A DNA stretch of 64,000 bases from Candidatus Zhuqueibacterota bacterium. GTDB lineage: Bacteria > Zhuqueibacterota > Zhuqueibacteria > Thermofontimicrobiales > Thiofontviventaceae. The notes beneath the pieces were generated by a model, which worked only from the letters and a program-made list of their open reading frames with translations, searched no databases and was not told the origin of the DNA. The stretch covers positions 339 through 64,338 of the forward strand of contig JAZBPW010000174.1 in NCBI GenBank assembly GCA_036351795.1. The letters are read 5' to 3'. Each line of letters starts with the position of its first letter. Positions within the stretch are counted from its first letter, which is position 1. This document shows positions 1 through 64,000 of the stretch, piece by piece. Both the position numbers and the translations under genes were made by a program.

Positions 1-1
1 C

Positions 2-1663
2 GACTGGAAAGCCATGTTTCCCGATACAGTGACATATCCGCTTACGTCTGGTGCTTCCGGTCCCAGTGAAGCCGGCAGCCATCAGGTCGAAACCTCTGAT
101 ACGGACAACGGCAGAGTCGGCGTTCTCGTGGCAAATCCCGGACACGACTTCTATCTGTTCGAGAGTTTTGATGATGGTGTTACTTGGAACGACGCCTATC
201 AGGTAATTGGAAACACCTTTTTCACGGACGAGGATTCGCTTTCTGCTCCGTTTTTGTGGGATGTCGTCATTATCGACAGCTCGGAATTCGGCGGTGATAT
301 CGATACGATTCTTTATCCATTCTATCACGATTCTGAGACCGGTGAGCCGGAAACATGGGGTCCCCGACCTCATGGTCCTGCAGATCTGCTGTATGTGAAT
401 GGTGAACCCCATGTCGTCTGGAATCAAACGTTATGGACTTCTGATAATTCTTACTATCCAAACGGGTATAGCTACACTTGGACGAATCCGGCTTATAAAT
501 TTTTGGACGGCAGTACAAGGCGCAGAGATGCAAATTTTTCTATTAAGCACTGGAGCCCTTCCACAGGCGTTTCAACTATTTGGTTCCAAGATGAAACTTC
601 CAGTGTATGGCCGGGAACGTTCCAGCAGTACGTCACTATGCCGCAGATCGGTGTCGATGAAAGCGGTTCGCTCTATTGCCTGTTCACCAAGTACAGCGAT
701 ACCGACACCCTTCTGGCGTCGGATGGCATCAGCCAGGCTGACACAGATTTTGGACCTCTGAGTTTCGGTCGTATCTGGGGCGCGAAATCGGACGATGGCG
801 GCGCGACATGGTATGACGCTGTGCAAATGATACCCGAAGAGGATTGTATTCATCAGAATCTCAGATACATCGCTGTCGCGAATCAGAACGGTAATGATGC
901 GATTCAAATTCTTTATCAGAATACGCCGGATGTTCCGGGTGTGCCGATCGGCGAAGGTTCCGATCACAGCACCTGGGCCAATGCGAATATGATGCACTGG
1001 GCGATACCGACATCTGCATTTCCAATGACTATGGAGGTGGAAAAGGGACCAGAACTTCTGCTGGAAACCTCCAGCACCATGGGCGGATTGCATTTCGGCG
1101 ACATCGGCAATGCCGGTGAAGCGATGCTCAGCTTCAAAGTCCATAATATCGGCGACGAGGACCTCGTTGTGGATGAAATTTTCACAACCGATAAATCTTT
1201 CAACGCCACGCCGACCAGTTTCACAGTGGCTCCCGGCGGAATGCAGGAAGTTCAGGTGACTTTCAAGCCGAGAACGGATCAGATGTACGATGAAATCCTG
1301 GCGTTGCCGAACAATGACCCGACCGAAGGAAATGCCGGAATCCCATTGGAGGGCATGGGCCTGCCAACGTCAGTGGCCGAGACACCGAACGCTCAGCCCG
1401 CGACCTACGCGCTGGCTCAGAACTATCCGAATCCGTTCAATCCTGTAACCCATATCAGCTTCAGCCTGAAACAGGCTGGTCAGGTGAAACTGGCTGTCTA
1501 CAATGCGCTGGGTGAAGAGGTCGATGTGCTGGTGAATGAAAACATGCGCGGCGGAAGCCATACATTCACCTGGAAGCCGTCGAATGTCTCCAGCGGCGTC
1601 TATTTTTATCGCATCACCGCAGGTGAGTTCAGCAGCATGAAGAAGATGATTTTAATGAAATAG
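2..1663 (+). CDS. Secreted BNR/sialidase-like beta-propeller protein with T9SS C-terminal sorting domain (5' partial)
   Basis: The reading frame is open to the window edge and the M14 product has no signal peptide, so the gene is truncated. Two Asp-box/BNR motifs are present (SFDDGVTW, KSDDGGATW). There is an Ig-like segment (LSFKVHNIGDEDLVVDEI...VQVTFKP). The C-terminus QNYPNPFNPVTHISF...SGVYFYRI...KKMILMK fits the Por/T9SS CTD pattern (TIGR04183-like). Confidence 0.7.
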   Translation, partial: DWKAMFPDTVTYPLTSGASGPSEAGSHQVETSDTDNGRVGVLVANPGHDFYLFESFDDGVTWNDAYQVIGNTFFTDEDSLSAPFLWDVVIIDSSEFGGDIDTILYPFYHDSETGEPETWGPRPHGPADLLYVNGEPHVVWNQTLWTSDNSYYPNGYSYTWTNPAYKFLDGSTRRRDANFSIKHWSPSTGVSTIWFQDETSSVWPGTFQQYVTMPQIGVDESGSLYCLFTKYSDTDTLLASDGISQADTDFGPLSFGRIWGAKSDDGGATWYDAVQMIPEEDCIHQNLRYIAVANQNGNDAIQILYQNTPDVPGVPIGEGSDHSTWANANMMHWAIPTSAFPMTMEVEKGPELLLETSSTMGGLHFGDIGNAGEAMLSFKVHNIGDEDLVVDEIFTTDKSFNATPTSFTVAPGGMQEVQVTFKPRTDQMYDEILALPNNDPTEGNAGIPLEGMGLPTSVAETPNAQPATYALAQNYPNPFNPVTHISFSLKQAGQVKLAVYNALGEEVDVLVNENMRGGSHTFTWKPSNVSSGVYFYRITAGEFSSMKKMILMK

Positions 1664-1684
1664 TACGGGGTACGATTCTGTGTA

Positions 1685-1724
1685 ACCACAAGGACACTGG
1701 ATGATTATCCTCTGTCCTTGTGGT
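1685..1724 (+). terminator. Perfect 12-bp-stem hairpin between the BNR gene and the TonB-dependent receptor gene (attenuator, processing or stabiliser hairpin; weak U-tract)
   Basis: ACCACAAGGACA (1685-1696) and TGTCCTTGTGGT (1713-1724) are exact reverse complements with a 16-nt loop. They are followed by ATTTAAAT rather than a clean T-run. The hairpin lies 22 nt after the upstream stop and 25 nt before ATG 1750. Confidence 0.4.
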
Positions 1725-1749
1725 ATTTAAATCAGGGAGTGAATGTGTA

Positions 1750-4731
1750 ATGAGAAAAATCACTAAATCAGCCTTATTTCTCATAATAATGCTGGTAATC
1801 AGTTCTCAAATATGTCTGGCCGGCACTGTCGGAAAGATCGTCGGTTATGTGACGGACGCGAAAACAGGAGAGCCTTTGCCGGGTTGTAATGTGGTGATCA
1901 AGGGCACGAATATGGGCTCCGCGACGGACATCGAAGGGTATTTTTTCATCGTCAATGTGCCTCCCGGTACCTACACCGTATTTGCCAGTATGGTTGGCTA
2001 TGGTGTGCTCGAAAAGACCGGAGTTCGCATCTCCATGGATTTGACGACAAATGTCAATTTCAGGCTCAAGGAAGAGGTGATCGAAGGCGAAACCGTACAG
2101 GTGGTCGCCGAGAGACCCATGGTGGAAAAGGACGTCACCGTCAAGAAGATGGTGATCAGCGCGCAGGAGATCAGAAGCGCGCCAGTCCAGGACCTCACCG
2201 ACATGATGACACTGCAATCCGGTGTGATTGCCATCGAATATCAATCCTACGGAATTCCCGGATTCGCCGCGCGTGGTGTGGAACAGATCCATGTCCGTGG
2301 CGGCCGGTCGGGAGAGGTCGGGTATATTTTCGACGGCATGTACATCGAGAATCCAACATACGGCGGAATCGGTAAGGGTACGCGTCTCAATAAGTACGCA
2401 GTGGAAGAGGTTGTGACCGAGACAGGTGTTTTCAATGCCGAATACGGCGATGCCATGTCCAGCATGGTCAACTGGGTGACCCGATCAGGTGATTTTCATA
2501 AATATGAGGGTATTCTGAGATACCGGACGAGCGAGATCGGTGGCAGCCTGGTAGATAGAAGCAGTTTCCTCTATCCAAACAGGATCCAGGGTTTGAAGGA
2601 TTTCGCCGGCGCGTTCGGCGGTCCGATTCCCTTTCTCAAGAATAAGGTCTCTTTTTATGTCTCAGGACAATCAACGAGCGAGCGATCCCGCGTCGTCGAG
2701 TTCGATGAAAATACATGGACCGATGGACCCTTGCCGGGGAACAATCCATATAACCCTGTGTCGAATTACCTCCCGCCGTACAATCCCAATGATCCGGATG
2801 ATCGCTCTGATCCGCTGGACACGATTTCCGGATGGCGGGCGCTGGGGTATGAAGGAACGAAAGACGTGTTTGCCAAACTCGCATGGCGTATCAACCCCAA
2901 CATGCAGCTCTATCTGACCAACTGGATCGTGGATACGGATCTCAAATTTTACGGCAATGAAGGCGAGTCGCTCATTTTTCAGTATTATGAGGACGGTAAA
3001 AACTGGACGCTGCTCAACTCCGACCGGCAGAGCCTCGAATGGCGGCATCAGTTGTCATCGAAGACATATTACACGCTCCGGTATTCACGTTTCTGGCAGC
3101 GCAGGCGTTATCTCGTGAAGAATCAGGATAATGATAACGACGGATATGATGACTGGCTCGAAACCCGGCTTGGCACGGATCCCTATAACGCGAATCCCAA
3201 CGTGGAAGACGCGGTTCCGGTGGATTCGGACAATGATGGCTATCCGGATGAAGTAGAGATAAATCTGGGTTTATTGCGGGATGATGTCGATATCATTCTT
3301 CCCGGGGGTGCGGAAAACGATCCGAACGTATACCCGGATCCGTCGCTATTCCCGCTGAGCAACGAGTGGCTGGAACCCTGGCAATACAACTCATGGGGGT
3401 ACGGCTATCAGGCGCCATATTACAGCTACACGATCGAAGGCTCCGGCCGCTACTGGCACCACTCCTACGCCGAAACCAATGAACTGCGGCTGGATGTGAC
3501 GAGCCAGGTGAGCAAGAACCATCAACTGCAGATGGGGATCGATGGCAAAACGCACAACCTGTTTTTTGATGAAATTCAGCTCCCATGGCTTGAGCAACCT
3601 TATGAAGACAGCTATCACAATTATCCATACGAGGCTGCGGCATACATTCAGGACAAGGTTGAGTATCCGCACATGACCATCAACCTCGGCCTGCGTTTCG
3701 ACATGAATAACTATAATACCACGGCTTGGGAAGATCCGAACGATCCCGACAGTCCATTGGTCGATACAAAAAATAAATACAAATGGAGTCCCAGGCTCGG
3801 TATATCGCATGTGATCACCGATCGCGCGACATTTACGTTCGGCTACGGTATCTTCTATCAGAATCCGATTTACAGGAATATCTATCTCAACAGCCAGCGC
3901 GATTTAACCACATTCTCTCCCATAGTGGGAAATCCGCTGGTGGGTGCTCAAAAACTTACGGCATATGAATTCGGCGTACGGAACCAGGTCTCCTCGGACT
4001 GGGTCGTCGACCTGGTCGGCTGGATCAAGGAGTACGGCGAGCTGGATGCTACGGAGAGAGTCCCCGCATTCCCGTTCAGCTACACGGTGAATAAGGGCAT
4101 CGATTACGGCACGGCACGGGGTGTGGATGTCACGCTTGAAAAACGGAGTATTTCGGACAATCTCGCCGGACGTGTCACCTATACGTACTCAGTCGCAAAG
4201 GCGAATCGCGCGGATCCATGGGAAGGATACAGAAACACGGATACGCCTGAAACTATGCCAAAAAGAGAGATTCTGATGAATTATGACCGTACCCATGACT
4301 TCAGCGTGATCATGGGATATCTGACGCCAAAGGGCAGGGGGATCGATATTTTCGGAATAAAACCTTTTTCCAACCTGCGCTGGGATGTTGTCTTCTTTGC
4401 GCAGAGCGGCGCACCCTATACGCCGACCATCGAAGGCATACCACAGGAGACGAATTCCGAGAGAATGCCCTGGATTTATCAGACAAATTTAGGGTTCTCC
4501 AAGATATTCGAGATCGGCGATTTCAAGTACAAGATCGGTATGACCGTTGAAAATCTTTTCGATCGCGAGAATGTGATCGATGTTTATAATGAAACAGGGA
4601 GGCCGGATGATCCAGGCCGTCGCGCGAATAACAGGATCGCTGCCGGACAAAATTCCGACACATCGTACGATACGCCATACTTTTACGGTCCGAGAAGAAG
4701 TATTCAGTTCACAACGGAAATTGAGTTTTAA
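1750..4731 (+). CDS. SusC/RagA-like TonB-dependent outer-membrane receptor (carboxypeptidase-regulatory-like N-domain + plug + barrel)
   Basis: Start moved from track position 1720 (inside the hairpin) to ATG 1750, which gives the signal peptide MRKITKSALFLIIMLVISSQICLA. The N-domain reads GKIVGYVTDAKTGEPLPGCNVVIKGTNMGSATDIEGYFFIVNVPPGTYTVFASMVGY. A plug-like segment reads ISAQEIRSAPVQDLTDMMTLQSGV...HVRGGRSGEVGYIFDGMYIENP. An ~800-aa barrel region ends in the OMP-type terminal Phe (TTEIEF). Confidence 0.8.
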   Translation: MRKITKSALFLIIMLVISSQICLAGTVGKIVGYVTDAKTGEPLPGCNVVIKGTNMGSATDIEGYFFIVNVPPGTYTVFASMVGYGVLEKTGVRISMDLTTNVNFRLKEEVIEGETVQVVAERPMVEKDVTVKKMVISAQEIRSAPVQDLTDMMTLQSGVIAIEYQSYGIPGFAARGVEQIHVRGGRSGEVGYIFDGMYIENPTYGGIGKGTRLNKYAVEEVVTETGVFNAEYGDAMSSMVNWVTRSGDFHKYEGILRYRTSEIGGSLVDRSSFLYPNRIQGLKDFAGAFGGPIPFLKNKVSFYVSGQSTSERSRVVEFDENTWTDGPLPGNNPYNPVSNYLPPYNPNDPDDRSDPLDTISGWRALGYEGTKDVFAKLAWRINPNMQLYLTNWIVDTDLKFYGNEGESLIFQYYEDGKNWTLLNSDRQSLEWRHQLSSKTYYTLRYSRFWQRRRYLVKNQDNDNDGYDDWLETRLGTDPYNANPNVEDAVPVDSDNDGYPDEVEINLGLLRDDVDIILPGGAENDPNVYPDPSLFPLSNEWLEPWQYNSWGYGYQAPYYSYTIEGSGRYWHHSYAETNELRLDVTSQVSKNHQLQMGIDGKTHNLFFDEIQLPWLEQPYEDSYHNYPYEAAAYIQDKVEYPHMTINLGLRFDMNNYNTTAWEDPNDPDSPLVDTKNKYKWSPRLGISHVITDRATFTFGYGIFYQNPIYRNIYLNSQRDLTTFSPIVGNPLVGAQKLTAYEFGVRNQVSSDWVVDLVGWIKEYGELDATERVPAFPFSYTVNKGIDYGTARGVDVTLEKRSISDNLAGRVTYTYSVAKANRADPWEGYRNTDTPETMPKREILMNYDRTHDFSVIMGYLTPKGRGIDIFGIKPFSNLRWDVVFFAQSGAPYTPTIEGIPQETNSERMPWIYQTNLGFSKIFEIGDFKYKIGMTVENLFDRENVIDVYNETGRPDDPGRRANNRIAAGQNSDTSYDTPYFYGPRRSIQFTTEIEF

Positions 4732-4770
4732 TCTCTGATACATTTATCTAAAATCAGAAGAGGCAATTTT

Positions 4771-7700
4771 ATGAGGAAATTAAGTATTATCGTAATTCTA
4801 TTTTCCTTGCTTTTCACGCATGCGATCCTTTTGGCAGTGGATGCCAAGAAATCGGATACAACATCGGGTTCATTGAAGAAGGGATCGGAGAATGAGATGA
4901 GCTCGGCCATCGATGAAACGCCCGAAGAGGCCATCGCGCAACGGGCAAAGGGTTTTTTGCTGAAAGGCGAGTTAAAGACCATGACGGCCAACACCGGCAA
5001 GATCGTGGGCCATGATTTTTCCAACTGGTCGAATCCCGAAGGATTGTACAAAGGATTTCAATACCTGGCAGCGGTCGGCATGATGGTGGGTGTGAACGGC
5101 GCCCGGGATGATGATCCTGCTGAAATGAAAGAACGCTATCCCTGGAGTCTGCGTCCGCACCCGACGATTACGGACAGCTTTTATTACTGGGGACCGACGG
5201 TTTCCGAGTCGCATTTCGATCGGACGAGCAATGTCACACGACCGGACTGGATGCCGGTGAAGAACCACAATGGCAGACTGCATTCCGGATCGGTGATCGC
5301 CTCCGAGGTGTCAGAATATCAGCAGTATGCTGCGCTGAATGAGCAGGTGCCTTTGTTGGCGACCAGTGATAAGCCGAATAGCTGGCCGACCGGATATTAC
5401 AATGAAAATGGAGAGTGGATGCTTGCTCCTTCCGGCATTTACGCAGACCTGACGGATAATGAGAAAGCATTAGTCGACAGTCTGAAAGCCTATTTCGATC
5501 CGGAAGAGGAGACATGGCATTTCTGGCCCGGTCCATGGGCAAGAGATCCCAACCCTAACTCCCCGACCTATAATATTGAAGTGGCGGGAAGTTTTTTCTC
5601 GGATGTGGATATCTACATGGCGTATGATGACCGCTGGGCGGTTCGGGATATCGACGATAAGCAGGGTTACACAATGGGACTGGAAGTGAATGTCTCCGGT
5701 TTTTCATACGGACGTTCATTTGCCGAGGATATTATCTTCTTCCCCGTTCAGATCATCAATAAAAGCAATGAGATTGGCACCATCAAGCAAGGTCGCAGGT
5801 GGGAAGAGTATACCAATGACGGACAGGGCTGGGATTATAAAGATATGTATGTCGGATTCTATTTCGACGTGGATGCCTATAACAAACAGGCCGATGGTAA
5901 TCTGTCCGGCAGAACAAATGATGATGACATGATGGCGTACAACAGCGATCTTGATTTCGCGTACATCTGGGATCTGGATGACGAAAGCGGCGGACTGACA
6001 GGCATGGCATACACTGCCCTCAAATTTTTAGATTCACCGCCATCTGCAAGAGATCTGGATCTTGATAACGATGGTGTGATCGATGTCATGCAGGGTGACA
6101 AGCTTGGTTTGACCGACTGGCACTGGTTCGACTGGTACGCCAGACCGGGCGTTCGTGCTGTGGAAACGAATTCAGGGCCTTTTGTCGGTGATGGAACCAC
6201 ACCGGTGGCCCGGAACAAGGAAGAAGCCATGTATCGCGTGATGAGCGGCGATACAACCGGATTGACCGAGTCGCAGAAAGACTGGTATTTCTGGCATTCT
6301 GATCCCGCTGCTACCGATAATCTGCATTTCAATTCATTGGAAAATCTGTTCGGCAATTATCCCAATGGACTCGATTGCGTCCTTATCGCCAGCGCGGGAC
6401 CTTTTGATCTGGCGCTTGGCGATACTGTCAATTCGTCGTTCAGCATCATTATGGGCGACAGCCCCATCGATCTGGTACAGAACGCGGAGATCGCGCAGTT
6501 GATGTACGATAATTATTATCAGGGACCGGATCCGCCAAAGGCGCCGAATGTCCAGGCCGTTGTATCGCCCTATACGACGACAACGGGTGAAACCCGGAAC
6601 AGAGTCACATTGTATTGGGATCGTCGTTCAGAGGAGTACATGGACGTGATGACGGGCTACAAGGACTTCGAGGGCTATCGCGTATACAAGAGCACGGACG
6701 GCGGCAGGACATGGGGCGACCCGGAGAGAGATCTCATCCGCGATGAGCTCGGCATCTCCCGCGGCTGGTTGCCAGTCGCTTACTGTGACAAGATCGACGG
6801 CATAGGCGGCAGAGATCAATTCGCGCCATGGATATACCTCGGAAATGATGAGATCGATGAGGGTGAGGGCGAAGATGGACTCTTCCACTCTTTCACAGAT
6901 TATGACATAGAAGACGGTGTGACTTACTCTTACGCGGTTACGTCCTATGACTATGGAATCGAAGAGGACAACCTGCTCCTGAATCCGCTGAAGTTTCAGT
7001 TCAATCTCGAATCCCTGGAAAATTTCAAGGGGAACAGTGCGTCAGAACCGCAGTTCGTCAGCGTGACGCCGCAGCCAAAGGCCAGCAATTTCGTGGATGT
7101 GAAAATCGATACCAACACCGATGGTACGGTCAGGCGCATCGAGGGCAGCGGTCTCGCCAAGATCGTGGTCGATGTTGTCGATCCCTATCAGGTGACGGGA
7201 CATGAGTATAAGATCATTTTCAGGGATTCGCTCATATCCACAATGATTCCGGCTCTGGACTCTGTGGCAACGGATACATTGTACGGAAGCAAGGATACAG
7301 TGACAGTCTATGACTACTATGTCGATTCGACCGGTACAGAGCAACGTCAGACCCTGGTCTACAATGTATGGGATCTCGATCAGCAAGAGTGGAGGTTCAC
7401 CGACAATGATGGGAAGGCTGCTTTCAGTGATCGCATATTCAACATCGATGGCGGTGGCGCCGGTGTCGGAACGACAATCGACAGCCTCAATCAGGGCTTC
7501 ATCAACGGCACCGAGTATTCTCCGATATTCGACGGACTCCGGCTGAAGATCACCAATGTGGCGAACAAACCGTTCTTCCGCAGAGCGCGATGGTCCGGAG
7601 AGTCCAACTGGGAGATCGATTTTGTGAAGTGGGCGACTCAGGTTCCCAAGGATTATATGCTGATATTCAACAGTTCTTATCCTGATTCGGCATATCAACT

Positions 7701-8484
7701 GGCAGGGCCGCTCATCAACAGGATTCCGATCAATTTCAAGGCGTACGATATCACAGAAGGCGTGAATAGTCCCGATCCAGTCGACGCGATCTGGATGGAG
7801 GTTGATGAAGAACCGTTGGGTGAATTCAACAGCGGTGATGAGCTGGGATTCATCGAAGACGCGACCTTTTTCAATACACCGGGCGGTGTTTTGCCACGCG
7901 GCACCAAAACGTGGAAACTGGATCTCACATGGTATGATGAGGACACCTGGGTCATCTTTCCGCCGGAAACGCTGCTGACGTCAAATACGGATCCGGAAAC
8001 AGGTGTCGTGACAGTCGACACGACGGTCATACCGGCCGATTCCGTCTTCAGGTTCGAAAGCATACCGTGGGAAGACAACGATACGCTCTTCATTACGACG
8101 TGGAAACCGCTCTCAACGAGTGATATTTTCCAGTTCGACACGACACCGTATGAGATACGGGATGATATGGATGATGCGCTCGCGAACGTCCGCGTCGTTC
8201 CAAATCCGTATATTGTGTCCGCGTATTGGGAGTCGGATCCCAACAGACTGAAAATCCAATTTACCAATTTGCCCAAGGTGTGTACGATTCACATCTTCAA
8301 TCTGGCGGGTGAGCTGATCAACAGGCTCGAACACTGGAGTCCGGCGAGCGATCCTGGAACGGGTACGGAAGACTGGAACCTCTGGACGATGAATCGTCAG
8401 GAGGTCGCTTTCGGACTCTATATCTATGTGATCGAAACGCCACAGGGAGAAAAAAAGATTGGTAAATTTGCAATCATCCGTTAG
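4771..8484 (+). CDS. Giant secreted protein of unknown function (1237 aa) with FN3-like module and class-2 (PNPY...GKFAIIR) C-terminal beta-sandwich sorting-type domain
   Basis: Signal peptide MRKLSIIVILFSLLFTHAILLAVDA with no lipobox Cys. FN3-like stretch PPKAPNVQAV...RVTLYWDRRSE...FEGYRVYKSTDGGRTWG. Ca-loop-like DLDLDNDGVIDV. C-terminus VVPNPYIVSAYW...IHIFNLAGELI...GLYIYVIETPQGEKKIGKFAIIR. No catalytic motif recognised (no HEXXH). It starts 39 nt after the TBDT stop. Confidence 0.75.
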   Translation: MRKLSIIVILFSLLFTHAILLAVDAKKSDTTSGSLKKGSENEMSSAIDETPEEAIAQRAKGFLLKGELKTMTANTGKIVGHDFSNWSNPEGLYKGFQYLAAVGMMVGVNGARDDDPAEMKERYPWSLRPHPTITDSFYYWGPTVSESHFDRTSNVTRPDWMPVKNHNGRLHSGSVIASEVSEYQQYAALNEQVPLLATSDKPNSWPTGYYNENGEWMLAPSGIYADLTDNEKALVDSLKAYFDPEEETWHFWPGPWARDPNPNSPTYNIEVAGSFFSDVDIYMAYDDRWAVRDIDDKQGYTMGLEVNVSGFSYGRSFAEDIIFFPVQIINKSNEIGTIKQGRRWEEYTNDGQGWDYKDMYVGFYFDVDAYNKQADGNLSGRTNDDDMMAYNSDLDFAYIWDLDDESGGLTGMAYTALKFLDSPPSARDLDLDNDGVIDVMQGDKLGLTDWHWFDWYARPGVRAVETNSGPFVGDGTTPVARNKEEAMYRVMSGDTTGLTESQKDWYFWHSDPAATDNLHFNSLENLFGNYPNGLDCVLIASAGPFDLALGDTVNSSFSIIMGDSPIDLVQNAEIAQLMYDNYYQGPDPPKAPNVQAVVSPYTTTTGETRNRVTLYWDRRSEEYMDVMTGYKDFEGYRVYKSTDGGRTWGDPERDLIRDELGISRGWLPVAYCDKIDGIGGRDQFAPWIYLGNDEIDEGEGEDGLFHSFTDYDIEDGVTYSYAVTSYDYGIEEDNLLLNPLKFQFNLESLENFKGNSASEPQFVSVTPQPKASNFVDVKIDTNTDGTVRRIEGSGLAKIVVDVVDPYQVTGHEYKIIFRDSLISTMIPALDSVATDTLYGSKDTVTVYDYYVDSTGTEQRQTLVYNVWDLDQQEWRFTDNDGKAAFSDRIFNIDGGGAGVGTTIDSLNQGFINGTEYSPIFDGLRLKITNVANKPFFRRARWSGESNWEIDFVKWATQVPKDYMLIFNSSYPDSAYQLAGPLINRIPINFKAYDITEGVNSPDPVDAIWMEVDEEPLGEFNSGDELGFIEDATFFNTPGGVLPRGTKTWKLDLTWYDEDTWVIFPPETLLTSNTDPETGVVTVDTTVIPADSVFRFESIPWEDNDTLFITTWKPLSTSDIFQFDTTPYEIRDDMDDALANVRVVPNPYIVSAYWESDPNRLKIQFTNLPKVCTIHIFNLAGELINRLEHWSPASDPGTGTEDWNLWTMNRQEVAFGLYIYVIETPQGEKKIGKFAIIR

Positions 8485-8510
8485 CATAAATTACATGGAG
8501 TTCATATAAA

Positions 8511-9545
8511 ATGAGAAAAATTTCAGTCTTGATCATGATCATATTCGTCTTTGGCGCGGTGAGTATCGCCGGTGCCGAAGATTTTTCAAAAGTTGGGACA
8601 TCCGTTGCCCAGTTTTTGAAAATACCAGCCGGAGCCAGAGGCGCTTCGCTGGGAGGGGCCTATGCCGCGGCAGCCGAAGATGTCTTCGCCATGGCGTGGA
8701 ATCCCGCCGGGCTTGGACATGTGAAGCGGACTTCTCTGGGCGGTACGTATAATAGCTACATCGCCGATTTGAGCTATAGCTATGTCGGCGTGGCAGTCCC
8801 GGTGGAGGGGTCGTCCACATTCGGTGTCAGCGCGTTATTTCTGACCACGGATCCCATCGAGATCACGACCATCGAACAGCCCAATGGAACGGGCACTTAC
8901 TACGACTACAGCGGTGTGGTGATCGGCGCGTCATACGCCCGGTGGTTCACCGACAGGCTATCCGTAGGACTGACCATCAAATTGATCCGTGAATCGATCT
9001 ACAGGGAGAGCGCCAGCGCGCTGGCGTTCGATATCGGCTCCCAGTTCGATACCGGCCTCTACGGCGTACGCCTGGCCATGTGTATATCCAACTTCGGCAG
9101 CAAGATGCAGATGGACGGCCCGGATATCAATACGGTATCCGATACCAATCCGAATCTTCAGGGTGACCGCACATCGGACAGCCGGCTTCGGACGCAGGAA
9201 TGGCCGTTGCCTCTGTTATTCAGAATGGGTATCATGATGGATATTTACGGTGGCACAGGTACATTTTTTACCGATGAAAATAATAGAGTGACGCTGATCG
9301 TCGACGCGAATGATCCCATCGACAACAACCTGCGCGGTAATTTCGGTCTGGAATACAACTGGAACAACATGCTATCACTGCGCGGCGGCTATCATTCGAA
9401 TTACGATGATGATACGCTGGGATTGACATTCGGCGGCGGTTTGAATTTCAAGTACGGAACCACGGATCTCAGCCTGGATTACGCGTATCAGGATTTCGGA
9501 CTGCTGAATTCAGTACATCAGTATACACTGTCTTTATATTTTTAA
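8511..9545 (+). CDS. PorV/PorQ-family (UPF0164/FadL-like) outer-membrane beta-barrel protein
   Basis: Signal peptide MRKISVLIMIIFVFGAVSIAGA. The N-terminal motif FSKVGTSVAQFLKIPAGARGASLGGAYAAAAEDVFAMAWNPAGLG is what I recall as diagnostic of PorV/PorQ-type barrels. The sequence has an amphipathic beta-strand pattern and ends ...YTLSLYF. It starts 26 nt after the upstream stop, with a GGAG RBS. Confidence 0.65.
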   Translation: MRKISVLIMIIFVFGAVSIAGAEDFSKVGTSVAQFLKIPAGARGASLGGAYAAAAEDVFAMAWNPAGLGHVKRTSLGGTYNSYIADLSYSYVGVAVPVEGSSTFGVSALFLTTDPIEITTIEQPNGTGTYYDYSGVVIGASYARWFTDRLSVGLTIKLIRESIYRESASALAFDIGSQFDTGLYGVRLAMCISNFGSKMQMDGPDINTVSDTNPNLQGDRTSDSRLRTQEWPLPLLFRMGIMMDIYGGTGTFFTDENNRVTLIVDANDPIDNNLRGNFGLEYNWNNMLSLRGGYHSNYDDDTLGLTFGGGLNFKYGTTDLSLDYAYQDFGLLNSVHQYTLSLYF

Positions 9546-9736
9546 GCTGAGTTCGTGAGGATCGTTTATTAAATTAAAGGAGGTGGTATACCGTTTTTGC
9601 ATCACTTGTTGAATCAACATGAGTAAAAAATGCATCTAACCATTTAGAATCGGTGAGGAGGTGGTGTGAACACAAAAGAAGAAGTCGTCATTAATTCATC
9701 GTTTCATTCAATCACTAACTTTATCAGGAGGAAAAC

Positions 9737-12700
9737 ATGGTAAAGAAAATGTTTACCGTTGTGATGGTTCTCTTCGTGATGTCGTTTTTCGCAGTGAGCC
9801 TGCTTGCAGATAATAAGGTTCCTGCAACGAAAAAAGAGACAGTCAAAAAAGTGGATGGTCTTCGATTAGACAAGTCGACCCCCGTCCCGAAAACAGAACA
9901 GGTGGAGGTTTATGCCTCTGACTTCGAAACAGAAGGCGAATGGACCCCGGAAAAAGTCAATGAGGGCGGGCAGGAGTTTGTATGGACTGAGGCCGATGCC
10001 AACAGCCCCACGCACAGCTGGAATGTGCCGGATGACATCGCCATGGATGAGGCGAGCTCAAATCCAACATATGCTGAAGTCTGGGGACCTGAGATTCTGC
10101 TTCCCACCGAAGTAGATGGTGATCCTGTTGCCAGAATTGAGGAAACATACTTCGTCAAAGCGATATCACCGAATACTGCTGAAGGTGGATATGTGTATGA
10201 CGTCTGGAGAGCACTCCTGGCTGTAGAAAATCCCTTTGGAACCTACTGGGTTGGCAGCGACGTTGACGCATTCGGTGGTACCGGTGTGTCCTGGTGGTGT
10301 GCCAATCCTGATGCAGGAACCTATGAAGATGTCTGGAATACTTCTCTGTCGACACCTACGATTGATCTCTCAGGTGCGGGTACAGTGACATTGAGTTTCA
10401 AAAATGCTCCGGATGCAGAAGCAGGCTGGGACTCCTGTTACGTTGAGATCTCAATAGACGGAGGCGCGAGTTGGGCAGTCGTTGACGCCTATTCAGAAGA
10501 AAATGATCCGGTCGTATACCGTGATGAAAGTTATGATATATCCGCCTTCAAATCGACTGATGTTGTCGTTCGCTTTCGATTTTTCTCGGATGCCAATACA
10601 ACATCTGAACACGGCTGGCACATCGATAATGTGGAGATCACAGACGGTGCGACACAATTCTTCTTCGATGATGGTGGCGATACGGCGCCATTGGCTTTGA
10701 TACCCGATCCCGAGCCATATTCTGTTAAAGAACTGCATTACGATTACGACAGAAATCAGTATGGTCCGAATGAGTGGACCATTGTCGATGAAGCTGCCAT
10801 TTTCAATGGCTCGCTCGACATAACTGAGTATGCAGGTGAAACGGTTAAACTGGGTTTCCGTGTATCGTCAGACGGCTGGAACAGGCTGGGCGAAGCCCCG
10901 GGCGCTGGAATTTTCTTCGACGATGTGGCTGTTCATGCTATTTCCGGTCAGCCGCATGATGCCGCAATCGGCAGAGTGATGGTCGGTTATCCGACGACCA
11001 ATGGCGTGGTGACGCCGCTGGCTGTGGATGTGGCAAACATCGGTTTCGAGCCTGAAACCGGTATCGGACTGTGGTATGCCTTCGATGATCAACAGGGAAT
11101 GCCAGTTCCGCCATTCATCGCACTGGACGCGGGACAGGATACGACGCGTATTTTCGGGACCGTGATGGCACAGCCCGTGGGACCGCACACGATGCGATCC
11201 TGGGCCACGCTGGCTAATGACGGGGATCTTTCTAATAATGAAAATGTGTCACCAGTATTTGCAACGCATCCTCCGGGATATGCCGAAATGGGATACGATA
11301 ATCGCTATGGTGCAGCCTTTTTAACAACTTCAACAAGTTTTGTATGGTTTTCTCCATTGCCAGAACTCGCCAGCACACCTTCTTTCGACCTTAACTGGGC
11401 GAGTGTTATGTTTTATGATGCTGGTGGTGCGGGCGATACTCTCGATGTGACCATCGCTGAAGTTGATCCGAACAATCCATTCACTTTTCTGAGAGTGATT
11501 CATGAAGGTCCGGAAATTCTGCCCCCGGGCGATTTTTCCACACATTACTTTGATTTCGATCCGCCGGTGAAGGGACTTACCGGTGATATCGTTGTTCTGG
11601 TCGATATGGCCAACAGCAACGGCAGCGGATCTGTTTTGATGGATGATGGTACGCCTTGGTTTGGTCATAATATCTTCTATGACGCACCCTCCGATGGCTG
11701 GTATTACTCGGGTTATGGCAGATTGATGAACATCGGTGTCAGCTATTACGATGCTCCCGAGATCATGAGCGTGCTGGATGTTCCCAATGATCAGGGCGGC
11801 AAAGTACTGGTCAGCTGGGAAGCTTCGCTCAACGAGATGGGACCCTTCAATATCGATATGTACGGCTTGTGGCACAAGGTCGATCCCGATCTCTTCGATA
11901 TGAGCACAGTCAATCCCGTGGAAGTGCCCAATATGGACGCGCTTTATGACTATGGAAAGAATGCCAAGAAAGACGATATCGTGACAGTGAGAACCACGGA
12001 AGATGTCGCGACATGGCGTTTCGTAGGCATGGTTCCGCCGCATCCGGGCATGCATCATTACAGCCTGGCTGCAGGCACATGGAAAGACTCCACCGTCGTC
12101 GACGGCCTGTATCTCAACACCTATATGGTAACGGCTTACGCCGAAGACGGCTTTGTGGATTCTGAGGAAGCCATGGGATATTCGGTAGACAACCTGCATC
12201 CGCATGTGCCCATGGGCTTTGCAGCTATGGAATCCGCCGGCAGTGTGAAGCTGACCTGGGAAGCGCCTGTGGATGAGGATTTCAACTACTTCGCACTGTA
12301 CCGTGAAGACATGACAGAACCTGTCGCCATGACGACGGAACTGGAATTCGTGGACACGGATGTTGAAATCGGCAAAGAGTACACCTATCATCTGACGGCT
12401 TTCGATTTCTCCGGAAACGAGAGCGGTCCGGCCGATGCGACATTGACGATGACGTCAGTGATCGGCAGCTCGAATATGATCCCCACCGAGTTCGCGTTGA
12501 GAAATAACTATCCCAACCCGTTCAATCCGGTGACGACGATCAAATACGAATTGCCCGATCCGAGCAATGTGACGATCAAAGTGCTCAACATCGCTGGCCA
12601 GGAAGTGGCCACGCTGGTGAACACGGATAAAACTGCGGGTTATCACACGATCAGCTGGGATGCGACGAACGTCGGCAGTGGTGTCTATTTCTACACCATG

Positions 12701-12748
12701 AAAGCCGGTAGCTTCAAAGCGACTCAGAAGATGATTTTGACCAAGTAA
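9737..12748 (+). CDS. Secreted 1003-aa protein with MAM-like/choice-of-anchor-J-like domain, FN3 domain and T9SS CTD
   Basis: AGGAGG RBS 5 nt upstream. Signal peptide MVKKMFTVVMVLFVMSFFAVSLLA. MAM-like signature ...VVRFRFFSDANTTSEHGWHIDNVEITDG. PNDQGG-initiated Ig/FN3-like module (VLDVPNDQGGKVLVSWEAS). FN3 (SVKLTWEAPVDEDFNYFALYRED...EYTYHLTAFDFSGNESGPA). CTD NNYPNPFNPVTTIKY...SGVYFYTMKAGSFKATQKMILTK. No HEXXH motif. Confidence 0.8.
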   Translation: MVKKMFTVVMVLFVMSFFAVSLLADNKVPATKKETVKKVDGLRLDKSTPVPKTEQVEVYASDFETEGEWTPEKVNEGGQEFVWTEADANSPTHSWNVPDDIAMDEASSNPTYAEVWGPEILLPTEVDGDPVARIEETYFVKAISPNTAEGGYVYDVWRALLAVENPFGTYWVGSDVDAFGGTGVSWWCANPDAGTYEDVWNTSLSTPTIDLSGAGTVTLSFKNAPDAEAGWDSCYVEISIDGGASWAVVDAYSEENDPVVYRDESYDISAFKSTDVVVRFRFFSDANTTSEHGWHIDNVEITDGATQFFFDDGGDTAPLALIPDPEPYSVKELHYDYDRNQYGPNEWTIVDEAAIFNGSLDITEYAGETVKLGFRVSSDGWNRLGEAPGAGIFFDDVAVHAISGQPHDAAIGRVMVGYPTTNGVVTPLAVDVANIGFEPETGIGLWYAFDDQQGMPVPPFIALDAGQDTTRIFGTVMAQPVGPHTMRSWATLANDGDLSNNENVSPVFATHPPGYAEMGYDNRYGAAFLTTSTSFVWFSPLPELASTPSFDLNWASVMFYDAGGAGDTLDVTIAEVDPNNPFTFLRVIHEGPEILPPGDFSTHYFDFDPPVKGLTGDIVVLVDMANSNGSGSVLMDDGTPWFGHNIFYDAPSDGWYYSGYGRLMNIGVSYYDAPEIMSVLDVPNDQGGKVLVSWEASLNEMGPFNIDMYGLWHKVDPDLFDMSTVNPVEVPNMDALYDYGKNAKKDDIVTVRTTEDVATWRFVGMVPPHPGMHHYSLAAGTWKDSTVVDGLYLNTYMVTAYAEDGFVDSEEAMGYSVDNLHPHVPMGFAAMESAGSVKLTWEAPVDEDFNYFALYREDMTEPVAMTTELEFVDTDVEIGKEYTYHLTAFDFSGNESGPADATLTMTSVIGSSNMIPTEFALRNNYPNPFNPVTTIKYELPDPSNVTIKVLNIAGQEVATLVNTDKTAGYHTISWDATNVGSGVYFYTMKAGSFKATQKMILTK

Positions 12749-12771
12749 TTTTTTGGTCATCAGCTTTAATG

Positions 12772-12808
12772 AAAGGGCCTTCGGTTTATACCGGGGCCCT
12801 TTTTTATT
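12772..12808 (+). terminator. Rho-independent terminator after the 9737-12748 gene
   Basis: AAGGGCC (12773-12779) pairs with GGCCCTT (12795-12801). The hairpin is followed by a T-rich tract TTTTTATT and begins 24 nt after the stop codon. Confidence 0.8.
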
Positions 12809-13186
12809 GTTGAATCACGAAGCACACGAAGAAAAAGAGTCAGAAGAGAGAACCGGCGCGTGTCATTGCGAGGATGACAGTGACGTAGTCACTGGACGAC
12901 GTGGCAATCTCGATAACCAATCATGCTGACTTTGGAGTGCATTTCATTCATGCGCTGCTCTTACAGGTGTCGTCCACCTCTCAGGTGGCCTACACCTTTC
13001 GGTATTTTATCATATTATTCATCCCGTTATCCTGTCAATTTGTTTTTCTCTGTATCCTTCGTGTCCTCTATGGTGATTCAGATCTTTCTCAGCGTCCTCC
13101 GCGTTCTCGGCGGTTAATATTTACTCATTCTTTGAAATATGAACGTCGGTGATGATCTCATCCTTTCAGAATTCCGTAATTTCACC

Positions 13187-13215
13187 TTGACTTTCTTCGC
13201 TGAAATGTGTAAATT
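13187..13215 (+). promoter_or_regulatory. Sigma70-type promoter of the protease operon (TTGACT-17-TAAATT)
   Basis: TTGACT at 13187-13192, an exactly 17-nt spacer, and TAAATT at 13210-13215. The -10 box lies 49 nt upstream of the S8 protease start. Confidence 0.5.
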
Positions 13216-13263
13216 AAATCTTTTGTAAGTGACAACTTTCCTGATATTTATAGGGCAATTTAT

Positions 13264-16200
13264 TTGACTAAATCTGTTGTATTTTTGCTGGTGATTCACC
13301 TCATGACAGGCGTTGTGACGGGAAAAGAACATTCTCCCCGTCCACATCTCCCGGGAATCGTTATCGTTAAATTGAACGCGGATATTCCATTCCGAAGTTC
13401 GCACGCATATCAACACCTGACTGAACAACATGCTGTGCTGAAAGTCGAGACTATGTTCGAGAAAATGAACCGGCATTCTCTGGTGAAAAAGAGTTTAGGC
13501 GGGATATACCGTTTGCAGTTGCCCGATCATGCAGACGTGATGAAAGTCTGCGGCATGCTGAACGGTCTTTCGGATGTGACGTACGCCGAACCCGATTACC
13601 TGCTTCCTGTGGAAGCTGTTCCCAACGATCCATATTTCAATATTCAATATCACCTGACGCAGATCCGCGCAGCAGAAGCATGGGATGTGGTGAAGGGCGA
13701 TTCCACGGTCATTATCGGCATCATCGATACCGGAGTGGACTGGGATCATCCGGATCTGGCGAACGCGATCTGGCAGAATGCCGATGAGAAGCTGAATGGG
13801 GAAGATACAGATAACAACGGCTATGCGGATGACGTCCGAGGCTGGGACTTTTTAGAATCGCATGCGTTTGATTACCCTCCCGCCTATGGTGAGGACGGTA
13901 TCGAAGCGGATAATGATCCAATGGATTTTGACGGCCATGGCACGCACGTGGCAGGGATTGCCGCGGCGGTCACCGATAATGCCGAGGGAGTCGCGTCTGT
14001 CTCATGGAATTGCTCGATCATGCCGCTCAGAGCCGGGTACAAAGCCACGGATGGCTATGGATATATCGTCATGTCTGCCGCGGCAGAGGCCTTTGTTTAT
14101 GCCGCGGATAATGGCGCGCATGTGGTCAATCTGAGCACAAGTGCGAGCAATACAATCGTTGACGCCGCCCGCTACGCCTTCGACAGCGGACTGGTCATCG
14201 TCAAATCAGCCGGGAATGACAATAGGAACACTCCCGATCTCCTTGAAACACAGCCATATTGCCTGAATGTGGCTGCTGTGGATCGTTTCGATCAGAAGAC
14301 TTGGTATTCTGATTACGGGAAATGGGTCAGTCTTTCGGCTCCGGGTGAAAGATCCTATACCACAGTTATCGACAAATATGGTTCTGTACAGGGAACATCC
14401 TATTGCTCACCCCAGGCGGCTGGTGTCGCCGCTTTGATCAGAACACAGCATCCTGACTGGAGTGCCGCGGATATCATTTTTCAGATCATGGGAACGGCGG
14501 ATAATATCAATCAGCAGAATCCAAATTACAGCGGTCTCCTGGGCAGCGGACGGATCAACGCGATTAGGGCTGTCACCGAATCCGTAATTCCTGCACCTAA
14601 TATCGAAATGAACGCAATTGTTCTCATTGGTGGCGATGATGATGGTATTGCAGAAGCAGGCGAACGGCTCTCATTGGTGGTGGAATTCGTCAACCGGATG
14701 GGGACGGCTGTGAATGTCATGGCAGAACTCATGATCGACCACTGGGCGGTGAGCATCGACAAGGGCAGTGCGTCTATCGGCGATATTCCCGGCCTTCGAA
14801 ATTTGGATGAAAATGTAAAAGACAATGAAGCAGATCCTTTCATCATAACCATCGATTCTCTGGCGATTCCACAGCGTGTATCCGGCACTGTAAAAGTACA
14901 CGATCAGAATGGCTACAGCCAATCCTTTGCTATTCATTTCGCCATTTCGCCGTCACTGTTGGTCGTGGATGATGAGGAATTGCAAAACGAATCCTACTAC
15001 TATGCTGCCCTGGATTCTCTGGGAATATCTTACGATTGCTGGAATCGCGATGCTCAGGGATCCCCTTTTATTTTGGGGAGATACCCCTCGGTCGTATGGT
15101 TTTGCGGCCACTGGACGATCCCCAGCCTCGATGCTGGCGACCGCGATGTTCTGAAGGCGTATCTGGACCAGGGAGGAAGTCTGTTCCTGTCAGGTCAGGA
15201 CATTGGATGGGATCTGTGCGATCCCAATCCACCAAAAGATTTCGCAAACCAGCGCATCATCTCCGATGGCGAATCAAAGAATTTCTATGAGGATTATCTT
15301 CGGGCGATTTACCTTAATGATGTGGCCGGCTATAGCCAGTTGAGCGGAGTCTCCGGAGATCCGATCGGGGATGGGACATCCTTCCAGATTTACCAGCCCG
15401 GTAGGCCGGTCACCGAACAATACCCCAGCGAGATCGCTCCCACAGACAGCGCCGCGCCTGTATTCGTATATCCGGATCAGGGCGCAGCTGCCGTCCGTCA
15501 TTCCGGTATTTACAGATCGGTCTATTTCGCTTTTGGCGGCTGGGAGGCTATCGTGGATGAAGCGCAGCGCTTCATTGTGATGGATCGAACGCTCGAGTGG
15601 ATGAATGGAGTGAGCATCGTCCACACCCCGTTGTCCAATGTCGGAGATACGACGCAGGCGCGAACCGTGAATGCTCAAGTCATTTCTGCGATGAGTCCGA
15701 TAGCACGCGTGGATCTGTTCTGGGATACCGATGGTGAGTATCCGTTTAAGAGAAAAAAGATGGAAAAGAGGGATGGAAATACCTACGAAGGCATGATTCC
15801 GGCTGCCGGTAGTAATGAGGTTCAGTATTTCATCCTTGCGAGCACTGAAAACGGCTACACGACGCCGGTGAAGATGCATACCTACACCAGCGAACTGGAT
15901 ACCGTGCCCCCGGTGATCTCTGGTGTGTCATCGATACCTAACTCTATTACCCGGCGGAGCGATCATCCGGTGTCCGCAGAAGTCGTCGATCAATATGGCG
16001 TTGACACCAGTTCGGTGAAGTGTGAGTTTCGGACGAGTTCGAACGATAGCGGCAGTTTTCACTTGACGCATCAGAATGGTAATCTGTTTTCAGGGATATT
16101 GAGTGGTGACTTTCATTACGGTGATACTGTTTTTTACAGAATTCATGCAATGGATCTCTCGCTGGAACAGAACAAAACTGTGAGTCGTAAATTGCATTTT

Positions 16201-16986
16201 ATTGTCGGCATGGAGGATTTCGAGACAGGATTGGCACATTGGAGTGGCGATTGGGGGCTGGACAGTATAACGGTGCATTCGGGCCGCTTCGCCCTGTCAG
16301 ATCATTCAAAATCCGGTATTGGTTATCCTGACAACAGCGAGTCGATCATCAGATTGAATGATGCGCTGGATTTTTCCGATGTGACTTCGGCATCGCTGCA
16401 GTTCTGGTCGAATCATGAGCTCGAAGATATGCAGGACTTCGGATACATAGAATTGAGCGGCGATGATGGTGCTACCTGGACAGGGATCGGGGAGTGCATC
16501 ACAGGCAGCTCCATCGATTGGAAGGAGTACAGTTATTCACTGGAGGATTTTATTGATTCCGGTGTTGACGTTTTTCAGTTGCGTTTTCGCCTGAGCACGG
16601 ATTCGTCGCAGGCAGTTCCGATGAGGGGATGGGCAATCGATGACATCAGGATCGTGAGCGAAACGTCAACATCGGCAGCAGGCATACTGACTGACGCGCA
16701 TGTGCCTGATAAATACTATTTGTCCCAGAATTATCCCAATCCGTTCAATCCGGGAACTTCGATTGAATACGGATTGTCGGCATATTCGAAAGTAAGAATT
16801 AATATTTACAACCTTTTAGGACAGCGGATCATGACGCTGGTCAATGAATTTAAAAGCGCGGGAGTGCATGAAGTCGCATGGGATGGTCTTGATGCAAATG
16901 GAGTCCGCCAACCCAGCGGAGTATATATTTACACAATGATAACGAACGAATATATTCAAACCAATAAAATGATATTGTTGAGGTAA
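13264..16986 (+). CDS. Subtilisin-family (S8) serine protease, multidomain, with MAM-like module and T9SS CTD
   Basis: TTG start is the first start codon after the in-frame stop at 13210. Short signal peptide MTKSVVFLLVIHLMTGVVTG. Pro-domain ending ...VTYAEPDYLLP. Catalytic triad motifs IIDTGVDWDHPDL (Asp), DGHGTHVAGIAAA (His) and GTSYCSPQAAGVAALI (Ser). MAM-like module ...FQLRFRLSTDSSQAVPMRGWAIDDIRIV. CTD QNYPNPFNPGTSIEY...SGVYIYTMI...NKMILLR. Confidence 0.9.
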   Translation: MTKSVVFLLVIHLMTGVVTGKEHSPRPHLPGIVIVKLNADIPFRSSHAYQHLTEQHAVLKVETMFEKMNRHSLVKKSLGGIYRLQLPDHADVMKVCGMLNGLSDVTYAEPDYLLPVEAVPNDPYFNIQYHLTQIRAAEAWDVVKGDSTVIIGIIDTGVDWDHPDLANAIWQNADEKLNGEDTDNNGYADDVRGWDFLESHAFDYPPAYGEDGIEADNDPMDFDGHGTHVAGIAAAVTDNAEGVASVSWNCSIMPLRAGYKATDGYGYIVMSAAAEAFVYAADNGAHVVNLSTSASNTIVDAARYAFDSGLVIVKSAGNDNRNTPDLLETQPYCLNVAAVDRFDQKTWYSDYGKWVSLSAPGERSYTTVIDKYGSVQGTSYCSPQAAGVAALIRTQHPDWSAADIIFQIMGTADNINQQNPNYSGLLGSGRINAIRAVTESVIPAPNIEMNAIVLIGGDDDGIAEAGERLSLVVEFVNRMGTAVNVMAELMIDHWAVSIDKGSASIGDIPGLRNLDENVKDNEADPFIITIDSLAIPQRVSGTVKVHDQNGYSQSFAIHFAISPSLLVVDDEELQNESYYYAALDSLGISYDCWNRDAQGSPFILGRYPSVVWFCGHWTIPSLDAGDRDVLKAYLDQGGSLFLSGQDIGWDLCDPNPPKDFANQRIISDGESKNFYEDYLRAIYLNDVAGYSQLSGVSGDPIGDGTSFQIYQPGRPVTEQYPSEIAPTDSAAPVFVYPDQGAAAVRHSGIYRSVYFAFGGWEAIVDEAQRFIVMDRTLEWMNGVSIVHTPLSNVGDTTQARTVNAQVISAMSPIARVDLFWDTDGEYPFKRKKMEKRDGNTYEGMIPAAGSNEVQYFILASTENGYTTPVKMHTYTSELDTVPPVISGVSSIPNSITRRSDHPVSAEVVDQYGVDTSSVKCEFRTSSNDSGSFHLTHQNGNLFSGILSGDFHYGDTVFYRIHAMDLSLEQNKTVSRKLHFIVGMEDFETGLAHWSGDWGLDSITVHSGRFALSDHSKSGIGYPDNSESIIRLNDALDFSDVTSASLQFWSNHELEDMQDFGYIELSGDDGATWTGIGECITGSSIDWKEYSYSLEDFIDSGVDVFQLRFRLSTDSSQAVPMRGWAIDDIRIVSETSTSAAGILTDAHVPDKYYLSQNYPNPFNPGTSIEYGLSAYSKVRINIYNLLGQRIMTLVNEFKSAGVHEVAWDGLDANGVRQPSGVYIYTMITNEYIQTNKMILLR

Positions 16987-16993
16987 TGTAAAA

Positions 16994-19330
16994 ATGAAAA
17001 AACAACTCATCTTTTGTCTGTTATTGATTCCTTTCAGCAGTGGGGTGGCTTCTGACTATAATGCAGAGGCTATTAATCGCATCATCGGGGAGAAGGGTGC
17101 CCGGTGGACTGCCACAGAAAATCGCATTACCGCCATGGCCGCGGAAGAGCGAAAAATGTTGTGCGGTGAAATTATGCTGCCGGATTACTCTGTGAATCCG
17201 GAAATCCTCTCCTTCGAGGCTGTGAAAGATATCCCGTCACATTTAGACTGGCGTGACAATAACGGAAATTGGGTGACACCAGTTCGGGATCAGGGACAAT
17301 GCGGAAGCTGCGTCGCGTTCTCAGAATTGGGACAAATTGAGTCCTGGTGGAAAATCCGTAACGCGAATACCGATACGGTGATCGACCTCTCAGAGCAGAT
17401 CATTCTTTCATGCAGTAATGCTGTGACTTGCGCGCATGGAGGATATATGTCCAGTGTGCTTGAATGGGTAAAACTCAACGGAGTGCCGCTCGAGGAATGC
17501 ATGAGCTATCAGGCCTTGGATGGCATACCATGCAGCAATGCGTGTGATGACTGGCAGGCTCAGTCCGTGACAATCCCTGGCTGGGGATGGGTTTCGTATG
17601 AAAAAGATATTGTTGCAAACATTAAAAGCGCACTATATCGCCACCCGGTATCCGCCAGTTTTACTGTTTACAGCGACTTTTACGGGTATCATAGCGGTGT
17701 CTACGAGCATGTCTATGGTAATGCCGAGGGCGGGCATGCGATTCTGATCGTTGGATGGGATGATGAGGAGCAGAGCTGGATCTGCAAAAACAGCTGGGGA
17801 GTGGACTGGGGCGAAGAAGGCTACTTCAGGATCAAATGGGGCGACAGCAATATGGGAGACTACGCACCTTTCATTTATGATGGAATGACGAGCCGTGTTT
17901 CCGTACAGCTCGCGCCGGATATATTTGAATTCGATATGACAGTCGGCGATTCCTCGATACATGAGCTCGAAGTGACGAATATCGGGCCAGACAATCTGGA
18001 ATATGCCGCAATGGATTACATGTACGGGAATGGTGTGCCTGCATGGATGGAGATCATGGACGGCGGTGGTGTGCTCGCTCCAGGAGAGACAATGCCGATT
18101 CGCTTCAAAGTGAAGACCAGGGAACTCGATCCAGGCACATACCGGGCAAGACTGGGTGTCCGATCCAACGACAGTTATCTGCCGCTCAAGGAGCTGATCT
18201 GTCGTCTGAATCTCGTTCCACCCGATCATGATCTCAAAGTATCTCAAATCTTGCTTCCGAATGATTATGTGCGCATATTCTCCTATATGCAATTCACTTC
18301 GACGATAAGCAACGAGGGATTATCTTCTGAGACCAATGTCGATGTCCTGGGTACGATTCGAATGGGTGATCAGATTGTTTTCTCGGATACGGTGCGCATC
18401 GATGCGATCGCTCAATTCGGCGTGATTTCTATCAAATTTGATTCTCTTTATATTACTCAATCCGGTGTGCTGGATATTCACGTGGAGCTTCTCAATCTGG
18501 ATAATGATCATAACGGCTATAATGATTACCTGAATCAGACCGTTGAGGTGAAGCATCTCGTCGACAGCTTTGAAAATGAGTGCGACCTGTGGCTTTGTGA
18601 AGGCGGCTGGGGGGTGAGTAATTTGTTGAACGGGCATAGTGGGAGCCATTCGGCACATGTGAATTCAGGGGCATTTCCTTATTTAAATGACATGAGCGGA
18701 AGCATGACCTTTGTGCCGGGATTCGAACTGCACGCCGTGAAAAGTGCCGTGATAAAATATTATACGCGTTACGCGACTGAGAAAGACAAAGATGTCTGTT
18801 ACATCGAAGTCAGCGGTGACAATGAGAAATGGGATCTGATGGATACGATTTCAGGTATCAATCTGGCGTGGACGCAACGGGAACTGAATATCACCGATTA
18901 TATCAAGCCTGAATATCCAAGAGTCTGGGTGCGTTTTCGATTTATTTCAGACAGCGATATCAATAACGTGGGAGTGTTGATCGATGATATCGAGATCTAT
19001 CCGCTGGAGAGTACACATGTAAGTGACTTCAGCCAGCCCTCAGCACAACCGACTGACCTTGCGTTGTTTCAGAATTATCCGAATCCGTTCAATCCTGTGA
19101 CCACCATCAGCTATCGGTTACCGTCAGAGAGCGACGTCGATCTTTCCATTTACAATCTGAATGGTCAACGTATTCTCACATTGATGAATGGACGACAAAC
19201 CGCAGGACACTATACGATTACCTGGAACGGAAGGGATGATGCCGGTTCGCTGATGAGTTCCGGGATCTATCTTTACAGACTGAACGCGGGGAATGAGATC
19301 CAGACGAGAAAATTGACTTTGATGAAATAG
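16994..19330 (+). CDS. Papain-family (C1A) cysteine protease with Ig-like/CARDB-like, MAM-like modules and T9SS CTD (paralog 1)
   Basis: Starts 7 nt after the S8 stop, so it belongs to the same operon. Signal peptide MKKQLIFCLLLIPFSSGVA. Catalytic motifs VRDQGQCGSCVAFS (Gln/Cys), GGHAILIVGWDD (His) and ICKNSWG (Asn). Also GYFRIKWGD. CTD QNYPNPFNPVTTISY...SGIYLYRLNAGNEIQTRKLTLMK. Confidence 0.9.
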   Translation: MKKQLIFCLLLIPFSSGVASDYNAEAINRIIGEKGARWTATENRITAMAAEERKMLCGEIMLPDYSVNPEILSFEAVKDIPSHLDWRDNNGNWVTPVRDQGQCGSCVAFSELGQIESWWKIRNANTDTVIDLSEQIILSCSNAVTCAHGGYMSSVLEWVKLNGVPLEECMSYQALDGIPCSNACDDWQAQSVTIPGWGWVSYEKDIVANIKSALYRHPVSASFTVYSDFYGYHSGVYEHVYGNAEGGHAILIVGWDDEEQSWICKNSWGVDWGEEGYFRIKWGDSNMGDYAPFIYDGMTSRVSVQLAPDIFEFDMTVGDSSIHELEVTNIGPDNLEYAAMDYMYGNGVPAWMEIMDGGGVLAPGETMPIRFKVKTRELDPGTYRARLGVRSNDSYLPLKELICRLNLVPPDHDLKVSQILLPNDYVRIFSYMQFTSTISNEGLSSETNVDVLGTIRMGDQIVFSDTVRIDAIAQFGVISIKFDSLYITQSGVLDIHVELLNLDNDHNGYNDYLNQTVEVKHLVDSFENECDLWLCEGGWGVSNLLNGHSGSHSAHVNSGAFPYLNDMSGSMTFVPGFELHAVKSAVIKYYTRYATEKDKDVCYIEVSGDNEKWDLMDTISGINLAWTQRELNITDYIKPEYPRVWVRFRFISDSDINNVGVLIDDIEIYPLESTHVSDFSQPSAQPTDLALFQNYPNPFNPVTTISYRLPSESDVDLSIYNLNGQRILTLMNGRQTAGHYTITWNGRDDAGSLMSSGIYLYRLNAGNEIQTRKLTLMK

Positions 19331-19381
19331 GATATATATCTAAAATTCTAAAATTAACTCACAAAATACAGGATGTGATTC

Positions 19382-22291
19382 ATGAGAAAATTGGCGCTGA
19401 TTATCGGTTTATTCCTACTGAATACTGCATACGCGACTGAAAATGTACAGAAAATAAATTCAATGATCATAGAAAGCAACGCGCAGTGGACTGCGGCTCA
19501 AAACTGGACGACGGCATTGACTCTCGAGGAAAGGCGCAATCTGTGTGGTTCATTCATGCAGCCGGCGAATCCGGCTGATGCTGAGTTGATGACGATCGAT
19601 GCTGTATCCAGCCTGCCGGCTCAATTGGACTGGCGGACGAATGGTGGAAACTGGGTGACACCGGTGAGAAATCAGGGGAGTTGCGGCAGCTGTTGGGACT
19701 TTTCAGCCGTAGGCCAGATCGAAGCATGGTGGAAGATCAGAAACGGGGATCCCAACGCGAATATCGACCTGTCCGAACAGTTTATACTCTCTTGCAGCGA
19801 TGGCGGTTGTGACGGATATTGGGTATCCGGTGCCCTCGATTTTGTAAAGGAGAACGGTATCCCCACGGAGAGTTGTTTTCGATACTATGCGGACGACACA
19901 ATCCCATGCAGCAATACATGCGAGAACTGGCAGGACGAGGCAATCAAGATTCCGGGATGGGGATATATCACGCTGAGTGAAGCCATCGTCGAGAATATCA
20001 AAAATGCGGTCTATAGACATCCCGTATCCGCTTCTTTCACTGTGTATGAGGATTTCAATTATTACTCCGGCGGCGTGTACGAACATGTCTGGGGTTCGGA
20101 ACTCGCGGGGCATGCGATTCTCATCGTCGGCTGGAATGATGCGGAACAGAGCTGGATATGTAAAAACAGCTGGGGTGAAAACTGGGGTGAAAATGGATAT
20201 TTCCGGATCAAGTGGGGCGACAGCGGTATGGGAACATACATGTCATTCATCTGGGATGATGTGATCGGTAATTCAAGTCTGTCTGTGACCCCGGAGAATC
20301 TGCAGTTCTCGCTTTTTTCCGGTGAACAATTTGAACAGGATCTGCTCATCACCAACAACGGCCTTGAGCAACTTGAATTCATACTCATCGATTACGAAGT
20401 ACCCATTGCATTTCATACGGACGATTTCAATGCATGGGATGGTATGTCGTGGTGGTGCGGCGATGAAAAGATCGGTGGATATGAAGATCACTGGCTGCAA
20501 TATCTGGATACACCGGTGATTGACCTGTCAACGACATCTCAGCCGGAGTTGACATTCAAAGTCCGGTGGGATGTCGAAAGAGCGGAAGGCGCCAGTCCGC
20601 CATACGATGGATGGGATGGTTGTAACGTGTGGGTGTCAGCTGACGGAGGTGAAAGCTTTGAACCGGTCTATCCTGATTACCCTCAATATGACAGCAATTC
20701 ACTCTTCAGCTTCGGTGATGTGGAACAGGGTTGGGATCTGGGGAGCGGCGTGCCCGGGTGGACCGGGAGCAGCGCGGGCTGGCAGGACGCGAAAGTCAAT
20801 CTGGCTGCATACCAGTACGCAACAAATGTGGTCATACGGTTCGCGTTTGCCTCTGACAAGGGGCTTTGCACCAACGACGATCCGGGCCTGACAGGCTTTT
20901 TTGTGGATGAGGTGATAGTGACAGATGGCACGAATGTCCTGTTTGGCGATAGTGCGGAAACGGATACGGAAATGTTAGCGAGGGGGTATGGATCAAAGAA
21001 TGCTGACTGGATGCAGATCAGTTACGATGCGGGTCTTTTGAGGACAGCCGAATCAATAAGAGCCACAGTAAAAATCGACACGAGAGATCTGGCTCCCGGT
21101 AATTACCGCGGATTGATACAGATGAATACAAACGATACGACGCACTCCATGCTTGAACTCCCGGTACAACTGGACGTGAAGATGGCGAGCCATGATCTTG
21201 CTGTCGAAGAAATTATTGTCCCTGATTATGGTCTGGCCATCCTTTCCTCTCAGGAAATTGAGGCTGTCGTTGAAAACAAAGGGTACTCTCAGGAGAGCAA
21301 TATCAGTGCTGTATGCACGATCGCCAGTGATGATCTTGTCATCTACAACGATATCGTGCAAATCGGTTCACTGGCATCAGGTGCCAGAGAAGTCATTCAA
21401 TTTGCGCCTTTCTATGCTACAGAAGTGGGCGTGATGAAAATACGCGTGGAATTGTCAGACGTCGATGATTTCAATAATTTCAATAATGCTATGGAGACAG
21501 AATTAACCATCACCAACATGTTTGAGAGCTTTGAAAGTCTGGATGGAAAATGGAAGCTGTCGGGCGGGTGGGGAACGACCATGTTTTACGGCGCGCGTAC
21601 CGGTGAAATGGCTGCGCACGTGAATAACGGCGTCATTCCTTATTCGAATGATATGAACGCGTTCATGACTTACGACGAGGGCATCAATGTACAGAATCTG
21701 AGTGCATTGAAGCTCAAGTATTATGCCAAATATTTCACGGAAAAAGACAATGATTTCTGTTACCTTGAAGTGAGCCCGGATAAAAGGACATGGACGGCTG
21801 AAGATTCGATCTCGGGGATGGACCTGACCTGGGCACAGCGGGAAGTCGATTTGAAAGAATATCTTGGTCAGGGCGAGAAAATATGGTTCAGATTTCATTT
21901 CGTCAGCAATGTTTCCATTGTTAATTTCGGCGTATTAATCGATGATTTGGAGATCTATCCCACGCTGGCGACACGCGTTGTTGATCAAACACCTCAGGAG
22001 GGCATCCCGGTCGATTGGCAGTTGGGCCAGAATTACCCAAATCCATTCAACATGAAGACGACGATCTCGTACACGCTGAAAGAGGCAGGTCCTGTCACAT
22101 TGAAGATTTACGACACCACCGGACGGATCGTTCGGACTCTGCTTCATTCATCTCAATCAGCTGGTTATCATATAATTGACTGGAATGGCAGGGATGACTT
22201 TGGAATGGCAGTGAGTACCGGGGTCTATTTTTACAGGATGACGGCAGGAGCCGCCTACGCGGTAACGAACAAGATGATCCTGTTAAAATAG
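19382..22291 (+). CDS. Papain-family (C1A) cysteine protease with extra internal MAM-like insertion and T9SS CTD (paralog 2)
   Basis: Signal peptide MRKLALIIGLFLLNTAYA. Catalytic motifs VRNQGSCGSCWDFS, AGHAILIVGWND and ICKNSWGENWGENGYFRIKWGD. Inserted module WWCGDEKIGGYEDHWLQYLDTPVIDLS...GWDGCNVWVSADGGESFEPV...VVIRFAFASD...FFVDEVIV. CTD QNYPNPFNMKTTISY...TGVYFYRMTAG...NKMILLK. Confidence 0.9.
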   Translation: MRKLALIIGLFLLNTAYATENVQKINSMIIESNAQWTAAQNWTTALTLEERRNLCGSFMQPANPADAELMTIDAVSSLPAQLDWRTNGGNWVTPVRNQGSCGSCWDFSAVGQIEAWWKIRNGDPNANIDLSEQFILSCSDGGCDGYWVSGALDFVKENGIPTESCFRYYADDTIPCSNTCENWQDEAIKIPGWGYITLSEAIVENIKNAVYRHPVSASFTVYEDFNYYSGGVYEHVWGSELAGHAILIVGWNDAEQSWICKNSWGENWGENGYFRIKWGDSGMGTYMSFIWDDVIGNSSLSVTPENLQFSLFSGEQFEQDLLITNNGLEQLEFILIDYEVPIAFHTDDFNAWDGMSWWCGDEKIGGYEDHWLQYLDTPVIDLSTTSQPELTFKVRWDVERAEGASPPYDGWDGCNVWVSADGGESFEPVYPDYPQYDSNSLFSFGDVEQGWDLGSGVPGWTGSSAGWQDAKVNLAAYQYATNVVIRFAFASDKGLCTNDDPGLTGFFVDEVIVTDGTNVLFGDSAETDTEMLARGYGSKNADWMQISYDAGLLRTAESIRATVKIDTRDLAPGNYRGLIQMNTNDTTHSMLELPVQLDVKMASHDLAVEEIIVPDYGLAILSSQEIEAVVENKGYSQESNISAVCTIASDDLVIYNDIVQIGSLASGAREVIQFAPFYATEVGVMKIRVELSDVDDFNNFNNAMETELTITNMFESFESLDGKWKLSGGWGTTMFYGARTGEMAAHVNNGVIPYSNDMNAFMTYDEGINVQNLSALKLKYYAKYFTEKDNDFCYLEVSPDKRTWTAEDSISGMDLTWAQREVDLKEYLGQGEKIWFRFHFVSNVSIVNFGVLIDDLEIYPTLATRVVDQTPQEGIPVDWQLGQNYPNPFNMKTTISYTLKEAGPVTLKIYDTTGRIVRTLLHSSQSAGYHIIDWNGRDDFGMAVSTGVYFYRMTAGAAYAVTNKMILLK

Positions 22292-22357
22292 TATAGAAAA
22301 AAAGTTGGCTTAAAAATACTGGGACAGAAACTTCAATGTGAGAGGATGGAATAGCAG

Positions 22358-23077
22358 ATGTGCCGAATGTTGATCGCTGCGGGAAGTTTCGATATTTCCG
22401 CAATTATAGATGACTTCATAACCATGGCCATGGATCAAAATGAAAAACATGAGAACAATGCCGATAAGGAGTTTCGTCACGGCGATGGATGGGGCATTGT
22501 TTACATGCAAGACGGAAGAATGCAAGTCAGAACCTCTCTTGCAGCATGCTATGAGGACGACGCAATAGAGACATACAGGCATCTTGAAACACCGCTATGC
22601 GTACTTCACGCCAGGAAGGGAAGCAAAGGATCTGTGAACCTGGAAAATGTGCATCCCTTCCAGGCGTCCGGGTACGCCTTTTGCCATAATGGCACCGTAG
22701 ACGATGATTTGATCTTTGAAGACCATCTCAAGCCTGCGGGAGATACTGATTCCGAAAGAATATTCTATTATCTGATTTCGAATCTGTCCGATGGGCTCAA
22801 CGAACGCGTGATTTATGACAAATACATGGGTATCAAAGAATTCACCGGCATAAACTCAATTGTGACCGATGGCAAGACGAGTTTCATTATCAACTGGTTT
22901 TCGAAAAAGCCAGACTATTATACTTTAAAGGTTTTGGAGACGCCTGACTACGCAATCATGTCATCGGAAATACTGCCGCATTTCAGAGGCGGGGACTGGA
23001 GCCGATCGAATAATCGAGATATCTACCGGCTGAATACATCAACGATGGAGATTGTCAAGAATGCGCATTTGGCTTAG
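22358..23077 (+). CDS. Class II (Ntn-type) glutamine amidotransferase, YafJ-like
   Basis: N-terminal Met-Cys (MCRMLIAAGSF) supplies the nucleophile Cys. Other matching motifs are HGDGWGIVY, LHARKGSKGSVNLENVHPF and FCHNGTV. Confidence 0.75.
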   Translation: MCRMLIAAGSFDISAIIDDFITMAMDQNEKHENNADKEFRHGDGWGIVYMQDGRMQVRTSLAACYEDDAIETYRHLETPLCVLHARKGSKGSVNLENVHPFQASGYAFCHNGTVDDDLIFEDHLKPAGDTDSERIFYYLISNLSDGLNERVIYDKYMGIKEFTGINSIVTDGKTSFIINWFSKKPDYYTLKVLETPDYAIMSSEILPHFRGGDWSRSNNRDIYRLNTSTMEIVKNAHLA

Positions 23078-23130
23078 GCAGGCATTCGTTTGCGTTTCCT
23101 CGCCGGTATTGTGGGTCATTTGAGATTGCC

Positions 23131-23784
23131 CTAGACAAGTCCCAGGTTTGGAAATAGCTCCATTTGCGCTTCATAGGAGCCGATGCGTTCCAGTATTTGC
23201 CTGAGACGGTCATCGTCGCAGTGTATATCGAAATCATCGGTATTCACGATTAATACACGGTGGTTTTTTGCATAATGAGACACCCATTCTTCATAGCGTG
23301 TATTGAGCTGCGCCAGATATTCTTTGGATATCTCCCTTTCATATTCACGTCCCCGTTTCCGTATCCGGCTGATCAGCGTCCATATCGAGGCGCGTAAATA
23401 TATCACCAGATCCGGATAGCGCAAAGCATTGGTGATGGTTTTATAAAGATCGAGATAGCTGCGATAGTCTCTCTCTTCCATATTGTTCTGGGCATAAAGA
23501 TTGAAGGCAAAAATCTCAGCGTCTTCAAATATGGTTCTGTCCTGGATCGATGTCATTGTGCTCTGTTGTATGATCAAGTTCTCTTTGAAGCGCTGAGTGA
23601 GAAAAAAAAGCTGTGAATGATAGCTCCATCGCTTCATGTCTTTGTAAAAATCCTGAAGATATGGATTTTCGACAACCTTCTCGTAATACGGCTTCCAGTT
23701 GAATCGTTCGCTAAGCAGACGGGTCCATGTTGTTTTGCCGACGCCGATATTCCCAGATAATGCGAAAAAGTAGTTGTGCGCCAT
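23131..23784 (-). CDS. Deoxynucleoside kinase (dAK/dGK/dCK family)
   Basis: P-loop ALSGNIGVGKTTW. Family motifs YYEKVVENPYLQDFY, QLFFLTQRF and DRTIFEDAEIFA. The start lies 2 nt after the nadB stop. Confidence 0.85.
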   Translation of the reverse strand: MAHNYFFALSGNIGVGKTTWTRLLSERFNWKPYYEKVVENPYLQDFYKDMKRWSYHSQLFFLTQRFKENLIIQQSTMTSIQDRTIFEDAEIFAFNLYAQNNMEERDYRSYLDLYKTITNALRYPDLVIYLRASIWTLISRIRKRGREYEREISKEYLAQLNTRYEEWVSHYAKNHRVLIVNTDDFDIHCDDDRLRQILERIGSYEAQMELFPNLGLV

Positions 23785-23786
23785 AC

Positions 23787-25421
23787 CTATTCGACCACCA
23801 TGAGTTTTCCTTTATGCTGCGAGACGATCGTGTCTTTGAGCCAGTTGACATCGTCTTTTTCAGGATAGTCAGTGGTATAGTGCAGACCGCGGCTCTCTCG
23901 CCGGTGCAAGGCCGATGCAATGATGAGTTTCGCGTTCAGTACGAGATTTCGCAGTTCAAGTAGACCTTCGGATACTTTGGTCTTTTTATAGTATTTTTCG
24001 ACCTCCTTGTAAATGAGATTGACGCGACGTCGCGCCCTTTTCAGACGCAGGTCGGATCTGACGATACCTACATAGTCCCACATGATGCTCTGAACTTCTT
24101 CCTTGTCATGAGAAATAAGGATCCATTCTTCCTGATTGAACGTTCCCTCATCGCTCCAGTCCGGTATGGATGGAAAGTCCGGAGACGATGCATATTTGCG
24201 AGAGTTGATGATATCAAGGTAAATTTCATGCGAGAAAACAACCGCCTCAAGCAGCGAATTCGATGCCAGGCGGTTTGCGCCATGTACACCTGTGCACGTG
24301 ACTTCACCGCTGCCGTAGAGATTGGAAATGCTCGTGCGTCCATGCAGGTCTGTGACAACACCGCCGCATGTGTAGTGTGCCGCGGGGACAACCGGAACCG
24401 GCTGACGGGTGAAGTCGAGGTTGAAGCTGAGAACTTTCTCGTATATAGTGGGAAATGAATTGATAAATTCCTTTCCATCAAGATGTGTCGCATCGAGGTA
24501 GACACTATCTTCTCCGCGTTTTTTCATTTCAGCATCGATCGCTCTGGCGACAATATCTCTTGGAGCGAGTGAACCCATCTCATGGTAATTATCCATGAAG
24601 GGCTTTCCATCCTTTGTCTTTAACTCTGCGCCAAAGCCACGCACAGCCTCTGAAATTAAAAATGATTCCGCCTCAGGGTGATAGAGTGTTGTGGGATGAA
24701 ATTGCATGAATTCCATATTCGCGATCAATGCCCCTGCCCGCAATGACATTGCGATGCCATCGCCGGTGGCTATTGAAGGATTTGTCGTATGAAGGTATGT
24801 CTGTCCACTGCCTCCGGTAGCGAGTATCGTTGCCCTGGCGAGAAATGTGATGATTTCACCAGACGGTACGTTGAGAACATAGGATCCCCAACAGTGTATT
24901 CTGTCGCTCTCCTTGCTGTTGATCAGATGATGCTCTGTGATCAGCTCGATGGCGAAATGTTTTTCGTAAATCGTTATCCGGGGGTGTGACTTGATAGCAG
25001 ATAACAACGCGTTTTCAACTTCCTTGCCGGTGAGATCCTTGGCGTGAACGATCCTGTTTCTGGTGTGACCACCTTCTCTGCCTAAAAGATAAGGCGAGTT
25101 TTTGGAATCTTTCTTTTTTGTAAAGTTGGCGCCCCATTCGACCAGTTCCTGTACACGACGCGGACCCTGCCTCACCAGCATATCAACCGCGTCCGGATGA
25201 CACAATCCGTCGCCGGCCTTCAGTGTATCTTCAACATGAATATCAAAGGAATCTTCGGGTGAGAATACGGCGGCAATGCCTCCCTGGGCATAGTTTGTAT
25301 TTGATTCCGCTTTTTCTTTTTTGGTGATAATTGATACTGAACCGTGTTCGGAAAGTTTAAGCGCGAGAGAAAGACCAGCAATACCACTTCCAATGATTAG
25401 AAAATCAGATTCAATTGTCAT
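23787..25421 (-). CDS. nadB: L-aspartate oxidase
   Basis: FAD-binding motif DFLIIGSGIAGLSLALKL. Matching motifs YAQGGIAAV, the HPT region QFHPTTL, and GGV.TD...T...LYGSGEVTCTGVHGANRLASNSLLE. Length 544 aa. Confidence 0.95.
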   Translation of the reverse strand: MTIESDFLIIGSGIAGLSLALKLSEHGSVSIITKKEKAESNTNYAQGGIAAVFSPEDSFDIHVEDTLKAGDGLCHPDAVDMLVRQGPRRVQELVEWGANFTKKKDSKNSPYLLGREGGHTRNRIVHAKDLTGKEVENALLSAIKSHPRITIYEKHFAIELITEHHLINSKESDRIHCWGSYVLNVPSGEIITFLARATILATGGSGQTYLHTTNPSIATGDGIAMSLRAGALIANMEFMQFHPTTLYHPEAESFLISEAVRGFGAELKTKDGKPFMDNYHEMGSLAPRDIVARAIDAEMKKRGEDSVYLDATHLDGKEFINSFPTIYEKVLSFNLDFTRQPVPVVPAAHYTCGGVVTDLHGRTSISNLYGSGEVTCTGVHGANRLASNSLLEAVVFSHEIYLDIINSRKYASSPDFPSIPDWSDEGTFNQEEWILISHDKEEVQSIMWDYVGIVRSDLRLKRARRRVNLIYKEVEKYYKKTKVSEGLLELRNLVLNAKLIIASALHRRESRGLHYTTDYPEKDDVNWLKDTIVSQHKGKLMVVE

Positions 25422-25423
25422 GT

Positions 25424-25780
25424 TCAGTTATGTTCCAGAAGTTCTCTGACCTTTGATTTGAGTTCGGAAAGATTGGATGATTTTATCAAATATGCATCCG
25501 CCGACCATGTCGAAAAGTCAGACTTGAAAGTTGAATATGCGGAGTTTAAAATCACTTTGATGTTTTTATCGATTTCCATGATTTTTTTTAACGTTTCGAT
25601 ACCATCCATGACATCCATTCTGATATCCAGTATGGCCAGATCGATCTTTTGTTCACTTAATTTATTCAACGCTTCAAGCCCGTTCCCGGCAAGAATGACT
25701 TCATATCCCTCATCCGAGAATTCCTGTTCATATAAAGTGCGCAGGTTTTTCTCGTCTTCGACAACAAGGAGCTTTTTCAT
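25424..25780 (-). CDS. Stand-alone CheY-like response-regulator receiver domain protein
   Basis: Start moved to ATG 25780 (MKKLLVVEDE...), which has a GGAG RBS (ctGAGGAGtcccatcATG). The track's 41-aa N-terminal extension is hydrophobic junk. Receiver motifs are present: VVEDE, the phospho-acceptor DLAILDIRMDVMDG, and SAY...K. There is no output domain. Confidence 0.85.
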   Translation of the reverse strand: MKKLLVVEDEKNLRTLYEQEFSDEGYEVILAGNGLEALNKLSEQKIDLAILDIRMDVMDGIETLKKIMEIDKNIKVILNSAYSTFKSDFSTWSADAYLIKSSNLSELKSKVRELLEHN

Positions 25781-25903
25781 GATGGGACTCCTCAGTTTCA
25801 AAATGATGCTGTGCTTTGTTCCATCTCCTTGATTTAACATAAAACAAAAGAGAAAGAAAATCAACCGATTTTTTATTGCCGCGATATTCACATGGTGGGT
25901 CAT

Positions 25904-25938
25904 AAAAAAAAGGCCAGCATCTTATTACGATGCTGGCC
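25904..25938 (-). terminator. Rho-independent terminator downstream of the SpoIID-like gene (minus strand)
   Basis: Perfect 10-bp stem: GGCCAGCATC (25912-25921) pairs with GATGCTGGCC (25929-25938). On the minus strand it is followed by a T8 run (plus-strand A-run 25904-25911). Confidence 0.8.
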
Positions 25939-26051
25939 CCCCCCTAATCTCAGATGTGAATCAATTTAACCTAAAGAGAGTTCCCAATTCTCCTTGAGTC
26001 TTTGTTCGTTTTTATATAGAGGCAAGGGCTCGATTTTGCGGAAAAATATTT

Positions 26052-27608
26052 TTAAAAATATAGCTTTTTTATTTCAATATTCTTAAAATAATGCTTCAAT
26101 ATCTCTGTGTAGTGGTAACCCTTGAGCGCCATGACTGTCGCACCGACCTGACACAAACCGACGCCATGACCCCATCCGCCGCCTTTCAATGTGATCCTGT
26201 CGACTTTCCCTTCACCGGATAAGACTTTCTTTACATAGAAACAGGAGCTGTAGAGATGGCTTTTCGAAAAGAGACGTCGGATGTTCAGCTCTTTTCCCAC
26301 CGTGATTGTCCGTTTTGAACCGACGATCTTGATATAGATGATGCGACCAGATGCACCTCTTGACAAAGGGATGATATCCTGAAGTTCTCCGATATCGACA
26401 TTGTTTTTTTCCCGGATCAGTTGTTCGATCTCTTCCCGTTTATAGCTTACTTCCCAGCGGAACAGATTTTCCGTCGAATAGAGGTTGGCCAGTTTTGGCG
26501 GCAGCTCGTGAATATCCGTGTTGCAGAAGACAGGCGGGCTCGAATCGATCAGTCTTTGCGCCTTGTCTTCGGTATCCGCAGGGTATTCGATCTTCTCCTC
26601 ACTGTCAATACCGTCGACCAGATAGGGAATATCTCTTTCATCCCACACATTGCGGTAATTTTCGATAATGCCGCCGCAAATCTTTGAGTATCGTGCGTCA
26701 CACACGTCGCCTCCGTACATCAGAAATTCCCCGTATGTATTTTCGACAGCCTTGCGCGAAATGTCCTGCTCCCTGAGCACTCCCTGATAGCATTGACAGT
26801 GATCGTCGGAACATAGATGATAGGATGTGTTGTAATGGTGCTTTCCCATTGTAGCCAGCACAGTACTGCGCGCAGCGATTGTCTGGGCTTCGAGCAGGGC
26901 AATGGGGCAATCCGGAGTCATTTCAGAAGAATTTACGCTTGCCAGATAGTCTTCGATATTGAGTTCGTTGATTGCCTCGAGTTCTCCGCTATTGTTAAAG
27001 CCGATTTCCAGGATGCCTCTGTATTCGAGGGTCTCAGTACGCTGCCAGTGAAACTCGATACCGATCGGCACCTTATCCACAGCGATATGCGCATCTGGTT
27101 TGGATGGGATGACCCTGATCCTCGAGCCAAGCTTTTGCCCATCGATAGAGATCTCACCGGAGGCATGTGTCTCTATGTTTTCAACAACAGTTGAATCATC
27201 CGTATCGGGAAGAGTCGATAATTGTTTCTCGGCCTCATTCCTGCTTTCAAAATCTCCAACGACAAGCCAATAGTCCCGGTTATCCAGAGTCACCGTTTCG
27301 AAAGGAATGGTTAGTCCGACGCGTCTGATTTTCGGTTCAAATCCCTTTTCCTTCAGCAAATCTGACCTTTCCCGGGCAAGCTCCAGATCCCTGTACAATC
27401 CAGTGCGGATCTGATATGTCACCTTCGCCGGTTTGGGGGATGACATGTCGCAGACATAGCCGGTTGAAGCACGGCCGGCAAATTTTACCTGATTGTTGAC
27501 ATCGACGATCTGAAAGTCTTCATGACATTTAAATGTTACGGTTTCAGCGGATTGAATGATTCCAATCCTGATCGTGGGGGCTTTGTGAAATTTGTCTTTT
27601 TTGTTCAT
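26052..27608 (-). CDS. SpoIID/LytB domain-containing protein (lytic transglycosylase / amidase enhancer family)
   Basis: C-terminal signature LKGGGWGHGVGLCQVGATVMA is typical of SpoIID. The ATG at 27608 (MNKKDKF) is preferred over the TTG at 27638; the start is uncertain. Confidence 0.8.
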   Translation of the reverse strand: MNKKDKFHKAPTIRIGIIQSAETVTFKCHEDFQIVDVNNQVKFAGRASTGYVCDMSSPKPAKVTYQIRTGLYRDLELARERSDLLKEKGFEPKIRRVGLTIPFETVTLDNRDYWLVVGDFESRNEAEKQLSTLPDTDDSTVVENIETHASGEISIDGQKLGSRIRVIPSKPDAHIAVDKVPIGIEFHWQRTETLEYRGILEIGFNNSGELEAINELNIEDYLASVNSSEMTPDCPIALLEAQTIAARSTVLATMGKHHYNTSYHLCSDDHCQCYQGVLREQDISRKAVENTYGEFLMYGGDVCDARYSKICGGIIENYRNVWDERDIPYLVDGIDSEEKIEYPADTEDKAQRLIDSSPPVFCNTDIHELPPKLANLYSTENLFRWEVSYKREEIEQLIREKNNVDIGELQDIIPLSRGASGRIIYIKIVGSKRTITVGKELNIRRLFSKSHLYSSCFYVKKVLSGEGKVDRITLKGGGWGHGVGLCQVGATVMALKGYHYTEILKHYFKNIEIKKLYF

Positions 27609-28377
27609 CGCAATACCTGTAAAATTGTTGAAATCCAATAACCATAACGATTAATGCCGCAATAATAACAAATGGATCGACGTGATCGCCGGAGAGGTAC
27701 CAGCTGATATCAGCGTCTTCCACATTCGAAAAAATAAGTGCCAATGCATTATTTGTCGAATGGGCGATGATTGATGGGTAAATACTGTCGCTTTTCCACG
27801 CCATGACACCAAGGAATATGGCAAATATAATGATCTGTATTGTCCACCATGGATTTAAATGCACAACCGCGAAAATGAGCGACGTCAGCATGATCGCCTT
27901 TGTGACGTCGAAGGCATGTTCAAAGCTTTTCTGCACGAAACCTCTGAAAAGCATCTCTTCGCATACGCCGGCAAGAATCACAGCGGAGAAAACCAGGGAG
28001 ATCAACTCAGCGGCACCGTTGAACTCCATTGCCTGTTTGAGTATGTCCTGAAACGCGTCTGGCATGGGAAAAAATATAGCAATCAGCCGGTCGGCTTCGT
28101 CTGCCAGCACAGACAATGCCAAACCCAGAAGTATGGAAGTGATGAGAATGTTGGGTTGAATGGCTTTCAACCTGAAGGTTTCAACCAGAGAGAACTTTTT
28201 GCGAATGGCATAAACCAGCGCTGGAAGGATCGTCATTCCCTCGATGAGCAAAAATTGAGATTTCTGCAGTCCGAGCAATATCGAGATCATAGCTCCGAAA
28301 ATGATCATGGCGCCCGTGATGACGATGATGAACAATGCCTGATTTTGATCGGGTATCCTGGATCTATTGTTTTCCAT
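27544..28377 (-). CDS. CPBP-family (CAAX/Abi) intramembrane glutamic endopeptidase
   Basis: Multi-TM protein with motif 1 CEEMLFRGF, motif 2 FAVVH and motif 3 IIAHSTNN. The 3' end overlaps the SpoIID start by about 65 nt. Confidence 0.8.
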   Translation of the reverse strand: MENNRSRIPDQNQALFIIVITGAMIIFGAMISILLGLQKSQFLLIEGMTILPALVYAIRKKFSLVETFRLKAIQPNILITSILLGLALSVLADEADRLIAIFFPMPDAFQDILKQAMEFNGAAELISLVFSAVILAGVCEEMLFRGFVQKSFEHAFDVTKAIMLTSLIFAVVHLNPWWTIQIIIFAIFLGVMAWKSDSIYPSIIAHSTNNALALIFSNVEDADISWYLSGDHVDPFVIIAALIVMVIGFQQFYRYCDEQKRQISQSPHDQDWNHSIR

Positions 28378-29164
28378 ACGAATTTACTGCCTCACTTAAG
28401 AGAATGCCTGTGGCAACAGACATGTTCAGAGACTCTGCCTGTCCGTGGAGCGGGATCCTCAAGCGGACATCCGCCAGCGCGGCAATATCAGAAGCGATGC
28501 CTCTGGACTCGTTGCCTACAATGATGACTTTCCTGTTCGAATATTGATGTCTATGATAATCAGTGTCACCCTGAATTTCCGATGAATAGATCGTGAATCC
28601 TCCGTCCTTCAATATCTTCAACTGCTGAACCAGGTCAACATTCTCGACGACGGGTATATGAAATATCGATCCCATTGTCGAACGCAGCACCTTCTCATTG
28701 TAAAGATCTACGGAGTCGGCGCCAAGAAGCACGGCATCAATTCCGAATCCGTCGGCGGTACGAATAATGGTCCCCACATTGCCCGGATCGCGACCGCTGT
28801 CCACAGCCAGGAGAAATTTCATGTCGAGAAGTTCAACCAGAGTTTCCGGCTTGTTGACAATGCCCAGCACGCCCTGAGAATTTACCGTGTCCGAGAGGGT
28901 AGCCAGATCTTTGTCAGTGATCTGCTTCACAGGAATGTCGTGTTCTCTACAGTGATCGAAAAACCATTCGACATCAATCGATGCAAGAGAAGACATGTGT
29001 AAGAGAAGTACTTCCATGGCGTAATCCGAATGTATCGCCTCTTTGCACATTTTGATGCCTTCGATGATAAATTTATTTTCCCGTTTTCTGAATTTTTTGG
29101 ATTTGAGGGATTTATAGATTTTTAAGGTGTTTTTCGATAATGGCTCTGATTTATGAGATTTCAA
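28364..29164 (-). CDS. TrmH/SpoU-family RNA 2'-O-methyltransferase (RlmB-like)
   Basis: SpoU motifs LLAVDSGRDPGNVGTIIRTADGFG, IIVGNESRGI and IPLHGQAESLNMSVATGILLSE. An N-terminal substrate-binding domain is present. The start is TTG. Confidence 0.85.
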   Translation of the reverse strand: MKSHKSEPLSKNTLKIYKSLKSKKFRKRENKFIIEGIKMCKEAIHSDYAMEVLLLHMSSLASIDVEWFFDHCREHDIPVKQITDKDLATLSDTVNSQGVLGIVNKPETLVELLDMKFLLAVDSGRDPGNVGTIIRTADGFGIDAVLLGADSVDLYNEKVLRSTMGSIFHIPVVENVDLVQQLKILKDGGFTIYSSEIQGDTDYHRHQYSNRKVIIVGNESRGIASDIAALADVRLRIPLHGQAESLNMSVATGILLSEAVNSYGKQ

Positions 29165-29624
29165 AATACTTTTCTTCTTCTTTTTCGAGAATCGTCATAA
29201 CCTCATGCGCTGTTTGAGAGTTCATCAGTCTTTCGCGAAATTCCTGATTGTGCATCAGACGTGAAATCCGACTCAACGCTTTAAGGTGTGGCCCGGTTTT
29301 ATCAGGTGGTCCAACGAGCATAAAAATCAGCCTCACCGGAACATTATCTATCGAATGAAAATCTATGTCTTTATCGGCAATACCGAACAGGGCGACGATA
29401 TCGTTGATTCCCTCTGCTTTGCCGTGAGGAATCGCTACGCGGTTGCCAACGCCCGTACTCATCACTTTCTCGCGATCGAGTATCGCTTTCAATATTTTGT
29501 TCTTGTCTTCGATTTTATTATGATCATAGAGGTAGTCCACCATTTCCTTGATCACATCCTCTTTGGAATGACTCGTTAAAGGGATGATGATCTGATCCTC
29601 TGTCAATATATCTTTCAATTTCAT
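29151..29624 (-). CDS. ptsN: PTS EIIA-type-2 (nitrogen-regulatory IIA-Ntr-like) protein
   Basis: 157 aa. The phosphorylatable His context reads MSTGVGNRVAIPHGK. Also matching are IVALFGI and the LSRISRL region typical of PtsN/EIIA-2. Confidence 0.75.
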   Translation of the reverse strand: MKLKDILTEDQIIIPLTSHSKEDVIKEMVDYLYDHNKIEDKNKILKAILDREKVMSTGVGNRVAIPHGKAEGINDIVALFGIADKDIDFHSIDNVPVRLIFMLVGPPDKTGPHLKALSRISRLMHNQEFRERLMNSQTAHEVMTILEKEEEKYFEIS

Positions 29625-29659
29625 TTAACAGCTCCTCGTGCAATACCAACATTGCCCAG

Positions 29660-30142
29660 TTAAAGCTTGTAACCGATTTTACGCAGGAAGGATTTTCTCT
29701 CGGACACATCATCCTCGCCCTCAAACCCCAGGGGATTCTCTCCATCGATGACACCGAGAATGCCTCTTCCCTGATCTGTTTGAGCAATGATGAGTTCCAC
29801 CGGATTTGCCGTAGCGCAGTATATACGGCATACCTCGGGAACGCGCTTGATCGTCTGCAGTACATTGATCGGAAACGCATCCTGGAGGAAGATGATGAAA
29901 GAGTGACCGGCGCCGATGCTCATTGCATTCTGCCTGGCCAGCTCGATGAGTTCGTCATTGGTGCCACTGTAGCGCACAAGCCTTTTTTCGGATGCTTCAC
30001 AGAAAGCAACGCCAAATTGAATGTTTGGCACCGAATTGACCAAAGCTTCATGGATATCTTCAACGGTCTTGATAAAATGTGAATGACCCAATATCAAATT
30101 AAAATGATCAGGATTCTCTATTTGAATCAGGCTTATTTCCAT
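29660..30142 (-). CDS. Adenosine-specific-kinase-family protein (PF04008-like, formerly DUF355)
   Basis: Start moved to ATG 30142 with RBS GGAGGAATTGTC. The sequence MEISLIQIENPDHFNLILGHSHFIKTVEDIHEAL...GAGHSFIIFL...PINVLQTIKRVPEVCRIYCATANP matches my recollection of this family. Confidence 0.6.
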   Translation of the reverse strand: MEISLIQIENPDHFNLILGHSHFIKTVEDIHEALVNSVPNIQFGVAFCEASEKRLVRYSGTNDELIELARQNAMSIGAGHSFIIFLQDAFPINVLQTIKRVPEVCRIYCATANPVELIIAQTDQGRGILGVIDGENPLGFEGEDDVSERKSFLRKIGYKL

Positions 30143-30461
30143 GACAATTCCTCCAGCAGATAAAACCATAAAATAATGAATTTCCGATAATAAATCAAGT
30201 ACTTTATGTCGTTTCTTGTGTATCCCGCGAACTGCAAATTCCAATGTAAAACAGTGTCGCTGCATCACGATTGTTGTCGCCATAAACGGTCCGCTATCAG
30301 TTCACACAGAAAAATGTGGCATTTATAAAACGATCATTAAAGATGATGACACTCTCCATATCGAACTTCATTCATACATGAGCGTAGAACAGGCGTTATA
30401 CCGTTGTCTTTCTTTCAAAAAATCTGAAATATTTTAATCTTCACCAAACCGGAGAAAGGTT

Positions 30462-31553
30462 GTGAACCAAATTCAATTTTGTGATCTGCATTGTGATACA
30501 GCGATGGAACTCATCGCCGGGAATAGACTCAATGATACCAGTACTCAAGTCAATCTCCCCTCTATGACACTCGGAAACGTCGCGATTCAACTGTTTGCCT
30601 GCTATGTGCCCCCAAGCATACCGGAAGGAGAAAGGGCGCCTCTCGTGTCAAATATGATGGATCATCTGAAGAGGGAGATAGAAGTCAATTCTGAACAGAT
30701 CGCACTGTGTACGACCTGTGATGATATCGTTTCCCGGATGGAGGAAGGCGTTAAGTGCGCTGTGATGACGATCGAGAACGGAATGGCGATTGAAAATGAC
30801 CTTCGCAATCTGGAAAAATTTTATGAGGATGGCATACGTTGCATCACCATCGTTCACGCGAAAAGTCACGACTGGGCGATTTCATCGAACGATCAACATC
30901 CTGCATTCGATGGACTTACGCCTTTCGGAGAAAAAGTGATCGCGGCTATGAATGAAATGGGTATGATAATCGATGTGTCGCACGCACATGATATCACTGT
31001 GGAAAAAATTCTGAAAATCTCGAAGCTGCCTGTGATAGCGAGCCATTCCTGTGTCAGGGAACTTTGTGATTCGCCGAGAAATCTGAGTGATGATCTGATC
31101 AGGAAGATTGCAGATGGAGGTGGCATGGTCGGTATCAATTTTTACCCCGGATTTCTCGACGACCGCTATGCAAAATTGATCGACGAACGCGCAGGGTCTC
31201 TTTTCAGCGAATTGAGCAGAATGGAAAAAAAAGCCGGGAATGACATCGGGGAGATCTCAAGAATGTTTCAGCAGTTCAGGGTGACGTTGAAAGATAAAAT
31301 GAGGGATGCACCTGTGAGTATGGATCGTATTTTTCAGCATGTCCTGTACATCATCGACCTCGTTGGTGATGACTGTGTTGGATTTGGTTCGGATTTTGAC
31401 GGTATCCCCGATACTCCTGAAAACTTTGATGATTGCGGTAGTTTTCGGCATATTGCAGACTGGTTCCATGACGCTGGATTTTCAACAGAACGGATGAATA
31501 ATATTTCACATCAGAATTTTCTGAGGATATTCAAATTGCATAACAACTGTTAA
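30462..31553 (+). CDS. Membrane dipeptidase (peptidase family M19)
   Basis: GTG start with a GGAG RBS. Matching motifs: metal-binding CDLHCDT, TIVHAKSHDW, DVSHA, HSC and GSDFDG. Confidence 0.85.
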   Translation: MNQIQFCDLHCDTAMELIAGNRLNDTSTQVNLPSMTLGNVAIQLFACYVPPSIPEGERAPLVSNMMDHLKREIEVNSEQIALCTTCDDIVSRMEEGVKCAVMTIENGMAIENDLRNLEKFYEDGIRCITIVHAKSHDWAISSNDQHPAFDGLTPFGEKVIAAMNEMGMIIDVSHAHDITVEKILKISKLPVIASHSCVRELCDSPRNLSDDLIRKIADGGGMVGINFYPGFLDDRYAKLIDERAGSLFSELSRMEKKAGNDIGEISRMFQQFRVTLKDKMRDAPVSMDRIFQHVLYIIDLVGDDCVGFGSDFDGIPDTPENFDDCGSFRHIADWFHDAGFSTERMNNISHQNFLRIFKLHNNC

Positions 31554-31772
31554 GCTGTTGTAATAAACAGAATAAAGTCGCTATTTTAAATTAAATATTG
31601 TAACTATATAATATTATATTACGATAACCTTCACTTTTTCTTCTTACAATCACCTTTTGTGATATACGTTATCCAAAAGGTGTAACTTATGCATTGACAA
31701 AGGGTTACAAATCTACATCTTGTATCTGATTTAAAAATATATACCAAATATTGATATTTTTTGAAAAAAATC

Positions 31773-31801
31773 TTGACAAAGAGGGAATAAAATCTTATAT
31801 T
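31773..31801 (+). promoter_or_regulatory. Sigma70-type promoter of nrdJ (TTGACA-17-TATATT)
   Basis: TTGACA at 31773-31778, an exactly 17-nt spacer, and TATATT at 31796-31801. This leaves an ~80-nt 5' UTR containing an 8-bp hairpin (TTGGTAAA...TTTACCAA). Confidence 0.55.
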
Positions 31802-31888
31802 AATGACCGTTTGGTAAACCTGGCCTTTTACCAACAGGGATGTAGGCGTAATTAATTACTATTCAACCACCAATGTTGCGGAGAAGTA

Positions 31889-34243
31889 ATGGGCAAGTTT
31901 TCAATCCTTGACTCCAAGACCCCACCCGAGAACCTCGAATTACTCTTTGATCAGGAAAAGGACAGCTATGTTTTCAGTATCGATAATACCGAAGACTCCG
32001 TAGCTGTCGAAGAGATCGTTGATGACCGGGAAGAGGACGTTGTACCAGAGCTGTGTGAAAATGCCCTCACGGTACTACAGAAAAGATATCTCCTGAAGAA
32101 TAAAGAAGGAAAGATCGTCGAGGATCCGGAGCAGATGTTCCGCCGTGTCGCACGTGTGATCGCCTCGGCCGATAAGAATTATGATCCAGAAGCGGATATC
32201 GAGTCCGTTGAGAGAGAATTTTACAATGTCATGGCGCGGCTTGAGTTTCTGCCCAATTCTCCGACGCTGATGAACGCGGGACGCAAGCTGGGGCAGCTTT
32301 CCGCCTGTTTTGTGCTGCCTGTCGAAGACTCCATGGAGTCTATTTTCGAGACGATCAAGAATACGGCGTTGATCCATAAAAGCGGCGGGGGAACCGGTTT
32401 CTCTTTCTCCAGAATACGACCGAGAAATGATCTTGTTCAATCGACGAAAGGCGTTTCCAGCGGACCTGTTTCATTCATGACTGTTTTCGATGCTGCCACA
32501 GACACAATCAAGCAGGGCGGCACACGCAGAGGCGCGAACATGGCCATCCTGCGCATCGATCATCCCGATATTCTCGATTTTATCAACTGCAAACACGACC
32601 ATGACAAGCTCAATAATTTCAATATTTCAGTCAGCGTCACAGATAAATTTATGGAAGCCCTGGAGAAGGGTGGTGACTATGAGCTGATCAATCCCAGGAC
32701 AAAAGAGGTCGCTGGAAAGCTGAATGCCGCAAGCGTATTCGAGCTCATCGTAAAAAGAGCATGGCAGAATGGTGATCCGGGCATTGTTTTCATCGACAGG
32801 ATCAATGAGCATAACAGGACGCCGGAACTGGGAGAGATCGAGAGCACGAATCCGTGCGGCGAGCAACCCCTCCTTCCATATGAGAGCTGTAACCTCGGAT
32901 CGATCAACCTGTCGAAAATGGTGACCGGTGGCGAGATCAACTACAACAAAATCAAGCGAACGGTGCATACGGCGATTCACTTTCTGGACAATGTCATAGA
33001 CGTAAACCGCTACCCGCTGCCACAGATAGAAAAAATCACCAGGGCGAATCGAAAAATAGGTCTTGGTGTGATGGGCTTCGCGGACATGCTGATCAAGCTG
33101 GGAATTCCATATAATGACGATCACGCAATTGAAACCGCCCGGGCAGTGATGGAATTCATCAATGAGGAAGCCGAGATTAAATCTGAAGAGATCGCCAGGA
33201 AACGCGGCGAATTCCCCAATTTCGATTCCAGTCTCTACAAGACAACGGGTCATAACAAGGTTCGCAATGTGACTCGAACGACAATTGCGCCCACCGGTAC
33301 ATTGAGCATCATCGCGGACTGTTCGTCGGGTATCGAGCCGCTCTTTGCCGTCTGCTTCGTTCGAAACGTACTCGATGACAACAGGCTGTTGTACACGCAC
33401 CCGGAATTTGAAAAAATGGCAAGGGAAAGAGGTTTTTACTCTCCCGAGCTCATGGACAACATCGCGGTTGAAGGAGGCGTGCAAAAGTTCGATGAAGTAC
33501 CCGAAGATTTGAAAAGCCTGTTTATCACATCGCATGATATTGAACCGAAGTGGCATGTCAAGATGCAGGCGGCATTTCAGGAATTCACCGATAACGCGGT
33601 TTCGAAGACGGTGAATTTTCCGAATGACGCCACCGAGACAGATGTCAGAGAAGTGTATATGCTTGCTTACAAGCATGGATGTAAAGGCGTGACAATCTAT
33701 CGCGATGGAAGCCGGGACGTCCAGGTTCTGAAGAAAGGCACAAAACCGGAGGCGAAGGATACACAGGAGGCGGTAGAAAATCTCGCAGCCACCGGTAAAA
33801 TGGTGCGACCTGAAATCCTGGATGGGAAAACGATCAAGATGAAAACGGGCTGTGGCTCGCTCTATGTAACCATCAATGAGGAGAATGGCGTACCCTTTGA
33901 ATTATTCAATACCATGGGCAAAGCAGGGGGATGTGCTGCGAGCCAGTCCGAAGCCATCGGTAGGCTGGTATCCCTCACGCTACGCCGCGGCATTTCTTTC
34001 GAAGATATTGTGAAAGAACTTGGCGGCATCAGTTGTCACAAACCGCATGGGATTGGTCGCCGTAAAAATCTTTCCTGTTCAGATGCGATCGCGAATGCGA
34101 TCAACATCTATCTTCAACACGAAGGCATGGGCAAGGGCAAGCTTGAACAGCAAGGCGGGGCATGTCCTGAGTGCGGCGGCCCGATCGAACACGAAAGCGG
34201 CTGCGCCGTATGCCGGACCTGTGGCTATTCCGAGTGCCAGTAA
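31889..34243 (+). CDS. nrdJ: Adenosylcobalamin-dependent ribonucleotide reductase (class II)
   Basis: Active-site motif TNPCGEQPLLPYESCNLGSINL. Other matches are LPNSPTLMNAG, ACFVLPVEDSM and a C-terminal Cys-rich Zn tail CPECGGPIEHESGCAVCRTCGYSEC. Length 784 aa, with no intein-sized insertion. Confidence 0.93.
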   Translation: MGKFSILDSKTPPENLELLFDQEKDSYVFSIDNTEDSVAVEEIVDDREEDVVPELCENALTVLQKRYLLKNKEGKIVEDPEQMFRRVARVIASADKNYDPEADIESVEREFYNVMARLEFLPNSPTLMNAGRKLGQLSACFVLPVEDSMESIFETIKNTALIHKSGGGTGFSFSRIRPRNDLVQSTKGVSSGPVSFMTVFDAATDTIKQGGTRRGANMAILRIDHPDILDFINCKHDHDKLNNFNISVSVTDKFMEALEKGGDYELINPRTKEVAGKLNAASVFELIVKRAWQNGDPGIVFIDRINEHNRTPELGEIESTNPCGEQPLLPYESCNLGSINLSKMVTGGEINYNKIKRTVHTAIHFLDNVIDVNRYPLPQIEKITRANRKIGLGVMGFADMLIKLGIPYNDDHAIETARAVMEFINEEAEIKSEEIARKRGEFPNFDSSLYKTTGHNKVRNVTRTTIAPTGTLSIIADCSSGIEPLFAVCFVRNVLDDNRLLYTHPEFEKMARERGFYSPELMDNIAVEGGVQKFDEVPEDLKSLFITSHDIEPKWHVKMQAAFQEFTDNAVSKTVNFPNDATETDVREVYMLAYKHGCKGVTIYRDGSRDVQVLKKGTKPEAKDTQEAVENLAATGKMVRPEILDGKTIKMKTGCGSLYVTINEENGVPFELFNTMGKAGGCAASQSEAIGRLVSLTLRRGISFEDIVKELGGISCHKPHGIGRRKNLSCSDAIANAINIYLQHEGMGKGKLEQQGGACPECGGPIEHESGCAVCRTCGYSECQ

Positions 34244-34365
34244 ATTGATAGACCGGGAACTGAGAATGCAATCGCACATAAGCTTGAAAGGCGACGACGA
34301 TAAAGTATGATAAATTAAAAATCGAATAGTTCGTCGCGTATAGAATTGGTCGGGAAACTCAAGTC

Positions 34366-34402
34366 AACCTTCCGCATTTTTTCATCAGCGGAGGGTTTTT
34401 TT
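34366..34402 (+). terminator. Rho-independent terminator after nrdJ
   Basis: AACCTTCCGC (34366-34375) pairs with GCGGAGGGTT (34388-34397) with one G-U wobble. It is followed by TTTTTTA. Confidence 0.7.
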
Positions 34403-34513
34403 ATGTTCAGAGGATTTCATGGATACATAATTTGCTTGCAATTATTAAATAAACGGTTTACATTTAGGTCACTCAAATGACGGATTATAAGGATCATACG
34501 CGGAGGCCATACA

Positions 34514-35878
34514 ATGATCGAACAAATTTCCGATCTGAATATGCAGTTTCTCATAGAGTTGCTCAAAGACAGTGCAAATCTCAATAAGGAATTTGACATA
34601 TTGAACCGTTTTCTGAATGAGAGAAAATGCACATTTCGTGGTGAGCCTATGCCGACATACATGAAGCCAAACTTCATTTCGCCGAAGCAGACGACCACAC
34701 TGCAACAGATGGTGAATGTGATCAGTCATGTGCTGAACCGGTTCATCACGCACTATCTTCAGGATAAGCAGGTCCGGAAGATCTTTGGCTTCAGCAGTCT
34801 GGAAAATGAGCTCTTTGCCATAGAGCCCGGGTATAGTATCCCATTGGTTATTTCGCGCCTCGATGCGTTTATGGAAGATTATTCAGTGAAATTTTTGGAG
34901 TTCAATTGCGATTCACCGGCAGGTACGGCGTATTCCGATGTCATGGAAGAGGGATTCCGTCAGTTCCTCGACAGATATCCCGTGCTCGATGAGTGGAAAT
35001 TTCATTATTATATGCGCCAGGAACAGCTACTCATCGCGCTGCTCAACTGCTACAAAGAATTCAGCCAGGGAAAAAATGCAAAGCGGAATCCAACCATCGC
35101 AATCGTGGATTGGGACGACGTGTCCACGCACTCCGAGTTCGAGCTACTGAAAGAATATTTCGAAGCCAGGGAATTCCCGACCCTCATCGCCAGTCCTCAG
35201 AAGCTGAAAATCAAGAATGATAAATTGACTTTTAATGATGAGCCCATAGACATCATCTATCGTCGCGTAATTACCCGTGAGTTGCTGAAAAAGAAGGATG
35301 ATGCAGCGGATTTCATTGAAGCAGTCAAGAGAGGTATGGTCTGTATGGCCAATCCGTTTCGTTCAAATATCGTTGGTAATAAAAAAGTGCTGGCGATTTT
35401 GACAAATCCCAAGTATCAGGGTATATTCAACCGGGAGCAGCTGAAAGTTATTCGTGAATGTCTACCCTGGACACAGGTATTGAGCCGCGATAAGGCACTT
35501 TTCAATGATTTTACAGTCGATTTACGCAATTTTATCTATGATAACAAGAACAAGCTTGTGCTCAAACCGGCATGTTCCTATGGCGGCAAGGATGTTCATC
35601 TCGGATTTGAAACAGATGATGAGACCTGGCACCGTATCGTAGAGGAGAACATCGATTCCGAGGACTGGATCGTACAACAGTTTGTGAATATTCCGGAAGA
35701 GATTTTTCCCGAATTAAAGGGTGGCGGCGTGTCGATGAAACTGAAAAAGGTGAATATCAATCCATTTGCCATAAGCGGTAAATACGCCGGGACTATATCC
35801 CGTATTTCCGATAATGCCGTCATCAATGTCAGCGCTGGTGGTGGATTGATTCCGACTTTTACGGTCTCCAGAAAATAA
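34514..35878 (+). CDS. Circularly permuted ATP-grasp type 2 / glutathionylspermidine-synthase-like family protein
   Basis: Pre-ATP-grasp segment ISRLDAFMEDYSVKFLEFNCDSPAGTAY. C-terminal segment LVLKPACSYGGKDVHLG...WIVQQFVNIP...VNINPFAISGKYAGTISRIS...VINVSAGGGLIPTF. Assignment is by recollection of the family pattern. Confidence 0.55.
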   Translation: MIEQISDLNMQFLIELLKDSANLNKEFDILNRFLNERKCTFRGEPMPTYMKPNFISPKQTTTLQQMVNVISHVLNRFITHYLQDKQVRKIFGFSSLENELFAIEPGYSIPLVISRLDAFMEDYSVKFLEFNCDSPAGTAYSDVMEEGFRQFLDRYPVLDEWKFHYYMRQEQLLIALLNCYKEFSQGKNAKRNPTIAIVDWDDVSTHSEFELLKEYFEAREFPTLIASPQKLKIKNDKLTFNDEPIDIIYRRVITRELLKKKDDAADFIEAVKRGMVCMANPFRSNIVGNKKVLAILTNPKYQGIFNREQLKVIRECLPWTQVLSRDKALFNDFTVDLRNFIYDNKNKLVLKPACSYGGKDVHLGFETDDETWHRIVEENIDSEDWIVQQFVNIPEEIFPELKGGGVSMKLKKVNINPFAISGKYAGTISRISDNAVINVSAGGGLIPTFTVSRK

Positions 35879-35895
35879 TGACGCTCAAAAATGTG

Positions 35896-35924
35896 TTGAT
35901 TTTAACGGAGTTTGGTATTATATT
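35896..35924 (+). promoter_or_regulatory. Sigma70-type promoter driving the FMN riboswitch leader (TTGATT-17-TATATT)
   Basis: TTGATT at 35896-35901, a 17-nt spacer, and TATATT at 35919-35924. The -10 box lies about 25 nt upstream of the riboswitch P1 stem. Confidence 0.55.
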
Positions 35925-35948
35925 GATTATATAGTGACAAATATTCAC

Positions 35949-36121
35949 TTCTTCGGGGCAGGGTGAAATTCCCTGACCGGCGGTAAAAGCCCGCGAGTCG
36001 TGTGACATGACTGATCTGGTGGAATTCCAGAGCCGACGGTATAGTCCGGATGGGAGAAGAAATGCAAGCGACAAATCGTATTTCAAACCGCCCGAAGTTT
36101 ACACAATTCGGGTATTTTTTT
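35949..36121 (+). promoter_or_regulatory. FMN riboswitch (RFN element) with intrinsic-terminator expression platform
   Basis: The aptamer (35949-36060) reads TTCTTCGGGGCAGGGTGAAATTCCCTGACCGGCGGTAAAAGCCCGCGAG...GGTGGAATTCCAGAGCCGACGGTATAGTCCGGATGGGAGAAGA. It matches the conserved RFN core almost position for position (GGGGCAGGGTGAAATTCCC, ACCGGCGGT, AGCCCGCGAG, GCCGACNGT, AGTCNGGATGGGAGAAG). The terminator is CCCGAA (36091-36096) paired with TTCGGG (36107-36112), followed by TATTTTTTTT. Confidence 0.93.
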
Positions 36122-36157
36122 GCCAACTCAAAATGATCGGGTGTACGAAGGCTCGTC

Positions 36158-37822
36158 GTGCAGCTTCAATACAACATAAAACGGGAGAGTGAGATCAAAA
36201 CAAACCACGACATCATCGATACTGCTCAATTGCGGCAGGATGTCGGCGAACCAGCTGAAGATCGAGAGATCATCCTGGAATTCAAGAACATCTCGAAATA
36301 TTACGGTGAAACGGAAATTCTACAGGACATCAGCTGCCGGATTCATGAGGGAGAGTTTGTAAGTATTGTGGGGCCGAGCGGTTGCGGCAAGACCACGATT
36401 CTGCGAATCATCAAGGGCTTGTTGATGCCGGATTCGGGCAAGGTCTACTACAATCGCAGGATCATCAGGAGCAGGCGCGATATCGGCTTCATTTTTCAGG
36501 GTTCGAATTTGCTGCCCTGGCGCACGGTGATGGAAAACATCCGGCTTCCTCTGGAAATCTCACGCAGAGACAGTGCTGAAAATCAGGCAAAGATAAAGGA
36601 GTTCATCAGCCTCACCGGTCTCGCCGGCTCCGAAGATAAGTATCCGCATCAGCTGTCCGGCGGGATGAAGCAACTGGCTGCGCTCGCCAAGGCCCTTGTT
36701 GATGACGACAAGATCATTCTCATGGATGAACCTTTTGCCTCATTGGATCCGGCAACCCGGGAGATGATGGCGAAAAAATTACACGCGATCTGGAAGAAGA
36801 CGAATACCACGATCATTTTTGTCACGCATTTCATCGATGAAGCCGTTTTTCTCTCGGACAAGATCATCGCGCTCTCTTCAAAACCCGGTCGCGTGCTGAA
36901 AGTCGCCCGTACATCGGACTACAACGGAGGTAATTACAACAGTTACAAATATTCGATCTCGAGCAAAATCGGCGAACTCATGACGTCTGAAAACGGCAGT
37001 GGTCAGGGTCGGATGAAGAGACAGAACAATAATACAAATAAATCCTTATCGAATGTAATGAAGGGAAAGCTCGGCTACATCATGTCTTTTTCGCTGTTGA
37101 TTCTATTCATTCTGTTGTGGAAGGGTATCCTCAATATAAGTGATTACCCGGAATTCATTCTTCCATCGCCTGGTGTCGTGTTGAGCCGGTTTTTTGAGGC
37201 GCTGTCGAACAACGACCTCCTCATGCATACCGGAATCACCTTTTTCGAGGCAGTGACCGGCTTCATCATCGGCACGTTTATCGGAGTATCGGCGGGGTAT
37301 CCGCTGTCGAAAATACCGCTACTCGAGAAGATGCTATATCCTTACATCACAGCCTCGCAAACGACGCCGATCATTGCTGTCGCGCCGCTCCTCGCGCTAT
37401 GGTTCGGATTTGGACTGACGAGCAAGATCTTCATCTCCGCGTTGATCGTCCTGTTTCCCGTCCTGCTGGCAACGATCACCAGCATTCGAACCGTGGAGCG
37501 CGACCTCGGAGATATCATGCGGGCGCTCGGCGCAAGCCGTTTGCAGACACTGCTGAAGCTTGAACTGCCGGGGAGTCTGCCATACCTGTTCTCGACGATG
37601 AAAGTGGCGATCACGCTATCGCTGATCGGCGCGGTGGTGGGTGAATTCGTCTCATCGAATCGCGGACTGGGATATCTGATCATCGCCGCGAAGGGCGTGC
37701 TGGACACACCGCTACTTTTTGTCACGATTTTCATGCTCGCCTTTGTGGGAATCACGCTCTATTCATCCGTTATCCTGATTGAGAAAATGCTATTTCGATC
37801 CCGCGGCTATTATGAGCGCTGA
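36158..37822 (+). CDS. Fused ABC transporter ATPase + permease (NitT/TauT-SsuBC-like), FMN-riboswitch controlled
   Basis: N-terminal half: Walker A GPSGCGKTT, signature LSGGMKQLAALAKAL, Walker B IILMDEPFASLD and H-loop FVTH. A low-complexity linker follows (YNGGNYNSYKYS...GQGRMKRQNNNTNKS). The C-terminal half is a six-TM BPD_transp_1-type permease with an EAA-like loop ALGASRLQTLLKLELPGSLPYLFSTMKVA. The GTG start is uncertain. Confidence 0.85.
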   Translation: MQLQYNIKRESEIKTNHDIIDTAQLRQDVGEPAEDREIILEFKNISKYYGETEILQDISCRIHEGEFVSIVGPSGCGKTTILRIIKGLLMPDSGKVYYNRRIIRSRRDIGFIFQGSNLLPWRTVMENIRLPLEISRRDSAENQAKIKEFISLTGLAGSEDKYPHQLSGGMKQLAALAKALVDDDKIILMDEPFASLDPATREMMAKKLHAIWKKTNTTIIFVTHFIDEAVFLSDKIIALSSKPGRVLKVARTSDYNGGNYNSYKYSISSKIGELMTSENGSGQGRMKRQNNNTNKSLSNVMKGKLGYIMSFSLLILFILLWKGILNISDYPEFILPSPGVVLSRFFEALSNNDLLMHTGITFFEAVTGFIIGTFIGVSAGYPLSKIPLLEKMLYPYITASQTTPIIAVAPLLALWFGFGLTSKIFISALIVLFPVLLATITSIRTVERDLGDIMRALGASRLQTLLKLELPGSLPYLFSTMKVAITLSLIGAVVGEFVSSNRGLGYLIIAAKGVLDTPLLFVTIFMLAFVGITLYSSVILIEKMLFRSRGYYER

Positions 37823-37946
37823 TGTGTGACATGCCAGGTGAACCATCCTTCCCCGATTGCGTTAGATAATATCCAATGCAGTGAAAAACAGAGCAATGCG
37901 AAAGAGCATCCTTGATATCGATGATGACGTAAAGACAGGAATCGAC

Positions 37947-38939
37947 ATGAAAAAATATTTAACGATGTGTGTTGTTTGCATGTGTCTGGCGTTCATGGCC
38001 TGCAGCGGCGGAAATGACCGGCACACCGGAGAAAAGGTGAATGTCGGCCTGATCTTCGTTCCGAACGTACAGTTCGCGCCGTTTTATGTGGCCATGCACA
38101 ATAATTATTATTCAGAAGAGGGGCTGGATGTGAGCTTTGAGTTCAGCAGTCCCGCCGACGCCATCCAATTCGCGGGCATTGGCAAATTCGACTTCATTAT
38201 TGGAGATGGTGAGCAGGTGATCATTGCGAGAGACAGGGGGCTTCCTGTCAGATACATCCTGTCGCTGTACTCAAAATACCCGGTGGCAATTGCCTCTTTG
38301 TCCGGCAGCAACATTGCAGAGCCACGGGATTTGAGCGGCAAAACGGTGGGTATACCTGAGTACGCCGGCGCATCCTGGATCGGTTTTAAATCATTTTTGA
38401 AAGCCACAGGAATCGATGAATCAGATTTGGAACCGGTTGCGATCGGGTATACGCAGTCAGCAGCGCTGGCGCAGGGAAGAGTCGATGCCGCTGTGGTGTA
38501 TATCAATAATGCGCCTGTTCAGCTGCGCATGGCGGGCGAGTCCATTCGGCTTATGCGTGTGGATGATCACATATCACTGGTCTCCGCCGGCGTTATTACA
38601 AATGATGCATTGATTGAAAACAGGCCGGTGATCGTTGAAAAATTTACCAGGGCGACTCGCCGCGGGATCGAATTTGTGAAAGCGAATCCACCAGAGGCTC
38701 TGGATATCTGCTTTCAATTCATCAGCGAAGGCGGCGAGAATCGAAAGGTACAATATGAAGTGTTGAAGGAGTCCATAAAACTGTATGATGATGAATTCAG
38801 TGTTTCAGCGGGTACCGGTGCGAGTGATCCGGGGGATTGGGCTAATACACAGAGTATTCTGTTCGATTTGAAACTGATAAAAGAAAAAAAGAATATCGAT
38901 GTGTACTTCACTAATAAGTACATAATAAATAATAACTAA
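37947..38939 (+). CDS. NMT1/THI5-like ABC substrate-binding lipoprotein (ThiY/RibY-like)
   Basis: Start moved to ATG 37947, giving a lipoprotein-like signal peptide MKKYLTMCVVCMCLAFMAC-SGG. Pattern NVGLIFVPNVQFAPFYVAMHNNYYSEEGLDV is typical of NMT1/THI5-like NitT/TauT binding proteins. Confidence 0.8.
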   Translation: MKKYLTMCVVCMCLAFMACSGGNDRHTGEKVNVGLIFVPNVQFAPFYVAMHNNYYSEEGLDVSFEFSSPADAIQFAGIGKFDFIIGDGEQVIIARDRGLPVRYILSLYSKYPVAIASLSGSNIAEPRDLSGKTVGIPEYAGASWIGFKSFLKATGIDESDLEPVAIGYTQSAALAQGRVDAAVVYINNAPVQLRMAGESIRLMRVDDHISLVSAGVITNDALIENRPVIVEKFTRATRRGIEFVKANPPEALDICFQFISEGGENRKVQYEVLKESIKLYDDEFSVSAGTGASDPGDWANTQSILFDLKLIKEKKNIDVYFTNKYIINNN

Positions 38940-38958
38940 AATCATAAATATATTTCAC

Positions 38959-38987
38959 TTGACATGAAACCAAATTATCTTTATATT
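38959..38987 (+). promoter_or_regulatory. Sigma70-type promoter (TTGACA-17-TATATT) upstream of the beta-propeller gene
   Basis: TTGACA at 38959-38964, a 17-nt spacer, and TATATT at 38982-38987. Confidence 0.55.
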
Positions 38988-39055
38988 GGTTTAAACCTTG
39001 AATCTTATCCCATGAAATGGCTGTATTTGGGGGTATTACATTTGAGGCGGATCTT

Positions 39056-41266
39056 ATGAAAAAAACAACGATTATTTTATTTATTCTTTCTACCCTTCTA
39101 CTTCACTCCGCGATTCACGCTGACATTGGTGACTGGACCACATTCACAAATAAGAGTGATGTGAGAGATATCAGCGTTCATGGCGATAACATCTGGTGCG
39201 CCACAAACGGAGGCGTGTTCAAGTTCAACGTTGTCGACAGCAGTTATGAGGTGTTTACCAATACCTCAGGATTGACGTCGAATGATATCAGTACGCTTGA
39301 AATCGACAGCAATGGCGACGTCTGGTTTGGTTTGACCGATGGATTTATCAATATTTATCGTTCGATCGATGGGGCATGGGATGTTATCGATGACTATTCC
39401 GGCCAGAAGATATACGATATGAAGTTTTACAGTGATTCGCTGTTTGTTGCCTTGGATATCGGCGTCAGTCTGTACAACATCGCGCGAAAAGAGGTGAAAG
39501 AGACATACAAGAATCTGGGACCGGGGTTTCAGGTGGAAATTCCGGTGAAATCGATACATCTGGAGGGGCGCGATATCTGGCTGGGGACAGATTACGGCAT
39601 TGCCCGCTCGAATCTGGATATCGCGAATCTATTGGCACCGGAGAGCTGGACGAATTACACCACATTTAATTCGCAGATAGTCAGCAATGAAATCAGATCG
39701 ATCACATCTCTGAATGGTATAATTTTTGTTGCTACAAATGAAGGAGTGAGTCAGTTTGATGGTGCTCTTTGGTCGGATTTCAGTACAGGGCTTGATATCC
39801 CCGATAAAAAAGATGTCTACGACCTGGATAGCTTAGAGGACATGCTCTACGCCGGGACGACCGTCGGTGTGTATCGGTTCATTGATAACAGTTGGAGAGT
39901 CGTTAAAGAAGGCTTCTGGAACGTGAATTCGCTGGCGGTTGACAGGAATGGCGACATTTGGGCAGGCCGGCCGAAAACTTCAAAGAGTCAGGGATTTTCA
40001 CGATTCAGCATGAGCAATAACGCGTGGACACACATTGTTCCACCAGGTCCGGCTGGTAACAATTTCAAAGGTTTGGCAGTAGATCACGATGGTGTGCTCT
40101 GGGGGTGCTCCACCACAGACGGCATTTTCCGCTTCGATGGTATCGATTGGCAAAGTATCCGGAAAAATGAGTACGGTTTCTCATCGGATGATTTCTGGGC
40201 CGTCAAAGTCGATAATGACAACAACAAGTGGTTTGCCAGTTGGGGGGGCGGCGTTGTGAAGATTGATGCCAATGATCAGATGACGTTCTATGATCATCGA
40301 TACCTCAGCGGTATCAACACGGATCCGGAATATATACCGGTCACAAATGTGGCGATCGATAACAACGGCAATGCCTGGTTCACGATATACGGTGCTGAGG
40401 ATGGAAACGTGGTCGCTGTTGTAACCCCTGACGGGCAATGGCAGTATTTTTCCACAACAGACGGTGTAAAGACCAATCCGGCAAATGAATTATACGGCAT
40501 TACATCAGACCGTTTCAATCGGGTCTGGGTCGGGTCGAGAAGCGGCATCACTGTCATCGATTATGGGAACACGCTGTTCGATAAATCGGACGACAACCTC
40601 ACTGGGACTTTAACGGTTAGCGATGGTCTGGTCAACAATGATGTGCGTTCGCTTGCAGAAGATTATGATGGTGCCATGTGGCTGGGCACCAATCAGGGGT
40701 TGAATTACTGGCTCGGTGGCAATGTGTATACCATGAGCGGCGTGATTCATGATAACATTCAGACCATTACCGTCGATGTGAGAAACAACAAATGGTTTGG
40801 AACGATCGGCGGAGTGAGTGTTCTGGCGCCTGATAATTACACCTGGACGCATTACACGACGGAAAACAGTCCACTTGTCGGCGCTAATGTGACAGCCATT
40901 GCCTTTGATGACGCCACCGGCAAGGTCTATATCGGAACAACGAACGGTCTGTCATGCCTGGAAACACCATTTGCAAAGGCACATGCAAATCTTGATCATG
41001 TACAGGCCGGGCCAAATCCATATATATTGAGCGAAGGACAGAAGTTTACAATATACAAGCTGGCTGATGAGGTATCCATCAAAATACTGACACCCGACGG
41101 CATGCTCGTGCGAGATGTCGGAAAAGATGATATTCAGGGATTTTACGTGTGGGATGGGCGCAATGATGACGGCGAGTTTGTCTCGAGCGGCATCTATATT
41201 TACGCTATATATGACGGGGATACAGGAGAGTCAAAAATCGGAAAAATAGCCGTCGTTCGGGAATGA
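39056..41266 (+). CDS. Secreted beta-propeller protein built of two-component-regulator-propeller (Reg_prop-like) repeats with class-2 C-terminal sorting-type domain
   Basis: Start moved to ATG 39056 (signal peptide MKKTTIILFILSTLLLHSAIHA). There are at least 12 repeats of the type V..IA.D..G..W.GT..G. (examples: DISTLEIDSNGDVWFGLTDG, FKGLAVDHDGVLWGCSTTDG, VRSLAEDYDGAMWLGTNQG). C-terminus GPNPYILSEGQKFTIYKL...SSGIYIYAIYDGDTGESKIGKIAVVRE. Confidence 0.75.
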   Translation: MKKTTIILFILSTLLLHSAIHADIGDWTTFTNKSDVRDISVHGDNIWCATNGGVFKFNVVDSSYEVFTNTSGLTSNDISTLEIDSNGDVWFGLTDGFINIYRSIDGAWDVIDDYSGQKIYDMKFYSDSLFVALDIGVSLYNIARKEVKETYKNLGPGFQVEIPVKSIHLEGRDIWLGTDYGIARSNLDIANLLAPESWTNYTTFNSQIVSNEIRSITSLNGIIFVATNEGVSQFDGALWSDFSTGLDIPDKKDVYDLDSLEDMLYAGTTVGVYRFIDNSWRVVKEGFWNVNSLAVDRNGDIWAGRPKTSKSQGFSRFSMSNNAWTHIVPPGPAGNNFKGLAVDHDGVLWGCSTTDGIFRFDGIDWQSIRKNEYGFSSDDFWAVKVDNDNNKWFASWGGGVVKIDANDQMTFYDHRYLSGINTDPEYIPVTNVAIDNNGNAWFTIYGAEDGNVVAVVTPDGQWQYFSTTDGVKTNPANELYGITSDRFNRVWVGSRSGITVIDYGNTLFDKSDDNLTGTLTVSDGLVNNDVRSLAEDYDGAMWLGTNQGLNYWLGGNVYTMSGVIHDNIQTITVDVRNNKWFGTIGGVSVLAPDNYTWTHYTTENSPLVGANVTAIAFDDATGKVYIGTTNGLSCLETPFAKAHANLDHVQAGPNPYILSEGQKFTIYKLADEVSIKILTPDGMLVRDVGKDDIQGFYVWDGRNDDGEFVSSGIYIYAIYDGDTGESKIGKIAVVRE

Positions 41267-42600
41267 AAATAAGAAGATTAGCGAGTTCACCGCTCACCAT
41301 ATTGTTCATATGCGCGGTTGTTATTTATTGTATCGTTCTTTGGCATATTTATCAGAACAGCGAGATCGCAATTACCGGAGACGCTGCCGAATATATTCGC
41401 AGCGCTCATAACCTGATTGATCACCATGTGATATACTGCGGCGACTTATCAGAGCCGGTCAATCCGGATCTTTTCAGCAGAAGACTGTTCATGTACCCGG
41501 CGTTGATCGCGTTTGTCATCTATCTTTTTAACAACTATTATCTTGTCATTGGTTTACAGATGATGCTTGTATTTATCAATGTGTTTTTGATCCTGACGTT
41601 GTTGAAGGAGATGAACGTTTCTGAAAAGTGGTCCCGGATCTGCGCGGCGATTTATCTGATATATCCTTCTCAGATTATTTTTACCGGCATTATCATGACT
41701 GAAATATTGTTGCAGTCTTTTCTGCTTAGCGCCTTTTTCTTTTACAGTCGCTTCTTCCGTGAGAGAACGCTCATGAACTTGTTCTTGTACAACCTGATGC
41801 TAATGGGCGCCGTCGCGACGAAGCCAGTGATGCTTTACATCTGGCTGCCGAATATTGTGGTGCATTTATGGGCATATGCGAAAGAGAGAAAGAGGTTGAT
41901 CCTGGTATTTCCGGCGATGTTGTTGATATTGATCTCAGCCTGGAGCTATCGAAACGAAAGGATGACGGGCGTTTATCATTTCTCTTCGATCAGGAATCAT
42001 AATCTGTTGAATTACAATATTCGCTCTTTGCTCACTGTTAAGTATGGACAGGTAGAGGCAGACAGGGTGATTGATGACATTGAAATGCATGCCGAACAGC
42101 GGAACACCTATCCGGAAAAGTATGATTATCTGGAGTCCAGGATCAAGGACATTCTGAAGGAATATCCGCTGGAATATGCAGCACACCATATGAAAGGGCT
42201 GTTGAACTTTTTCCTGGATCCGGGCCGTTTCGAGTTATGTGCCTTTTTTAACTGTGTGGAATCCGTGAGTTTTTCGACTCTCTATAACCGGTATGGATAC
42301 GGCGCTGTTTTCCGTTATTTAATGCGCGCACCAGTCCATATGCTGATAATTATTCTTGCTACGGCGATAATAAATCTTGCATTATTTGTATCGTTTTTTT
42401 ATTTTATAGTAGCCAGGCGAAGGATCGAATTCGAATGCTGGGCCTGGCTGATGATGATATGCGCGTATATCGCGTTGATAACCGGTCCGATCGGTGCGTC
42501 CCGATTCCGGTTGCCGATATTTCCTTTTCTGGTTATTATATTTGCGTTGACCCGTCTTCGCGTTTCGGGCATCAAATCTGTGGGGCCATTGATTTATTGA
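41263..42600 (+). CDS. Polytopic membrane protein, GT-C-fold glycosyltransferase-like (PMT_2/ArnT-like)
   Basis: ATGA start/stop overlap with the upstream propeller gene. About 10-11 predicted TM helices. The first-loop acidic motif ITGDAAEYIRSAHNL resembles the GT-C (GT39/GT83) catalytic-loop pattern. The assignment is tentative. Confidence 0.45.
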   Translation: MKIRRLASSPLTILFICAVVIYCIVLWHIYQNSEIAITGDAAEYIRSAHNLIDHHVIYCGDLSEPVNPDLFSRRLFMYPALIAFVIYLFNNYYLVIGLQMMLVFINVFLILTLLKEMNVSEKWSRICAAIYLIYPSQIIFTGIIMTEILLQSFLLSAFFFYSRFFRERTLMNLFLYNLMLMGAVATKPVMLYIWLPNIVVHLWAYAKERKRLILVFPAMLLILISAWSYRNERMTGVYHFSSIRNHNLLNYNIRSLLTVKYGQVEADRVIDDIEMHAEQRNTYPEKYDYLESRIKDILKEYPLEYAAHHMKGLLNFFLDPGRFELCAFFNCVESVSFSTLYNRYGYGAVFRYLMRAPVHMLIIILATAIINLALFVSFFYFIVARRRIEFECWAWLMMICAYIALITGPIGASRFRLPIFPFLVIIFALTRLRVSGIKSVGPLIY

Positions 42601-42604
42601 GATT

Positions 42605-44323
42605 ATGTTAAAGAGCTTGTTTGTAAAAAATTTCGCGCTTCTCGATGAGATCGAGGTTGAATTCGGCCGGGGATTGAACATTATCACCGGCGAGACCGGA
42701 GCCGGTAAATCGATATTGATCGATGCACTCGGTTCCACACTCGGCGAAAAAATCAGTGCGGAGGTACTTCGCCGGGACGCGCAAAAAGCCGTTGCAGAGG
42801 GCCTCTTTCTGGTTGCGGCTGAAAACGTCATCGATGAAGAGCTCGCATCGGCTGATATCGATCCTCAACCGGATAACAGCCTGATACTGCGACGTGAAAT
42901 GTCAACGAGCGGAAGGTCGAGAGCGTTTGTCAATGACACGCCGGTGACGAATCAATTGCTGACGACTATTGGAGATCACCTGGTGGATCTGCATGGGCAG
43001 CATGAGCATCAGTCATTGTTGAAGGTCAAATATCATCTTGGATTTCTTGACAGCTACGGAAATTATGGTGAAGCGCTGGAGACTGTCAGGGCGTCCTACG
43101 AAGCACTGGATAGGAAACTGAAGGAAGTGGCGGAGCTCAGGAAGAGTCAGATTGCGTTTACGGAAAAGCGCGATCTTTTCGAATTCCAGATCAAGGATAT
43201 TTCGCATGTCGATCCTCATCCCGGGGAAGAAGAGGAGCTGATAAATGAAGAGAAAATTCTTCGGAACAGCGAGAAGCTCTTTGAATTGACCGGATCGCTG
43301 TATGAGAAACTATACGATTCAGAGGGTGCGGCGTACGAATACATTTCGGAAGCAGACGAGAAGCTGGCGGAATTAAGCCGTATAGATTCGGCTTTTGAAC
43401 AGTATCGAAAAGAAAATCAGTCTGCACTGGTTGTCATAGAGGAACTATCGAAATTCCTGCAGAGTTACCAGTCGAATATCGAATTCAATTCCCAGCGTCT
43501 GGAGACGATCAGGGAACGTTTGTCGCTGTTTTCAGGATTGAAAAAAAAGTATGGCGGTTCACTGGAAGAGGTTATCGATCATTGGAAATCACTTGAAGAT
43601 CAGCTGCACTCCATTGACAATGTCGATGAGAGACTGGAAGAGCTCGCCAAAGAGGCGGAGGAGGCAAGGAAGCGCCTGAACACGGCGTGTTTATCGCTAA
43701 CCGAACGTCGCCGGAAGGCGGCGGCGGATTTAGAGAAGGGAGTGGTTTCTGTGCTGTCGGAACTGGGAATGCCGGGAGCGCGTTTCAAGATATCAATCGT
43801 GCATGAGGAGGATGAGAACGGTCTGGTTCAGATTGACGGAAAATTCTACAAGACCAATTCGACTGGAATTGATTCTGTAGAGTTTTTCATCTCCGCGAAT
43901 GCGGGCGAAGAACTGAAACCGCTGGCCAAAGTAGCGTCCGGAGGGGAGGTCTCCAGGATTATGCTGGCGATTAAGTCGGCGCTCACTGAATCGGACAAGA
44001 TCCCGGTACTCATTTTCGATGAGATAGATATCGGAATCTCCGGCCGAATCGCGCAGGCGGTTGGAAGGAGTTTGAAAAAACTGTCAAAGAATCATCAAAT
44101 TATTTGCATCACCCATCTACCTCAGATCGCGAGCATGGCGGATGAACATTTTGTCGTGGAAAAGTTTTCAGAAGAGGGGAGTACGCACACCGAAATTCGA
44201 AAACTTGAGGCGAGCGAGAGGCCGCTTGAGATAGCGAAGCTGCTGGGAGGGGATATCGTATCTGAAAGTCATATCGAGGGGGCGAAAGAATTATTAAATC
44301 AGGCGCAGTTAGTCGCAGATTGA
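42605..44323 (+). CDS. recN: DNA repair protein RecN
   Basis: N-terminus MLKSLFVKNFALLDEIEVEFGRGLNIITGETGAGKSILIDAL. Long coiled-coil middle. C-terminal SMC signature ASGGEVSRIMLAIK and Walker B LIFDEIDIGISG. Confidence 0.93.
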   Translation: MLKSLFVKNFALLDEIEVEFGRGLNIITGETGAGKSILIDALGSTLGEKISAEVLRRDAQKAVAEGLFLVAAENVIDEELASADIDPQPDNSLILRREMSTSGRSRAFVNDTPVTNQLLTTIGDHLVDLHGQHEHQSLLKVKYHLGFLDSYGNYGEALETVRASYEALDRKLKEVAELRKSQIAFTEKRDLFEFQIKDISHVDPHPGEEEELINEEKILRNSEKLFELTGSLYEKLYDSEGAAYEYISEADEKLAELSRIDSAFEQYRKENQSALVVIEELSKFLQSYQSNIEFNSQRLETIRERLSLFSGLKKKYGGSLEEVIDHWKSLEDQLHSIDNVDERLEELAKEAEEARKRLNTACLSLTERRRKAAADLEKGVVSVLSELGMPGARFKISIVHEEDENGLVQIDGKFYKTNSTGIDSVEFFISANAGEELKPLAKVASGGEVSRIMLAIKSALTESDKIPVLIFDEIDIGISGRIAQAVGRSLKKLSKNHQIICITHLPQIASMADEHFVVEKFSEEGSTHTEIRKLEASERPLEIAKLLGGDIVSESHIEGAKELLNQAQLVAD

Positions 44324-44378
44324 TTGCGCGCCATTTCAATGCAACTATTTATTTAAGGGCTAAGGAGGTGTCGGTTCG

Positions 44379-45401
44379 ATGAATGACATCAAAACAGTAA
44401 TTCGCTCATCGATTATTTCGATCATCATCGTTGTCATCGGTCTGTTCATTCTGTGTGTGGGCCGTGCACCAAGGGTGAATGTGGATGAGCCGCTGGTCGA
44501 AAGCGGAACCGAGACTGATGTCGATGAATTATCTGACGAGGAGTTTTTGCAACTCCTGGAATCGGCAGACCTGGGGGAAAGTGATACACAATCGACTTCG
44601 GAATCCATTCTGCTGGGGGACGAATCTAAAAGCGCTGAATCGGAGGATGAGGATCTTTCGGAAATCTTCAAAATTCTCAGCATGGAAGAAGAGAATACTG
44701 CCGGAGAGACTGAACCGGCGGAAGACACAGAGGATCTTGAGGCTTTGTTGTTCGATTCTGATACCGGATCTGAGGATGCATCGAGCGAGGTAGATCCGAC
44801 GGCGTTCAATGAACTGCAATCAGAGATCGACAGGGTTCAGCTGATGATAGAAGAAAAAGATAGCGAGATCGCCACACTCAACCAGGAGATCTATAGTTTC
44901 GACCAGCAGATCGCAGATCTGGAGACAAATGCCAATTTTCCCGGCGGCGGGACATCCTCGGATTTAGACTTCAGTTCGGGTGGAACGGCTGAGGAATCAG
45001 GAGCAGTGGACCAGAGCTGGGACAATGATACATCTCCGTTCAGGATAGAATACAATACTGCTCTTGACCTTTTTCACAACCGTCAGTATCAGCAGAGTAA
45101 AAGGGCGTTTCAGAGACTGTTGTATGCCAATCCGAACCATTCGATGGCAGATAACTGTCAGTACTGGATCGGAGAGTGTAACTACGCCATCGGAGATTAC
45201 TTTCAGGCTATTCTGGAATTTGAAAAGGTCTTTTCTTATGATGCAGCTGACAAGAAGGATGACGCTCAGATCATGATCGGGCTGGCGAATCTCAGGGCTG
45301 GCCTGACAGATGAAGCCCGGCAGGATCTGTCATGGTTCCTGACATTTTATCCGAACAGTGAATATTACAGCAGAGCGCAATCCTATTACAGCAGTCTATG
45401 A
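44379..45401 (+). CDS. Membrane-anchored CpoB/YbgF-like TPR protein with acidic disordered region
   Basis: AGGAGG RBS and an N-terminal TM helix (IISIIIVVIGLFILCV). About 110 aa of D/E/S-rich low complexity. Coiled coil LQSEIDRVQLMIEEKDSEIATLNQEIYSFDQQIADLE. The C-terminal TPR block YNTALDLF...ADNCQYWIGECNYAIGDYFQAILEFEKV...FLTFYPNSEYYSRAQ resembles the YbgF C-domain. Confidence 0.6.
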   Translation: MNDIKTVIRSSIISIIIVVIGLFILCVGRAPRVNVDEPLVESGTETDVDELSDEEFLQLLESADLGESDTQSTSESILLGDESKSAESEDEDLSEIFKILSMEEENTAGETEPAEDTEDLEALLFDSDTGSEDASSEVDPTAFNELQSEIDRVQLMIEEKDSEIATLNQEIYSFDQQIADLETNANFPGGGTSSDLDFSSGGTAEESGAVDQSWDNDTSPFRIEYNTALDLFHNRQYQQSKRAFQRLLYANPNHSMADNCQYWIGECNYAIGDYFQAILEFEKVFSYDAADKKDDAQIMIGLANLRAGLTDEARQDLSWFLTFYPNSEYYSRAQSYYSSL

Positions 45402-45420
45402 TTAATTCCAGAAAGGCATA

Positions 45421-48400
45421 ATGTCCGAATTCGTTCATCTTCATAACCATACGCATTTCAGTCTTCTGGACGGTGCCTGCAAGATCGATGAGATGCTTGA
45501 ATTATGCGAACAATTCAAGATGTCATCTCTCGCGATCACAGATCATGGTGCCATGTTCGGGGCGATTGAATTCTATACCAAAGCCCTGGAAAAAGGAATC
45601 AAACCGATCATCGGCGCTGAGGTCTATATTGCGCCGGAAAGCCGATTTCTGAAAACCTCATCAAAAGATGATAAGAGGGACACCTCTTATCATCTTGTGC
45701 TTTTGGCCAAGGATTTTACCGGCTACCGGAATTTGATGAAGCTTACTTCCATTGGTTTCACCGAAGGCTTTTACTACAAACCCCGCATTGACAAGGAAGT
45801 TTTAATGGAACATCGTGATGGCCTCGTCGCGTTGTCAGCTTGCCTCAAGGGCGAAGTTTCACGAATGATTTTGAAGGAAGGCATGGAAAAAGCAGTGGAA
45901 ACCGCGGGTTTATATAAGGAGATGTTCGGCGACGACTATTATCTCGAGATTCAAAATCACGGAATTCCGGAAGAAAATACTGTTCTCAATGCCATGCGGG
46001 AAGTCAGTGCAAAAACAGGTGTACCACTCGTTGCTACAAACGACATACATTATCTGAAAAAGGAACATGCCGAAGCGCATGATGTGCTCGTTTGTCTGCA
46101 GACAGGCAAAGATTACGATGATCCGAATCGCATGCGTCTGCAGACTGATCAGCTTTATTTCAAATCCGGGGAAGAGATGGCTCGTTTGTTCAGTGAAATT
46201 CCAGAAGCCATTGAGAACAGCCTCGTGATTGCCGATAAATGCAATCTGGAATTGAACCTGAAGGATCTGCATCTGCCGGATTTCACCGTGCCGGAAAAAT
46301 TTGGCGATATTTCGCTGGATGAATACCTGAAAATTCTCACTCTGGAAGGTTTGCCCCGGAAATACCCTATCGTGACACCCGAACTTCGCGAACGGCTCAA
46401 TTTCGAGCTGGATGTCATCAGCGAAATGAAATATGCCGGCTACTTTCTGATTGTGAAGGATTTCATCGATTATGCCAGGAGCCAGGGAATAGCGGTCGGT
46501 CCCGGAAGAGGATCCGCCGCGGGAAGCCTTGTATCGTACGCATTGGGAATCACAAATATCGATCCCACCAAGTATGGACTGTTCTTCGAGAGATTCCTAA
46601 ATCCGGAGCGTGTAAGCATGCCGGATATCGATATTGATTTCTGTTATGAACGTCGCGAAGAGATCATAAAATATGTGAAAGAGAAGTACGGCGAAGATAA
46701 TGTCACTCAGATCATTACATTCGGTACCATGGCCGCGCGCGCTGTAATCAGAGACGTGGGGCGTGTTCTGAAGATGCCGTACGGCGATGTGGATAAAATT
46801 GCAAAGATGATACCGGCGCTGCCCGGCATGACCATCGAAAAAGCGATGGAAAAGGTGTCCGAACTTCGTGAAATTCCTGAAAAGGACGAAACACATAAGA
46901 AACTTATGGACTATTCCCGCGTCCTGGAGGGAATTGCCAGACACGCATCCACGCACGCCGCCGGTGTCATTATCACTCCGGAAGAGTTGACTAATTTCAC
47001 CCCACTTTACAAATCTTCTCAGGGAGATACGACCTCAGCGTATGACATGTCCTCTCTGGAAACGACCGGCGTTCTTAAAATGGATTTTCTGGGACTACGA
47101 ACCCTGACCGTCATCCAGAAGGCTCTGGAAATGCTGAAGGAGAGAGGGGTTGAGATCAATATCGACCAGATCTCACTGGAAGATAAAGCGACCTATGAGA
47201 TATTTGCCAATGGCGAGACGATCGGCGTATTTCAATTCGAAAGTTCAGGCATGCGCGAATATCTCAAAAAACTGAAACCCGTGGCCATTGAAGATCTGGT
47301 TGCAATGAACGCGCTTTATCGTCCGGGTCCGATGAAATACATCGATGATTTCATCAAGCGCAGATTTGGGCAGGAAAAGATCGAGTACACACATGAAATT
47401 CTAAAACCCATTCTCGAAGAGACTTATGGCGTAATCGTCTATCAGGAACAGGTGATGGAGATTGCGCGGGAGATGGCGGGCTATTCCCTGGGCAAGGCGG
47501 ATGTACTGCGTCGCGCGATGGGAAAGAAGAAGAAGAAATTGATGTTGGAGCAGAAGAAGGAATTCATGAGCGGCGCACGCGCTGCTGAAATAGATAAAAA
47601 GACCGCCGAAGATGTTTTCGATCTGATGGAAAAATTTGCGGAATACGGTTTCAATAAATCTCATGCGGTCAGCTATTCTCTGGTCGCTTATCAGACAGCT
47701 TACCTCAAGGCTCATTATCCCGTGGAATTCATGGCAGCCACGCTGACCAGTGAGATGGGTAACACAAAACGCATCGTGATCCTCATCGAGGAGTGCAAGC
47801 GAATGGGGATTCAAATACTGCCTCCTGATGTCAATGAGAGCGTGGTTGAATTCACGCCTGATGCTGGCGCGATACGCTTCGGTCTAGGCGCGATAAAGAA
47901 TGTGGGCAAGGGCGCCATCATTTCGATCATCGAAGGAAGAGATGAAAATGGAAAATTCAAGACACTTTTCGATCTCTGCTGCTCGATTGATTTAAGAAGT
48001 GTGAACAAAAAGGTTCTGGAAAGCCTGATACAAGCCGGTGCCATGGATTCAATTGAAGGCCACCGGGCACAATTATATGCAAGCGTAGAAACGGCAGTAA
48101 CCTATGCTCAGCATTATCTGGCGCGCAAGTCCGGGGGACAAACAACCTTTTTCGAACCTGGCGACGCGGATGGTGATCCGGATTATCCTGATCTGTCGGA
48201 TGTCGCTGAATGGACTGAAAACGAAGTCCTGCAGAATGAAAAAGATATGCTTGGATTCTATTTTTCCGGTCACCCGTTGTCCAAATTTGAAAGTGAAGTC
48301 AGAATGTTTTCCACAACAGATGTCTGTGACCTGCATTCACTCAAGGACGGCTCCCTTGTGAGAGTGGGCGGAACCATTACACAGGTCAAAAAACATATCG

Positions 48401-48855
48401 ATAAAAAGGACAGGGAGATGGCTTTCATTACAATCGAAGATTTTACCGGTTCCGCGGAGATCCTGGCTTTTTCAGATGCATATTCCAAATATCAATATTT
48501 AATCGAGGCGGATAAAATGGTGCTGTGCGTCGGGAAATTATCCATGAAAGATGTTGAGGACGAACCAAAAATATTGCTGGATGAGGTGATCCCACTGTGG
48601 GATGTCTGGGATAAATGCAGTAAGAATCTTTGTATCATGATGAAAACCGATCAAGTAGAAGATGATCGTATTCGTGATGTCGGCAACATTATTCAGAAGA
48701 ACCTCGGAGACTGTCCCATACTCATCAATGTGGTGACGCCGGACAATGGTGAGTACCTGCTTCGAACGAAAAATATGAAAGCAAAACCGACGTCTCATCT
48801 TGTCAGTGAGTTGCAACGGTGCGTCGGTCCCAGAAATGTATGGATTGAGGCATAA
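45421..48855 (+). CDS. dnaE: DNA polymerase III alpha subunit
   Basis: PHP domain FVHLHNHTHFSLLDGA. Also matching are GPGRGSAAGSLVSYALGITNIDP, MPDIDIDF and the OB-fold C-terminus. Length 1144 aa. Confidence 0.97.
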   Translation: MSEFVHLHNHTHFSLLDGACKIDEMLELCEQFKMSSLAITDHGAMFGAIEFYTKALEKGIKPIIGAEVYIAPESRFLKTSSKDDKRDTSYHLVLLAKDFTGYRNLMKLTSIGFTEGFYYKPRIDKEVLMEHRDGLVALSACLKGEVSRMILKEGMEKAVETAGLYKEMFGDDYYLEIQNHGIPEENTVLNAMREVSAKTGVPLVATNDIHYLKKEHAEAHDVLVCLQTGKDYDDPNRMRLQTDQLYFKSGEEMARLFSEIPEAIENSLVIADKCNLELNLKDLHLPDFTVPEKFGDISLDEYLKILTLEGLPRKYPIVTPELRERLNFELDVISEMKYAGYFLIVKDFIDYARSQGIAVGPGRGSAAGSLVSYALGITNIDPTKYGLFFERFLNPERVSMPDIDIDFCYERREEIIKYVKEKYGEDNVTQIITFGTMAARAVIRDVGRVLKMPYGDVDKIAKMIPALPGMTIEKAMEKVSELREIPEKDETHKKLMDYSRVLEGIARHASTHAAGVIITPEELTNFTPLYKSSQGDTTSAYDMSSLETTGVLKMDFLGLRTLTVIQKALEMLKERGVEINIDQISLEDKATYEIFANGETIGVFQFESSGMREYLKKLKPVAIEDLVAMNALYRPGPMKYIDDFIKRRFGQEKIEYTHEILKPILEETYGVIVYQEQVMEIAREMAGYSLGKADVLRRAMGKKKKKLMLEQKKEFMSGARAAEIDKKTAEDVFDLMEKFAEYGFNKSHAVSYSLVAYQTAYLKAHYPVEFMAATLTSEMGNTKRIVILIEECKRMGIQILPPDVNESVVEFTPDAGAIRFGLGAIKNVGKGAIISIIEGRDENGKFKTLFDLCCSIDLRSVNKKVLESLIQAGAMDSIEGHRAQLYASVETAVTYAQHYLARKSGGQTTFFEPGDADGDPDYPDLSDVAEWTENEVLQNEKDMLGFYFSGHPLSKFESEVRMFSTTDVCDLHSLKDGSLVRVGGTITQVKKHIDKKDREMAFITIEDFTGSAEILAFSDAYSKYQYLIEADKMVLCVGKLSMKDVEDEPKILLDEVIPLWDVWDKCSKNLCIMMKTDQVEDDRIRDVGNIIQKNLGDCPILINVVTPDNGEYLLRTKNMKAKPTSHLVSELQRCVGPRNVWIEA

Positions 48856-48895
48856 GCCTGAGATGTCAGCAAAATTATAAAACGGAGGTCAGAAA

Positions 48896-49189
48896 ATGGA
48901 AGAACCATCAAAATTCTTCAGCGCTCTTTTTGATTTTTCATTTACCGAATTTATCACCACCAAGCTCATCAAAGTTTTATATGGAATTGGTATCGTTATC
49001 TCTGGATTATCGGCTCTCAGCTGGATCGTCAGCGGTTTCGCCGGTTCATTTGGCAGAGGACTTCTTTTCCTCATCCTTTCGCCAATCGTGTTCATCATCG
49101 GTGTTATTTTGACGCGTGTATGGCTCGAAATTATCATTGTGGTCTTTAAGATTGCGGAAAATGTAGGCAAAATCGCTGAATCAAAATGA
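48896..49189 (+). CDS. DUF4282-like small membrane protein
   Basis: GGAGG RBS. N-terminus FFSALFDFSFTEFITTKLIKVLYGIGIV followed by two TM helices. The pattern is recalled from the DUF4282 family. Confidence 0.55.
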   Translation: MEEPSKFFSALFDFSFTEFITTKLIKVLYGIGIVISGLSALSWIVSGFAGSFGRGLLFLILSPIVFIIGVILTRVWLEIIIVVFKIAENVGKIAESK

Positions 49190-49345
49190 GCAGTGAAATC
49201 AGGAGAAATATGACATCGGGAAAAAATCCGATGTACATCATAACTCTCATCAATTCACTGTAAAAAATTCAAAACAAATCCTGTTCAGTCTGTCCTGTAC
49301 ACTTCGATAATTTGACGGCTTTTATGGGACGGTGAAACGGTTGTC

Positions 49346-49381
49346 GGGGACGTTCGGGTATCATGGTTCGTCCCCATTTTA
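49346..49381 (+). terminator. Candidate terminator hairpin after the dnaE/DUF4282 unit
   Basis: GGGGACG (49346-49352) pairs with CGTCCCC (49369-49375) with a 16-nt loop. It is followed by ATTTTAT, a weak U-tract. Confidence 0.4.
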
Positions 49382-49489
49382 TAACTGCTATGTCCGAACT
49401 TGCGACTGTATCGACAGTATTTCGGTGATCCTGTTGGCGAACGGCAAGCTCAATCTGAAATCTAGCTCCGGAATTCAATATATACTGGT

Positions 49490-51103
49490 ATGGAAAATCA
49501 TATAGATCTCATACTGCTGAACGGCAGAATATACACGGTGAATGACAAGACTCCCTGGATCGAAGCGCTTGCCTGTCATCGGGGCAGGATTGTCGCAATG
49601 GGGTGTACGTCCGAAATAAAGAATCTGGCTTCTGATCATACACAGATCATCGATCTTCAGGGCGCTTTTGCCTGCCCGGGCTTCAATGATGCTCATGTCG
49701 ATTTCTATCGCGGCGGATTGTCTCTGGAATCCGTTGATCTGAGAGAGTGCAACTCAAAAGACGCGTTTATTGAGAAGCTGGCGTTGTATGTACAGGATAT
49801 CAAGCCGGGCAGATGGATTCTCGAAGGGAACTGGAATCACGAAAACTGGCCGGAGGCAGTCCTGCCCGACAAGAGCCTGATCGATGCTTTCACAAAAGAT
49901 ATCCCCGTATGTATCTGCCGGTCCGACGAACATGTGTCCCTTGCGAACACATGTGCACTCAGGCTCGCTGGAATCACGAGTGACAGTCCGAATCCGGCTG
50001 GCGGCGAGATCGTAAAGGATTCTGCAACCGGTGAGCCTACAGGCATTCTAATCGACACGGCGCAGAACCTGGTTTACAATGTGATCCCTGAACCTTTGCC
50101 GGAAGAACTGATGACAACGATCAGGGGGGCTTTGAGGCATGCTGCAAGTTGGGGCATTACGAGCATACAGGACAATACATCGAGGGCGGTGCTTAAAATT
50201 TACCAGCAGTTGCTTCGTGAGGGCGAACTCACTGTCAGAGTGAATGCATGGCGCCCGATCAGCACCACAGACGCATTCGATAAAATAGGGATTGAACAGG
50301 CGTTCGGCAATGATATGCTGCGCATTGGAGTTGGAAAAATCTTCGCCGATGGTTCCATGGGAGCGGGTTCGGCGCTATTTTTCGATCCCTATACCGATAA
50401 TCCGGCAACGACCGGCATCGCCATTTACCCGGAAGAAGAGTTAACGGATTTGATTGTCCGGGCGGACGCTGCGGGGTTGCAATGCGCGGTGCACGCCATT
50501 GGGGACAGGGCGAATCATTTGGTGTTGAAAGGATTTGAGCGAGCGTATCAGAGAAATTCGGAACGAGACAGACGGCACCGCATTGAGCATCTTCAGGTGA
50601 TTCAGCCGGATGATCTTGATCTGGTGAGCAAAATGGGTATCATTGCATCTGTGCAGCCTTCGCATTTTCTTGATGACATTCCATGGGCAGAGCAGCGCAT
50701 CGGCAGCAAGCGGGTCCGGCAGCTCTACCTGTGGCAAACGTTGATCCATCGTGGAATTCGGATGGCGTTCGGCACCGATTGGCCGGTGACATCGATCAGC
50801 CCCTTGCGAACCATCTACTCGGCGGTGACGCGAAGTATGCCTGGCTCCGGAGCAGTAAATTCTGAACACTCGGGTGAAAAAATATCATTGAAAGATGCGA
50901 TTGCATGTCAGACGCTCGGATCTGCTTTCGCTGAATACACCGAGCGCGACAAAGGAACACTCGAGGTCGGAAAGCTGGCGGATATAGCTGTGCTTTCGAA
51001 GAATCTATTTGAAATTTCACCTGAAGAAATTCTAGACACATCTGTCGAATATACAATAATGGGTGGTAGAATAACTTACCAGAGTCAGGACAATGGACAC
51101 TGA
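49490..51103 (+). CDS. Amidohydrolase-3 family (YtcJ-like) metal-dependent hydrolase
   Basis: N-terminus DLILLNGRIYTV...PGFNDAHVDF (metal HxH variant). Also matching are AVHAIGDRA, HRIEHLQ, AFGTDWPV and GTLEVGKLADIAVLS. Confidence 0.85.
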   Translation: MENHIDLILLNGRIYTVNDKTPWIEALACHRGRIVAMGCTSEIKNLASDHTQIIDLQGAFACPGFNDAHVDFYRGGLSLESVDLRECNSKDAFIEKLALYVQDIKPGRWILEGNWNHENWPEAVLPDKSLIDAFTKDIPVCICRSDEHVSLANTCALRLAGITSDSPNPAGGEIVKDSATGEPTGILIDTAQNLVYNVIPEPLPEELMTTIRGALRHAASWGITSIQDNTSRAVLKIYQQLLREGELTVRVNAWRPISTTDAFDKIGIEQAFGNDMLRIGVGKIFADGSMGAGSALFFDPYTDNPATTGIAIYPEEELTDLIVRADAAGLQCAVHAIGDRANHLVLKGFERAYQRNSERDRRHRIEHLQVIQPDDLDLVSKMGIIASVQPSHFLDDIPWAEQRIGSKRVRQLYLWQTLIHRGIRMAFGTDWPVTSISPLRTIYSAVTRSMPGSGAVNSEHSGEKISLKDAIACQTLGSAFAEYTERDKGTLEVGKLADIAVLSKNLFEISPEEILDTSVEYTIMGGRITYQSQDNGH

Positions 51104-52142
51104 TTTTGGATCCCTGGAACAGGAGAGATACTCAAGACAGGATCTTTTCAAACCGGTCGGAGCAAAGTCCCGTGATGTCTTCACCCTGAAAAATGTGTTG
51201 ATTGCGGGGTGTGGAGGACTGGGTTCTGTATCCGCGGAGATATTGACGCGGGCCGGCGTCGGGAAAATAACAATCATCGATCGTGATCTCGTAGAGTTGA
51301 GCAATCTGCAGCGGCAGACGCTGTTCGATGAATCTGATGTCAGGGAGGGGTATCCCAAAGCAGTTGCGGCAAAGAAAAAGCTGGTGGCTATCAATTCAAA
51401 TGTCACGGTTCAGGCCATTGTCGATGATATCAGCAGGCTGAACATCGACGCTCTGTTCAGTGGGACAGATATCGTCATGGATGGCACAGATAATTTCGAA
51501 GCAAGATTCCTGATCAATGAATATTGTGTCCGCGAAGGTATTCCATGGATCTTCGGCGCGTGCGCCGGCTCCCAGGGGATGTCCATGACGATCGTTCCCG
51601 GAAAGACACCATGTTTACAATGTGTATTTGATAAGGTTCCGCAGAATGAGAGTGCCCTGAATAGTGAAACCGCAGGTGTCATCGCTCCCATTGTGAATAC
51701 GATCGCCGCATGGCAGTGTGCCGAGGCCTTGAAATTGCTGGTAAAGGATTTCGATGCCATCAACAGGGATCTCCTGACCATCGATGTGTGGCAATGCGAG
51801 ATGAATAAAATCCATTTGTCAGAGAAGACGCACGGCGATTGTCCTGTGTGCGACTATCGACAATATCGTTTTCTGGACGGGAAATATGGATCTGCGTATA
51901 CATCTCTTCAGGGAGATAATGCTGTCCAGATCACGCCATTCGAACCCAGGGAGCTGGATCTGTTGAAGCTGGCTATCGATTTGTCGCAATACGGCGATCC
52001 GATGGTTAATCAATATATGCTCAGGCTTGAAGTCGATGCATTCGAGATCACAATTTTTCCCAATGGCAGGGCGGTCATAAAAGGCACTACCGATTCCGGC
52101 ATTGCGCGGGATCTCTATAATAAATACGTCATCAATGAATAA
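51093..52142 (+). CDS. ThiF/MoeB/HesA-family E1-like adenylyltransferase with ~100-aa C-terminal extension
   Basis: Nucleotide-binding motif VLIAGCGGLGSVSAEILTRAGVGKITIIDRDLVELSNLQRQTLF. Two CxxC Zn motifs (CLQC, CPVC). Overlaps the amidohydrolase stop by 11 nt. Confidence 0.8.
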   Translation: MDTDFGSLEQERYSRQDLFKPVGAKSRDVFTLKNVLIAGCGGLGSVSAEILTRAGVGKITIIDRDLVELSNLQRQTLFDESDVREGYPKAVAAKKKLVAINSNVTVQAIVDDISRLNIDALFSGTDIVMDGTDNFEARFLINEYCVREGIPWIFGACAGSQGMSMTIVPGKTPCLQCVFDKVPQNESALNSETAGVIAPIVNTIAAWQCAEALKLLVKDFDAINRDLLTIDVWQCEMNKIHLSEKTHGDCPVCDYRQYRFLDGKYGSAYTSLQGDNAVQITPFEPRELDLLKLAIDLSQYGDPMVNQYMLRLEVDAFEITIFPNGRAVIKGTTDSGIARDLYNKYVINE

Positions 52143-52154
52143 GGGGACATACTT

Positions 52155-53219
52155 ATGAAGGCGCTGATCACGAGCGGAGGCAAGGGAACACGACTGAGAC
52201 CGATCACGCATACGCAAAACAAACACTTGATTCCAATCGCCAACAAGCCGATACTGCATTATGCGATTGAGACCGTCGTCGATGCGGGGATCAGTGAGAT
52301 CGGGATCATTACGAATCAGGAGACATCGGAGGTAGAAGAAGCGATTGGGAATGGTGATCGCTGGGGCGTCAGGATCGTCTATATCCCGCAGGAAGCACCG
52401 CTGGGACTTGCGCATGTTGTCAAGATCTCTCAGGATTTCATAGGCGATGAGTCTTTTATATTTTACCTGGGTGATAATATGGTGGTTGGTGGAGTCAAAC
52501 GCTTTATCGATGCTTTTGAAGCCGACAATGTCAATTGTCATCTAACTCTGGCGGATGTCAAGGATCCTGAAAGATTTGGTGTGCCGGAGATCAGAAATAA
52601 TCGCATTGTCTCTATCGAAGAGAAGCCCGCGGTGCCGAAGAGCCATTATGCTGTGGCTGGAATTTACATCTATGATAACAAGATCTTTGAGGCAGTGAAC
52701 AATATTCAACCCAGCGCCAGAGGCGAGTTGGAAATCTCTGATGCGCATCAGTATCTGCTTGAGAAAGGATACAAAGTCGGATTCTCGGAAATCACCGGAT
52801 GGTGGAAGGATACAGGTAAGCCGGTAGATTTGCTCGAGGCGAACCGCCTGGTGCTCGAGCATCTGCCTTCGAAGATCGAGGCTGATGTGGATAAACAATC
52901 GGTGATTGCCGGCAAGGTCTCGATTGGGAAGGGAGCAGTTGTGGAGAACAGCCATATCCGGGGACCAGTGATCATTGGAGAGAACACGAAGATCATCAAT
53001 TCATACATTGGACCATTCACATCGATATATGATAATTGCGTGCTCGAAAACAGCGAGGTTGAATTCAGCATCGTTCTCAAAAAGTGTCAGATTTGCGATG
53101 TCGGTATCAGGATCGAGAGCAGCATACTTGGAAATGACGTACAGATCGCCAGGGCTGCCGGAAAGCCGGTGACGCATAAATTCATGATCGGTGATCAGAG
53201 CCGTATCGAGCTGGTGTGA
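52155..53219 (+). CDS. Glucose-1-phosphate thymidylyltransferase, long form (nucleotidyltransferase + left-handed beta-helix)
   Basis: N-terminus MKALITSGGKGTRLRPITHTQNKHLIPIANKPILHYAIE. The C-terminus has hexapeptide-repeat character. At 354 aa it fits the rmlA_long type. Confidence 0.85.
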   Translation: MKALITSGGKGTRLRPITHTQNKHLIPIANKPILHYAIETVVDAGISEIGIITNQETSEVEEAIGNGDRWGVRIVYIPQEAPLGLAHVVKISQDFIGDESFIFYLGDNMVVGGVKRFIDAFEADNVNCHLTLADVKDPERFGVPEIRNNRIVSIEEKPAVPKSHYAVAGIYIYDNKIFEAVNNIQPSARGELEISDAHQYLLEKGYKVGFSEITGWWKDTGKPVDLLEANRLVLEHLPSKIEADVDKQSVIAGKVSIGKGAVVENSHIRGPVIIGENTKIINSYIGPFTSIYDNCVLENSEVEFSIVLKKCQICDVGIRIESSILGNDVQIARAAGKPVTHKFMIGDQSRIELV

Positions 53220-53224
53220 GATGC

Positions 53225-54508
53225 ATGAAGGTATTATTTCTGTGTTACTATTTTCCACCGATGGGGATGGGAGGAACACAGCGGGCAGTCAAGTTCGCTA
53301 AATATCTCCCTGAACACGGATGGGAGCCAGTCGTCATCAGCGTCAGGGATGTGCACTATTACTCTCATGACGATACACTTCTCGATGATATCGCGCACAT
53401 CCCGGTCTATCGCACAGAATCGCTGGACCCGCTGCGTCTGTTCGCCAGATTCAGAAAAGAAGTGCGAAAAAACGCTGCGACATCAGACAGAAAAAGTATC
53501 CTGGTCAAATTGAATGAGTTTATCAGCGGCTGGTTTTTCATTCCGGATAACAAACTGCTGTGGCTTCCGTTCGCCGTTTATCAGGCGTTAAAACTCATTC
53601 GGGCAGAAAGAATCAAGGTTGTTTACACGACCTCGCCGCCGCATTCGGCACATCTTGCAGGACTGATCCTGGCGCTGCTGGCACGAGTCCGGTGGATCGC
53701 GGATTTCAGGGACGCGTGGACCGGCGGAGAAAGTCAGCCATCGCCGACATTGCTGCATTCGACCGTGAATCGAATGCTGGAAAAGATCGTGCTTAAGCGT
53801 GCGCATCATGTAATCGGAATGTGTCATCATCTGACCGAGGCTCTTCAACTGAATAGCGCTTCGCCAGCGTCCAAATTTACGACGATCATGAATGGTTATG
53901 ATGCGGAAGATTTCAGAGATGTGATGCACGGTGAGCTGAATGATACATTTACCATTACGCATCTGGGCTCGATTAGCAGAGTGAGCAATCCGGAACCGTT
54001 CCTTCGTTCGTTCAGAATGCTGCTTGATGAGCATCCGGAACTTGAAGGGACAATTCAGGTTTCATTCTATGGTATCGATATTTTCAGGATTCTGAGTGAT
54101 TCGGTTAGGAAGTACCAGCTGGAGCATATCATCAATCCAATCCGGTATCTTTCTCATCGTGAATCGCTGGATAAAATGATGCGATCTCATCTGCTATTGA
54201 TGACGATCATCAAGCGGACCGGTGAGGAGATCATTTCGGGGAAAATATTCGAATACCTGGGTTCTGGGAAACCGGTTTTGATGGTGACATCTGATGATGG
54301 ATACGTTTCCAAACTGATCGGAAAACTTGGACGTGGCACCGTGCACCGGAACGATGATCTGTCAGATATAAAAAACGGGATTCTGAAGGCATACGAGGCA
54401 TATCGGCGGAATAAGGCGCTACAGCATGATCCGCTCTCCCTGCCTCAATTTGATAGAAAAAATTTGGCATTTGAATTGGCGCAAGTACTGAATAAAACTG
54501 TGATGTGA
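53225..54508 (+). CDS. GT-B fold glycosyltransferase (family 4-like)
   Basis: N-terminus MKVLFLCYYFPPMGMGGTQRAVKFAKYLPEHGWEPVVIS. The start could also be GTG 53216, which overlaps the upstream stop. The C-terminus has a GKIFEYLGSGKPVL-type motif. Confidence 0.7.
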   Translation: MKVLFLCYYFPPMGMGGTQRAVKFAKYLPEHGWEPVVISVRDVHYYSHDDTLLDDIAHIPVYRTESLDPLRLFARFRKEVRKNAATSDRKSILVKLNEFISGWFFIPDNKLLWLPFAVYQALKLIRAERIKVVYTTSPPHSAHLAGLILALLARVRWIADFRDAWTGGESQPSPTLLHSTVNRMLEKIVLKRAHHVIGMCHHLTEALQLNSASPASKFTTIMNGYDAEDFRDVMHGELNDTFTITHLGSISRVSNPEPFLRSFRMLLDEHPELEGTIQVSFYGIDIFRILSDSVRKYQLEHIINPIRYLSHRESLDKMMRSHLLLMTIIKRTGEEIISGKIFEYLGSGKPVLMVTSDDGYVSKLIGKLGRGTVHRNDDLSDIKNGILKAYEAYRRNKALQHDPLSLPQFDRKNLAFELAQVLNKTVM

Positions 54509-54518
54509 GGAGAAACAT

Positions 54519-56828
54519 TTGAAGAGACGAATGATCATTGGTTGTATGACGATTCTGGTTGCAATGAGCCAGCATGTGAGCGCGGAAGAGTATCTATGGC
54601 CGACGGACGCGAGCAAATATCTGACTTCATCATTTGCGGAATACAGGTCCGGGCATTTTCATGCCGGCATCGATATAAAGACATGGGGACAGGAGGGGTA
54701 TGCTGTTTTTGCAATTCGAGATGGATATATCTCGAGGGTGCGGGTCTCTCCGTTCGGATATGGAAAGGCACTTTATCAGCGACTCGATACCGGAGAACTC
54801 GCCGTATATGCCCACTTGCAGAAATTCAATGAATACATCGATCAAATAGTCAAAGATGAGCAGCTGAGAATTGGGTCATACCGTATCAACAAATATTTTG
54901 ACTCGAATGATATCCCTGTTCGCAAGGGCGATATCATTGGATTCACCGGATCCACCGGTATCGGATATCCGCATCTGCATTTTGAAATCAGGGATAAAAA
55001 AAACCAGCCGACGAACCCGCTGCAGTTCGGATACAGCATCAAGGACGGGATTCCTCCCGGTGTGTCTGCTGTCAGTATTACCCCATTGAATGCTGATTCG
55101 AGAGCAAATGCCGATGTGAAACCACTTATTCTGAGGCCGACACACGTCGCCAGGGGGGAATACGAGTTGAGCGAGACCATCGTCCTGGATGGTGACTTCG
55201 GATTTGCCATTGATTGTTTCGATAAAGCAAACGATGTCAATAATTCCTATGCCGTCTATCAACTCCGGTTTTTCGTCGATGGAGAACAGATTTTCAGTTC
55301 GACCTATGATTACTTTTCATACGATGTTACCGGTATGATCGAACTGGACAGGGATTATATGCTCAATCGCAGGGGGCTCGGACTTTTTCAGAAGTTATAT
55401 GTGCACCGGAACAGTCGACTCCCGTTTTACAACCCGACCACCGAAGGCACGGGTATGCTCAGGTGCTCGGTTGATAGTACGAATGTCAATGGACAGCCGC
55501 TGAGATACGGTTCTGGATTTCACAGTTTCAGAATCGAAGCCAATGATTATAATGGCAATTCAACAACCGTTCAGGGGGAGTTCCGGGTCGGTGAAACGAA
55601 AAAAGCCTATCCGAAAATCCAGAAGGATGTGAACGGCGATTATTATTTGATGGGCGTGTTCGATGATGACGGTGCCGAGATCCTGAACCCGAAAGTGTTT
55701 CTGTCCAGAGATACCGGCATCAAGTGGAGTGAACTTGCCTATGCCGGTAATAGCATCCCGTTGAAAATCGCGCCGATCGTCGATGCGACGAAGGGAGGGA
55801 ATTCCGTCCCTGTCCTGAAGGTTTTCTCTGATGATGGATATGGTGATCTCAGTCTCCCGAATTACACTGTGATTGGTTTAGACGCTTCGAATGAAGAAGA
55901 GATTGAATTCATCATCGAAAAAGACTTTTACGAGGATTTCGTTCGGCTCGAGTTGAACGTCAGTGAAGTTCTGCAGGAAGAGCCTCGTGTCTTTTTACAG
56001 CAGACCGGAGGATTCCCGTCGAAAGTTGATCTCATCCAGAGCGATATCAACGCATATTACGGTGTTTACAAATTGATCCCTGGACTGGATGGTGTGGTCG
56101 ATATCGAGGTCTATGTGACAGATGTGGCGGGAAGGGAGCTCGTTTTCTGGGATGAATTCAAGATCGTGACCATAGAGCCGGGGAAGGGCGGTGAGGTGAA
56201 TTCTGATGATGAGATGTGCCGGCTGCAATTTCCCCCAAATTCAGTTTACAACCATTTTTATGTCAGAATGAACGAATTCCCTGTGGAAGACGGTGACAGA
56301 TATGATTTTGTCGGATCATCCTATCGCATCGACCCCAAGGACATACTTCTCAAGAAGAGCGCGACTGTGCATCTCGATTTTCCGGCAAGTGATCCCCAAC
56401 CGGATAAATTGGGTGTCTATAGCCGATCTGGCAGAAACCGATGGAGTTTCATCGGCAGCCGTGTCGATGCGGATCATCATTCCATCTCTACGCTGATCTC
56501 GGGGATGAAAGATGTGGCATTGATACGTGACACAGAGACTCCGTTGATCCGGATATACTCACCCAAGAAGGGCGCGGTGCTCAGCACACAATATCCAACC
56601 TTTAAAGCATATGTCAAGGATGATCTGTCCGGCATAGCGGACGAACGGTCAATTGTCATGAAGCTGGATGGTGTAAAGGTGATTGCTGAATACGATCCGG
56701 AAAGAAAGACGATCACATATACGACGGATGATCCGATTCCTACCGGCGCGCATGAACTGAGTGTGGTGGCAGTTGATAATTGCAAGAACATGTCCACGGT
56801 GACGCATGCGTTTAGCATTGCCCCATAA
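54519..56828 (+). CDS. M23-family (LytM-type) metallopeptidase with ~600-aa C-terminal extension
   Basis: TTG start with GAGGAG RBS 6 nt upstream. Signal peptide MKRRMIIGCMTILVAMSQHVSA. M23 motifs FHAGIDI, GDIIGFTGSTGIGYPHLHFEIR. Confidence 0.85.
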   Translation: MKRRMIIGCMTILVAMSQHVSAEEYLWPTDASKYLTSSFAEYRSGHFHAGIDIKTWGQEGYAVFAIRDGYISRVRVSPFGYGKALYQRLDTGELAVYAHLQKFNEYIDQIVKDEQLRIGSYRINKYFDSNDIPVRKGDIIGFTGSTGIGYPHLHFEIRDKKNQPTNPLQFGYSIKDGIPPGVSAVSITPLNADSRANADVKPLILRPTHVARGEYELSETIVLDGDFGFAIDCFDKANDVNNSYAVYQLRFFVDGEQIFSSTYDYFSYDVTGMIELDRDYMLNRRGLGLFQKLYVHRNSRLPFYNPTTEGTGMLRCSVDSTNVNGQPLRYGSGFHSFRIEANDYNGNSTTVQGEFRVGETKKAYPKIQKDVNGDYYLMGVFDDDGAEILNPKVFLSRDTGIKWSELAYAGNSIPLKIAPIVDATKGGNSVPVLKVFSDDGYGDLSLPNYTVIGLDASNEEEIEFIIEKDFYEDFVRLELNVSEVLQEEPRVFLQQTGGFPSKVDLIQSDINAYYGVYKLIPGLDGVVDIEVYVTDVAGRELVFWDEFKIVTIEPGKGGEVNSDDEMCRLQFPPNSVYNHFYVRMNEFPVEDGDRYDFVGSSYRIDPKDILLKKSATVHLDFPASDPQPDKLGVYSRSGRNRWSFIGSRVDADHHSISTLISGMKDVALIRDTETPLIRIYSPKKGAVLSTQYPTFKAYVKDDLSGIADERSIVMKLDGVKVIAEYDPERKTITYTTDDPIPTGAHELSVVAVDNCKNMSTVTHAFSIAP

Positions 56829-56848
56829 TTCATCGCGGGCAGTGCAGA

Positions 56849-57745
56849 TCAGGACTTTTCTACAATGGTCTTTGCCAATGTCTCCTGAAAATGAATGATC
56901 GCGGAATGATCCGACTCTCCCTTGCCGGCAGCGATCAGTGACGCAAGCATCTCCTGTATCTTCTCCGCCAATGGCAGAGACATGCCTAGATCGTGTGCCG
57001 TGTTCAGTACGTTATTCAGATCTTTGTGATGCAGCTTAATCTTGAATCCCGGTTTAAAATCACGTTCGACAATTTTGGGGATTTTCGCATCCATGGCGTT
57101 ACTGCCCGCGAGGCCGTTGCGGATGGCACCATGCAGAATTTCGGGATCAAGACCGGCCTTCTGTGCCAGAACGAATGCTTCGGACAGGGCGGCTATGTTC
57201 AACGCCACGATGATCTGATTGGCAAGCTTTGCAAATCCGCCGGCTCCAATGTCGCCCACACGAACGACGCTCTTGCCCATGACTTGCAACACCTCACGGC
57301 ACTTGTCGAATACAGCTTTTTTACCTCCGACCATGATCGCCAGTGAACCCTCGATGGCGCCGGGTTCTCCCCCGCTCACCGGTGCGTCAAGCATCTCAAC
57401 GCCCCTGTCTTCTGCCTGTTTCGCGATCTTTTGGGAGACGAGCGGCGCAATGGAGCTCATATCGATGATGATACTTCCCTCACTGCATCCTGCCAAAACG
57501 CCTTGCTCCCCGAGAATCACCTCCTCGACGTCGGGTGAATCTGGAAGCATGGTGATAATGATGTCCGACGCTGCAGCTGTCTCCATTGGAGACGAGGCTG
57601 CGGATGCGCCAAGATCTACCAGCTCTCCTACCGCTCCCTGACTGCGGTTGTGAACGATCAATCGATAATCCGCATTCAATAAATTATGTGCCATGGGTTT
57701 CCCCATGATCCCGAGTCCGATAAATCCAATGACAGGCTTTTCCAT
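56849..57745 (-). CDS. NAD(P)-dependent beta-hydroxyacid dehydrogenase (2-hydroxy-3-oxopropionate/3-hydroxyisobutyrate reductase family)
   Basis: Start moved to ATG 57745 with RBS GAGGA 7 nt upstream. Rossmann motif IGFIGLGIMGKPMAHNLL. Also matching are DAPVSGG and the KD region HHKDLNNVL. Confidence 0.85.
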   Translation of the reverse strand: MEKPVIGFIGLGIMGKPMAHNLLNADYRLIVHNRSQGAVGELVDLGASAASSPMETAAASDIIITMLPDSPDVEEVILGEQGVLAGCSEGSIIIDMSSIAPLVSQKIAKQAEDRGVEMLDAPVSGGEPGAIEGSLAIMVGGKKAVFDKCREVLQVMGKSVVRVGDIGAGGFAKLANQIIVALNIAALSEAFVLAQKAGLDPEILHGAIRNGLAGSNAMDAKIPKIVERDFKPGFKIKLHHKDLNNVLNTAHDLGMSLPLAEKIQEMLASLIAAGKGESDHSAIIHFQETLAKTIVEKS

Positions 57746-57814
57746 TGCTGCATCCTCATACTGTTCTGACCGCTTCGTCAACCTTTTAAGTTTTAGATCG
57801 ACATAGACTTCTCA

Positions 57815-60800
57815 CTAATGAAGCTTGATCAATTTGATCGTTCTGCTTTCGTTTCCAAATACCATCCTGCAGAGATAGATACCGCCTGCTATCTGTTGCC
57901 CGGCTCTATCGGTGCCATCCCATCTGTATTGATGCTGACCGGCCTCTTCGAAACCGTTATATATGTCCGTAATGTGCTGACCCATGATGTTGTAGAGCGA
58001 TAACCTGACATGACCCGCTGCCGGCAGATTGTAAGGGATCATTGTCTCCGGATTAAACGGATTGGGATAGTTCTGCCCGAGCGTGAATGTCAAAGGCTTA
58101 TCGCTGCTTTCAACGGACACAACAGAGGTCGCCTGGCGTGACGGACCATCATTCAAACGGTAATGCGACAGGTTCACAATGGATTCAACCTGCGCTGCAG
58201 CGTTCACGACGAACAATACATTCACGATCTCTCCCGCGCTGTTTATTTCATCGCTGCCGTATAGTCCGAATTCGACGCGGCCGTTGTCTTCCAAATTGGC
58301 AACGAGCTGCATCTTTTGCGTAATTCCGGTCTTATGAACTCCGATACATGTCAGCACGTCCGGATCATAGATCAGTTCGGCGTCGCAGGAGATCATGCCT
58401 TCATCCTGGTCGATGAACAAGGGAAAGATGAGGCTGTCACCCGCGGCAGCGCTATGATCGGCCAATTCGATGAATCCCTGGTCCTTGTTCATGTTGTTGT
58501 TTTGCTGCCATTCACCGGCCACGTCCCCAAGCAGTACGGTGGAATAGTTCTGTCCGTAATAGTTTGCCGCCAGATTGAAATACTGCCGGTATGGCGGATG
58601 GAATAGCCACTCTCCGACATGGGAGTCACTGGTTTTGTTCAATCCCACTGCGAAGTGGGCGACGAGCGCCGCATCATAGGGCTGGATCTGACCGTTCAAA
58701 TCCACGTCTGCAGCTTCGGCGTGGAAGCCGATCAGCGTGTCCAGACGGACGACGTGCCGCATGATGAGCGCAGCCGAATATATCAGCGGCAATTGATTGC
58801 CGTTATTCTCGAATTCGGTCTTTCCGGGCGTGATCTGCAGCGTGGCGCCGCTTTCGAGTGAACCGATTTGATAATTACCGCCCTCGTCGCTGAGAACAGT
58901 TGTGTTCAAGTCGCCTGTGATGGTGAGCATAACATCGTTCACCGGAGCGCTGTTGCTGTAATAATAGACGTTTCCCGCGATGGCATATCCTGTCTGTATG
59001 GCAGTTGCCTGAAATTCGACGGTCGGGATGGACGGATAGCCCGGCAACGATACGCTTACTGTGTTGAGTCCCAGGTCCGGTCCAAGCGTGAGCGTTGAAT
59101 AGGCCCTGCCTGATGCATTGGAGTTGGTTTGCGTCTCGCTTAGCTGCCCGTTGCCCGAAGTGACCTCGAAATTCACGATAACGCCGCTCACGGGATTGCC
59201 AAAGTCATCGGTGACTTCGGCTTCGAAGGGAGCGTCGAGCTCCTGAAAGACGCCTGCCGTTTGATTATCACCGCTCTTTTTAGCGAGATACGCCGGTGTG
59301 GAGGCAATGATGGCGGCGTTGAACGTCACAACATCCTGAAGCGAAGAGGAGGACGCCTGAATTTCCACAGGACCGATCGTCGATCCAAGCGTCACTTTTG
59401 CGAATGCTTTTCCCGATGCGTTGGTGATGAACAGCGCATTCGTTTTAGCCAACGCGGCATTCGGATCGAATGCAAGATTATTGGTGATGATGATCTGATC
59501 GATCTTCGAGCCCCATTCACGATTTTTTACCGTCAGCGTATGGATACCGGCATCGAGTTCAAACTGTGCGGGATCGTCACCACCATAGATGTAGACCTGA
59601 TCCCATGTCCAATTCGTCTTCCTGGAGATATGCCAGACGATCTCGGGATCGTTGTCCATGACAATCTTGAAAGAATCGTGCGTGTCTCCGTCGGAGCGAA
59701 CGCGTCCCCAAACGACATAGGTGCCGCTTTCGGTGAGATTGAAAACATATTCCGCTTTTGCCATGCTGTCATCCGGATATTCTTCGGGTACTTCGATGTA
59801 TTGCCCTCCGGATGCGGCAGCATCCTGCAGGATTTGCATTGGATAGGTGACCGCACCGTCTTCAGCCTCGAATGTAACATGCGTGTTTGCCGGGATTTCC
59901 TCGATAAAGGCATCTCCGGATGTCACGTCAAAATTCACCGGAACATTTGCGATCGGATTGCCGTATTCATCCGTCACCTCGACGACCAGAGAGTCGAAGA
60001 GAGACGTGTTTGGCAATCCCTGCTGATTATCTCCCCAGACGTAGAACATGCTGGATGCGTCGCGTTTGAAGTGGACGAGTTGAAAATCATCGATGATGTT
60101 GTTTTCCGTTCCGGCGAGCATGACGCCTGAGTACAGTGATGATGCATTTCCTGCGACTCTGTCCGGGTCGATCAGCTTGCCGTCGAATTTATCGTTCAGA
60201 AAGCAGTTGAAGTGATGCCCCTGCGCATCCGAGTAAGCCCCCACTCTGAATTCGTCGCCGGTCATTGGCGTACTCTGTAATCCCGGCATTTCGGCGATCA
60301 TCTGGTCGATGGATCCATTGAACAGCGAAAACAACTTGAGCCGGCCGGTTTCACTCTCTTTGTAAACGAGATAGCCTGTTGTGGACGGCGAATTATCATC
60401 AAGCATCAGGGCCAATCCGGCATTTCCATCCAGAACCGGATTCACATCGGATCCATAGGTGAATGTCGCGCCGATGGCATTGGACTCCGCGATATAGACC
60501 GCGGGCTTCCACCAGAAATTACCACCGGTATCAATGGTCATCTTGTCGGTTGAAATGATATAATGCTGGTCTGTTTTCCATGTGTAATAGCCGAGTTGAG
60601 AACGATTGAAATTGTCTGTGATCAATCTGTTGGCGCCGTTCAGCTCATTCATCAAAATATTGAAGTATGCCTCCGCCATGATGCTGTAACCCCAATTGTT
60701 GGGATGCAGATTATCATACATGTAATCGCTGCCCCAATCGCCATTCTCCGTGAATATTTCGTTCTGTCCGACGTAGCGAATGGGTTGCCCCTGCTGTAAT

Positions 60801-61354
60801 TGTTCGATGACCAGTAGATGGATCTCCTCGGAGAGTGCTGTCGTTTGGTTATTGCGGTCGACCGTGTCCTGGCGCGGGATCACGCTGCACAGCAGGACGG
60901 GTGTGTTTGGATCATAATCCCAGATGTCATCGAGGATTTCCACGATATCATCCATTATTCTGGATATGGAATATTCGGAGGATATGTCATTTGTACCGAT
61001 ATGTAGCAGCACGATATCCGGGCTGGTGTCCGAGAGCCAGGGCGACAGGTGGTTTGCGATATACCCTGCGGTTTTACCGGGGGCACCCTGGTGCATGGGG
61101 TATGTGGAGACGCCATCATTGAATGTCCCGACGAGGTCAAAATTCACGTTTTCATCTGTGAGCAGGAATGCCAGATCGTCACGAAATCCACCAACAGGGC
61201 TCGATCCAGCTTCGCCCGCTGTAATCGAATTGCCGAGTGGCATGATTTTGATCTGAGCGCTCGAATTTGCATTGAGACTGAATATGAATACGATCACAAG
61301 TGCGATGTTCAGGCAGTTGCTCCATTTTCCGCTGTAAATACCGGTTCCAGACAT
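57815..61354 (-). CDS. Multidomain secreted SGNH/GDSL hydrolase with LamG-like, Big_1, CBM-like, CarboxypepD_reg-like, dockerin-like and cohesin-like modules and T9SS CTD
   Basis: ATG 61354 follows a GGAGG RBS. SGNH blocks: I MPLGNSITAGE, III HIGTNDI, V DNLHPN. Two Big_1-like modules (VVEVTDEYGNPIANVPVNFDVTSG; AEVTDDFGNPVSGVIVNFEVTSGNG). CBM-like module FEAEDG...ASGGQYIEV...GTYVVWGRVRS...DSFKIVMD. Dockerin-like loop DVDLNGQIQPYDAALVAHFAVGL. Cohesin-like module GDSLIFPLFIDQDEGMISCDAELIYDPDVLTCIGV. CTD QNYPNPFNPETMIPY...GGIYLCRMVFGNESRTIKLIKLH. Confidence 0.85.
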   Translation of the reverse strand: MSGTGIYSGKWSNCLNIALVIVFIFSLNANSSAQIKIMPLGNSITAGEAGSSPVGGFRDDLAFLLTDENVNFDLVGTFNDGVSTYPMHQGAPGKTAGYIANHLSPWLSDTSPDIVLLHIGTNDISSEYSISRIMDDIVEILDDIWDYDPNTPVLLCSVIPRQDTVDRNNQTTALSEEIHLLVIEQLQQGQPIRYVGQNEIFTENGDWGSDYMYDNLHPNNWGYSIMAEAYFNILMNELNGANRLITDNFNRSQLGYYTWKTDQHYIISTDKMTIDTGGNFWWKPAVYIAESNAIGATFTYGSDVNPVLDGNAGLALMLDDNSPSTTGYLVYKESETGRLKLFSLFNGSIDQMIAEMPGLQSTPMTGDEFRVGAYSDAQGHHFNCFLNDKFDGKLIDPDRVAGNASSLYSGVMLAGTENNIIDDFQLVHFKRDASSMFYVWGDNQQGLPNTSLFDSLVVEVTDEYGNPIANVPVNFDVTSGDAFIEEIPANTHVTFEAEDGAVTYPMQILQDAAASGGQYIEVPEEYPDDSMAKAEYVFNLTESGTYVVWGRVRSDGDTHDSFKIVMDNDPEIVWHISRKTNWTWDQVYIYGGDDPAQFELDAGIHTLTVKNREWGSKIDQIIITNNLAFDPNAALAKTNALFITNASGKAFAKVTLGSTIGPVEIQASSSSLQDVVTFNAAIIASTPAYLAKKSGDNQTAGVFQELDAPFEAEVTDDFGNPVSGVIVNFEVTSGNGQLSETQTNSNASGRAYSTLTLGPDLGLNTVSVSLPGYPSIPTVEFQATAIQTGYAIAGNVYYYSNSAPVNDVMLTITGDLNTTVLSDEGGNYQIGSLESGATLQITPGKTEFENNGNQLPLIYSAALIMRHVVRLDTLIGFHAEAADVDLNGQIQPYDAALVAHFAVGLNKTSDSHVGEWLFHPPYRQYFNLAANYYGQNYSTVLLGDVAGEWQQNNNMNKDQGFIELADHSAAAGDSLIFPLFIDQDEGMISCDAELIYDPDVLTCIGVHKTGITQKMQLVANLEDNGRVEFGLYGSDEINSAGEIVNVLFVVNAAAQVESIVNLSHYRLNDGPSRQATSVVSVESSDKPLTFTLGQNYPNPFNPETMIPYNLPAAGHVRLSLYNIMGQHITDIYNGFEEAGQHQYRWDGTDRAGQQIAGGIYLCRMVFGNESRTIKLIKLH

Positions 61355-61768
61355 TATTCCTCCGAAGACACACTTAAACTCGTTCAAAAATATAGATATA
61401 GCGAAATTTATGCCAAAAATAATAAACCTGTAATTTACTAAATATCAATGTATAATGCAAGCTTTTGATGACGATAGGGTAACATTTTGTATGTCCGAAA
61501 TGAAACAGTGTCTTGAGTATAAACAGGATAAAAAAGCATTGACATTTTGATCAATTACGTCTAATTTAGATTAAGTCTTTGACTTGTGATTTGCATATAG
61601 GTATGCTTCATTATTTAAAACCATAGAATACAATCAATTAAAGTTGATTAATTGGGAGCATCTTTTCAAACAGGTTGCGACGCAGTTATAGAATGATATG
61701 AAATAACGTCTCGATTATGGATCAGAATTGAACTTTTGCACGAAATTTGCCCGAAAGGAATGAGACCA

Positions 61769-62299
61769 ATGAATCGACATGTGCTGATCGTTCACTTATT
61801 TGCTGTTTTCATGATGAGCTGTGGATTGCCGAAGCCAGCGGAGAATGTGCGTACCTCTGACCGGCGGGAATGGGATCGAATATTGGAGATCACACAGAAA
61901 AAATATCCGGGTATGGATACGGCGAAACTGATCAGCCAGGTTAAATTCTTTCTGGGTACACCGTACAAATATGGAGGATCAAACCGCTATGGTATGGATT
62001 GTTCCGGATTTGTGATGAGCGTGTTTAAATCGGCGTTTGACGCCGAACTGCCGCATAACGCGGAGCAGATATACAATAAGACAAAATCCATACCCTTAAA
62101 GAATATTCAGTGTGGAGATCTGGTGTTTTTTGAGAATGTGAAGGGAAATGGGATCTCTCACGTGGGAATTTACCTCACGAACACGCACTTTGTGCATGCA
62201 AGCTCGAAAAAAGGGGTCATCATATCTTCATTTAGAAAAGATTATTACAAAAAGCGGTACAAGGCTGTTCATCGCGTGCTTCAGTTGCAGTTCAGATGA
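61769..62299 (+). CDS. NlpC/P60 (C40) cell-wall peptidase lipoprotein
   Basis: ATG 61769 has an AAAGGA RBS 9 nt upstream. Lipoprotein-like signal MNRHVLIVHLFAVFMMSC-G. Catalytic motifs YKYGGSNRYGMDCSGFV (Cys) and ISHVGIYL...FVHASS (His). Confidence 0.85.
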   Translation: MNRHVLIVHLFAVFMMSCGLPKPAENVRTSDRREWDRILEITQKKYPGMDTAKLISQVKFFLGTPYKYGGSNRYGMDCSGFVMSVFKSAFDAELPHNAEQIYNKTKSIPLKNIQCGDLVFFENVKGNGISHVGIYLTNTHFVHASSKKGVIISSFRKDYYKKRYKAVHRVLQLQFR

Positions 62300-62311
62300 A
62301 ATGGAGGGTTT

Positions 62312-63334
62312 ATGAAAATTGTGGTCATCGGCGCAGGTGCCGTCGGCGGGGTCATTGCCGCGTATCTGAGCAGGGATAAGTACGATGTTGAACTGGTATG
62401 CAAGCATAAAGAGAACGTAGAAGCGATTTTGAATAACGGGCTTCGTGTTCAGGGCTTGAAGGGAGATGTGATCGCTTACCCTCTGGCCGTGCTCGATGTC
62501 TCGCAGATAAGTGAACGACCGGATATCGTATTCCTGGCCACAAAGGCGCATGATGTAGAAGAGGTCACCAGAGCACTTATTCCATACCTTCACGAAGATA
62601 CCATGGTTGTACCGCTGCAGAATGGGATTTGCGAAGACAAGGTGGCCAATATTGTCGGCAGATCGAGAACGGTCGGTTGTGTTGTCGAATGGGGATCGAC
62701 TCTCACCGGTCCGGGACGTATGGAGGTGACTTCCGATGGCCGTTTTATTATTGGTGAATTGAACAATACCAATACACATCGCCTCATCTTGCTGAAATCC
62801 GTCTTGGACAGGATATTCCCTGTCGTCGTCACAGATAATATATACGGCGCGCTCTATTCCAAATTGATCGTAAATTCGTGCATCACCACACTTGGCGCGA
62901 TCACCGGATTGAATCTTGGCGACATGCTCAAAATGACAGCGGCGAGGGAGATATTTCTGAAAACTTTCTCCGAAGCTGTATCGGTGACACGGGCTGCCGG
63001 GATCAGACTTGAAAAAATTGGAGATCGGCTGAATCCGTATGATATCGAATTGAATCATGATGAGAAGAAGAGTAAATTATCGCTCTCTCTCCTGAAAAAG
63101 AATATCATCATTATACTGATGGGATTGAAATACAGAAAGCTCAAATCGTCTTCTCTTCAATCACTCGAGCGGGGTAGAAGCACTGAAGTCGATTCTCTTA
63201 ACGGACATATCGTCGATATGGCGAAACAGCTGCATGTACCGGTGCCAATGAACCTTAGGCTCATCTCGATGGTAAAAGACATTGAAAACGACAAGCGGAA
63301 AAGTGATCCGGATAATTTATATCAAATCGTCTAA
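62312..63334 (+). CDS. panE: 2-dehydropantoate 2-reductase (ketopantoate reductase, ApbA/PanE family)
   Basis: GGAGG RBS. Rossmann motif MKIVVIGAGAVGGVIAAYL. C-terminal motif SSLQSLERGRSTEVDSLNGHIVDMAKQLHVPVPMN. Confidence 0.8.
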   Translation: MKIVVIGAGAVGGVIAAYLSRDKYDVELVCKHKENVEAILNNGLRVQGLKGDVIAYPLAVLDVSQISERPDIVFLATKAHDVEEVTRALIPYLHEDTMVVPLQNGICEDKVANIVGRSRTVGCVVEWGSTLTGPGRMEVTSDGRFIIGELNNTNTHRLILLKSVLDRIFPVVVTDNIYGALYSKLIVNSCITTLGAITGLNLGDMLKMTAAREIFLKTFSEAVSVTRAAGIRLEKIGDRLNPYDIELNHDEKKSKLSLSLLKKNIIIILMGLKYRKLKSSSLQSLERGRSTEVDSLNGHIVDMAKQLHVPVPMNLRLISMVKDIENDKRKSDPDNLYQIV

Positions 63335-63384
63335 TATCTATCCCGAATTGCTCGGTGAATATTAAGGGAAACCATAATCAGTAT

Positions 63385-63528
63385 ATGTCAAAACGAACAA
63401 GAGTGAATGGTATCATCATACTGCTGATCACGTTGATCGGCATCTATTTTTACTTTAATGTCAACTACTACGATCGCTATCTCATTAAAAACGCGAAACA
63501 GGTGGAAGCGAAGCACTCACCCGATTGA
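63385..63528 (+). CDS. Possible 47-aa single-TM small protein (not in the ORF track)
   Basis: ATG 63385 gives MSKRTRVNGIIILLITLIGIYFYFNVNYYDRYLIKNAKQVEAKHSPD. It has a positively charged N-terminus followed by one hydrophobic helix. No clear RBS and no homology evidence. Confidence 0.3.
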   Translation: MSKRTRVNGIIILLITLIGIYFYFNVNYYDRYLIKNAKQVEAKHSPD

Positions 63529-63546
63529 TTCATGAATTCACATCAG

Positions 63547-63568
63547 GTTGGGAATTCCCAACGATTTT
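63547..63568. terminator. Perfect 16-bp palindrome between convergent genes (possible bidirectional terminator)
   Basis: GTTGGGAATTCCCAAC (63547-63562) is followed by GATTTT. It lies between the + strand panE/small ORF and the - strand amidohydrolase stop at 63605. Confidence 0.35.
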
Positions 63569-63604
63569 CGTCACTGATGCACGAGAAAAAATGCATCTGG
63601 CGGT

Positions 63605-64000
63605 TCATTGTCGTTGAAACACAATTTTTCCACCCAGTATCGTGTAAAGCACTTTCGTGGACATGATTTTATCTTCAGGGATTGTGAACAGATCCTGATC
63701 GAGTATCACGATATCCGCCAGCTTGCCCGGAGTGAGCGATCCTTTTAGATCCTCTTCGAATGAAGCGAACGCAGATCCAAGGGTGAAATATTTAATGGCA
63801 TCATACATCGTGAGCCTCTGCTCGGGGAACCATCCCCCTTCCGGCAGACCGGATTCAATATTTTTCCGTGCAACAGCTGTGTAGAGGTTTCGCATGGGAT
63901 TCAGCGGTTCCACCGGCCAGTCGCTGCCGAAAGCCATCATGACATCGTGGTCCAGCATCGATTTCCACGCGTAAGAGCCTTTGCATCTCTCCTTCCCAAT
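63605..64000 (-). CDS. Amidohydrolase-3 family protein, C-terminal part (gene continues beyond the window end)
   Basis: The frame stays open upstream of the track's Met to nt 64000 (…IGKERCKGSYAWKSMLDHDVMMAFGSDWPV…). This aligns with the paralog at 49490-51103 (…IGSKRVRQLYLWQTLIHRGIRMAFGTDWPV…, GKLADI.VLS). Confidence 0.8.
   Translation of the reverse strand: MGKERCKGSYAWKSMLDHDVMMAFGSDWPVEPLNPMRNLYTAVARKNIESGLPEGGWFPEQRLTMYDAIKYFTLGSAFASFEEDLKGSLTPGKLADIVILDQDLFTIPEDKIMSTKVLYTILGGKIVFQRQ

What the first reader, a model, noticed from the sequence alone, without database searches (positions are those of the whole stretch)
1..22291. 22-kb co-directional surface-proteome island: candidate protein (peptide) utilisation locus
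Seen in sequence: eight consecutive + strand genes, all with signal peptides where the N-terminus is visible. Six carry T9SS-type C-terminal domains. They include a TonB-dependent transporter and three secreted endopeptidases (one S8, two C1A) in one operon with gaps of 7 and 51 nt. The rest of the window is ordinary housekeeping.

Inference: surface-anchored proteases sitting beside a TBDT suggest a PUL-like logic applied to proteins. Proteases degrade the substrate at the surface and oligopeptides are imported through the TBDT. The BNR protein and the MAM-like/FN3 protein could be substrate-binding accessories.
Basis: inference. Interest (0 to 1): 0.65.

Follow-up and report, generated by a model that had tools for sequence, protein, structure and literature searches.

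The report
T9SS-anchored TonB transporter protein-degradation locus
This 22-kb stretch of a candidate-division KSB1 genome holds an undescribed three-gene outer-membrane module (a TonB-dependent transporter, a large uncharacterised surface protein and its own PorV/PorQ-type anchor barrel) that sits beside secreted proteases in several poorly studied phyla and probably captures, cuts and imports protein.

Summary
There are eight co-directional genes. All seven visible N-termini carry signal peptides. Five proteins have canonical T9SS type A CTDs and one has a divergent CTD. There is one TonB-dependent transporter (TBDT), one S8 peptidase and two C1A peptidases with intact catalytic residues, separated by gaps of 7 and 51 nt.

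It is a triad: TBDT (g2), a 1237-aa protein with no Pfam family (g3), and a PorV/PorQ-family barrel (g4). This triad recurs in at least 588 loci across KSB1, Calditrichota, Marinimicrobia, Ignavibacteria, WOR-3 and Gemmatimonadota.

In the fetched loci, proteins with a g3-type CTD are directly followed by a PorV/Q gene in 52 of 65 cases. Proteins with cargo-type CTDs are followed by one in 0 of 79.

In three phyla the order is BNR-like protein, TBDT, g3, PorV/Q, MAM-like protein, S8 protease. Other lineages place M16, M28, M14, M10 or C25 peptidases next to the triad. A separate variant carries GH13 amylase and CBM20 proteins instead.

The "protein utilisation locus" reading is therefore partly supported. 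The S8 linkage is conserved. The C1A pair is a lineage-specific addition. Uptake of peptides remains an inference. I found no paper describing this module.

The parts
1..1663 (+). g1, 5'-truncated: Asp-box (BNR-like) beta-propeller-type region, Ig-like domain, T9SS type A CTD
   Evidence: Frame open to base 2. Two SxDxGxxW Asp-boxes. HYDIN/VesB-like Ig and Por_Secre_tail. TIGR04183 42.2 bits. Full-length 790-834-aa homologues sit directly upstream of the TBDT in KSB1 relatives. Weak-BNR CTD proteins hold the same position in Calditrichota and Marinimicrobia.
1720..4731 (+). g2, TonB-dependent transporter with a CarboxypepD_reg N-terminal extension, a TonB-box-like ETVQVVAERP motif, a plug and a barrel. 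The likely true start is the ATG at 1750. An insert at about residues 495-545 carries DxDxDG Ca-loop (TSP3-like) motifs.
   Evidence: CarbopepD_reg_2 70.9 bits and Plug 34.5 bits. Family profile A6 hits CirA, PhuR, a SusC homologue, PfeA and others in the PDB. The VxVxAERP motif is conserved in the alignment. SusC/RagA TIGR04056 scores only 58 bits against a cut-off of 368.
4771..8484 (+). g3, a 1237-aa surface protein of an uncharacterised family. Order of parts: signal peptide, conserved ~545-aa beta-rich N-domain, FN3, variable beta-sandwich domains, then a distinct and highly conserved CTD.
   Evidence: No Pfam hit. All 237 homologues are named 'hypothetical'. 588 loci in species-representative genomes. 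AF2 model: pLDDT 82 for the whole protein, pLDDT 90.4 and pTM 0.92 for the N-domain. Fold hits to PorZ, PorU and RemA-CTD come through the C-terminal part. The N-domain matches only weakly (TM about 0.25) to galactose-mutarotase-like beta-supersandwich domains. About 21 invariant residues lie in the last 96 aa across phyla.
8511..9545 (+). g4, a PorV/PorQ-family outer-membrane beta-barrel, inferred to be the dedicated carrier and anchor of g3
   Evidence: NF033709 193.7 bits (cut-off 90). Below the equivalog cut-offs for PorQ (80.3/220), PorV (65.5/250) and PorV2 (60.9/325). Matches F. johnsoniae PorV 6h3i_F at E = 1.6e-9. A PorV/Q gene directly follows 52 of 65 g3-type-CTD genes and 0 of 79 cargo-type-CTD genes.
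9737..12748 (+). g5, a MAM-like (choice-of-anchor J) protein with an FN3-like region and a type A CTD. No catalytic domain was recognised.
   Evidence: InhA-like_MAM 46.7 bits and Por_Secre_tail. TIGR04183 44.0 bits. A ~830-1050-aa MAM+CTD protein holds the same position after PorV/Q in 11-12 loci of other phyla.
12779..12806 (+). Intrinsic-terminator-like hairpin plus T-run after g5, followed by a 515-nt spacer
   Evidence: CTTCGGTTTATACCGGGG followed by CCCTTTTTTA.
13264..16986 (+). g6, a secreted subtilase: fervidolysin-like propeptide, S8 domain with D155/H225/S379, a long middle region, a MAM-like domain and a type A CTD
   Evidence: Peptidase_S8 134.9 bits. Catalytic motifs present. Homologues with the same architecture are linked to the triad in KSB1, Calditrichota and Marinimicrobia.
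16994..19330 (+). g7, a papain-family (C1A) cysteine peptidase with a type A CTD
   Evidence: Peptidase_C1 166.7 bits. Q100/C106/H248/N266 present. Belongs to a conserved ~785-aa type that is paired with a ~970-aa type in KSB1 and relatives.
19382..22291 (+). g8, a papain-family (C1A) cysteine peptidase with MAM-like and CARDB domains and a type A CTD
   Evidence: Peptidase_C1 181 bits and InhA-like_MAM 46 bits. Q98/C104/H244/N262 present.

Best explanation
The island is a cell-surface system for acquiring protein, built around a conserved and previously undescribed outer-membrane module.

Shown:
- g2 is a TonB-dependent transporter.
- g3 is a large Sec- and T9SS-type exported protein with a distinct, highly conserved CTD.
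- g4 is a PorV/PorQ-family barrel that almost always follows such a CTD.
- The three genes are inherited as one unit across several FCB-group phyla.
- The unit is flanked by T9SS-secreted proteins: a BNR-like protein upstream, then a MAM-like protein and an S8 endopeptidase downstream. In this genome two C1A peptidases are appended.

Inferred:
- g3 crosses the outer membrane through the T9SS and keeps its CTD. g4 holds it at the surface, as PorQ holds PorZ.
- Once there, g3 serves the adjacent TBDT as a substrate-binding lid or accessory. This would be a functional analogue of SusD/RagB that needs no lipid anchor.
- The type A CTD endopeptidases g6-g8 cut proteinaceous polymers at the cell surface. 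Given the BNR-like protein and the sugar-binding-type fold of the g3 N-domain, these may be glycoproteins.
- The resulting oligopeptides are taken up through g2 using TonB energy.

The g3 N-domain probably sets substrate class. A sister variant with a different N-domain sits among GH13 amylase and CBM20 genes.
For: - Triad synteny. TBDT, g3 and PorV/Q occur in that order in nearly every one of the 80 fetched loci with enough flank. At least 588 loci exist among species-representative genomes. The ORFs abut or overlap. Similarity scores for TBDT and g3 co-vary (Spearman rho 0.96, n = 35).
- CTD-anchor pairing. A PorV/Q gene follows 52 of 65 g3-type CTD genes and 0 of 79 cargo-type CTD genes in the same loci. 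In tandem arrays each g3-like gene has its own PorV/Q gene.
- CTD identity. The g3 CTD matches only the non-cleaved CTDs of PorZ and PorU in NCBIfam. It is far more conserved than the variable middle of the protein. PorZ is anchored by PorQ, and the PorU and PorZ CTDs are not cleaved (PMC10947112).
- Separate T9SS machinery. The genome has its own PorZ elsewhere in the window, so g3/g4 is not the core attachment complex.
- Neighbours. Of 65 downstream neighbours, 12 carry S8, 4 M28, 4 M20, 2 M16, 2 M14 and 2 M1 (one protein can hit more than one of these families); C25 and M10 also occur. The order MAM protein then S8 recurs in 13 loci from three phyla.
- Starch-type variant. GH13, SurA-like PPIase, TBDT, g3-like, PorV/Q, then a CBM20/48 CTD protein occur in L064 and L072. 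L066 shows the TBDT/g3-like/PorV-Q/CTD-protein core only; L076 (labelled Melioribacter roseus) has the PPIase and CBM20 protein but no amylase within the flank. The platform therefore accompanies degradative enzymes of different substrate classes, as PULs do.
- Paralogues. Several genomes have two or three triads, as expected for nutrient systems.
- Precedent. RagAB with T9SS gingipains gives the same logic in P. gingivalis (10.1101/755678 and PMC11817032).
- Physiology. Caldithrix abyssi, whose species name labels a MAG carrying the five-gene block (L015) and one homologue in the protein search, grows on proteinaceous substrates (PMC5317091).
Against: - There is no expression, localisation or interaction evidence. 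Every functional step rests on gene context and homology.
- The g3 N-domain has no recognisable peptide-binding or catalytic fold. Its only structural similarity (TM about 0.25) is to carbohydrate-associated beta-supersandwich domains.
- The TBDT cannot be assigned to any substrate class.
- In this genome the proteases are separated from g2-g5 by a terminator and 515 nt.
- In the closest KSB1 relatives the triad is followed by MacAB/TolC-type efflux genes rather than proteases.
- The C1A pair is elsewhere in relatives.
- A Marinimicrobia subclade has g3 without an adjacent TBDT or PorV/Q.
- Part of the TBDT-g3 score correlation simply reflects species phylogeny.
Confidence: 0.55

Rival explanations
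1. The triad imports something other than peptides, for example glycans, glycoconjugates or another scarce nutrient. On this view the proteases lie nearby only because genes for T9SS-secreted surface proteins tend to cluster.
For: The g3 N-domain resembles galactose-mutarotase-like domains of glycoside hydrolases and phosphorylases. g1 carries sialidase-type Asp-boxes. A sister variant of the triad is clearly linked to alpha-glucan genes. The proteases form a separate transcription unit here. KSB1 relatives have efflux genes, not proteases, downstream.
Against: No glycoside hydrolase or lyase domain appeared among the shown families for the neighbours of window-type triads, whereas peptidases of at least seven families did. 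The MAM-protein-then-S8 order is kept across three phyla, often with gaps of 3-20 nt. The fold similarity is weak (TM about 0.25, about 9% identity).
Confidence: 0.17
2. The module works in export or surface assembly rather than import. One version has g2 acting like Myxococcus Oar, a TBDT with a CarboxypepD_reg extension that is needed to secrete the S8 protease PopC. The other version has g3/g4 as a large adhesin or S-layer-like protein with its private T9SS carrier, and the TBDT as only a structural neighbour.
For: Oar has the same N-terminal architecture as g2 and exports a subtilisin-like protease (PMC6434023). The recurrent partner of the triad is also an S8 protease. g3 is a multi-domain FN3/Ig-rich protein like many adhesins. 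Type B CTD adhesins are known to stay bound to dedicated carriers (PMC10994853).
Against: PopC lacks a signal peptide and a CTD. g6-g8 have both, so they already have a complete Sec plus T9SS route. The CarboxypepD_reg extension is the commonest TBDT architecture in the Bacteroidetes group and does not diagnose export (PMC6434023). The starch-type variant, with amylase and CBM20 proteins, and the presence of several paralogous triads per genome both fit nutrient uptake better.
Confidence: 0.15
3. The island is a chance juxtaposition of unrelated secreted-protein genes with no functional link.
For: The C1A pair is at another locus in relatives. T9SS cargo genes are numerous in these genomes; another one lies at 57815-61387.
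Against: The triad, and the wider six-gene order, recur across phyla whose g3 orthologues share only 35-42% identity. The 52/65 against 0/79 CTD-anchor pairing is also incompatible with chance.
Confidence: 0.03

Closest known systems
RagAB oligopeptide importer working with T9SS-anchored gingipains in Porphyromonas gingivalis
   Same: Surface-attached T9SS endopeptidases generate peptides, which a TBDT with a CarboxypepD_reg-type N-terminal extension takes up together with a dedicated surface-exposed partner (10.1101/755678 and PMC11817032). One triad locus (L016) even has a C25 gingipain-family peptidase.
   Different: g2 is not a SusC/RagA family member (58 bits against 368). There is no RagB/SusD-type TPR lipoprotein. 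The partner is a 1237-aa beta-rich protein with a CTD plus its own PorV/Q barrel. The proteases here are S8 and C1A, not C25. In P. gingivalis the gingipain genes are not part of the rag locus (my own knowledge).
SusC/SusD polysaccharide utilisation loci (PULs) and utilisomes of Bacteroidota
   Same: A TBDT gene is followed immediately by the gene for an obligate surface partner. Genes for surface binding proteins and degradative enzymes surround them. There are several paralogous loci per genome, and neighbour enzymes differ with substrate: peptidase-type and starch-type variants.
   Different: There is no SusD and there are no lipoproteins (no lipobox in any of the seven N-termini). Surface attachment is predicted to use T9SS CTDs and a PorV/Q-type barrel. 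The system occurs mainly outside Bacteroidota, in KSB1, Calditrichota, Marinimicrobia, Ignavibacteria, WOR-3 and Gemmatimonadota.
PorZ-PorQ and PorU-PorV sub-complexes of the T9SS attachment complex, and type B CTD proteins held by PorP-like carriers
   Same: A T9SS substrate whose CTD is retained and bound by a dedicated FadL-like barrel that anchors it at the surface (PMC10947112; PMC10994853). The g3 CTD matches only the PorZ and PorU C-termini, and g4 is in the PorV/PorQ family.
   Different: g3 shares no similarity with PorZ or PorU outside the CTD. The window encodes a separate true PorZ. g4 falls below the PorV, PorQ and PorV2 equivalog cut-offs. The pair is coupled to a TBDT gene and occurs in several copies per genome, so it is not core secretion machinery.
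Oar TBDT and PopC subtilase secretion in Myxococcus xanthus
   Same: A TBDT with a CarboxypepD_reg N-terminal extension is functionally tied to an S8 protease (PMC6434023).
   Different: The direction is export of a protein without a signal peptide. Here the proteases carry a signal peptide and a T9SS CTD. Oar has no g3/PorV-Q partners.

Membership tests
TonB-dependent transporter (g2) | N-terminal plug domain with a TonB box, followed by a 22-strand barrel | tested here: met
   Plug PF07715 scores 34.5 bits against a cut-off of 23.9. The ETVQVVAERP motif lies upstream of the plug and is conserved as VxVxAERP. The family profile hits plug and barrel regions of CirA, PhuR, PfeA and YncD. The strand number was not modelled.
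SusC/RagA subfamily (TIGR04056) (g2) | Full-length match above the curated cut-off | tested here: not met
   58 bits against a cut-off of 368.25, covering only residues 39-220, which are the N-terminal extension and plug.
Canonical PUL or Rag locus | A SusD/RagB-family lipoprotein gene next to the TBDT | tested here: not met
   No SusD/RagB family hit in any of the eight proteins. No lipobox in any N-terminus.
PorV/PorQ family (NF033709) (g4) | Score above the family cut-off | tested here: met
   193.7 bits against a cut-off of 90. Matches the PorV structure 6h3i_F at E = 1.6e-9.
PorV, PorQ or PorV2 equivalogs (g4) | Score above the equivalog cut-off | tested here: not met
   PorQ 80.3/220, PorV 65.5/250, PorV2 60.9/325.
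T9SS type A CTD cargo (TIGR04183) | C-terminal sorting domain above the cut-off of 23 bits | tested here: met
   g1 42.2, g5 44.0, g6 36.3, g7 46.1, g8 39.0. g3 is not hit. With HMMs built here, g3 scores 151.7 on the g3-type CTD model and 12.3 on the cargo model, while g5, g6 and g7 score only 13.0-16.3 on the g3-type model and g1 and g8 are not hit at all.
PorZ (NF052228) or PorU sortase (NF033707) (g3) | Full-length match: beta-propellers for PorZ, a C25-like catalytic domain for PorU | tested here: not met
   Only the last ~100 residues match (19.5 and 14.1 bits against cut-offs of 260 and 420). The true PorZ is at 39017-41266 (276.7 bits).
Peptidase S8 (g6) | Subtilase domain with the Asp-His-Ser triad | tested here: met
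   PF00082 134.9 bits. D155 (DTG), H225 (HGTH) and S379 (GTSYCSP) are present. Activity was not tested.
Peptidase C1A (g7, g8) | Papain domain with Gln, Cys, His and Asn | tested here: met
   PF00112 166.7 and 181 bits. The CGSC, GHA and NSWG motifs sit at the expected spacing. No MEROPS subfamily assignment was available.
Oar-type exporting TBDT (g2) | CarboxypepD_reg N-terminal extension and a requirement for export of a cargo without a signal peptide | tested here: inconclusive
   The extension is present, but it is the commonest architecture in this bacterial group (PMC6434023). The candidate cargos have signal peptides and CTDs. The export role cannot be tested here.

The most novel reading that the evidence does not exclude
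The TBDT, g3 and PorV/Q triad is a new class of TonB-dependent uptake complex, widespread in non-Bacteroidota FCB phyla. Its extracellular lid or substrate-binding subunit is a T9SS substrate that keeps its CTD and is held by a private PorQ-like barrel, not by a lipid anchor. This would be a SusD-independent 'utilisome' whose exchangeable N-domain and neighbouring T9SS enzymes set the substrate: protein in this window, alpha-glucan in the Melioribacter-type variant. It would also give PorV/PorQ paralogues a role outside secretion.
Probability: 0.4. Interest if true: 0.82.

Novelty: new variant of a known kind. Interest (0 to 1): 0.68.

Why it matters
KSB1, Calditrichota, Marinimicrobia and Ignavibacteria are abundant but mostly uncultured heterotrophs of sediments and the dark ocean. 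How they take up polymer-derived nutrients without SusD-type lipoproteins is not known.

If the module works as proposed, it offers:
- a recognisable genomic marker for protein-degrading (and starch-degrading) capacity in these phyla;
- a new kind of partner protein for TonB-dependent transporters;
- a new job for PorV/PorQ paralogues, as permanent anchors for working surface proteins;
- names and a testable function for a conserved ~1100-1250-aa family that is 'hypothetical' in every database searched.

Two organisms available in culture, Caldithrix abyssi and Melioribacter roseus, lend their names to MAGs that carry variants, so the idea is directly testable if the type strains carry them too.

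Tried and rejected
- A sequence search of the PDB with the g3 family profile gave no hit up to E = 10.
- The whole-chain fold search of g3 was dominated by generic Ig/FN3 multi-domain proteins with TM below 0.1. I therefore modelled the N-domain alone. It gave only weak beta-supersandwich similarity and no peptidase fold. The idea that g3 is itself a protease or a PorU-like sortase, prompted by invariant H451/C536, has no structural support.
- g3 as the PorZ or PorU equivalent of these phyla is rejected. Similarity is limited to the CTD, and a true PorZ is encoded 30 kb downstream.
- C1A peptidases as conserved partners of the TBDT is rejected. No C1 hit occurs in the 80 triad loci. Relatives keep a C1-C1-S8 operon elsewhere.
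- The + strand gene at 22358-23077 as a ninth island member is rejected. It has no signal peptide and an N-terminal Met-Cys class-II amidotransferase/Ntn-type fold, so it is cytoplasmic.
- Long minus-strand ORFs inside g3, g5 and other genes (for example 11330-12391) are shadow ORFs of the + strand genes.
- The generic sigma-70 promoter scan was no better than shuffled sequence: 27 sites against 24.9 expected.
- Placing g2 with a characterised TBDT class failed. Only generic plug and barrel similarity was found.
- Nine full-text searches found no description of this gene triad, and the phrases 'peptide/protein utilization loci' found nothing.
- Contigs of the closest KSB1 relatives often end inside or just after the triad. 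Conservation of the complete eight-gene island could therefore be checked only in L005, which shares g3-g4-g5-g6.


Full report
**1. What is in the sequence**

Region 1-22291 holds eight + strand genes and no credible minus-strand genes.

- g1 (<1-1663) runs off the left end. It has two Asp-box motifs, an Ig-like domain and a T9SS type A CTD.
- g2 (1720-4731; the likely start is the ATG at 1750) has a CarboxypepD_reg-type N-terminal extension, a TonB-box-like ETVQVVAERP motif and a Plug domain.
- g3 (4771-8484, 1237 aa) has no Pfam family.
- g4 (8511-9545) is a PorV/PorQ-family barrel (NF033709, 193.7 bits against a cut-off of 90). It falls below the PorV, PorQ and PorV2 equivalog cut-offs.
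- g5 (9737-12748) has a MAM-like (choice-of-anchor J) domain and a CTD.
- g6 (13264-16986) is an S8 subtilase with D155/H225/S379.
- g7 (16994-19330) and g8 (19382-22291) are C1A peptidases with the Gln/Cys/His/Asn set. All three proteases carry CTDs.

All seven visible N-termini look like Sec signal peptides, and none has a lipobox. The gaps of 7 and 51 nt are exact.

A terminator-like hairpin at 12779-12806 and a 515-nt spacer follow g5. g2-g5 (possibly g1-g5) and g6-g8 are therefore probably two transcription units.

The closest homologues of g3 (70-77% identity) come from candidate division KSB1.

Downstream, the window is mostly housekeeping. It also encodes a bona fide PorZ (39017-41266), a CTD-bearing GDSL lipase and an M19 dipeptidase.

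**2.

They come from KSB1, Calditrichota, Marinimicrobia, Ignavibacteria/Melioribacteraceae, WOR-3, Gemmatimonadota, Cloacimonadota and some MAGs labelled Bacteroidota.

In the 80 loci kept, almost every one with enough flank shows the order TBDT (g2-like), g3-like, PorV/Q (g4-like). The reading frames abut or overlap. The similarity scores of TBDT and g3 to the window proteins co-vary (rho 0.96, n = 35). Part of that correlation is simply phylogeny.

Several genomes carry two or three triads.

**3. g3 and g4 look like a cargo-anchor pair**

The g3 model is good: pLDDT 82 overall, and pLDDT 90.4 with pTM 0.92 for the N-domain. It shows a ~545-aa beta-rich N-domain, an FN3 domain, poorly conserved beta-sandwich domains and a C-terminal beta-sandwich. 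That last domain superposes on a T9SS CTD (8gl6_D). It also pulls PorZ (5m11) and PorU (6za2) to the top of the fold search.

In NCBIfam the g3 C-terminus matches only the C-termini of PorZ and PorU. Those two T9SS substrates keep their CTDs and are held by PorQ and PorV (PMC10947112).

Across phyla, the N-domain and the last ~96 residues contain nearly all of the invariant positions.

I built one HMM for the g3-type CTD and one for the window's cargo CTDs, then scored all ORFs of the loci. A PorV/Q gene immediately follows 52 of 65 g3-type CTD genes and 0 of 79 cargo-type CTD genes. Most exceptions belong to one Marinimicrobia subclade with orphan g3 genes.

In tandem arrays (g3, PorV/Q, short g3', PorV/Q) each CTD protein has its own barrel gene.

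The window has a separate true PorZ, and triads are multi-copy. g3/g4 is therefore not the core attachment complex.

**4. What accompanies the triad**

In 13 fetched loci the triad is followed by an ~830-1050-aa MAM-like CTD protein and then a ~1100-1170-aa S8 protease, most with a type A CTD. These loci are L005 (KSB1) plus L006, L007, L009, L012, L014, L015, L019, L020, L023, L027, L042 and L053, which the records label Calditrichaceae/Caldithrix, Neomarinimicrobiota or simply uncultured bacterium. Gaps are often only 3-20 nt. This is the window's order g2, g3, g4, g5, g6.

A weak-BNR CTD protein usually precedes the TBDT, as g1 does.

In the closest KSB1 relatives a g6-like S8 (36% identity over the full architecture) lies upstream of the g1 homologue. 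MacAB/TolC-type genes follow the triad there.

Of 65 downstream neighbours scanned with Pfam, 12 carry S8, 11 a MAM-like domain, 4 M28, 4 M20, 2 M16, 2 M14 and 2 M1 (one protein can hit several of these families). One locus has a C25 gingipain-family peptidase and another an M10 matrixin.

A distinct variant has a g3-like protein that shares only the FN3 domain and the CTD with g3. In L064 and L072 it sits between a GH13 amylase or cyclomaltodextrinase with a SurA-like PPIase upstream, and a CBM20/CBM48 CTD protein downstream. L066 shows the TBDT/g3-like/PorV-Q/CTD-protein core only. L076 (labelled Melioribacter roseus) has the PPIase and the CBM20 protein but no amylase within the flank.

The triad thus behaves as a platform that travels with degradative surface enzymes, mostly peptidases.

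**5. The C1A pair is a local addition**

Homologues of g7 and g8 are common in KSB1, Marinimicrobia and Calditrichia. They come as a conserved pair of ~785-aa and ~970-aa types.

In three long contigs the pair forms a C1-C1-S8(~745 aa) operon in an unrelated neighbourhood. In one assembly the triad is on a different contig from that operon.

No C1 domain was found in any of the 80 triad loci.

**6. Mechanism**

Shown:
- gene identities;
- export signals;
- intact catalytic motifs;
- synteny;
- the CTD-barrel pairing.

Inferred:
- g3 is exported by the T9SS, keeps its CTD and is held at the surface by g4.
- g3 serves the adjacent TBDT as a binding subunit or lid.
- The type A CTD endopeptidases cut proteinaceous substrate at the surface, and g2 imports the oligopeptides.

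The BNR-like g1 and the weak similarity of the g3 N-domain to galactose-mutarotase-like domains (TM about 0.25) leave room for glycoprotein substrates, or for a glycan ligand.

I put 0.55 on this model. The rivals are a non-peptide substrate (0.17), an export or adhesin role including an Oar/PopC-like function (0.15; PMC6434023) and coincidence (0.03). The remainder is unassigned.

**7. Comparison with known systems**

The logic matches RagAB plus gingipains and SusCD PULs. Membership in either fails:
- g2 scores 58 bits against a cut-off of 368 for SusC/RagA.
- No SusD/RagB is present.
- No lipoproteins are present.

The g3/g4 pair works like PorZ-PorQ but is not PorZ or PorQ.

The N-domain family is small and unnamed. 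It comprises 175 clusters at 50% identity among 1.84 billion representatives, and every homologue is annotated 'hypothetical'.

Nine literature searches found no description of the triad.

**8. Verdict**

What is notable is the conserved TBDT, g3, PorV/Q module with its peptidase neighbourhood across several understudied phyla, rather than the 22-kb island as such. It is a new variant of the TBDT-plus-surface-partner theme. Interest is 0.68.

Noticed in passing
window 39017-42600 (+): A bona fide T9SS PorZ (NF052228, 276.7 bits against a cut-off of 260; Reg_prop and PorZ N-propeller domains). It is followed, with a 4-nt overlap, by a 445-aa ORF that matches no Pfam or NCBIfam family.
   Followed up: partly
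window 57815-61387 (-): A 1190-aa GDSL lipase/esterase with Big_1/invasin Ig domains, a Cohesin domain and a type A CTD. It is another T9SS cargo outside the island. Dockerin_1 domains occur in 4 neighbours of triads in other loci, and g2 carries DxDxDG Ca-loop motifs.
   Followed up: no
window 1720-4731, g2 residues ~495-545: An insert with DNDNDGYDD and DSDNDGYPDE Ca-binding-loop motifs (TSP3- or dockerin-like). It aligns in KSB1 relatives but not with the TBDTs of Calditrichota or Marinimicrobia triads.
   Followed up: partly
L019, L023, L053, L024, L050 (labelled Neomarinimicrobiota or uncultured bacterium): Tandem arrays of g3, PorV/Q, short g3' (FN3 plus g3-type CTD only), PorV/Q. The two PorV/Q copies are 100% identical in protein sequence in three MAGs, 99% in one and 81% in another. 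The cause could be recent duplication, gene conversion or an assembly effect.
   Followed up: partly
L086, L087, L088 (L086 and L087 KSB1; L088 unlabelled metagenome contig): A conserved operon of C1A (~785 aa), C1A (~970 aa, MAM) and S8 (~745 aa). It is always preceded by a divergent small asparaginase-like gene and followed by a small ORF, PGA_cap and DUF2851. It is unlinked to the triad.
   Followed up: partly
L064, L066, L072, L076 (Melioribacter roseus): Starch-type variant of the triad: GH13 amylase or cyclomaltodextrinase, SurA-like PPIase, TBDT, a 1223-1251-aa g3-like protein with a different N-domain, PorV/Q, then a CBM20/CBM48 CTD protein (all elements confirmed only in L064 and L072).
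   Followed up: partly
L035, L036, L038-L041, L049, L080 (Marinimicrobia): A subclade of full-length g3 homologues with the g3-type CTD but with no adjacent TBDT or PorV/Q gene. They are embedded in a different, conserved neighbourhood.
   Followed up: no
L001, L084, L085 (KSB1 relatives): Directly downstream of the triad lie Yip1, an OEP (TolC-like) protein, a membrane-fusion protein and MacB-type ABC/FtsX genes. The g5 and protease genes seen in the window are absent at this position.
   Followed up: no
window 22358-23077 (+) and L070:8734-9963: Just after g8 lies a cytoplasmic class-II glutamine-amidotransferase-like (Ntn, N-terminal Cys) protein. In a Marinimicrobia locus a GATase_4 domain fused to a type A CTD follows a triad.
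   Followed up: no
window 30462-31553 (+): An M19 membrane dipeptidase lies 8 kb downstream of the island. It could act on imported peptides, but nothing links it to the island.
   Followed up: no
L017-L053 (Marinimicrobia-type loci), gene directly upstream of the TBDT: A conserved ~690-770-aa protein family with no Pfam hit and no CTD precedes the TBDT in many loci labelled Neomarinimicrobiota or uncultured bacterium (for example L027:3587-5674; 33-45% identity among about 20 members).
   Followed up: no

What the first reader, a model, noticed from the sequence alone, without database searches (positions are those of the whole stretch)
1750..9545. SusC-like barrel + 1237-aa sorting-domain giant + PorV/PorQ-like barrel: a compact outer-membrane module with no SusD
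Seen in sequence: three + strand genes are separated by only 39 nt (4731->4771) and 26 nt (8484->8511). They are preceded by a 12-bp hairpin and followed by a 191-nt gap. Gene 1 has the SusC/RagA layout (carboxypeptidase-regulatory-like N-domain, plug, ~800-aa barrel, terminal Phe). Gene 2 occupies the slot where Bacteroidota polysaccharide utilisation loci (PULs) encode the SusD lid lipoprotein. It is instead 1237 aa, has a non-lipoprotein signal peptide, has no catalytic motif I can recognise, and ends in a ~95-aa beta-sandwich sorting-type domain. Gene 3 carries the PorV/PorQ N-terminal signature.

Established knowledge: SusC transporters work with a surface lid protein. PorV is a CTD-binding T9SS shuttle barrel. 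In Flavobacterium, type-B CTD cargo genes are often followed by a cognate PorP/SprF-like barrel gene.

Inference: the giant protein is exported and tethered through the adjacent dedicated barrel. It then acts as the substrate-capture or lid partner of the TonB-dependent transporter, giving a SusD-independent, T9SS-anchored uptake machine. I know of no characterised equivalent, but I cannot search.
Basis: partly seen in the sequence, partly recalled or inferred. Interest (0 to 1): 0.8.

Follow-up and report, generated by a model that had tools for sequence, protein, structure and literature searches.

The report
Transporter, T9SS giant and docking barrel
Three tightly linked outer-membrane genes (a TonB-dependent transporter, a 1,237-residue secreted protein of an unannotated family, and a PorV/PorQ-like barrel) form a module conserved across several FCB phyla, usually beside secreted proteases, that probably takes up nutrients without a SusD-type lid.

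Summary
In detail: genes, spacings, hairpin and domain calls are as described.

- **Gene 1** is a genuine TonB-dependent transporter (NTE, conserved TonB-box-like motif, plug, barrel). It is not a SusC/RagA member: 58 bits against a cut-off of 368.
- **Gene 3** passes the PorV/PorQ family model (193.7/90) but fails the PorV, PorQ and PorV2 equivalogs.
- **Gene 2** has no Pfam or PDB sequence relative. It models as a β-supersandwich N-domain, Fn3/Ig modules and a T9SS CTD.
- **The gene 2 CTD** is not type B and misses the type A cut-off. It most resembles the retained CTDs of PorZ and PorU.

The triad is syntenic across KSB1, Calditrichota, Marinimicrobia, Ignavibacteria and others. g1 lies upstream in 54 of 64 testable cases and g3 downstream in 50 of 59. 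The three genes co-diverge (r = 0.80–0.91). Extra g2 paralogs always bring their own barrel. Neighbours are rich in T9SS cargo and peptidases, with no SusD.

Best reading: g2 is exported by the T9SS, keeps its CTD and docks on g3, PorZ–PorQ style. It then serves the adjacent transporter, probably for protein-derived substrates. Anchoring is inferred by analogy. The partnership with the transporter rests on genomic evidence only. I found no published description.

The parts
1685..1724 (+). 12-bp perfect hairpin (arms 1685-1696 and 1713-1724, 16-nt loop with a 4-bp inner stem) between the upstream CTD-protein gene and g1. Probably a terminator or stabiliser of the upstream gene.
   Evidence: z = -4.4. 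Hairpins of different sequence occur at the same position in L006, L007 and L008. No Rfam family matches.
1750..4731 (+). g1: TonB-dependent transporter of a distinct subfamily, 993 aa from the ATG at 1750. Signal peptide, CarboxypepD_reg NTE, TonB-box-like motif, plug, barrel, C-terminal Phe.
1837..2103 (+). g1 N-terminal extension (CarboxypepD_reg-like domain, aa 30-118).
   Evidence: PF13715 at 70.9 bits and PF13620 at 64.6 bits. Present in 29 of 30 family members.
2086..2118 (+). g1 TonB-box-like motif GETVQVVAERP (aa 113-123), between the NTE and the plug.
   Evidence: Conserved as (E/D)x(V/I)xVxAERP(L/M)V in nearly all 30 aligned family members.
2128..2451 (+). g1 plug domain (aa 127-234).
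   Evidence: PF07715 at 34.5 bits against a cut-off of 23.9. The family profile matches the plugs of Cir, PfeA and YncD.
2452..4728 (+). g1 beta-barrel region (aa 235-993), with a TSP3-like Ca-binding insert at nt 3127-3252.
   Evidence: The family profile matches the PhuR and PfeA barrels. 14 of 30 members hit PF00593 and 9 of 30 hit PF25183. TSP3_bac hit and motif.
4771..8484 (+). g2: 1237-aa secreted protein of an unannotated family. SPI signal, linker, supersandwich N-domain, Fn3-like module, variable beta-rich middle region, PorZ-like T9SS CTD.
4951..6537 (+). g2 conserved N-domain (aa ~61-589): one compact domain rich in invariant Asp, Trp, His and Cys residues. Fold related to the non-catalytic beta-supersandwich N-domains of GH94, GH15 and GH116 enzymes.
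   Evidence: Model pLDDT 89.5, pTM 0.90. Foldseek best E = 4e-6, TMq ~0.25. Invariant columns.
6550..7065 (+). g2 Fn3-like module (aa ~594-765), conserved motif DFEGY(K/R)(I/V)Y(K/R).
   Evidence: 3mpc Fn3-like, marginal; 43% mean pairwise identity.
7129..8142 (+). g2 variable beta-rich middle region (aa ~787-1124).
   Evidence: 23% mean pairwise identity. Encoded on a separate protein (g2b) in the split Marinimicrobia variant.
8191..8481 (+). g2 C-terminal sorting domain (aa 1141-1237), PorZ/PorU-like subtype: VVPNPY...GKFAIIR.
   Evidence: Foldseek: 8gl6_D RemA CTD (TMt 0.65, probability 1.0), PorZ 5m11, PorU 6za2. NCBIfam best hit is the PorZ CTD; TIGR04183 scores 16.9 against a cut-off of 23. 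31% identity to the window's PorZ CTD against 15-22% to ordinary cargo CTDs.
8511..9545 (+). g3: PorV/PorQ-family 14-strand-type barrel, 344 aa. A dedicated paralog, not the PorV, PorQ or PorV2 equivalog.
   Evidence: NF033709 at 193.7 against 90. PorQ 80.3/220, PorV 65.5/250, PorV2 60.9/325. The family profile matches PorV 6h3i_F at E = 4.3e-29. All 30 family members match PorV_fam.
14..1663 (+). Context: upstream T9SS type A cargo gene (Ig-like and BNR motifs plus CTD). Its position is conserved in KSB1, Calditrichota and Marinimicrobia loci.
9737..22291 (+). Context: downstream run of T9SS type A cargo genes. MAM-domain protein (9737-12748), S8 subtilase (13264-16986) and two papain-C1 peptidases (16994-19330, 19382-22291). 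The MAM and S8 genes are syntenic with the triad across phyla.

Best explanation
The three genes encode a conserved outer-membrane uptake module found mainly in FCB lineages outside the classic Bacteroidota.

Step 1 (shown at sequence and profile level): g1 is a TonB-dependent transporter with an NTE, a conserved TonB-box-like motif, a plug and a barrel.

Step 3 (inferred by analogy with PorZ-PorQ and PorU-PorV): the g2 CTD is not cleaved. It leaves the translocon bound to the dedicated PorV/PorQ-family barrel g3, which then anchors g2 at the cell surface.

Step 4 (inferred from synteny, co-divergence and neighbourhood): the anchored g2 sits next to g1. It captures or presents substrate to g1 through its supersandwich N-domain and Ig/Fn3 modules. 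This is the role that SusD, RagB or BtuG lipoproteins play in Bacteroidota.

Step 5 (inferred from neighbours): the substrate is most likely protein-derived, meaning peptides or glycopeptides released by the co-located T9SS-secreted S8, C1, M28, M16 and M1 peptidases.
For: - g1 is a TBDT. It has CarboxypepD_reg and Plug. The family profile hits Cir, PhuR, PfeA and YncD. Of 30 members, 29 have NTE plus Plug, 14 hit TonB_dep_Rec and 9 hit OMP_b-brl_4. The TonB-box-like motif is conserved.
- g3 is PorV/PorQ family.
- The g2 C-terminus has a T9SS CTD fold with an invariant GKF near the end. PMC10994853 describes a near-invariant Lys in that position of type A CTDs.
- The g2 CTD is of the retained class. 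Its best NCBIfam hits are the PorZ and PorU CTDs. It shares 31% identity and the PNPYI.S / GExKIGK(F/I)A(I/V)(I/V)R motifs with the window's own PorZ CTD. Against six ordinary cargo CTDs it reaches 15-22%.
- The CTD is the best-conserved region of g2: 46% against 23% for the middle region. In the same loci it is more conserved than the CTDs of neighbouring cargo: 56% against 32% and 42%.
- PMC10202324 states that the PorU and PorZ CTDs are retained and bound to PorV and PorQ. It also proposes that cognate PorV-like barrels protect CTDs from cleavage.
- Pairing rule: in the split or duplicated variants, each CTD-bearing g2 paralog is followed by its own g3. The repeat unit is [CTD tail + g3].
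- Coupling to g1: g1 lies directly upstream in 54 of 64 cases and g3 downstream in 50 of 59, with median gaps of ~9 nt. The order holds across KSB1, Calditrichota, Marinimicrobia, Ignavibacteria and others, down to ~26% identity and even where the g2 N-domain differs. Pairwise divergences correlate at r = 0.91, 0.87 and 0.80.
- Several loci occur per genome, as with PULs.
- Substrate: 53 immediate neighbours include 19 CTD proteins and S8, M28, M20, M16 and M1 peptidases. No glycoside hydrolase or SusD family is among the 25 most frequent.
- The window encodes a bona fide PorZ (276.7 bits against 260), so a T9SS attachment complex exists in this organism.
Against: - No physical interaction was tested. 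Multimer modelling was not available and no experimental data exist.
- CTD retention is an analogy, not an observation.
- A marine Marinimicrobia subclade has g2 alone among housekeeping genes, so g2 can be encoded, and perhaps can act, without an adjacent g1 or g3.
- The N-domain's only fold relatives are carbohydrate-enzyme accessory domains. That fits glycan binding at least as well as peptide binding.
- The invariant His, Cys and Asp residues could form an unrecognised catalytic site.
- Co-divergence of neighbouring genes is expected from shared inheritance alone.
- The exact repeats in four MAGs could partly reflect assembler behaviour.
Confidence: 0.5

Rival explanations
1. The triad is a lineage-specific T9SS accessory or attachment module, not an uptake machine. 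On this reading g2-g3 is a PorZ-PorQ or PorU-PorV analogue that processes, glycosylates or anchors the neighbouring CTD-bearing proteases. g1 is a PorF-like or Oar-like TBDT that supports secretion or energises the process.
For: - The g2 CTD is PorZ/PorU-like and g3 is PorV/PorQ family.
- The neighbours are mostly T9SS cargo.
- A TBDT with the same NTE architecture, Oar, is required for protease export in Myxococcus (PMC6434023).
- PorF is listed as a poorly characterised T9SS component (PMC8754138). From memory, not tested here, it is TBDT-like.
- The supersandwich N-domain could bind LPS glycan, as PorZ does.
Against: - The window has a separate PorZ that passes its equivalog cut-off.
- g2 has no PorZ propellers and no PorU C25 domain. 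NF052228 scores 19.5-25.9 against 260 and NF033707 scores 14-20 against 420, in both cases on the CTD only.
- Several paralogous triads per genome and variable N-domains suit substrate-specific modules, not a core machine.
- M. xanthus lacks a T9SS, so Oar-type export is an alternative to the T9SS rather than a partner of it.
Confidence: 0.17
2. g2 is primarily a surface enzyme of an unrecognised class, or an adhesin or surface-coat protein. It is anchored by g3. The transporter is merely co-regulated with it and imports the products without forming a complex.
For: - The N-domain has invariant His, Cys, Asp, Glu and Ser columns (H451, C536, the TNDDDMM motif and others, in full-length numbering).
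- The orphan g2 subclade works without a neighbouring g1 or g3.
- The architecture is large and multi-Ig, like adhesins.
Against: - No Pfam, NCBIfam or PDB sequence match to any enzyme.
- The fold relatives are non-catalytic accessory domains, and the catalytic (alpha/alpha)6 domain is missing.
- The strict g1-g2-g3 order with ~9-nt gaps across phyla argues for more than loose co-regulation.
Confidence: 0.18
3. The adjacency is fortuitous, or a mis-annotated SusC/SusD-type PUL remnant.
For: None beyond the generic SusC-like layout of g1.
Against: - Conserved order in about 85% of testable loci across several phyla.
- g1 fails TIGR04056, and the best of 30 family members reaches only E = 3.7e-30.
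- No SusD family in the window genes scanned or among the 25 most frequent families of 53 neighbours.
Confidence: 0.02

Closest known systems
SusCD / RagAB / BtuBG-type complexes of Bacteroidota (TBDT plus a surface-exposed lid or capture lipoprotein)
   Same: - A TBDT with a CarboxypepD_reg NTE is encoded directly upstream of a surface-protein gene.
- Several paralogous loci occur per genome.
- The loci also encode secreted hydrolases. RagAB specifically imports protease-generated peptides.
   Different: - g1 is not in the SusC/RagA family (58 bits against 368).
- The partner is not a lipoprotein and has no SusD/TPR fold. It is a 1237-aa Sec/T9SS protein.
- A third component, a PorV/PorQ-like barrel, is always present.
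- No complex has been demonstrated.
PorZ-PorQ and PorU-PorV pairs of the T9SS attachment complex (Porphyromonas gingivalis)
   Same: - A T9SS-exported protein whose CTD is of the PorZ/PorU sequence class.
- It is encoded beside, or works with, a PorV/PorQ-family barrel.
- In the known pairs the CTD is retained and serves as the anchor (PMC10202324).
   Different: - The g2 passenger has no beta-propellers (PorZ) and no C25 peptidase domain (PorU).
- g3 fails the PorV, PorQ and PorV2 equivalogs.
- The module is multi-copy and linked to a TBDT.
- A separate bona fide PorZ exists in the same window.
Type B CTD cargo with cognate PorP/SprF-like barrels (e.g. SprB-SprF; PMC10202324, PMC10994853)
   Same: - The principle is the same: a dedicated carrier barrel, encoded next to its cargo, takes the cargo from the translocon and anchors it with an uncleaved CTD.
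   Different: - The g2 CTD gives no type B model hit. It is a variant of the type A / PorZ class.
- The barrel is PorV/PorQ family, not PorP/SprF.
Oar of Myxococcus xanthus (TBDT required for PopC protease secretion, PMC6434023)
   Same: - Same NTE (CarboxypepD_reg) + Plug + barrel architecture.
- 9 of 30 g1-family members hit the Oar-like barrel model PF25183.
- Genomic association with secreted proteases.
   Different: - The window's g1 does not hit PF25183.
- Oar acts in an organism without a T9SS and has no PorV-like or CTD partner.
- The direction of transport for g1 is unknown.
BamG-BamH in the Bacteroidota BAM complex (PMC12578637)
   Same: - A FadL/PorV-like 14-strand barrel uses its extracellular loops to hold a surface protein while packed against a second, larger barrel.
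- This is a structural precedent for a two-barrel complex with a surface protein.
   Different: - The function is different (OMP biogenesis).
- BamH is a lipoprotein, not T9SS cargo.
- Only 4 of 30 g3-family members show weak BamG-model hits.

Membership tests
SusC/RagA TonB-linked outer membrane proteins (TIGR04056) | Score at or above the curated cut-off of the family model over the full length | tested here: not met
   58 bits against 368.25, and only model positions 2-167 match (NTE and start of the plug). The best of 30 family members reaches E = 3.7e-30.
SusC/RagA TonB-linked outer membrane proteins (TIGR04056) | Adjacent susD/ragB-like lipoprotein gene | tested here: not met
   The downstream gene g2 has no SusD Pfam hit. 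No SusD family is among the 25 most frequent families of 53 neighbours.
TonB-dependent transporters (general) | Plug domain (PF07715) | tested here: met
   34.5 bits against 23.9. Present in 29 of 30 family members.
TonB-dependent transporters (general) | TonB-dependent-receptor beta-barrel | tested here: met
   The window protein alone misses PF00593 at E <= 0.01. However, the family profile matches the barrels of PhuR (8the) and PfeA, 14 of 30 members hit PF00593, and weak TIGR01786/TIGR01785 barrel hits occur in the window protein.
TonB-dependent transporters (general) | TonB box N-terminal to the plug | tested here: met
   GETVQVVAERP at aa 113-123, conserved across the family alignment. 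Interaction with TonB is not testable here.
Oar-type TBDTs | CarboxypepD_reg NTE + Plug + barrel architecture | tested here: met
   The architecture is defined in PMC6434023.
Oar-type TBDTs | Oar-like barrel model PF25183 (OMP_b-brl_4) | tested here: inconclusive
   No hit for the window protein. 9 of 30 family members hit, best E = 3.2e-20.
Oar-type TBDTs | Required for protein export | not testable with these tools
   Needs genetics or biochemistry.
PorV/PorQ family (NF033709) | Score at or above the curated cut-off | tested here: met
   193.7 bits against 90, covering 30-342 of 344 aa. All 30 relatives match. The profile matches PorV 6h3i_F at E = 4.3e-29.
PorV (NF033710), PorQ (NF033711), PorV2 (NF052325) equivalogs | Score at or above the equivalog cut-off | tested here: not met
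   65.5/250, 80.3/220 and 60.9/325.
PorV/PorQ family (NF033709) | Binds a CTD through its extracellular loops | not testable with these tools
   No multimer prediction or experiment was available.
T9SS type A sorting domain (TIGR04183 / PF18962) | Score at or above the domain cut-off | tested here: not met
   No hit on full-length g2 at E <= 0.01. The isolated CTD scores 16.9 bits against 23. Only 1 of 7 family CTDs reaches the cut-off.
T9SS type A sorting domain (TIGR04183 / PF18962) | Seven-strand beta-sandwich fold of solved CTDs, with a conserved Lys near the C-terminus | tested here: met
   8gl6_D RemA CTD (TMt 0.65, probability 1.0), PorZ 5m11 and PorU 6za2. Invariant G-K-F.
T9SS type B sorting domain | Match to a type B CTD model | tested here: not met
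   No type B model among the NCBIfam hits at E <= 1 for 7 family CTDs. Caveat: HMMER's filters drop most matches above E ~0.1.
PorZ (NF052228) / PorU sortase (NF033707) | Full-length match including beta-propellers (PorZ) or the C25 peptidase domain (PorU) | tested here: not met
   Only the CTD matches. NF052228 scores 19.5-25.9 against 260 and NF033707 scores 14.1-20.3 against 420.
PorZ (NF052228) / PorU sortase (NF033707) | CTD of the retained, uncleaved class | tested here: inconclusive
   The sequence class matches. PorZ CTD is the best hit in 5 of 7 family CTDs and PorU CTD in 1 of 7, and motifs are shared with the window's PorZ. Actual retention is not testable here.

The most novel reading that the evidence does not exclude
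This is a previously unrecognised, very widespread class of TonB-dependent uptake machine built from two barrels and one giant surface protein. [quoted passage not shown] In FCB phyla outside the classic Bacteroidota it would replace the SusD/RagB-type lipoprotein lids. That would make it a main route for acquiring protein-derived nutrients in Marinimicrobia, Calditrichota, KSB1 and Ignavibacteria. The variable N-terminal domains of the g2 family would set substrate specificity.
Probability: 0.4. Interest if true: 0.85.

Novelty: new variant of a known kind. Interest (0 to 1): 0.74.

Why it matters
- **Mechanism.** TonB-dependent transporters with surface partners are central to nutrient capture in Bacteroidota, but every characterised partner I found is a lipoprotein. 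T9SS cargo anchored by cognate barrels is known only for secretion-machine parts and gliding adhesins. A module that joins the two would show a second way to build a surface-assisted transporter. It would also give a PorV/PorQ paralog a function outside the secretion machine.
- **An unannotated family.** The g2 family has at least 4,900 clusters at 50% identity at E <= 1e-10, and no Pfam or NCBIfam model matches its passenger region.
- **Ecology.** The lineages concerned include Marinimicrobia, which are abundant in oxygen-poor ocean water and incorporate label from added protein and DOM (PMC8359207). The module is therefore a candidate for how these uncultured heterotrophs feed.
- **Testability.** Cultured carriers exist: Caldithrix abyssi, and probably Melioribacter roseus.

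Tried and rejected
- **SusC membership of g1:** rejected.
- **Type B CTD with PorP/SprF analogy:** rejected in favour of PorZ/PorU-like.
- **g2 as a PorU- or PorZ-type core T9SS component:** rejected. Only the CTD matches, a separate PorZ is present, and the module is multi-copy.
- **g2 as a known enzyme:** no Pfam, NCBIfam or PDB sequence hit, even with a 46-sequence profile. Foldseek on the whole chain returned only Ig/Fn3/CTD matches with TM < 0.1. The N-domain alone returned only accessory supersandwich domains.
- **Clan CD (gingipain-like) His/Cys dyad:** considered for the invariant H451 and C536. Rejected on fold and spacing. Spatial proximity could not be checked because model coordinates are not exposed.
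- **Alternative N-termini of distant g2 relatives:** no Pfam hit in six of the seven proteins scanned. The seventh (P0238) has N-terminal PKD/REJ/Ig repeats.
- **The 445-aa ORF after porZ as a PorQ candidate:** rejected. It is a polytopic membrane protein.
- **A second PorV-family gene in the window:** none found.
- **Literature:** eight full-text searches found no description of this triad. The Cytophaga CHU_1276-1280 cluster came up as a possible precedent. From title and abstract only, it looked like a conventional SusC/D-type PUL-like cluster with an SGBP-like binding protein, and I did not read it further.

Full report
**1. The observation.** The three + strand ORFs exist as described.

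| Gene | Coordinates | Length |
|---|---|---|
| g1 | 1720/1750–4731 | 993 aa from ATG 1750 |
| g2 | 4771–8484 | 1237 aa |
| g3 | 8511–9545 | 344 aa |

- The intergenic gaps are 39 and 26 nt, followed by 191 nt before the next gene.
- The ORF tool starts g1 at a GTG (1720). The ATG at 1750 is preceded by GGGAG, and the GTG lies inside a hairpin stem, so 1750 is the likely start.
- The hairpin has arms at 1685–1696 and 1713–1724 (12 bp, 16-nt loop). It is much more stable than shuffled sequence: −32.1 kcal/mol for the 89-nt leader, z = −4.4, and 0 of 200 shuffles fold as well.
- Relatives L006, L007 and L008 each have a hairpin of different sequence directly after the stop of the upstream gene. 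It behaves as that gene's terminator or stabiliser. No Rfam family matches it.

**2. What the three proteins are.**

*g1 (transporter).*
- It has CarboxypepD_reg (70.9 bits) and Plug (34.5 bits against a cut-off of 23.9) domains.
- A 30-member family profile matches solved TonB-dependent transporters in both plug and barrel: Cir at 4e-19, plus PhuR, PfeA and YncD.
- Of 30 relatives, 29 have NTE plus Plug, 14 hit TonB_dep_Rec and 9 hit the Oar-like barrel model.
- A TonB-box-like motif (GETVQVVAERP in the window) is conserved between the NTE and the plug.
- It is not a SusC/RagA protein. TIGR04056 scores 58 bits against a cut-off of 368, on the N-terminus only, and the best of 30 relatives reaches only E = 3.7e-30.
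- The NTE + Plug + barrel layout is generic. PMC6434023 reports it in 28% of TBDTs.

*g3 (barrel).*
- It passes the PorV/PorQ family model at 193.7 bits against 90. It fails the PorV (65.5/250), PorQ (80.3/220) and PorV2 (60.9/325) equivalogs.
- Its family profile matches PorV of the SprA translocon (6h3i_F) at 4.3e-29.
- All 30 relatives match PorV_fam.

*g2 (giant).*
- It has no Pfam hit and no PDB sequence relative, even as a 46-sequence profile.
- It has an SPI-type signal, and 38 of 44 homologs lack a Cys in the signal region.
- AlphaFold models (full chain pLDDT 77; N-domain pLDDT 89.5, pTM 0.90) give four parts:
  - a compact ~530-residue N-domain;
  - an Fn3-like module;
  - a variable β-rich middle region;
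  - a C-terminal β-sandwich.
- The β-sandwich matches the RemA CTD bound in the T9SS translocon (8gl6_D, TMt 0.65, probability 1.0), PorZ (5m11) and PorU (6za2).
- The N-domain's only relatives are the non-catalytic β-supersandwich N-domains of GH94, GH15 and GH116 enzymes (E = 4e-6, TMq ~0.25, 9% identity). g2 has no counterpart of their catalytic domain.
- So g2 is a secreted multidomain protein with no recognisable catalytic domain. Its N-domain does carry many invariant Asp, Trp, His and Cys residues.

**3. The CTD is of the retained class.**
- The neighbouring cargo proteins carry canonical type A CTDs (NYPNPFNP…KMILLK) and share 37–49% identity with one another.
- The g2 CTD shares only 15–22% with them. 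It shares 31% with the CTD of the window's own PorZ, including PNPYI(V/L)S and the terminal GExKIGK(F/I)A(I/V)(I/V)R.
- Seven g2-family CTDs were scanned against NCBIfam. The best hit is the PorZ CTD in five, the PorU CTD in one and TIGR04183 in one. TIGR04183 reaches its cut-off in only one of the seven (the window scores 16.9 against 23). No type B model hits.
- The CTD is the best-conserved region of g2: 46% mean pairwise identity against 23% for the middle region.
- In the same 11 loci the g2 CTD is more conserved (56%) than the CTDs of the adjacent S8 (32%) and MAM (42%) cargo.
- Established knowledge (PMC10202324): the PorU and PorZ CTDs are not removed and remain bound to PorV and PorQ. 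Cognate PorV-like barrels are proposed to protect CTDs from cleavage.
- PMC10994853: type A cargo leaves the translocon on PorV, and type B cargo leaves on alternative carrier barrels that then anchor it.

**4. Conservation of the module.**
- g2 has hundreds of homologs, all annotated as hypothetical. An exhaustive profile search finds 9,901 cluster representatives at E ≤ 1e-3, 4,922 at ≤ 1e-10 and 1,359 at ≤ 1e-30.
- Many of these share only the Fn3 + middle + CTD portion behind a different N-terminus. Six of seven distant relatives scanned have no Pfam hit, and one carries PKD/REJ repeats.
- A scan of species-representative genomes found at least 588 loci. These are in KSB1, Calditrichota (including Caldithrix abyssi), Marinimicrobia, Melioribacter/Ignavibacteria, some MAGs labelled Bacteroidota, WOR-3 and Gemmatimonadota. 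Often there are several loci per genome.
- In the 80 loci fetched, g1 lies directly upstream of g2 in 54 of 64 testable cases and g3 directly downstream in 50 of 59. Median gaps are ~9 nt.
- The order holds even at ~26% identity and where the N-domain differs (L067, L075, L078, L082).
- Across 27 triads the pairwise identities of the three proteins correlate: g1–g2 r = 0.91, g1–g3 0.87, g2–g3 0.80.
- In KSB1, Calditrichota and Marinimicrobia the conserved block is wider: [CTD protein]–g1–g2–g3–[MAM + CTD]–[S8 + CTD], as in window 14–16986.

**5. Informative variants.**
- *Split variant.* A Marinimicrobia subgroup splits g2 into g2a (N-domain + Fn3 + CTD) and g2b (Fn3 + middle + CTD). Each is followed by its own g3.
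  - In four of five such loci the two g3 copies are identical. The exact repeat (1,034–1,132 nt) starts 5–36 codons before the g2 stop and ends within 3 nt of the g3 stop.
  - In L054 the copies are 76% identical, so the tandem layout is real.
  - This supports one barrel per CTD protein, and suggests concerted evolution of CTD tail and barrel. Caveat: assembler loop resolution could contribute.
- *Double triad.* L069 carries two complete triads in tandem.
- *Orphan variant.* A marine Marinimicrobia subclade has g2 alone among housekeeping genes (PALP enzyme, cyclase, Lon). The coupling is therefore the rule but is not obligatory.

**6. Neighbourhood and substrate.**
- Of 53 immediate neighbours from 30 diverse loci, 19 carry T9SS sorting domains.
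- Peptidases recur: S8 ×4, M28 ×4, M20 ×4, M16 ×2 and M1 ×2, plus PDZ ×2.
- No glycoside hydrolase or SusD family is among the 25 most frequent.
- In the window the triad is followed by MAM, S8 and two papain-C1 cargo genes.
- Marinimicrobia OTUs incorporate label from added protein and DOM, and their MAGs encode extracellular S8 peptidases (PMC8359207). Caldithrix grows on proteinaceous substrates (PMC5317091).
- This points to protein-derived substrates. The carbohydrate-type fold of the N-domain leaves glycans or glycopeptides open.

**7. Mechanism proposed.**

| Step | Claim | Basis |
|---|---|---|
| 1 | g1 is a TonB-dependent transporter | shown at sequence and profile level |
| 2 | g2 is exported by Sec and then the T9SS | CTD fold shown; route inferred. 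The window has a bona fide PorZ (276.7/260) |
| 3 | The PorZ-like CTD stays uncleaved and docks on g3, which anchors g2 | inferred by analogy, plus the pairing rule and CTD conservation |
| 4 | Anchored g2 captures or presents substrate to g1, the role of SusD/RagB/BtuG | inferred from synteny, co-divergence and neighbourhood |

- A FadL-like barrel that holds a surface protein while packed against a larger barrel has a structural precedent in BamG–BamH–BamA (PMC12578637).

**8. Rivals.**
- *A T9SS accessory or attachment module with an Oar/PorF-like TBDT.* This fits the CTD class and the cargo-rich neighbourhood. It fits poorly with the multi-copy, N-terminally variable family, and a separate PorZ is present.
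- *g2 as an unrecognised enzyme or adhesin, merely co-regulated with g1.* The invariant His, Cys and Asp residues and the orphan subclade keep this open.
- *Chance adjacency or a degenerate PUL.* Excluded by the synteny data.

**9. Novelty.**
- Eight full-text searches found no description of this triad.
- No Pfam (2025) or NCBIfam (June 2026) model matches the g2 passenger.
- The components are of known kinds. What is new is the combination (TBDT, PorZ-like-CTD giant, dedicated PorV/Q barrel) and the g2 family itself.
- I rate it a new variant of a known kind, with high interest but an unproven mechanism.

Noticed in passing
window 39017-42600: A bona fide porZ (NF052228, 276.7 bits against a cut-off of 260) overlaps by 4 nt a 445-aa polytopic membrane ORF (41263-42600). 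That ORF has no Pfam, NCBIfam or PDB hit. The coupling suggests a membrane enzyme linked to PorZ's LPS-delivery role.
   Followed up: partly
window 35945-36065 (+): An FMN riboswitch (RF00050, 117.9 bits) lies upstream of a fused ABC ATPase-permease gene (36158-37822) and an NMT1-like binding-protein gene (37881-38939). This is possibly a riboflavin-related importer.
   Followed up: no
window 16994-22291: Two tandem papain-family (C1) peptidases with T9SS type A CTDs. The second also has MAM and CARDB domains. Together with the S8 and MAM proteins they form a ~12.5-kb run of secreted proteins after the triad.
   Followed up: partly
window 57815-61387 (-): A 1190-aa protein in which only a type A T9SS sorting domain is recognisable. 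The passenger region is unannotated.
   Followed up: no
L024 12956-14087 and 17849-18980; also L026, L028, L057: Exact direct repeats of 1,034-1,132 nt. They cover the last 5-36 codons of a g2 paralog plus the whole PorV-like gene and end within 3 nt of its stop codon. They occur in four independent Marinimicrobia MAGs, while L054 has the same layout at 76% identity. This is either gene conversion or assembler collapse.
   Followed up: partly
L039, L040, L042, L043, L045, L053, L083 (and the + strand copy in L044): A marine Marinimicrobia subclade has g2 homologs (~1,055 aa, CTD intact) among housekeeping genes, with no transporter or PorV-like gene nearby.
   Followed up: partly
L079 (676-bp contig); L006, L015, L021, L036: A 'Candidatus Pelagibacter communis' single-cell assembly contig encodes a g2 fragment at 48% identity and is a likely contaminant. 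Several MAG labels (Cytophagia, Lentisphaeria, Deferribacteres, Anaerolineales) clash with loci that closely match KSB1 or Marinimicrobia ones.
   Followed up: no
window 3127-3252: g1 carries a thrombospondin-type-3-like Ca-binding insert (DNDNDG...DSDNDGYPDE, aa 460-501) within the barrel region, presumably in an extracellular loop.
   Followed up: no
window 31889-34243: A class II-type ribonucleotide reductase with a C-terminal TSCPD domain. The upstream 335-nt gap gave no Rfam hit at gathering threshold.
   Followed up: no

Follow-up and report, generated by a model that had tools for sequence, protein, structure and literature searches.

RibXY of C. aurantiacus (Caur_0816-0817) rescues the riboflavin auxotrophy of an E. 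coli delta-ribB strain (PMC4418817), and flavin binding by its RibY is reported in the same paper with reference to Rodionova et al. 2014. Similarly, RibXY of Streptomyces davaonensis is described as a highly active riboflavin importer (PMC11039241). With these data at hand, the statement in a preliminary description of the present DNA that RibXY is a prediction without biochemical characterisation has to be withdrawn. RibXY was originally defined as a stand-alone permease without its own ATPase (PMC3766115), and the discussion of PMC4418817 already mentions ribZ for a few Chloroflexi. In that survey, the threshold was set at above 38% identity to the C. aurantiacus RibY prototype, along at least 80% of the length, and orthologues were called by an FMN riboswitch in front of the operon. 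The phyla listed in 2015 comprised Actinobacteria, Chloroflexi, Proteobacteria and Thermobaculum (PMC4418817, Table 2), and several other riboflavin importers were also found under the control of FMN riboswitches (PMC4418817).

Here we describe a two-gene operon, ribZX-ribY, in a stretch of 64,000 nucleotides (hereafter the window) of a metagenome-assembled genome (MAG) from candidate division KSB1, namely Ca. Zhuqueibacterota, which belongs to the FCB group, as the preliminary description had suggested, and is absent from the RibXY phyla of the 2015 survey. The operon very probably encodes an ABC importer that relies on a binding protein and takes up riboflavin or a closely related flavin. 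Within the NitT/TauT/ThiXYZ-like transporters, this importer falls into the RibXY(Z) branch, and FMN would switch it off through a riboswitch that terminates transcription. Its features are collected in Table 1. All elements that the preliminary description had listed could be found, with coordinates exact or a few bases off: a near-consensus RFN aptamer at 35949-36060, a terminator at 36091-36121, a promoter, an ABC ATPase-permease gene directly behind the riboswitch and a lipoprotein-type NMT1/THI5-like binding protein. Consistent with its remark that no riboflavin biosynthesis gene is adjacent, Pfam analysis of the 36 ORFs revealed none in the 64-kb window.

Table 1. Features of the ribZX-ribY operon and its leader (coordinates within the window)
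Feature	Position	Strand	Details	Basis
Sigma-70-like promoter candidate	TTGATT 35896-35901; TATATT 35919-35924	+	17-nt spacer; 9/12 matches	Sequence pattern; putative function
FMN riboswitch aptamer (RF00050)	35945-36065	+	Compact, without P2/P3 insertions	Rfam scan
Predicted anti-terminator 5' strand	35951-35957	+	CUUCGGG	In silico folding
Predicted intrinsic terminator	36090-36121	+	Stem 36090-36096/36107-36113, 10-nt loop, U7 36115-36121	Folding
ribZX	36158-37822	+	554 aa from a GTG start; N-terminal ABC ATPase fused to C-terminal permease	Pfam
ATPase (NBD) core	36320-36739	+	ABC_tran PF00005, aa 55-194	Pfam
Low-complexity linker	36965-37072	+	About aa 270-305, SENGSGQGRMKRQNNNTNKS...; boundaries approximate	Between the two Pfam domains
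Permease (TMD)	37271-37792	+	BPD_transp_1 PF00528, aa 372-545	Pfam
ribY	37947-38939	+	NMT1/THI5-type substrate-binding lipoprotein (putative), 330 aa from the preferred start	Pfam, homologue alignment
Signal peptide	37947-38003	+	MKKYLTMCVVCMCLAFMAC, lipobox-like FMAC, Cys19	Sequence, alignment

An Rfam scan of the whole 64 kb returned RF00050 as the sole match, which covers model positions 1-138 of 138 with a highly significant score of 117.9 bits (gathering score 66.2, E 7.2e-27). This score is higher than those of all Chloroflexota examples scored (80-104 bits), and a purpose-built model (R1) gives the window aptamer 115.8 bits. The conserved core of the aptamer is invariant across 20 aligned riboswitches, whereas the periphery differs, in that the Chloroflexota aptamers carry P2/P3 insertions. 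Lying upstream of ribZX on the same strand, the aptamer is located in the 5' leader of the operon. The promoter candidate sits 21 nt upstream of the aptamer, which fits a transcript start about 14 nt before it, and both hexamers are unchanged in a KSB1 relative of 87% identity (L081), in which the neighbouring bases differ. The promoter proposed in the preliminary description is thus present as a site; however, the pattern as such is no commoner than chance, with eight sites in the region compared to 6.3 expected from shuffles, and we therefore keep it as a candidate.

Between the aptamer and ribZX, folding revealed the terminator hairpin, whose 7-bp stem (GCCCGAA/UUCGGGU) is followed by an A and the U7 run. 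The hairpin alone has a folding energy of -9.8 kcal/mol, and it also forms when the leader is folded under the constraint that P1 is paired (-57.2 kcal/mol). A generic terminator scanner reported no terminator in the region 35500-39500, because its loop limit is 8 nt and the loop here has 10 nt. The terminator is conserved in L081 with a single change, in the loop, and terminator-like hairpins lie 3' of the aptamer in most other loci examined. The candidate anti-terminator strand shares bases with P1, at the 3' end of its 5' strand, and with the first G residues of J1/2, and pairs with 36091-36097 in the minimum-energy fold (-53.8 kcal/mol) if the 3' arm of the terminator is blocked or untranscribed; the unconstrained minimum-energy fold fails to reproduce the full aptamer. 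Altogether, the terminator and anti-terminator folds are predicted to be mutually exclusive, which in silico corresponds to an OFF-type expression platform and agrees with the control by transcription termination put forward in the preliminary description.

The predicted folds suggest how the switch might operate. We propose that transcription begins just upstream of 35945. Once FMN is scarce, CUUCGGG would pair with CCCGAAG at 36091-36097, which prevents the terminator from forming and allows the polymerase to read into ribZX-ribY. By contrast, bound FMN would lock P1 and the J1/2 core, freeing CCCGAAG to pair with UUCGGG (36107-36113), and the resulting hairpin together with U7 would halt transcription 37 nt before the start codon. 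This switching mechanism is a thermodynamic folding model.

The gene ribZX has a GAAGG sequence at 36147-36151 before its GTG start, and its product is identical to NCBI MEE4312633.1, with both ABC domains in a single polypeptide. The ATPase half shares 50% identity over 213 aa with the separate RibZ of a Chloroflexota locus (L001), compared to 36% with E. coli TauB. For the permease half, the identity to RibX amounts to 44% over 243 aa in the same locus and to 39% in a Chloroflexia MAG (L027), compared to 31% for E. coli SsuC. The fusion is not an artefact of assembly or frameshift, because the 554-aa frame is uninterrupted and the same two-domain architecture is common to at least 120 independent clusters. 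RibXY in its original definition has no ATPase, whereas the permease of the window carries one at its N-terminus; this single ATPase-permease gene is the main difference from the described RibXY, which the preliminary description had passed over. By analogy to type I ABC importers in general, the fused RibZ-RibX would form a homodimer, so that a single gene supplies both ATPase domains and both membrane domains for the ATP-driven import.

The ORF of ribY opens at GTG 37881, and the NCBI protein has 347 residues. We prefer ATG 37947 as the probable start, because AGGAA lies 5 nt upstream of it, a signal peptide follows and homologues cover 93% of this ORF. Cys19 occupies a nearly invariant column of the homologue alignment (A1), with the consensus G-C-S, which points to lipidation of RibY at this residue. 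PF09084 (NMT1) matches the protein over its full length with 166.9 bits. The AlphaFold2 model of RibY has a mean pLDDT of 91.3, and its best structural matches are 4NMY and 3IX1, with TM-scores of 0.74-0.76 at 26-27% identity. The BPD_transp_1 domain is encoded by the gene upstream of this NMT1-type binding protein, and the generic scanner (loops of at most 8 nt) found no terminator in the 124-nt gap between the two genes. RibY would catch the flavin outside the inner membrane and hand it to RibZ-RibX.

In a scan of the genome collection with the binding protein, the best 80 of the loci listed, outside its own phylum, are all from Chloroflexota, with 36-43% identity. Of these 80, 64 have an FMN riboswitch on the same strand in front of the genes, and 19 of the 22 checked reach the Rfam gathering score; among the 16 riboswitch-negative loci, 14 have an upstream flank of less than 1.2 kb before the contig end. 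Three separate genes in the order ribX-ribY-ribZ are present in 61 of the 80 listed loci, indicating that absence of the ATPase is not general in Chloroflexota. The window RibY shares 41% identity with RibY of L001 and 42%, over 299 of 330 residues, with the riboswitch-linked RibY of L027, which served as a proxy reference for the C. aurantiacus prototype. By comparison, the identity is 30% to ThiY, 28% to 4NMY and 23-27%, in partial alignments, to E. coli SsuA and TauA. A neighbour-joining tree placed all riboswitch-linked binding proteins, including that of the window, in one clade (83% bootstrap), with a distinct KSB1 subclade (76%); ThiY 3IX1 and 4NMY are on a separate branch (84%), and SsuA and TauA are far off. 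Clustering with sulfonate or HMP binders, which the preliminary description had considered as the alternative to a RibY-type position, was not seen, as ThiY, SsuA and TauA fall outside the RibY clade.

The succession of an FMN riboswitch, a fused gene and an NMT1 binding protein is also present in L081, in two Spirochaetota MAGs (L090 and L097), in a KSB3 MAG (L094) and in a further MAG (L089), and the riboswitch takes the upstream leader position in five fused-type loci. The fused proteins of L090, L097, L094 and L089 share 40-43% identity with that of the window, and their operons are identical to it in architecture and regulation. Their binding proteins, however, are on a separate branch, with identities of about 35% (L089, L090 and L097) and 29% (L094), so that the window RibY is closer to the Chloroflexota RibY than to the fused-type ones of Spirochaetota and KSB3. 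In the literature searched, we found no description of these Spirochaetota, KSB3 and L089 operons, and the RibXY papers among it mention neither the fused RibZ-RibX form nor an occurrence in the FCB group or spirochaetes. Another KSB1 relative (L082/L083) has the same synteny, with the transporter present and a binding protein of 57% identity, and carries no FMN riboswitch; an Rfam scan of the L082 leader at an E-value threshold for a degenerate riboswitch gave chance-level matches only. Control by RNA is thus optional in the KSB1 lineage. Some fused homologues with NMT1 partners (L095 and L096) also have no riboswitch, and these may carry other substrates.

As the automatic annotation "NitT/TauT family" implies, the operon might encode a sulfonate, taurine or nitrate importer, and besides the database names, the best NCBIfam matches of the ATPase domain are of the SaoA, PhnT2 and TauB types. 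However, all these matches are far short of the curated cut-offs, the ATPase scoring 213.9 bits on SaoA, whose cut-off is 360, and the binding protein likewise stays far below the curated NCBIfam cut-offs of both SsuA_fam (66.4 bits against 163.5) and taurine_ABC_bnd (27 against 304). In addition, E. coli SsuA and TauA are on the far side of the tree, and control by FMN would make no sense for sulfonate, taurine or nitrate, so the SsuABC/TauABC assignment was rejected and its probability is close to nil. A ThiXYZ-like importer of thiamine or a pyrimidine precursor (HMP/FAMP), with the upstream RNA being incidental, is suggested by the solved structures that are closest in both sequence and fold, the FAMP-bound ThiY 3IX1 (94.9 bits; TM 0.74) and the thiamin-bound 4NMY, and by the definition of RibXY itself as a ThiXYZ homologue (PMC3766115). 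Yet the window contains no match to the TPP riboswitch (RF00059) and the leader has a near-consensus FMN aptamer, whereas ThiY and 4NMY are less similar to the binding protein than the riboswitch-linked RibY and form a separate clade. We thus rejected this assignment as extremely unlikely.

Riboflavin is the putative substrate by orthology to the characterised RibXY, as judged from about 40% identity to the riboswitch-linked Chloroflexota RibY. Since the substrate is deduced from this similarity, the transporter could instead carry FMN/FAD, lumichrome, the precursor 6,7-dimethyl-8-ribityllumazine or the antimetabolite roseoflavin, and the FMN riboswitch would still report the cellular flavin status. 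The separate subclade of the KSB1 proteins is compatible with such a substrate, as is the report that C. aurantiacus RibY binds "flavins", in the plural form used in PMC4418817. Moreover, no flavin-bound relative was found among solved structures from which specificity residues could be read, the nearest ones binding thiamin or a pyrimidine precursor. Nevertheless, the characterised members of C. aurantiacus and S. davaonensis import riboflavin (PMC4418817, PMC11039241), and the known transporters controlled by an FMN riboswitch take up riboflavin (PMC4418817, Table 1), which makes another flavin improbable. Concerning the RNA, the weak terminator stem with its large loop and the aptamer lost or dispensed with in L082 might hint at a decaying or translation-only element, whose hairpin and U-run do not terminate in vivo. 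This is very improbable: the aptamer score exceeds the Chloroflexota range and reaches 119.1 bits in L081, seven bases at the 5' end of the aptamer are complementary to the 5' arm of the terminator, as a working switch requires, and similar hairpins lie behind the aptamer in most other loci examined. More speculatively, fused RibZ-RibX and RibY might be a self-sufficient, two-gene, homodimeric "half-transporter" type I flavin importer that differs from the three-gene form of Chloroflexota and has spread across KSB1, Spirochaetota and KSB3, serving here as the sole flavin source (auxotrophy, cross-feeding) or carrying a non-riboflavin flavin, a proposal that we consider unlikely as a whole.

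Overall, the riboswitch is genuine and the importer falls within the known RibXY family; the result is sound, if rather ordinary, and does not overturn the current understanding. The riboflavin importer reading of the preliminary description is supported by the riboswitch-linked Chloroflexota relatives, the tree and the RibZ and RibX identities. New are the KSB1/Ca. Zhuqueibacterota lineage within the FCB group and the fused RibZ-RibX arrangement, which extend a characterised family of vitamin B2 uptake and its RNA control to an uncultured phylum. For this phylum, the literature searched contained nothing relevant on riboflavin metabolism; no vitamin metabolism is described, and riboflavin is not mentioned in PMC11683472. 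Most family members sampled by MAGs have an ATPase, which is encoded by a ribZ gene of its own or joined to the permease, and the picture of an ATPase-less RibXY originated from a few cultured Chloroflexi. The "NitT/TauT family" labels on genes of the ribZX and ribY types should be changed to riboflavin ABC transporter. The compact two-gene form would also lend itself to structural and transport work on RibXY, because no flavin-bound RibY structure exists.

Compared to known systems, the window operon shares the FMN riboswitch leader with RibXY of C. aurantiacus and of other cultured Chloroflexi and Actinobacteria, as well as a COG0600/BPD_transp_1 permease transcribed together with a COG0715/NMT1 binding protein (PMC4418817; PMC3766115). 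The operons of Anaerolineae and other Chloroflexota MAGs, such as L001, have three homologous components, which are encoded by separate genes in the order X-Y-Z, whereas in the window Z is fused to X and followed by Y; both forms stand behind an FMN riboswitch. ThiXYZ, with ThiY (3IX1), and the thiamin-binding 4NMY have the same fold and transporter superfamily as the window RibY, but differ in their pyrimidine-precursor or thiamin ligand, the typical control by TPP riboswitches and the separate clade. ECF-RibU, RibM/PnuX, RibN, ImpX, RibZ of Clostridium and RfuABCD fulfil the same physiological role with unrelated protein families. Among these, RfuABCD is likewise an ABC system, in which the binding protein is of a different family and the ATPase is unfused.

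Searching the entire window against Rfam at curated thresholds returned a single match in the whole 64 kb, the FMN riboswitch aptamer RF00050 (Table), whose score bears out the near-consensus RFN aptamer of the preliminary description. An alignment of the window aptamer with those of other loci (A3) showed compact aptamers of about 120-146 nt in candidate division KSB1, in the locus L089, in the Spirochaetota locus L090 and in the Chloroflexota locus L050; P2 and P3 hairpin insertions are long in most Chloroflexota aptamers (150-220 nt, L001-L072). The TTGATT-17-TATATT site previously assigned as the promoter is present, and both hexamers are conserved in a close relative. Nevertheless, 9-of-12 matches are not enriched above chance in the region (8 observed vs 6.3 expected), and the site stays a promoter candidate backed only by its position and hexamer conservation.

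The aptamer is followed by a hairpin and seven U, in agreement with the terminator placed earlier at 36091-36121. The hairpin alone folds at -9.8 kcal/mol, and was not listed by a generic terminator scanner because its 10-nt loop exceeds the scanner's 8-nt maximum. With P1 enforced, folding pairs CCCGAAG (36091-36097) with UUCGGG and forms the terminator, at -57.2 kcal/mol. When the 3' arm of the terminator is blocked, or transcription stops short of it, the minimum free energy structure (-53.8 kcal/mol) pairs the same CCCGAAG with CUUCGGG (35951-35957), enclosing the aptamer. The latter segment spans the final four bases on the 5' side of P1 and runs into the initial G residues of J1/2, which is conserved. 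These pairing alternatives indicate that the terminator 3' arm copies the 5' end of the aptamer, a classic design. P1 formation is expected in the FMN-bound state. Judged from folding, binding of FMN would probably form P1 and leave CCCGAAG to pair with UUCGGG, yielding the terminator, and an absent or blocked terminator arm would allow CUUCGGG to pair with CCCGAAG around the aptamer. By this mechanism, the ribZX-ribY operon would be repressed through its FMN riboswitch. The KSB1 relative L081 keeps the hairpin with one change, located in the loop, and in most of the remaining inspected loci a hairpin plus U-run lies 3' of the aptamer.

Features in the window
Feature	Position	Strand	Evidence
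Type IX secretion region: long run of secreted-protein genes with C-terminal sorting domains, among them the InhA-like, S8 and C1 proteins below	14-22291		
TonB-dependent-receptor-like protein	1720-4731		
1237-aa protein	4771-8484		no Pfam match
PorV-like protein	8511-9545		
InhA-like MAM-domain protein	9737-12748		
S8 subtilase	13264-16986		
Papain-family C1 peptidases, two	16994-19330, 19382-22291		
nrdJ, B12-dependent ribonucleotide reductase	31889-34243	+	1201 bits
Sigma-70-like promoter candidate, TTGATT-17-TATATT	35896-35924	+	pattern match, 9/12
FMN aptamer, RF00050	35945-36065	+	117.9 bits (gathering score 66.2), E 7.2e-27, full model
Terminator hairpin: GCCCGAA 36090-36096 / UUCGGGU 36107-36113, 10-nt loop, A, seven U 36115-36121	36090-36121	+	sequence and folding
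ribZX, 554 aa: ABC ATPase domain aa 55-194, BPD_transp_1 permease aa 372-545, one frame	36158-37822	+	Pfam
ribY ORF, NMT1/THI5-like	37881-38939	+	Pfam, PF09084 166.9 bits
Sigma-70-type promoter match, near-consensus, TTGACA-17-TATATT	38959-38987	+	11/12
445-aa protein between porZ and recN	41263-42600	+	no Pfam/NCBIfam match

Pfam domains confirmed an ABC ATPase-permease gene followed by a gene for a lipoprotein-type NMT1/THI5-like binding protein, as described before. The GTG start of ribZX has GAAGG 6 nt upstream. The start of ribY is likely ATG 37947, given an AGGAA 5 nt upstream, a product beginning MKKYLTMCVVCMCLAFMAC-SGG with a lipoprotein-type signal, the position of Cys19 on a nearly invariant alignment column, and homologues that span 93% of the longer ORF from 37881. 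The two gene products have identical NCBI entries, MEE4312633.1 and MEE4312634.1, which are encoded on a 64,951-bp contig of a MAG assigned to candidate division KSB1; NCBI taxonomy equates KSB1 with Candidatus Zhuqueibacterota within the FCB group, so the host is of FCB lineage as proposed. Pfam scans of 36 ORFs in the window found no riboflavin biosynthesis gene, consistent with the reported lack of an adjacent one.

Upstream of the operon lie the genes for NrdJ and an ATP-grasp protein, and downstream those for PorZ, the 445-aa protein and RecN. No cobalamin riboswitch or other Rfam element was found upstream of nrdJ in the window, and no terminator was detected 3' of ribY. The TTGACA-17-TATATT match follows the stop codon of ribY by 20 nt and precedes porZ by 30 nt, which suggests that porZ is transcribed apart from the transporter. 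The gene for the 445-aa protein overlaps the porZ stop by 4 bases, and L081 and L082, both KSB1 relatives, likewise have a gene of 445 aa at this site.

Against NCBIfam, RibY scored below every threshold (SsuA family, 66.4 vs 163.5 bits; taurine binder, 27 vs 304 bits). Its best PDB sequence matches were ThiY (3IX1, which binds a thiamine pyrimidine precursor; 94.9 bits), 4NMY (81 bits), THI5 (about 58 bits) and TauA (20 bits). An AlphaFold2 model built with 24 homologues was confident (mean pLDDT 91.3), and its best structural matches were the thiamin-bound 4NMY and 3IX1, at TM 0.74-0.76; the structural search found no flavin-bound relative in the PDB. Relatives were sought with a homologue alignment, keeping one genome per species, and the best 80 loci (L001-L080) all belong to Chloroflexota, with 36-43% identity. 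A covariance model made from 20 of their riboswitches and run on all loci located a same-strand FMN riboswitch 5' of the operon in 64 of these 80. Of the 16 negative loci, 14 have less than 1.2 kb upstream before the contig end, which leaves L059 and L066 as the only two with sufficient flank and no match; the Rfam gathering score confirmed the riboswitch in 19 of 22 loci checked. A neighbour-joining tree (100 bootstraps) nested the window RibY and its KSB1 relatives in a clade that unites every riboswitch-linked binding protein (83%), with the KSB1 group sister to Chloroflexota RibY (75%). ThiY and 4NMY take their own branch (84%), and E. coli SsuA and TauA fall far outside. Because the tree sets RibY apart from all of these, the firm grouping with sulfonate, nitrate or HMP binders that the preliminary description had held up against a flavin importer was not observed. 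We regard this comparative evidence, drawn from sequences, as decisive for the RibY family.

The two halves of RibZX point the same way. The ATPase half shares 50% identity with RibZ of the Chloroflexota locus L001 and 36% with E. coli TauB, and the membrane half 44% with L001 RibX and 31% with E. coli SsuC. The L001 operon comprises the riboswitch, ribX (a 301-aa permease), ribY and the gene for a 253-aa ATPase; L027, from a Chloroflexia MAG, has the riboswitch, ribX and ribY with no ATPase nearby. By tblastn, 61 of the best 80 Chloroflexota loci have the order X-Y-Z, with a separate ATPase directly after ribY, and 14 have no ATPase inside the flank. These identities and the locus survey indicate that all three window components are homologous to the FMN-controlled Chloroflexota system. 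An artefactual origin of the fusion is ruled out by at least 120 protein clusters (505-585 aa) with both domains.

Genomic context was inspected for eleven distinct fused loci, including the window, six of which have an FMN riboswitch together with the fused gene and a binding protein of the NMT1 type: the window, L081 (KSB1; binding protein 87% identical, riboswitch 119.1 bits), L089, L090 and L097 (the last two from Spirochaetota) and L094 (KSB3). The KSB1-like loci L082 and L083, which share the NrdJ ... PorZ-RecN synteny of the window, have both genes, with a binding protein 57% identical, and no FMN aptamer was found in them, which suggests that the riboswitch was lost or replaced in part of the KSB1 lineage. 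The AT-rich L082 leader (3023-3374) has a hairpin and T-run, AAGCCCGAG...CTTGGGCTTTTTT, at about 3299-3330, just 5' of the gene. Both loci also lack the ATP-grasp gene that separates nrdJ from the riboswitch in the window. L095 (3501-6138) and L096 (3501-6141) pair the fused gene with an NMT1-type binding protein and have no upstream Rfam element, probably representing the same fused architecture for other substrates; one adjoins molybdopterin oxidoreductase genes, the other a homocysteine methyltransferase/MTHFR-like gene. In L088 and L091 the fused gene is an orphan. GCA_052744975.1 encodes a RibY-like protein (L086 5001-5966, 48% identity), 3' of a PCMT-type methyltransferase gene, and a fused ATPase-permease (L088 4001-5581, 46% identity) on separate contigs, each amid unrelated genes and with no riboswitch. 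A gene for dodecin, a flavin storage protein, lies about 1 kb 3' of the Spirochaetota ribZX-ribY (L090 7543-7749, minus strand), and L089 (172-3465) and L097 (1-3155) share the same FAD-binding/Fe-S oxidoreductase cluster (DHODB-like, Fer4, FAD_binding_2) 5' of the riboswitch.

RibXY was predicted from Chloroflexi FMN regulons as a ThiXYZ homologue without ATPase (PMC3766115). A passage of PMC4418817 citing Rodionova et al. 2014 reports flavin binding by RibY, and a ribZ gene for an ATPase beside ribXY in a few Chloroflexi. The family is thus an established one with experimental support, and the earlier view that it lacks biochemical characterisation is outdated. It is listed for Actinobacteria, Chloroflexi, Proteobacteria and Thermobaculum (PMC4418817), and occurs in prototrophs and auxotrophs alike (PMC6593275). 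We found no description of the fused form, and none of RibXY from the FCB group, Spirochaetota or KSB3, which is weak evidence given incomplete coverage of the literature; riboflavin is absent from the one paper found on the metabolism of Zhuqueibacterota. The homology of all three components, the tree and the riboswitch-linked Chloroflexota loci together uphold the proposed RibXY-like flavin importer under an FMN riboswitch. The operon would serve uptake of a flavin, most likely riboflavin; we infer this substrate, the switching and the stoichiometry of the transporter. Altogether, the window operon is a new member of the RibXY(Z) family and extends it to a new phylum; its fused ATPase-permease is an architectural variant that other uncultured lineages share. 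The published ATPase-less RibXY holds only for a minority of the MAG-sampled Chloroflexota, since 61 of 80 loci carry ribZ. Compared to the Chloroflexota ribX-ribY-ribZ operon, the window differs in gene order, with Z fused ahead of X.
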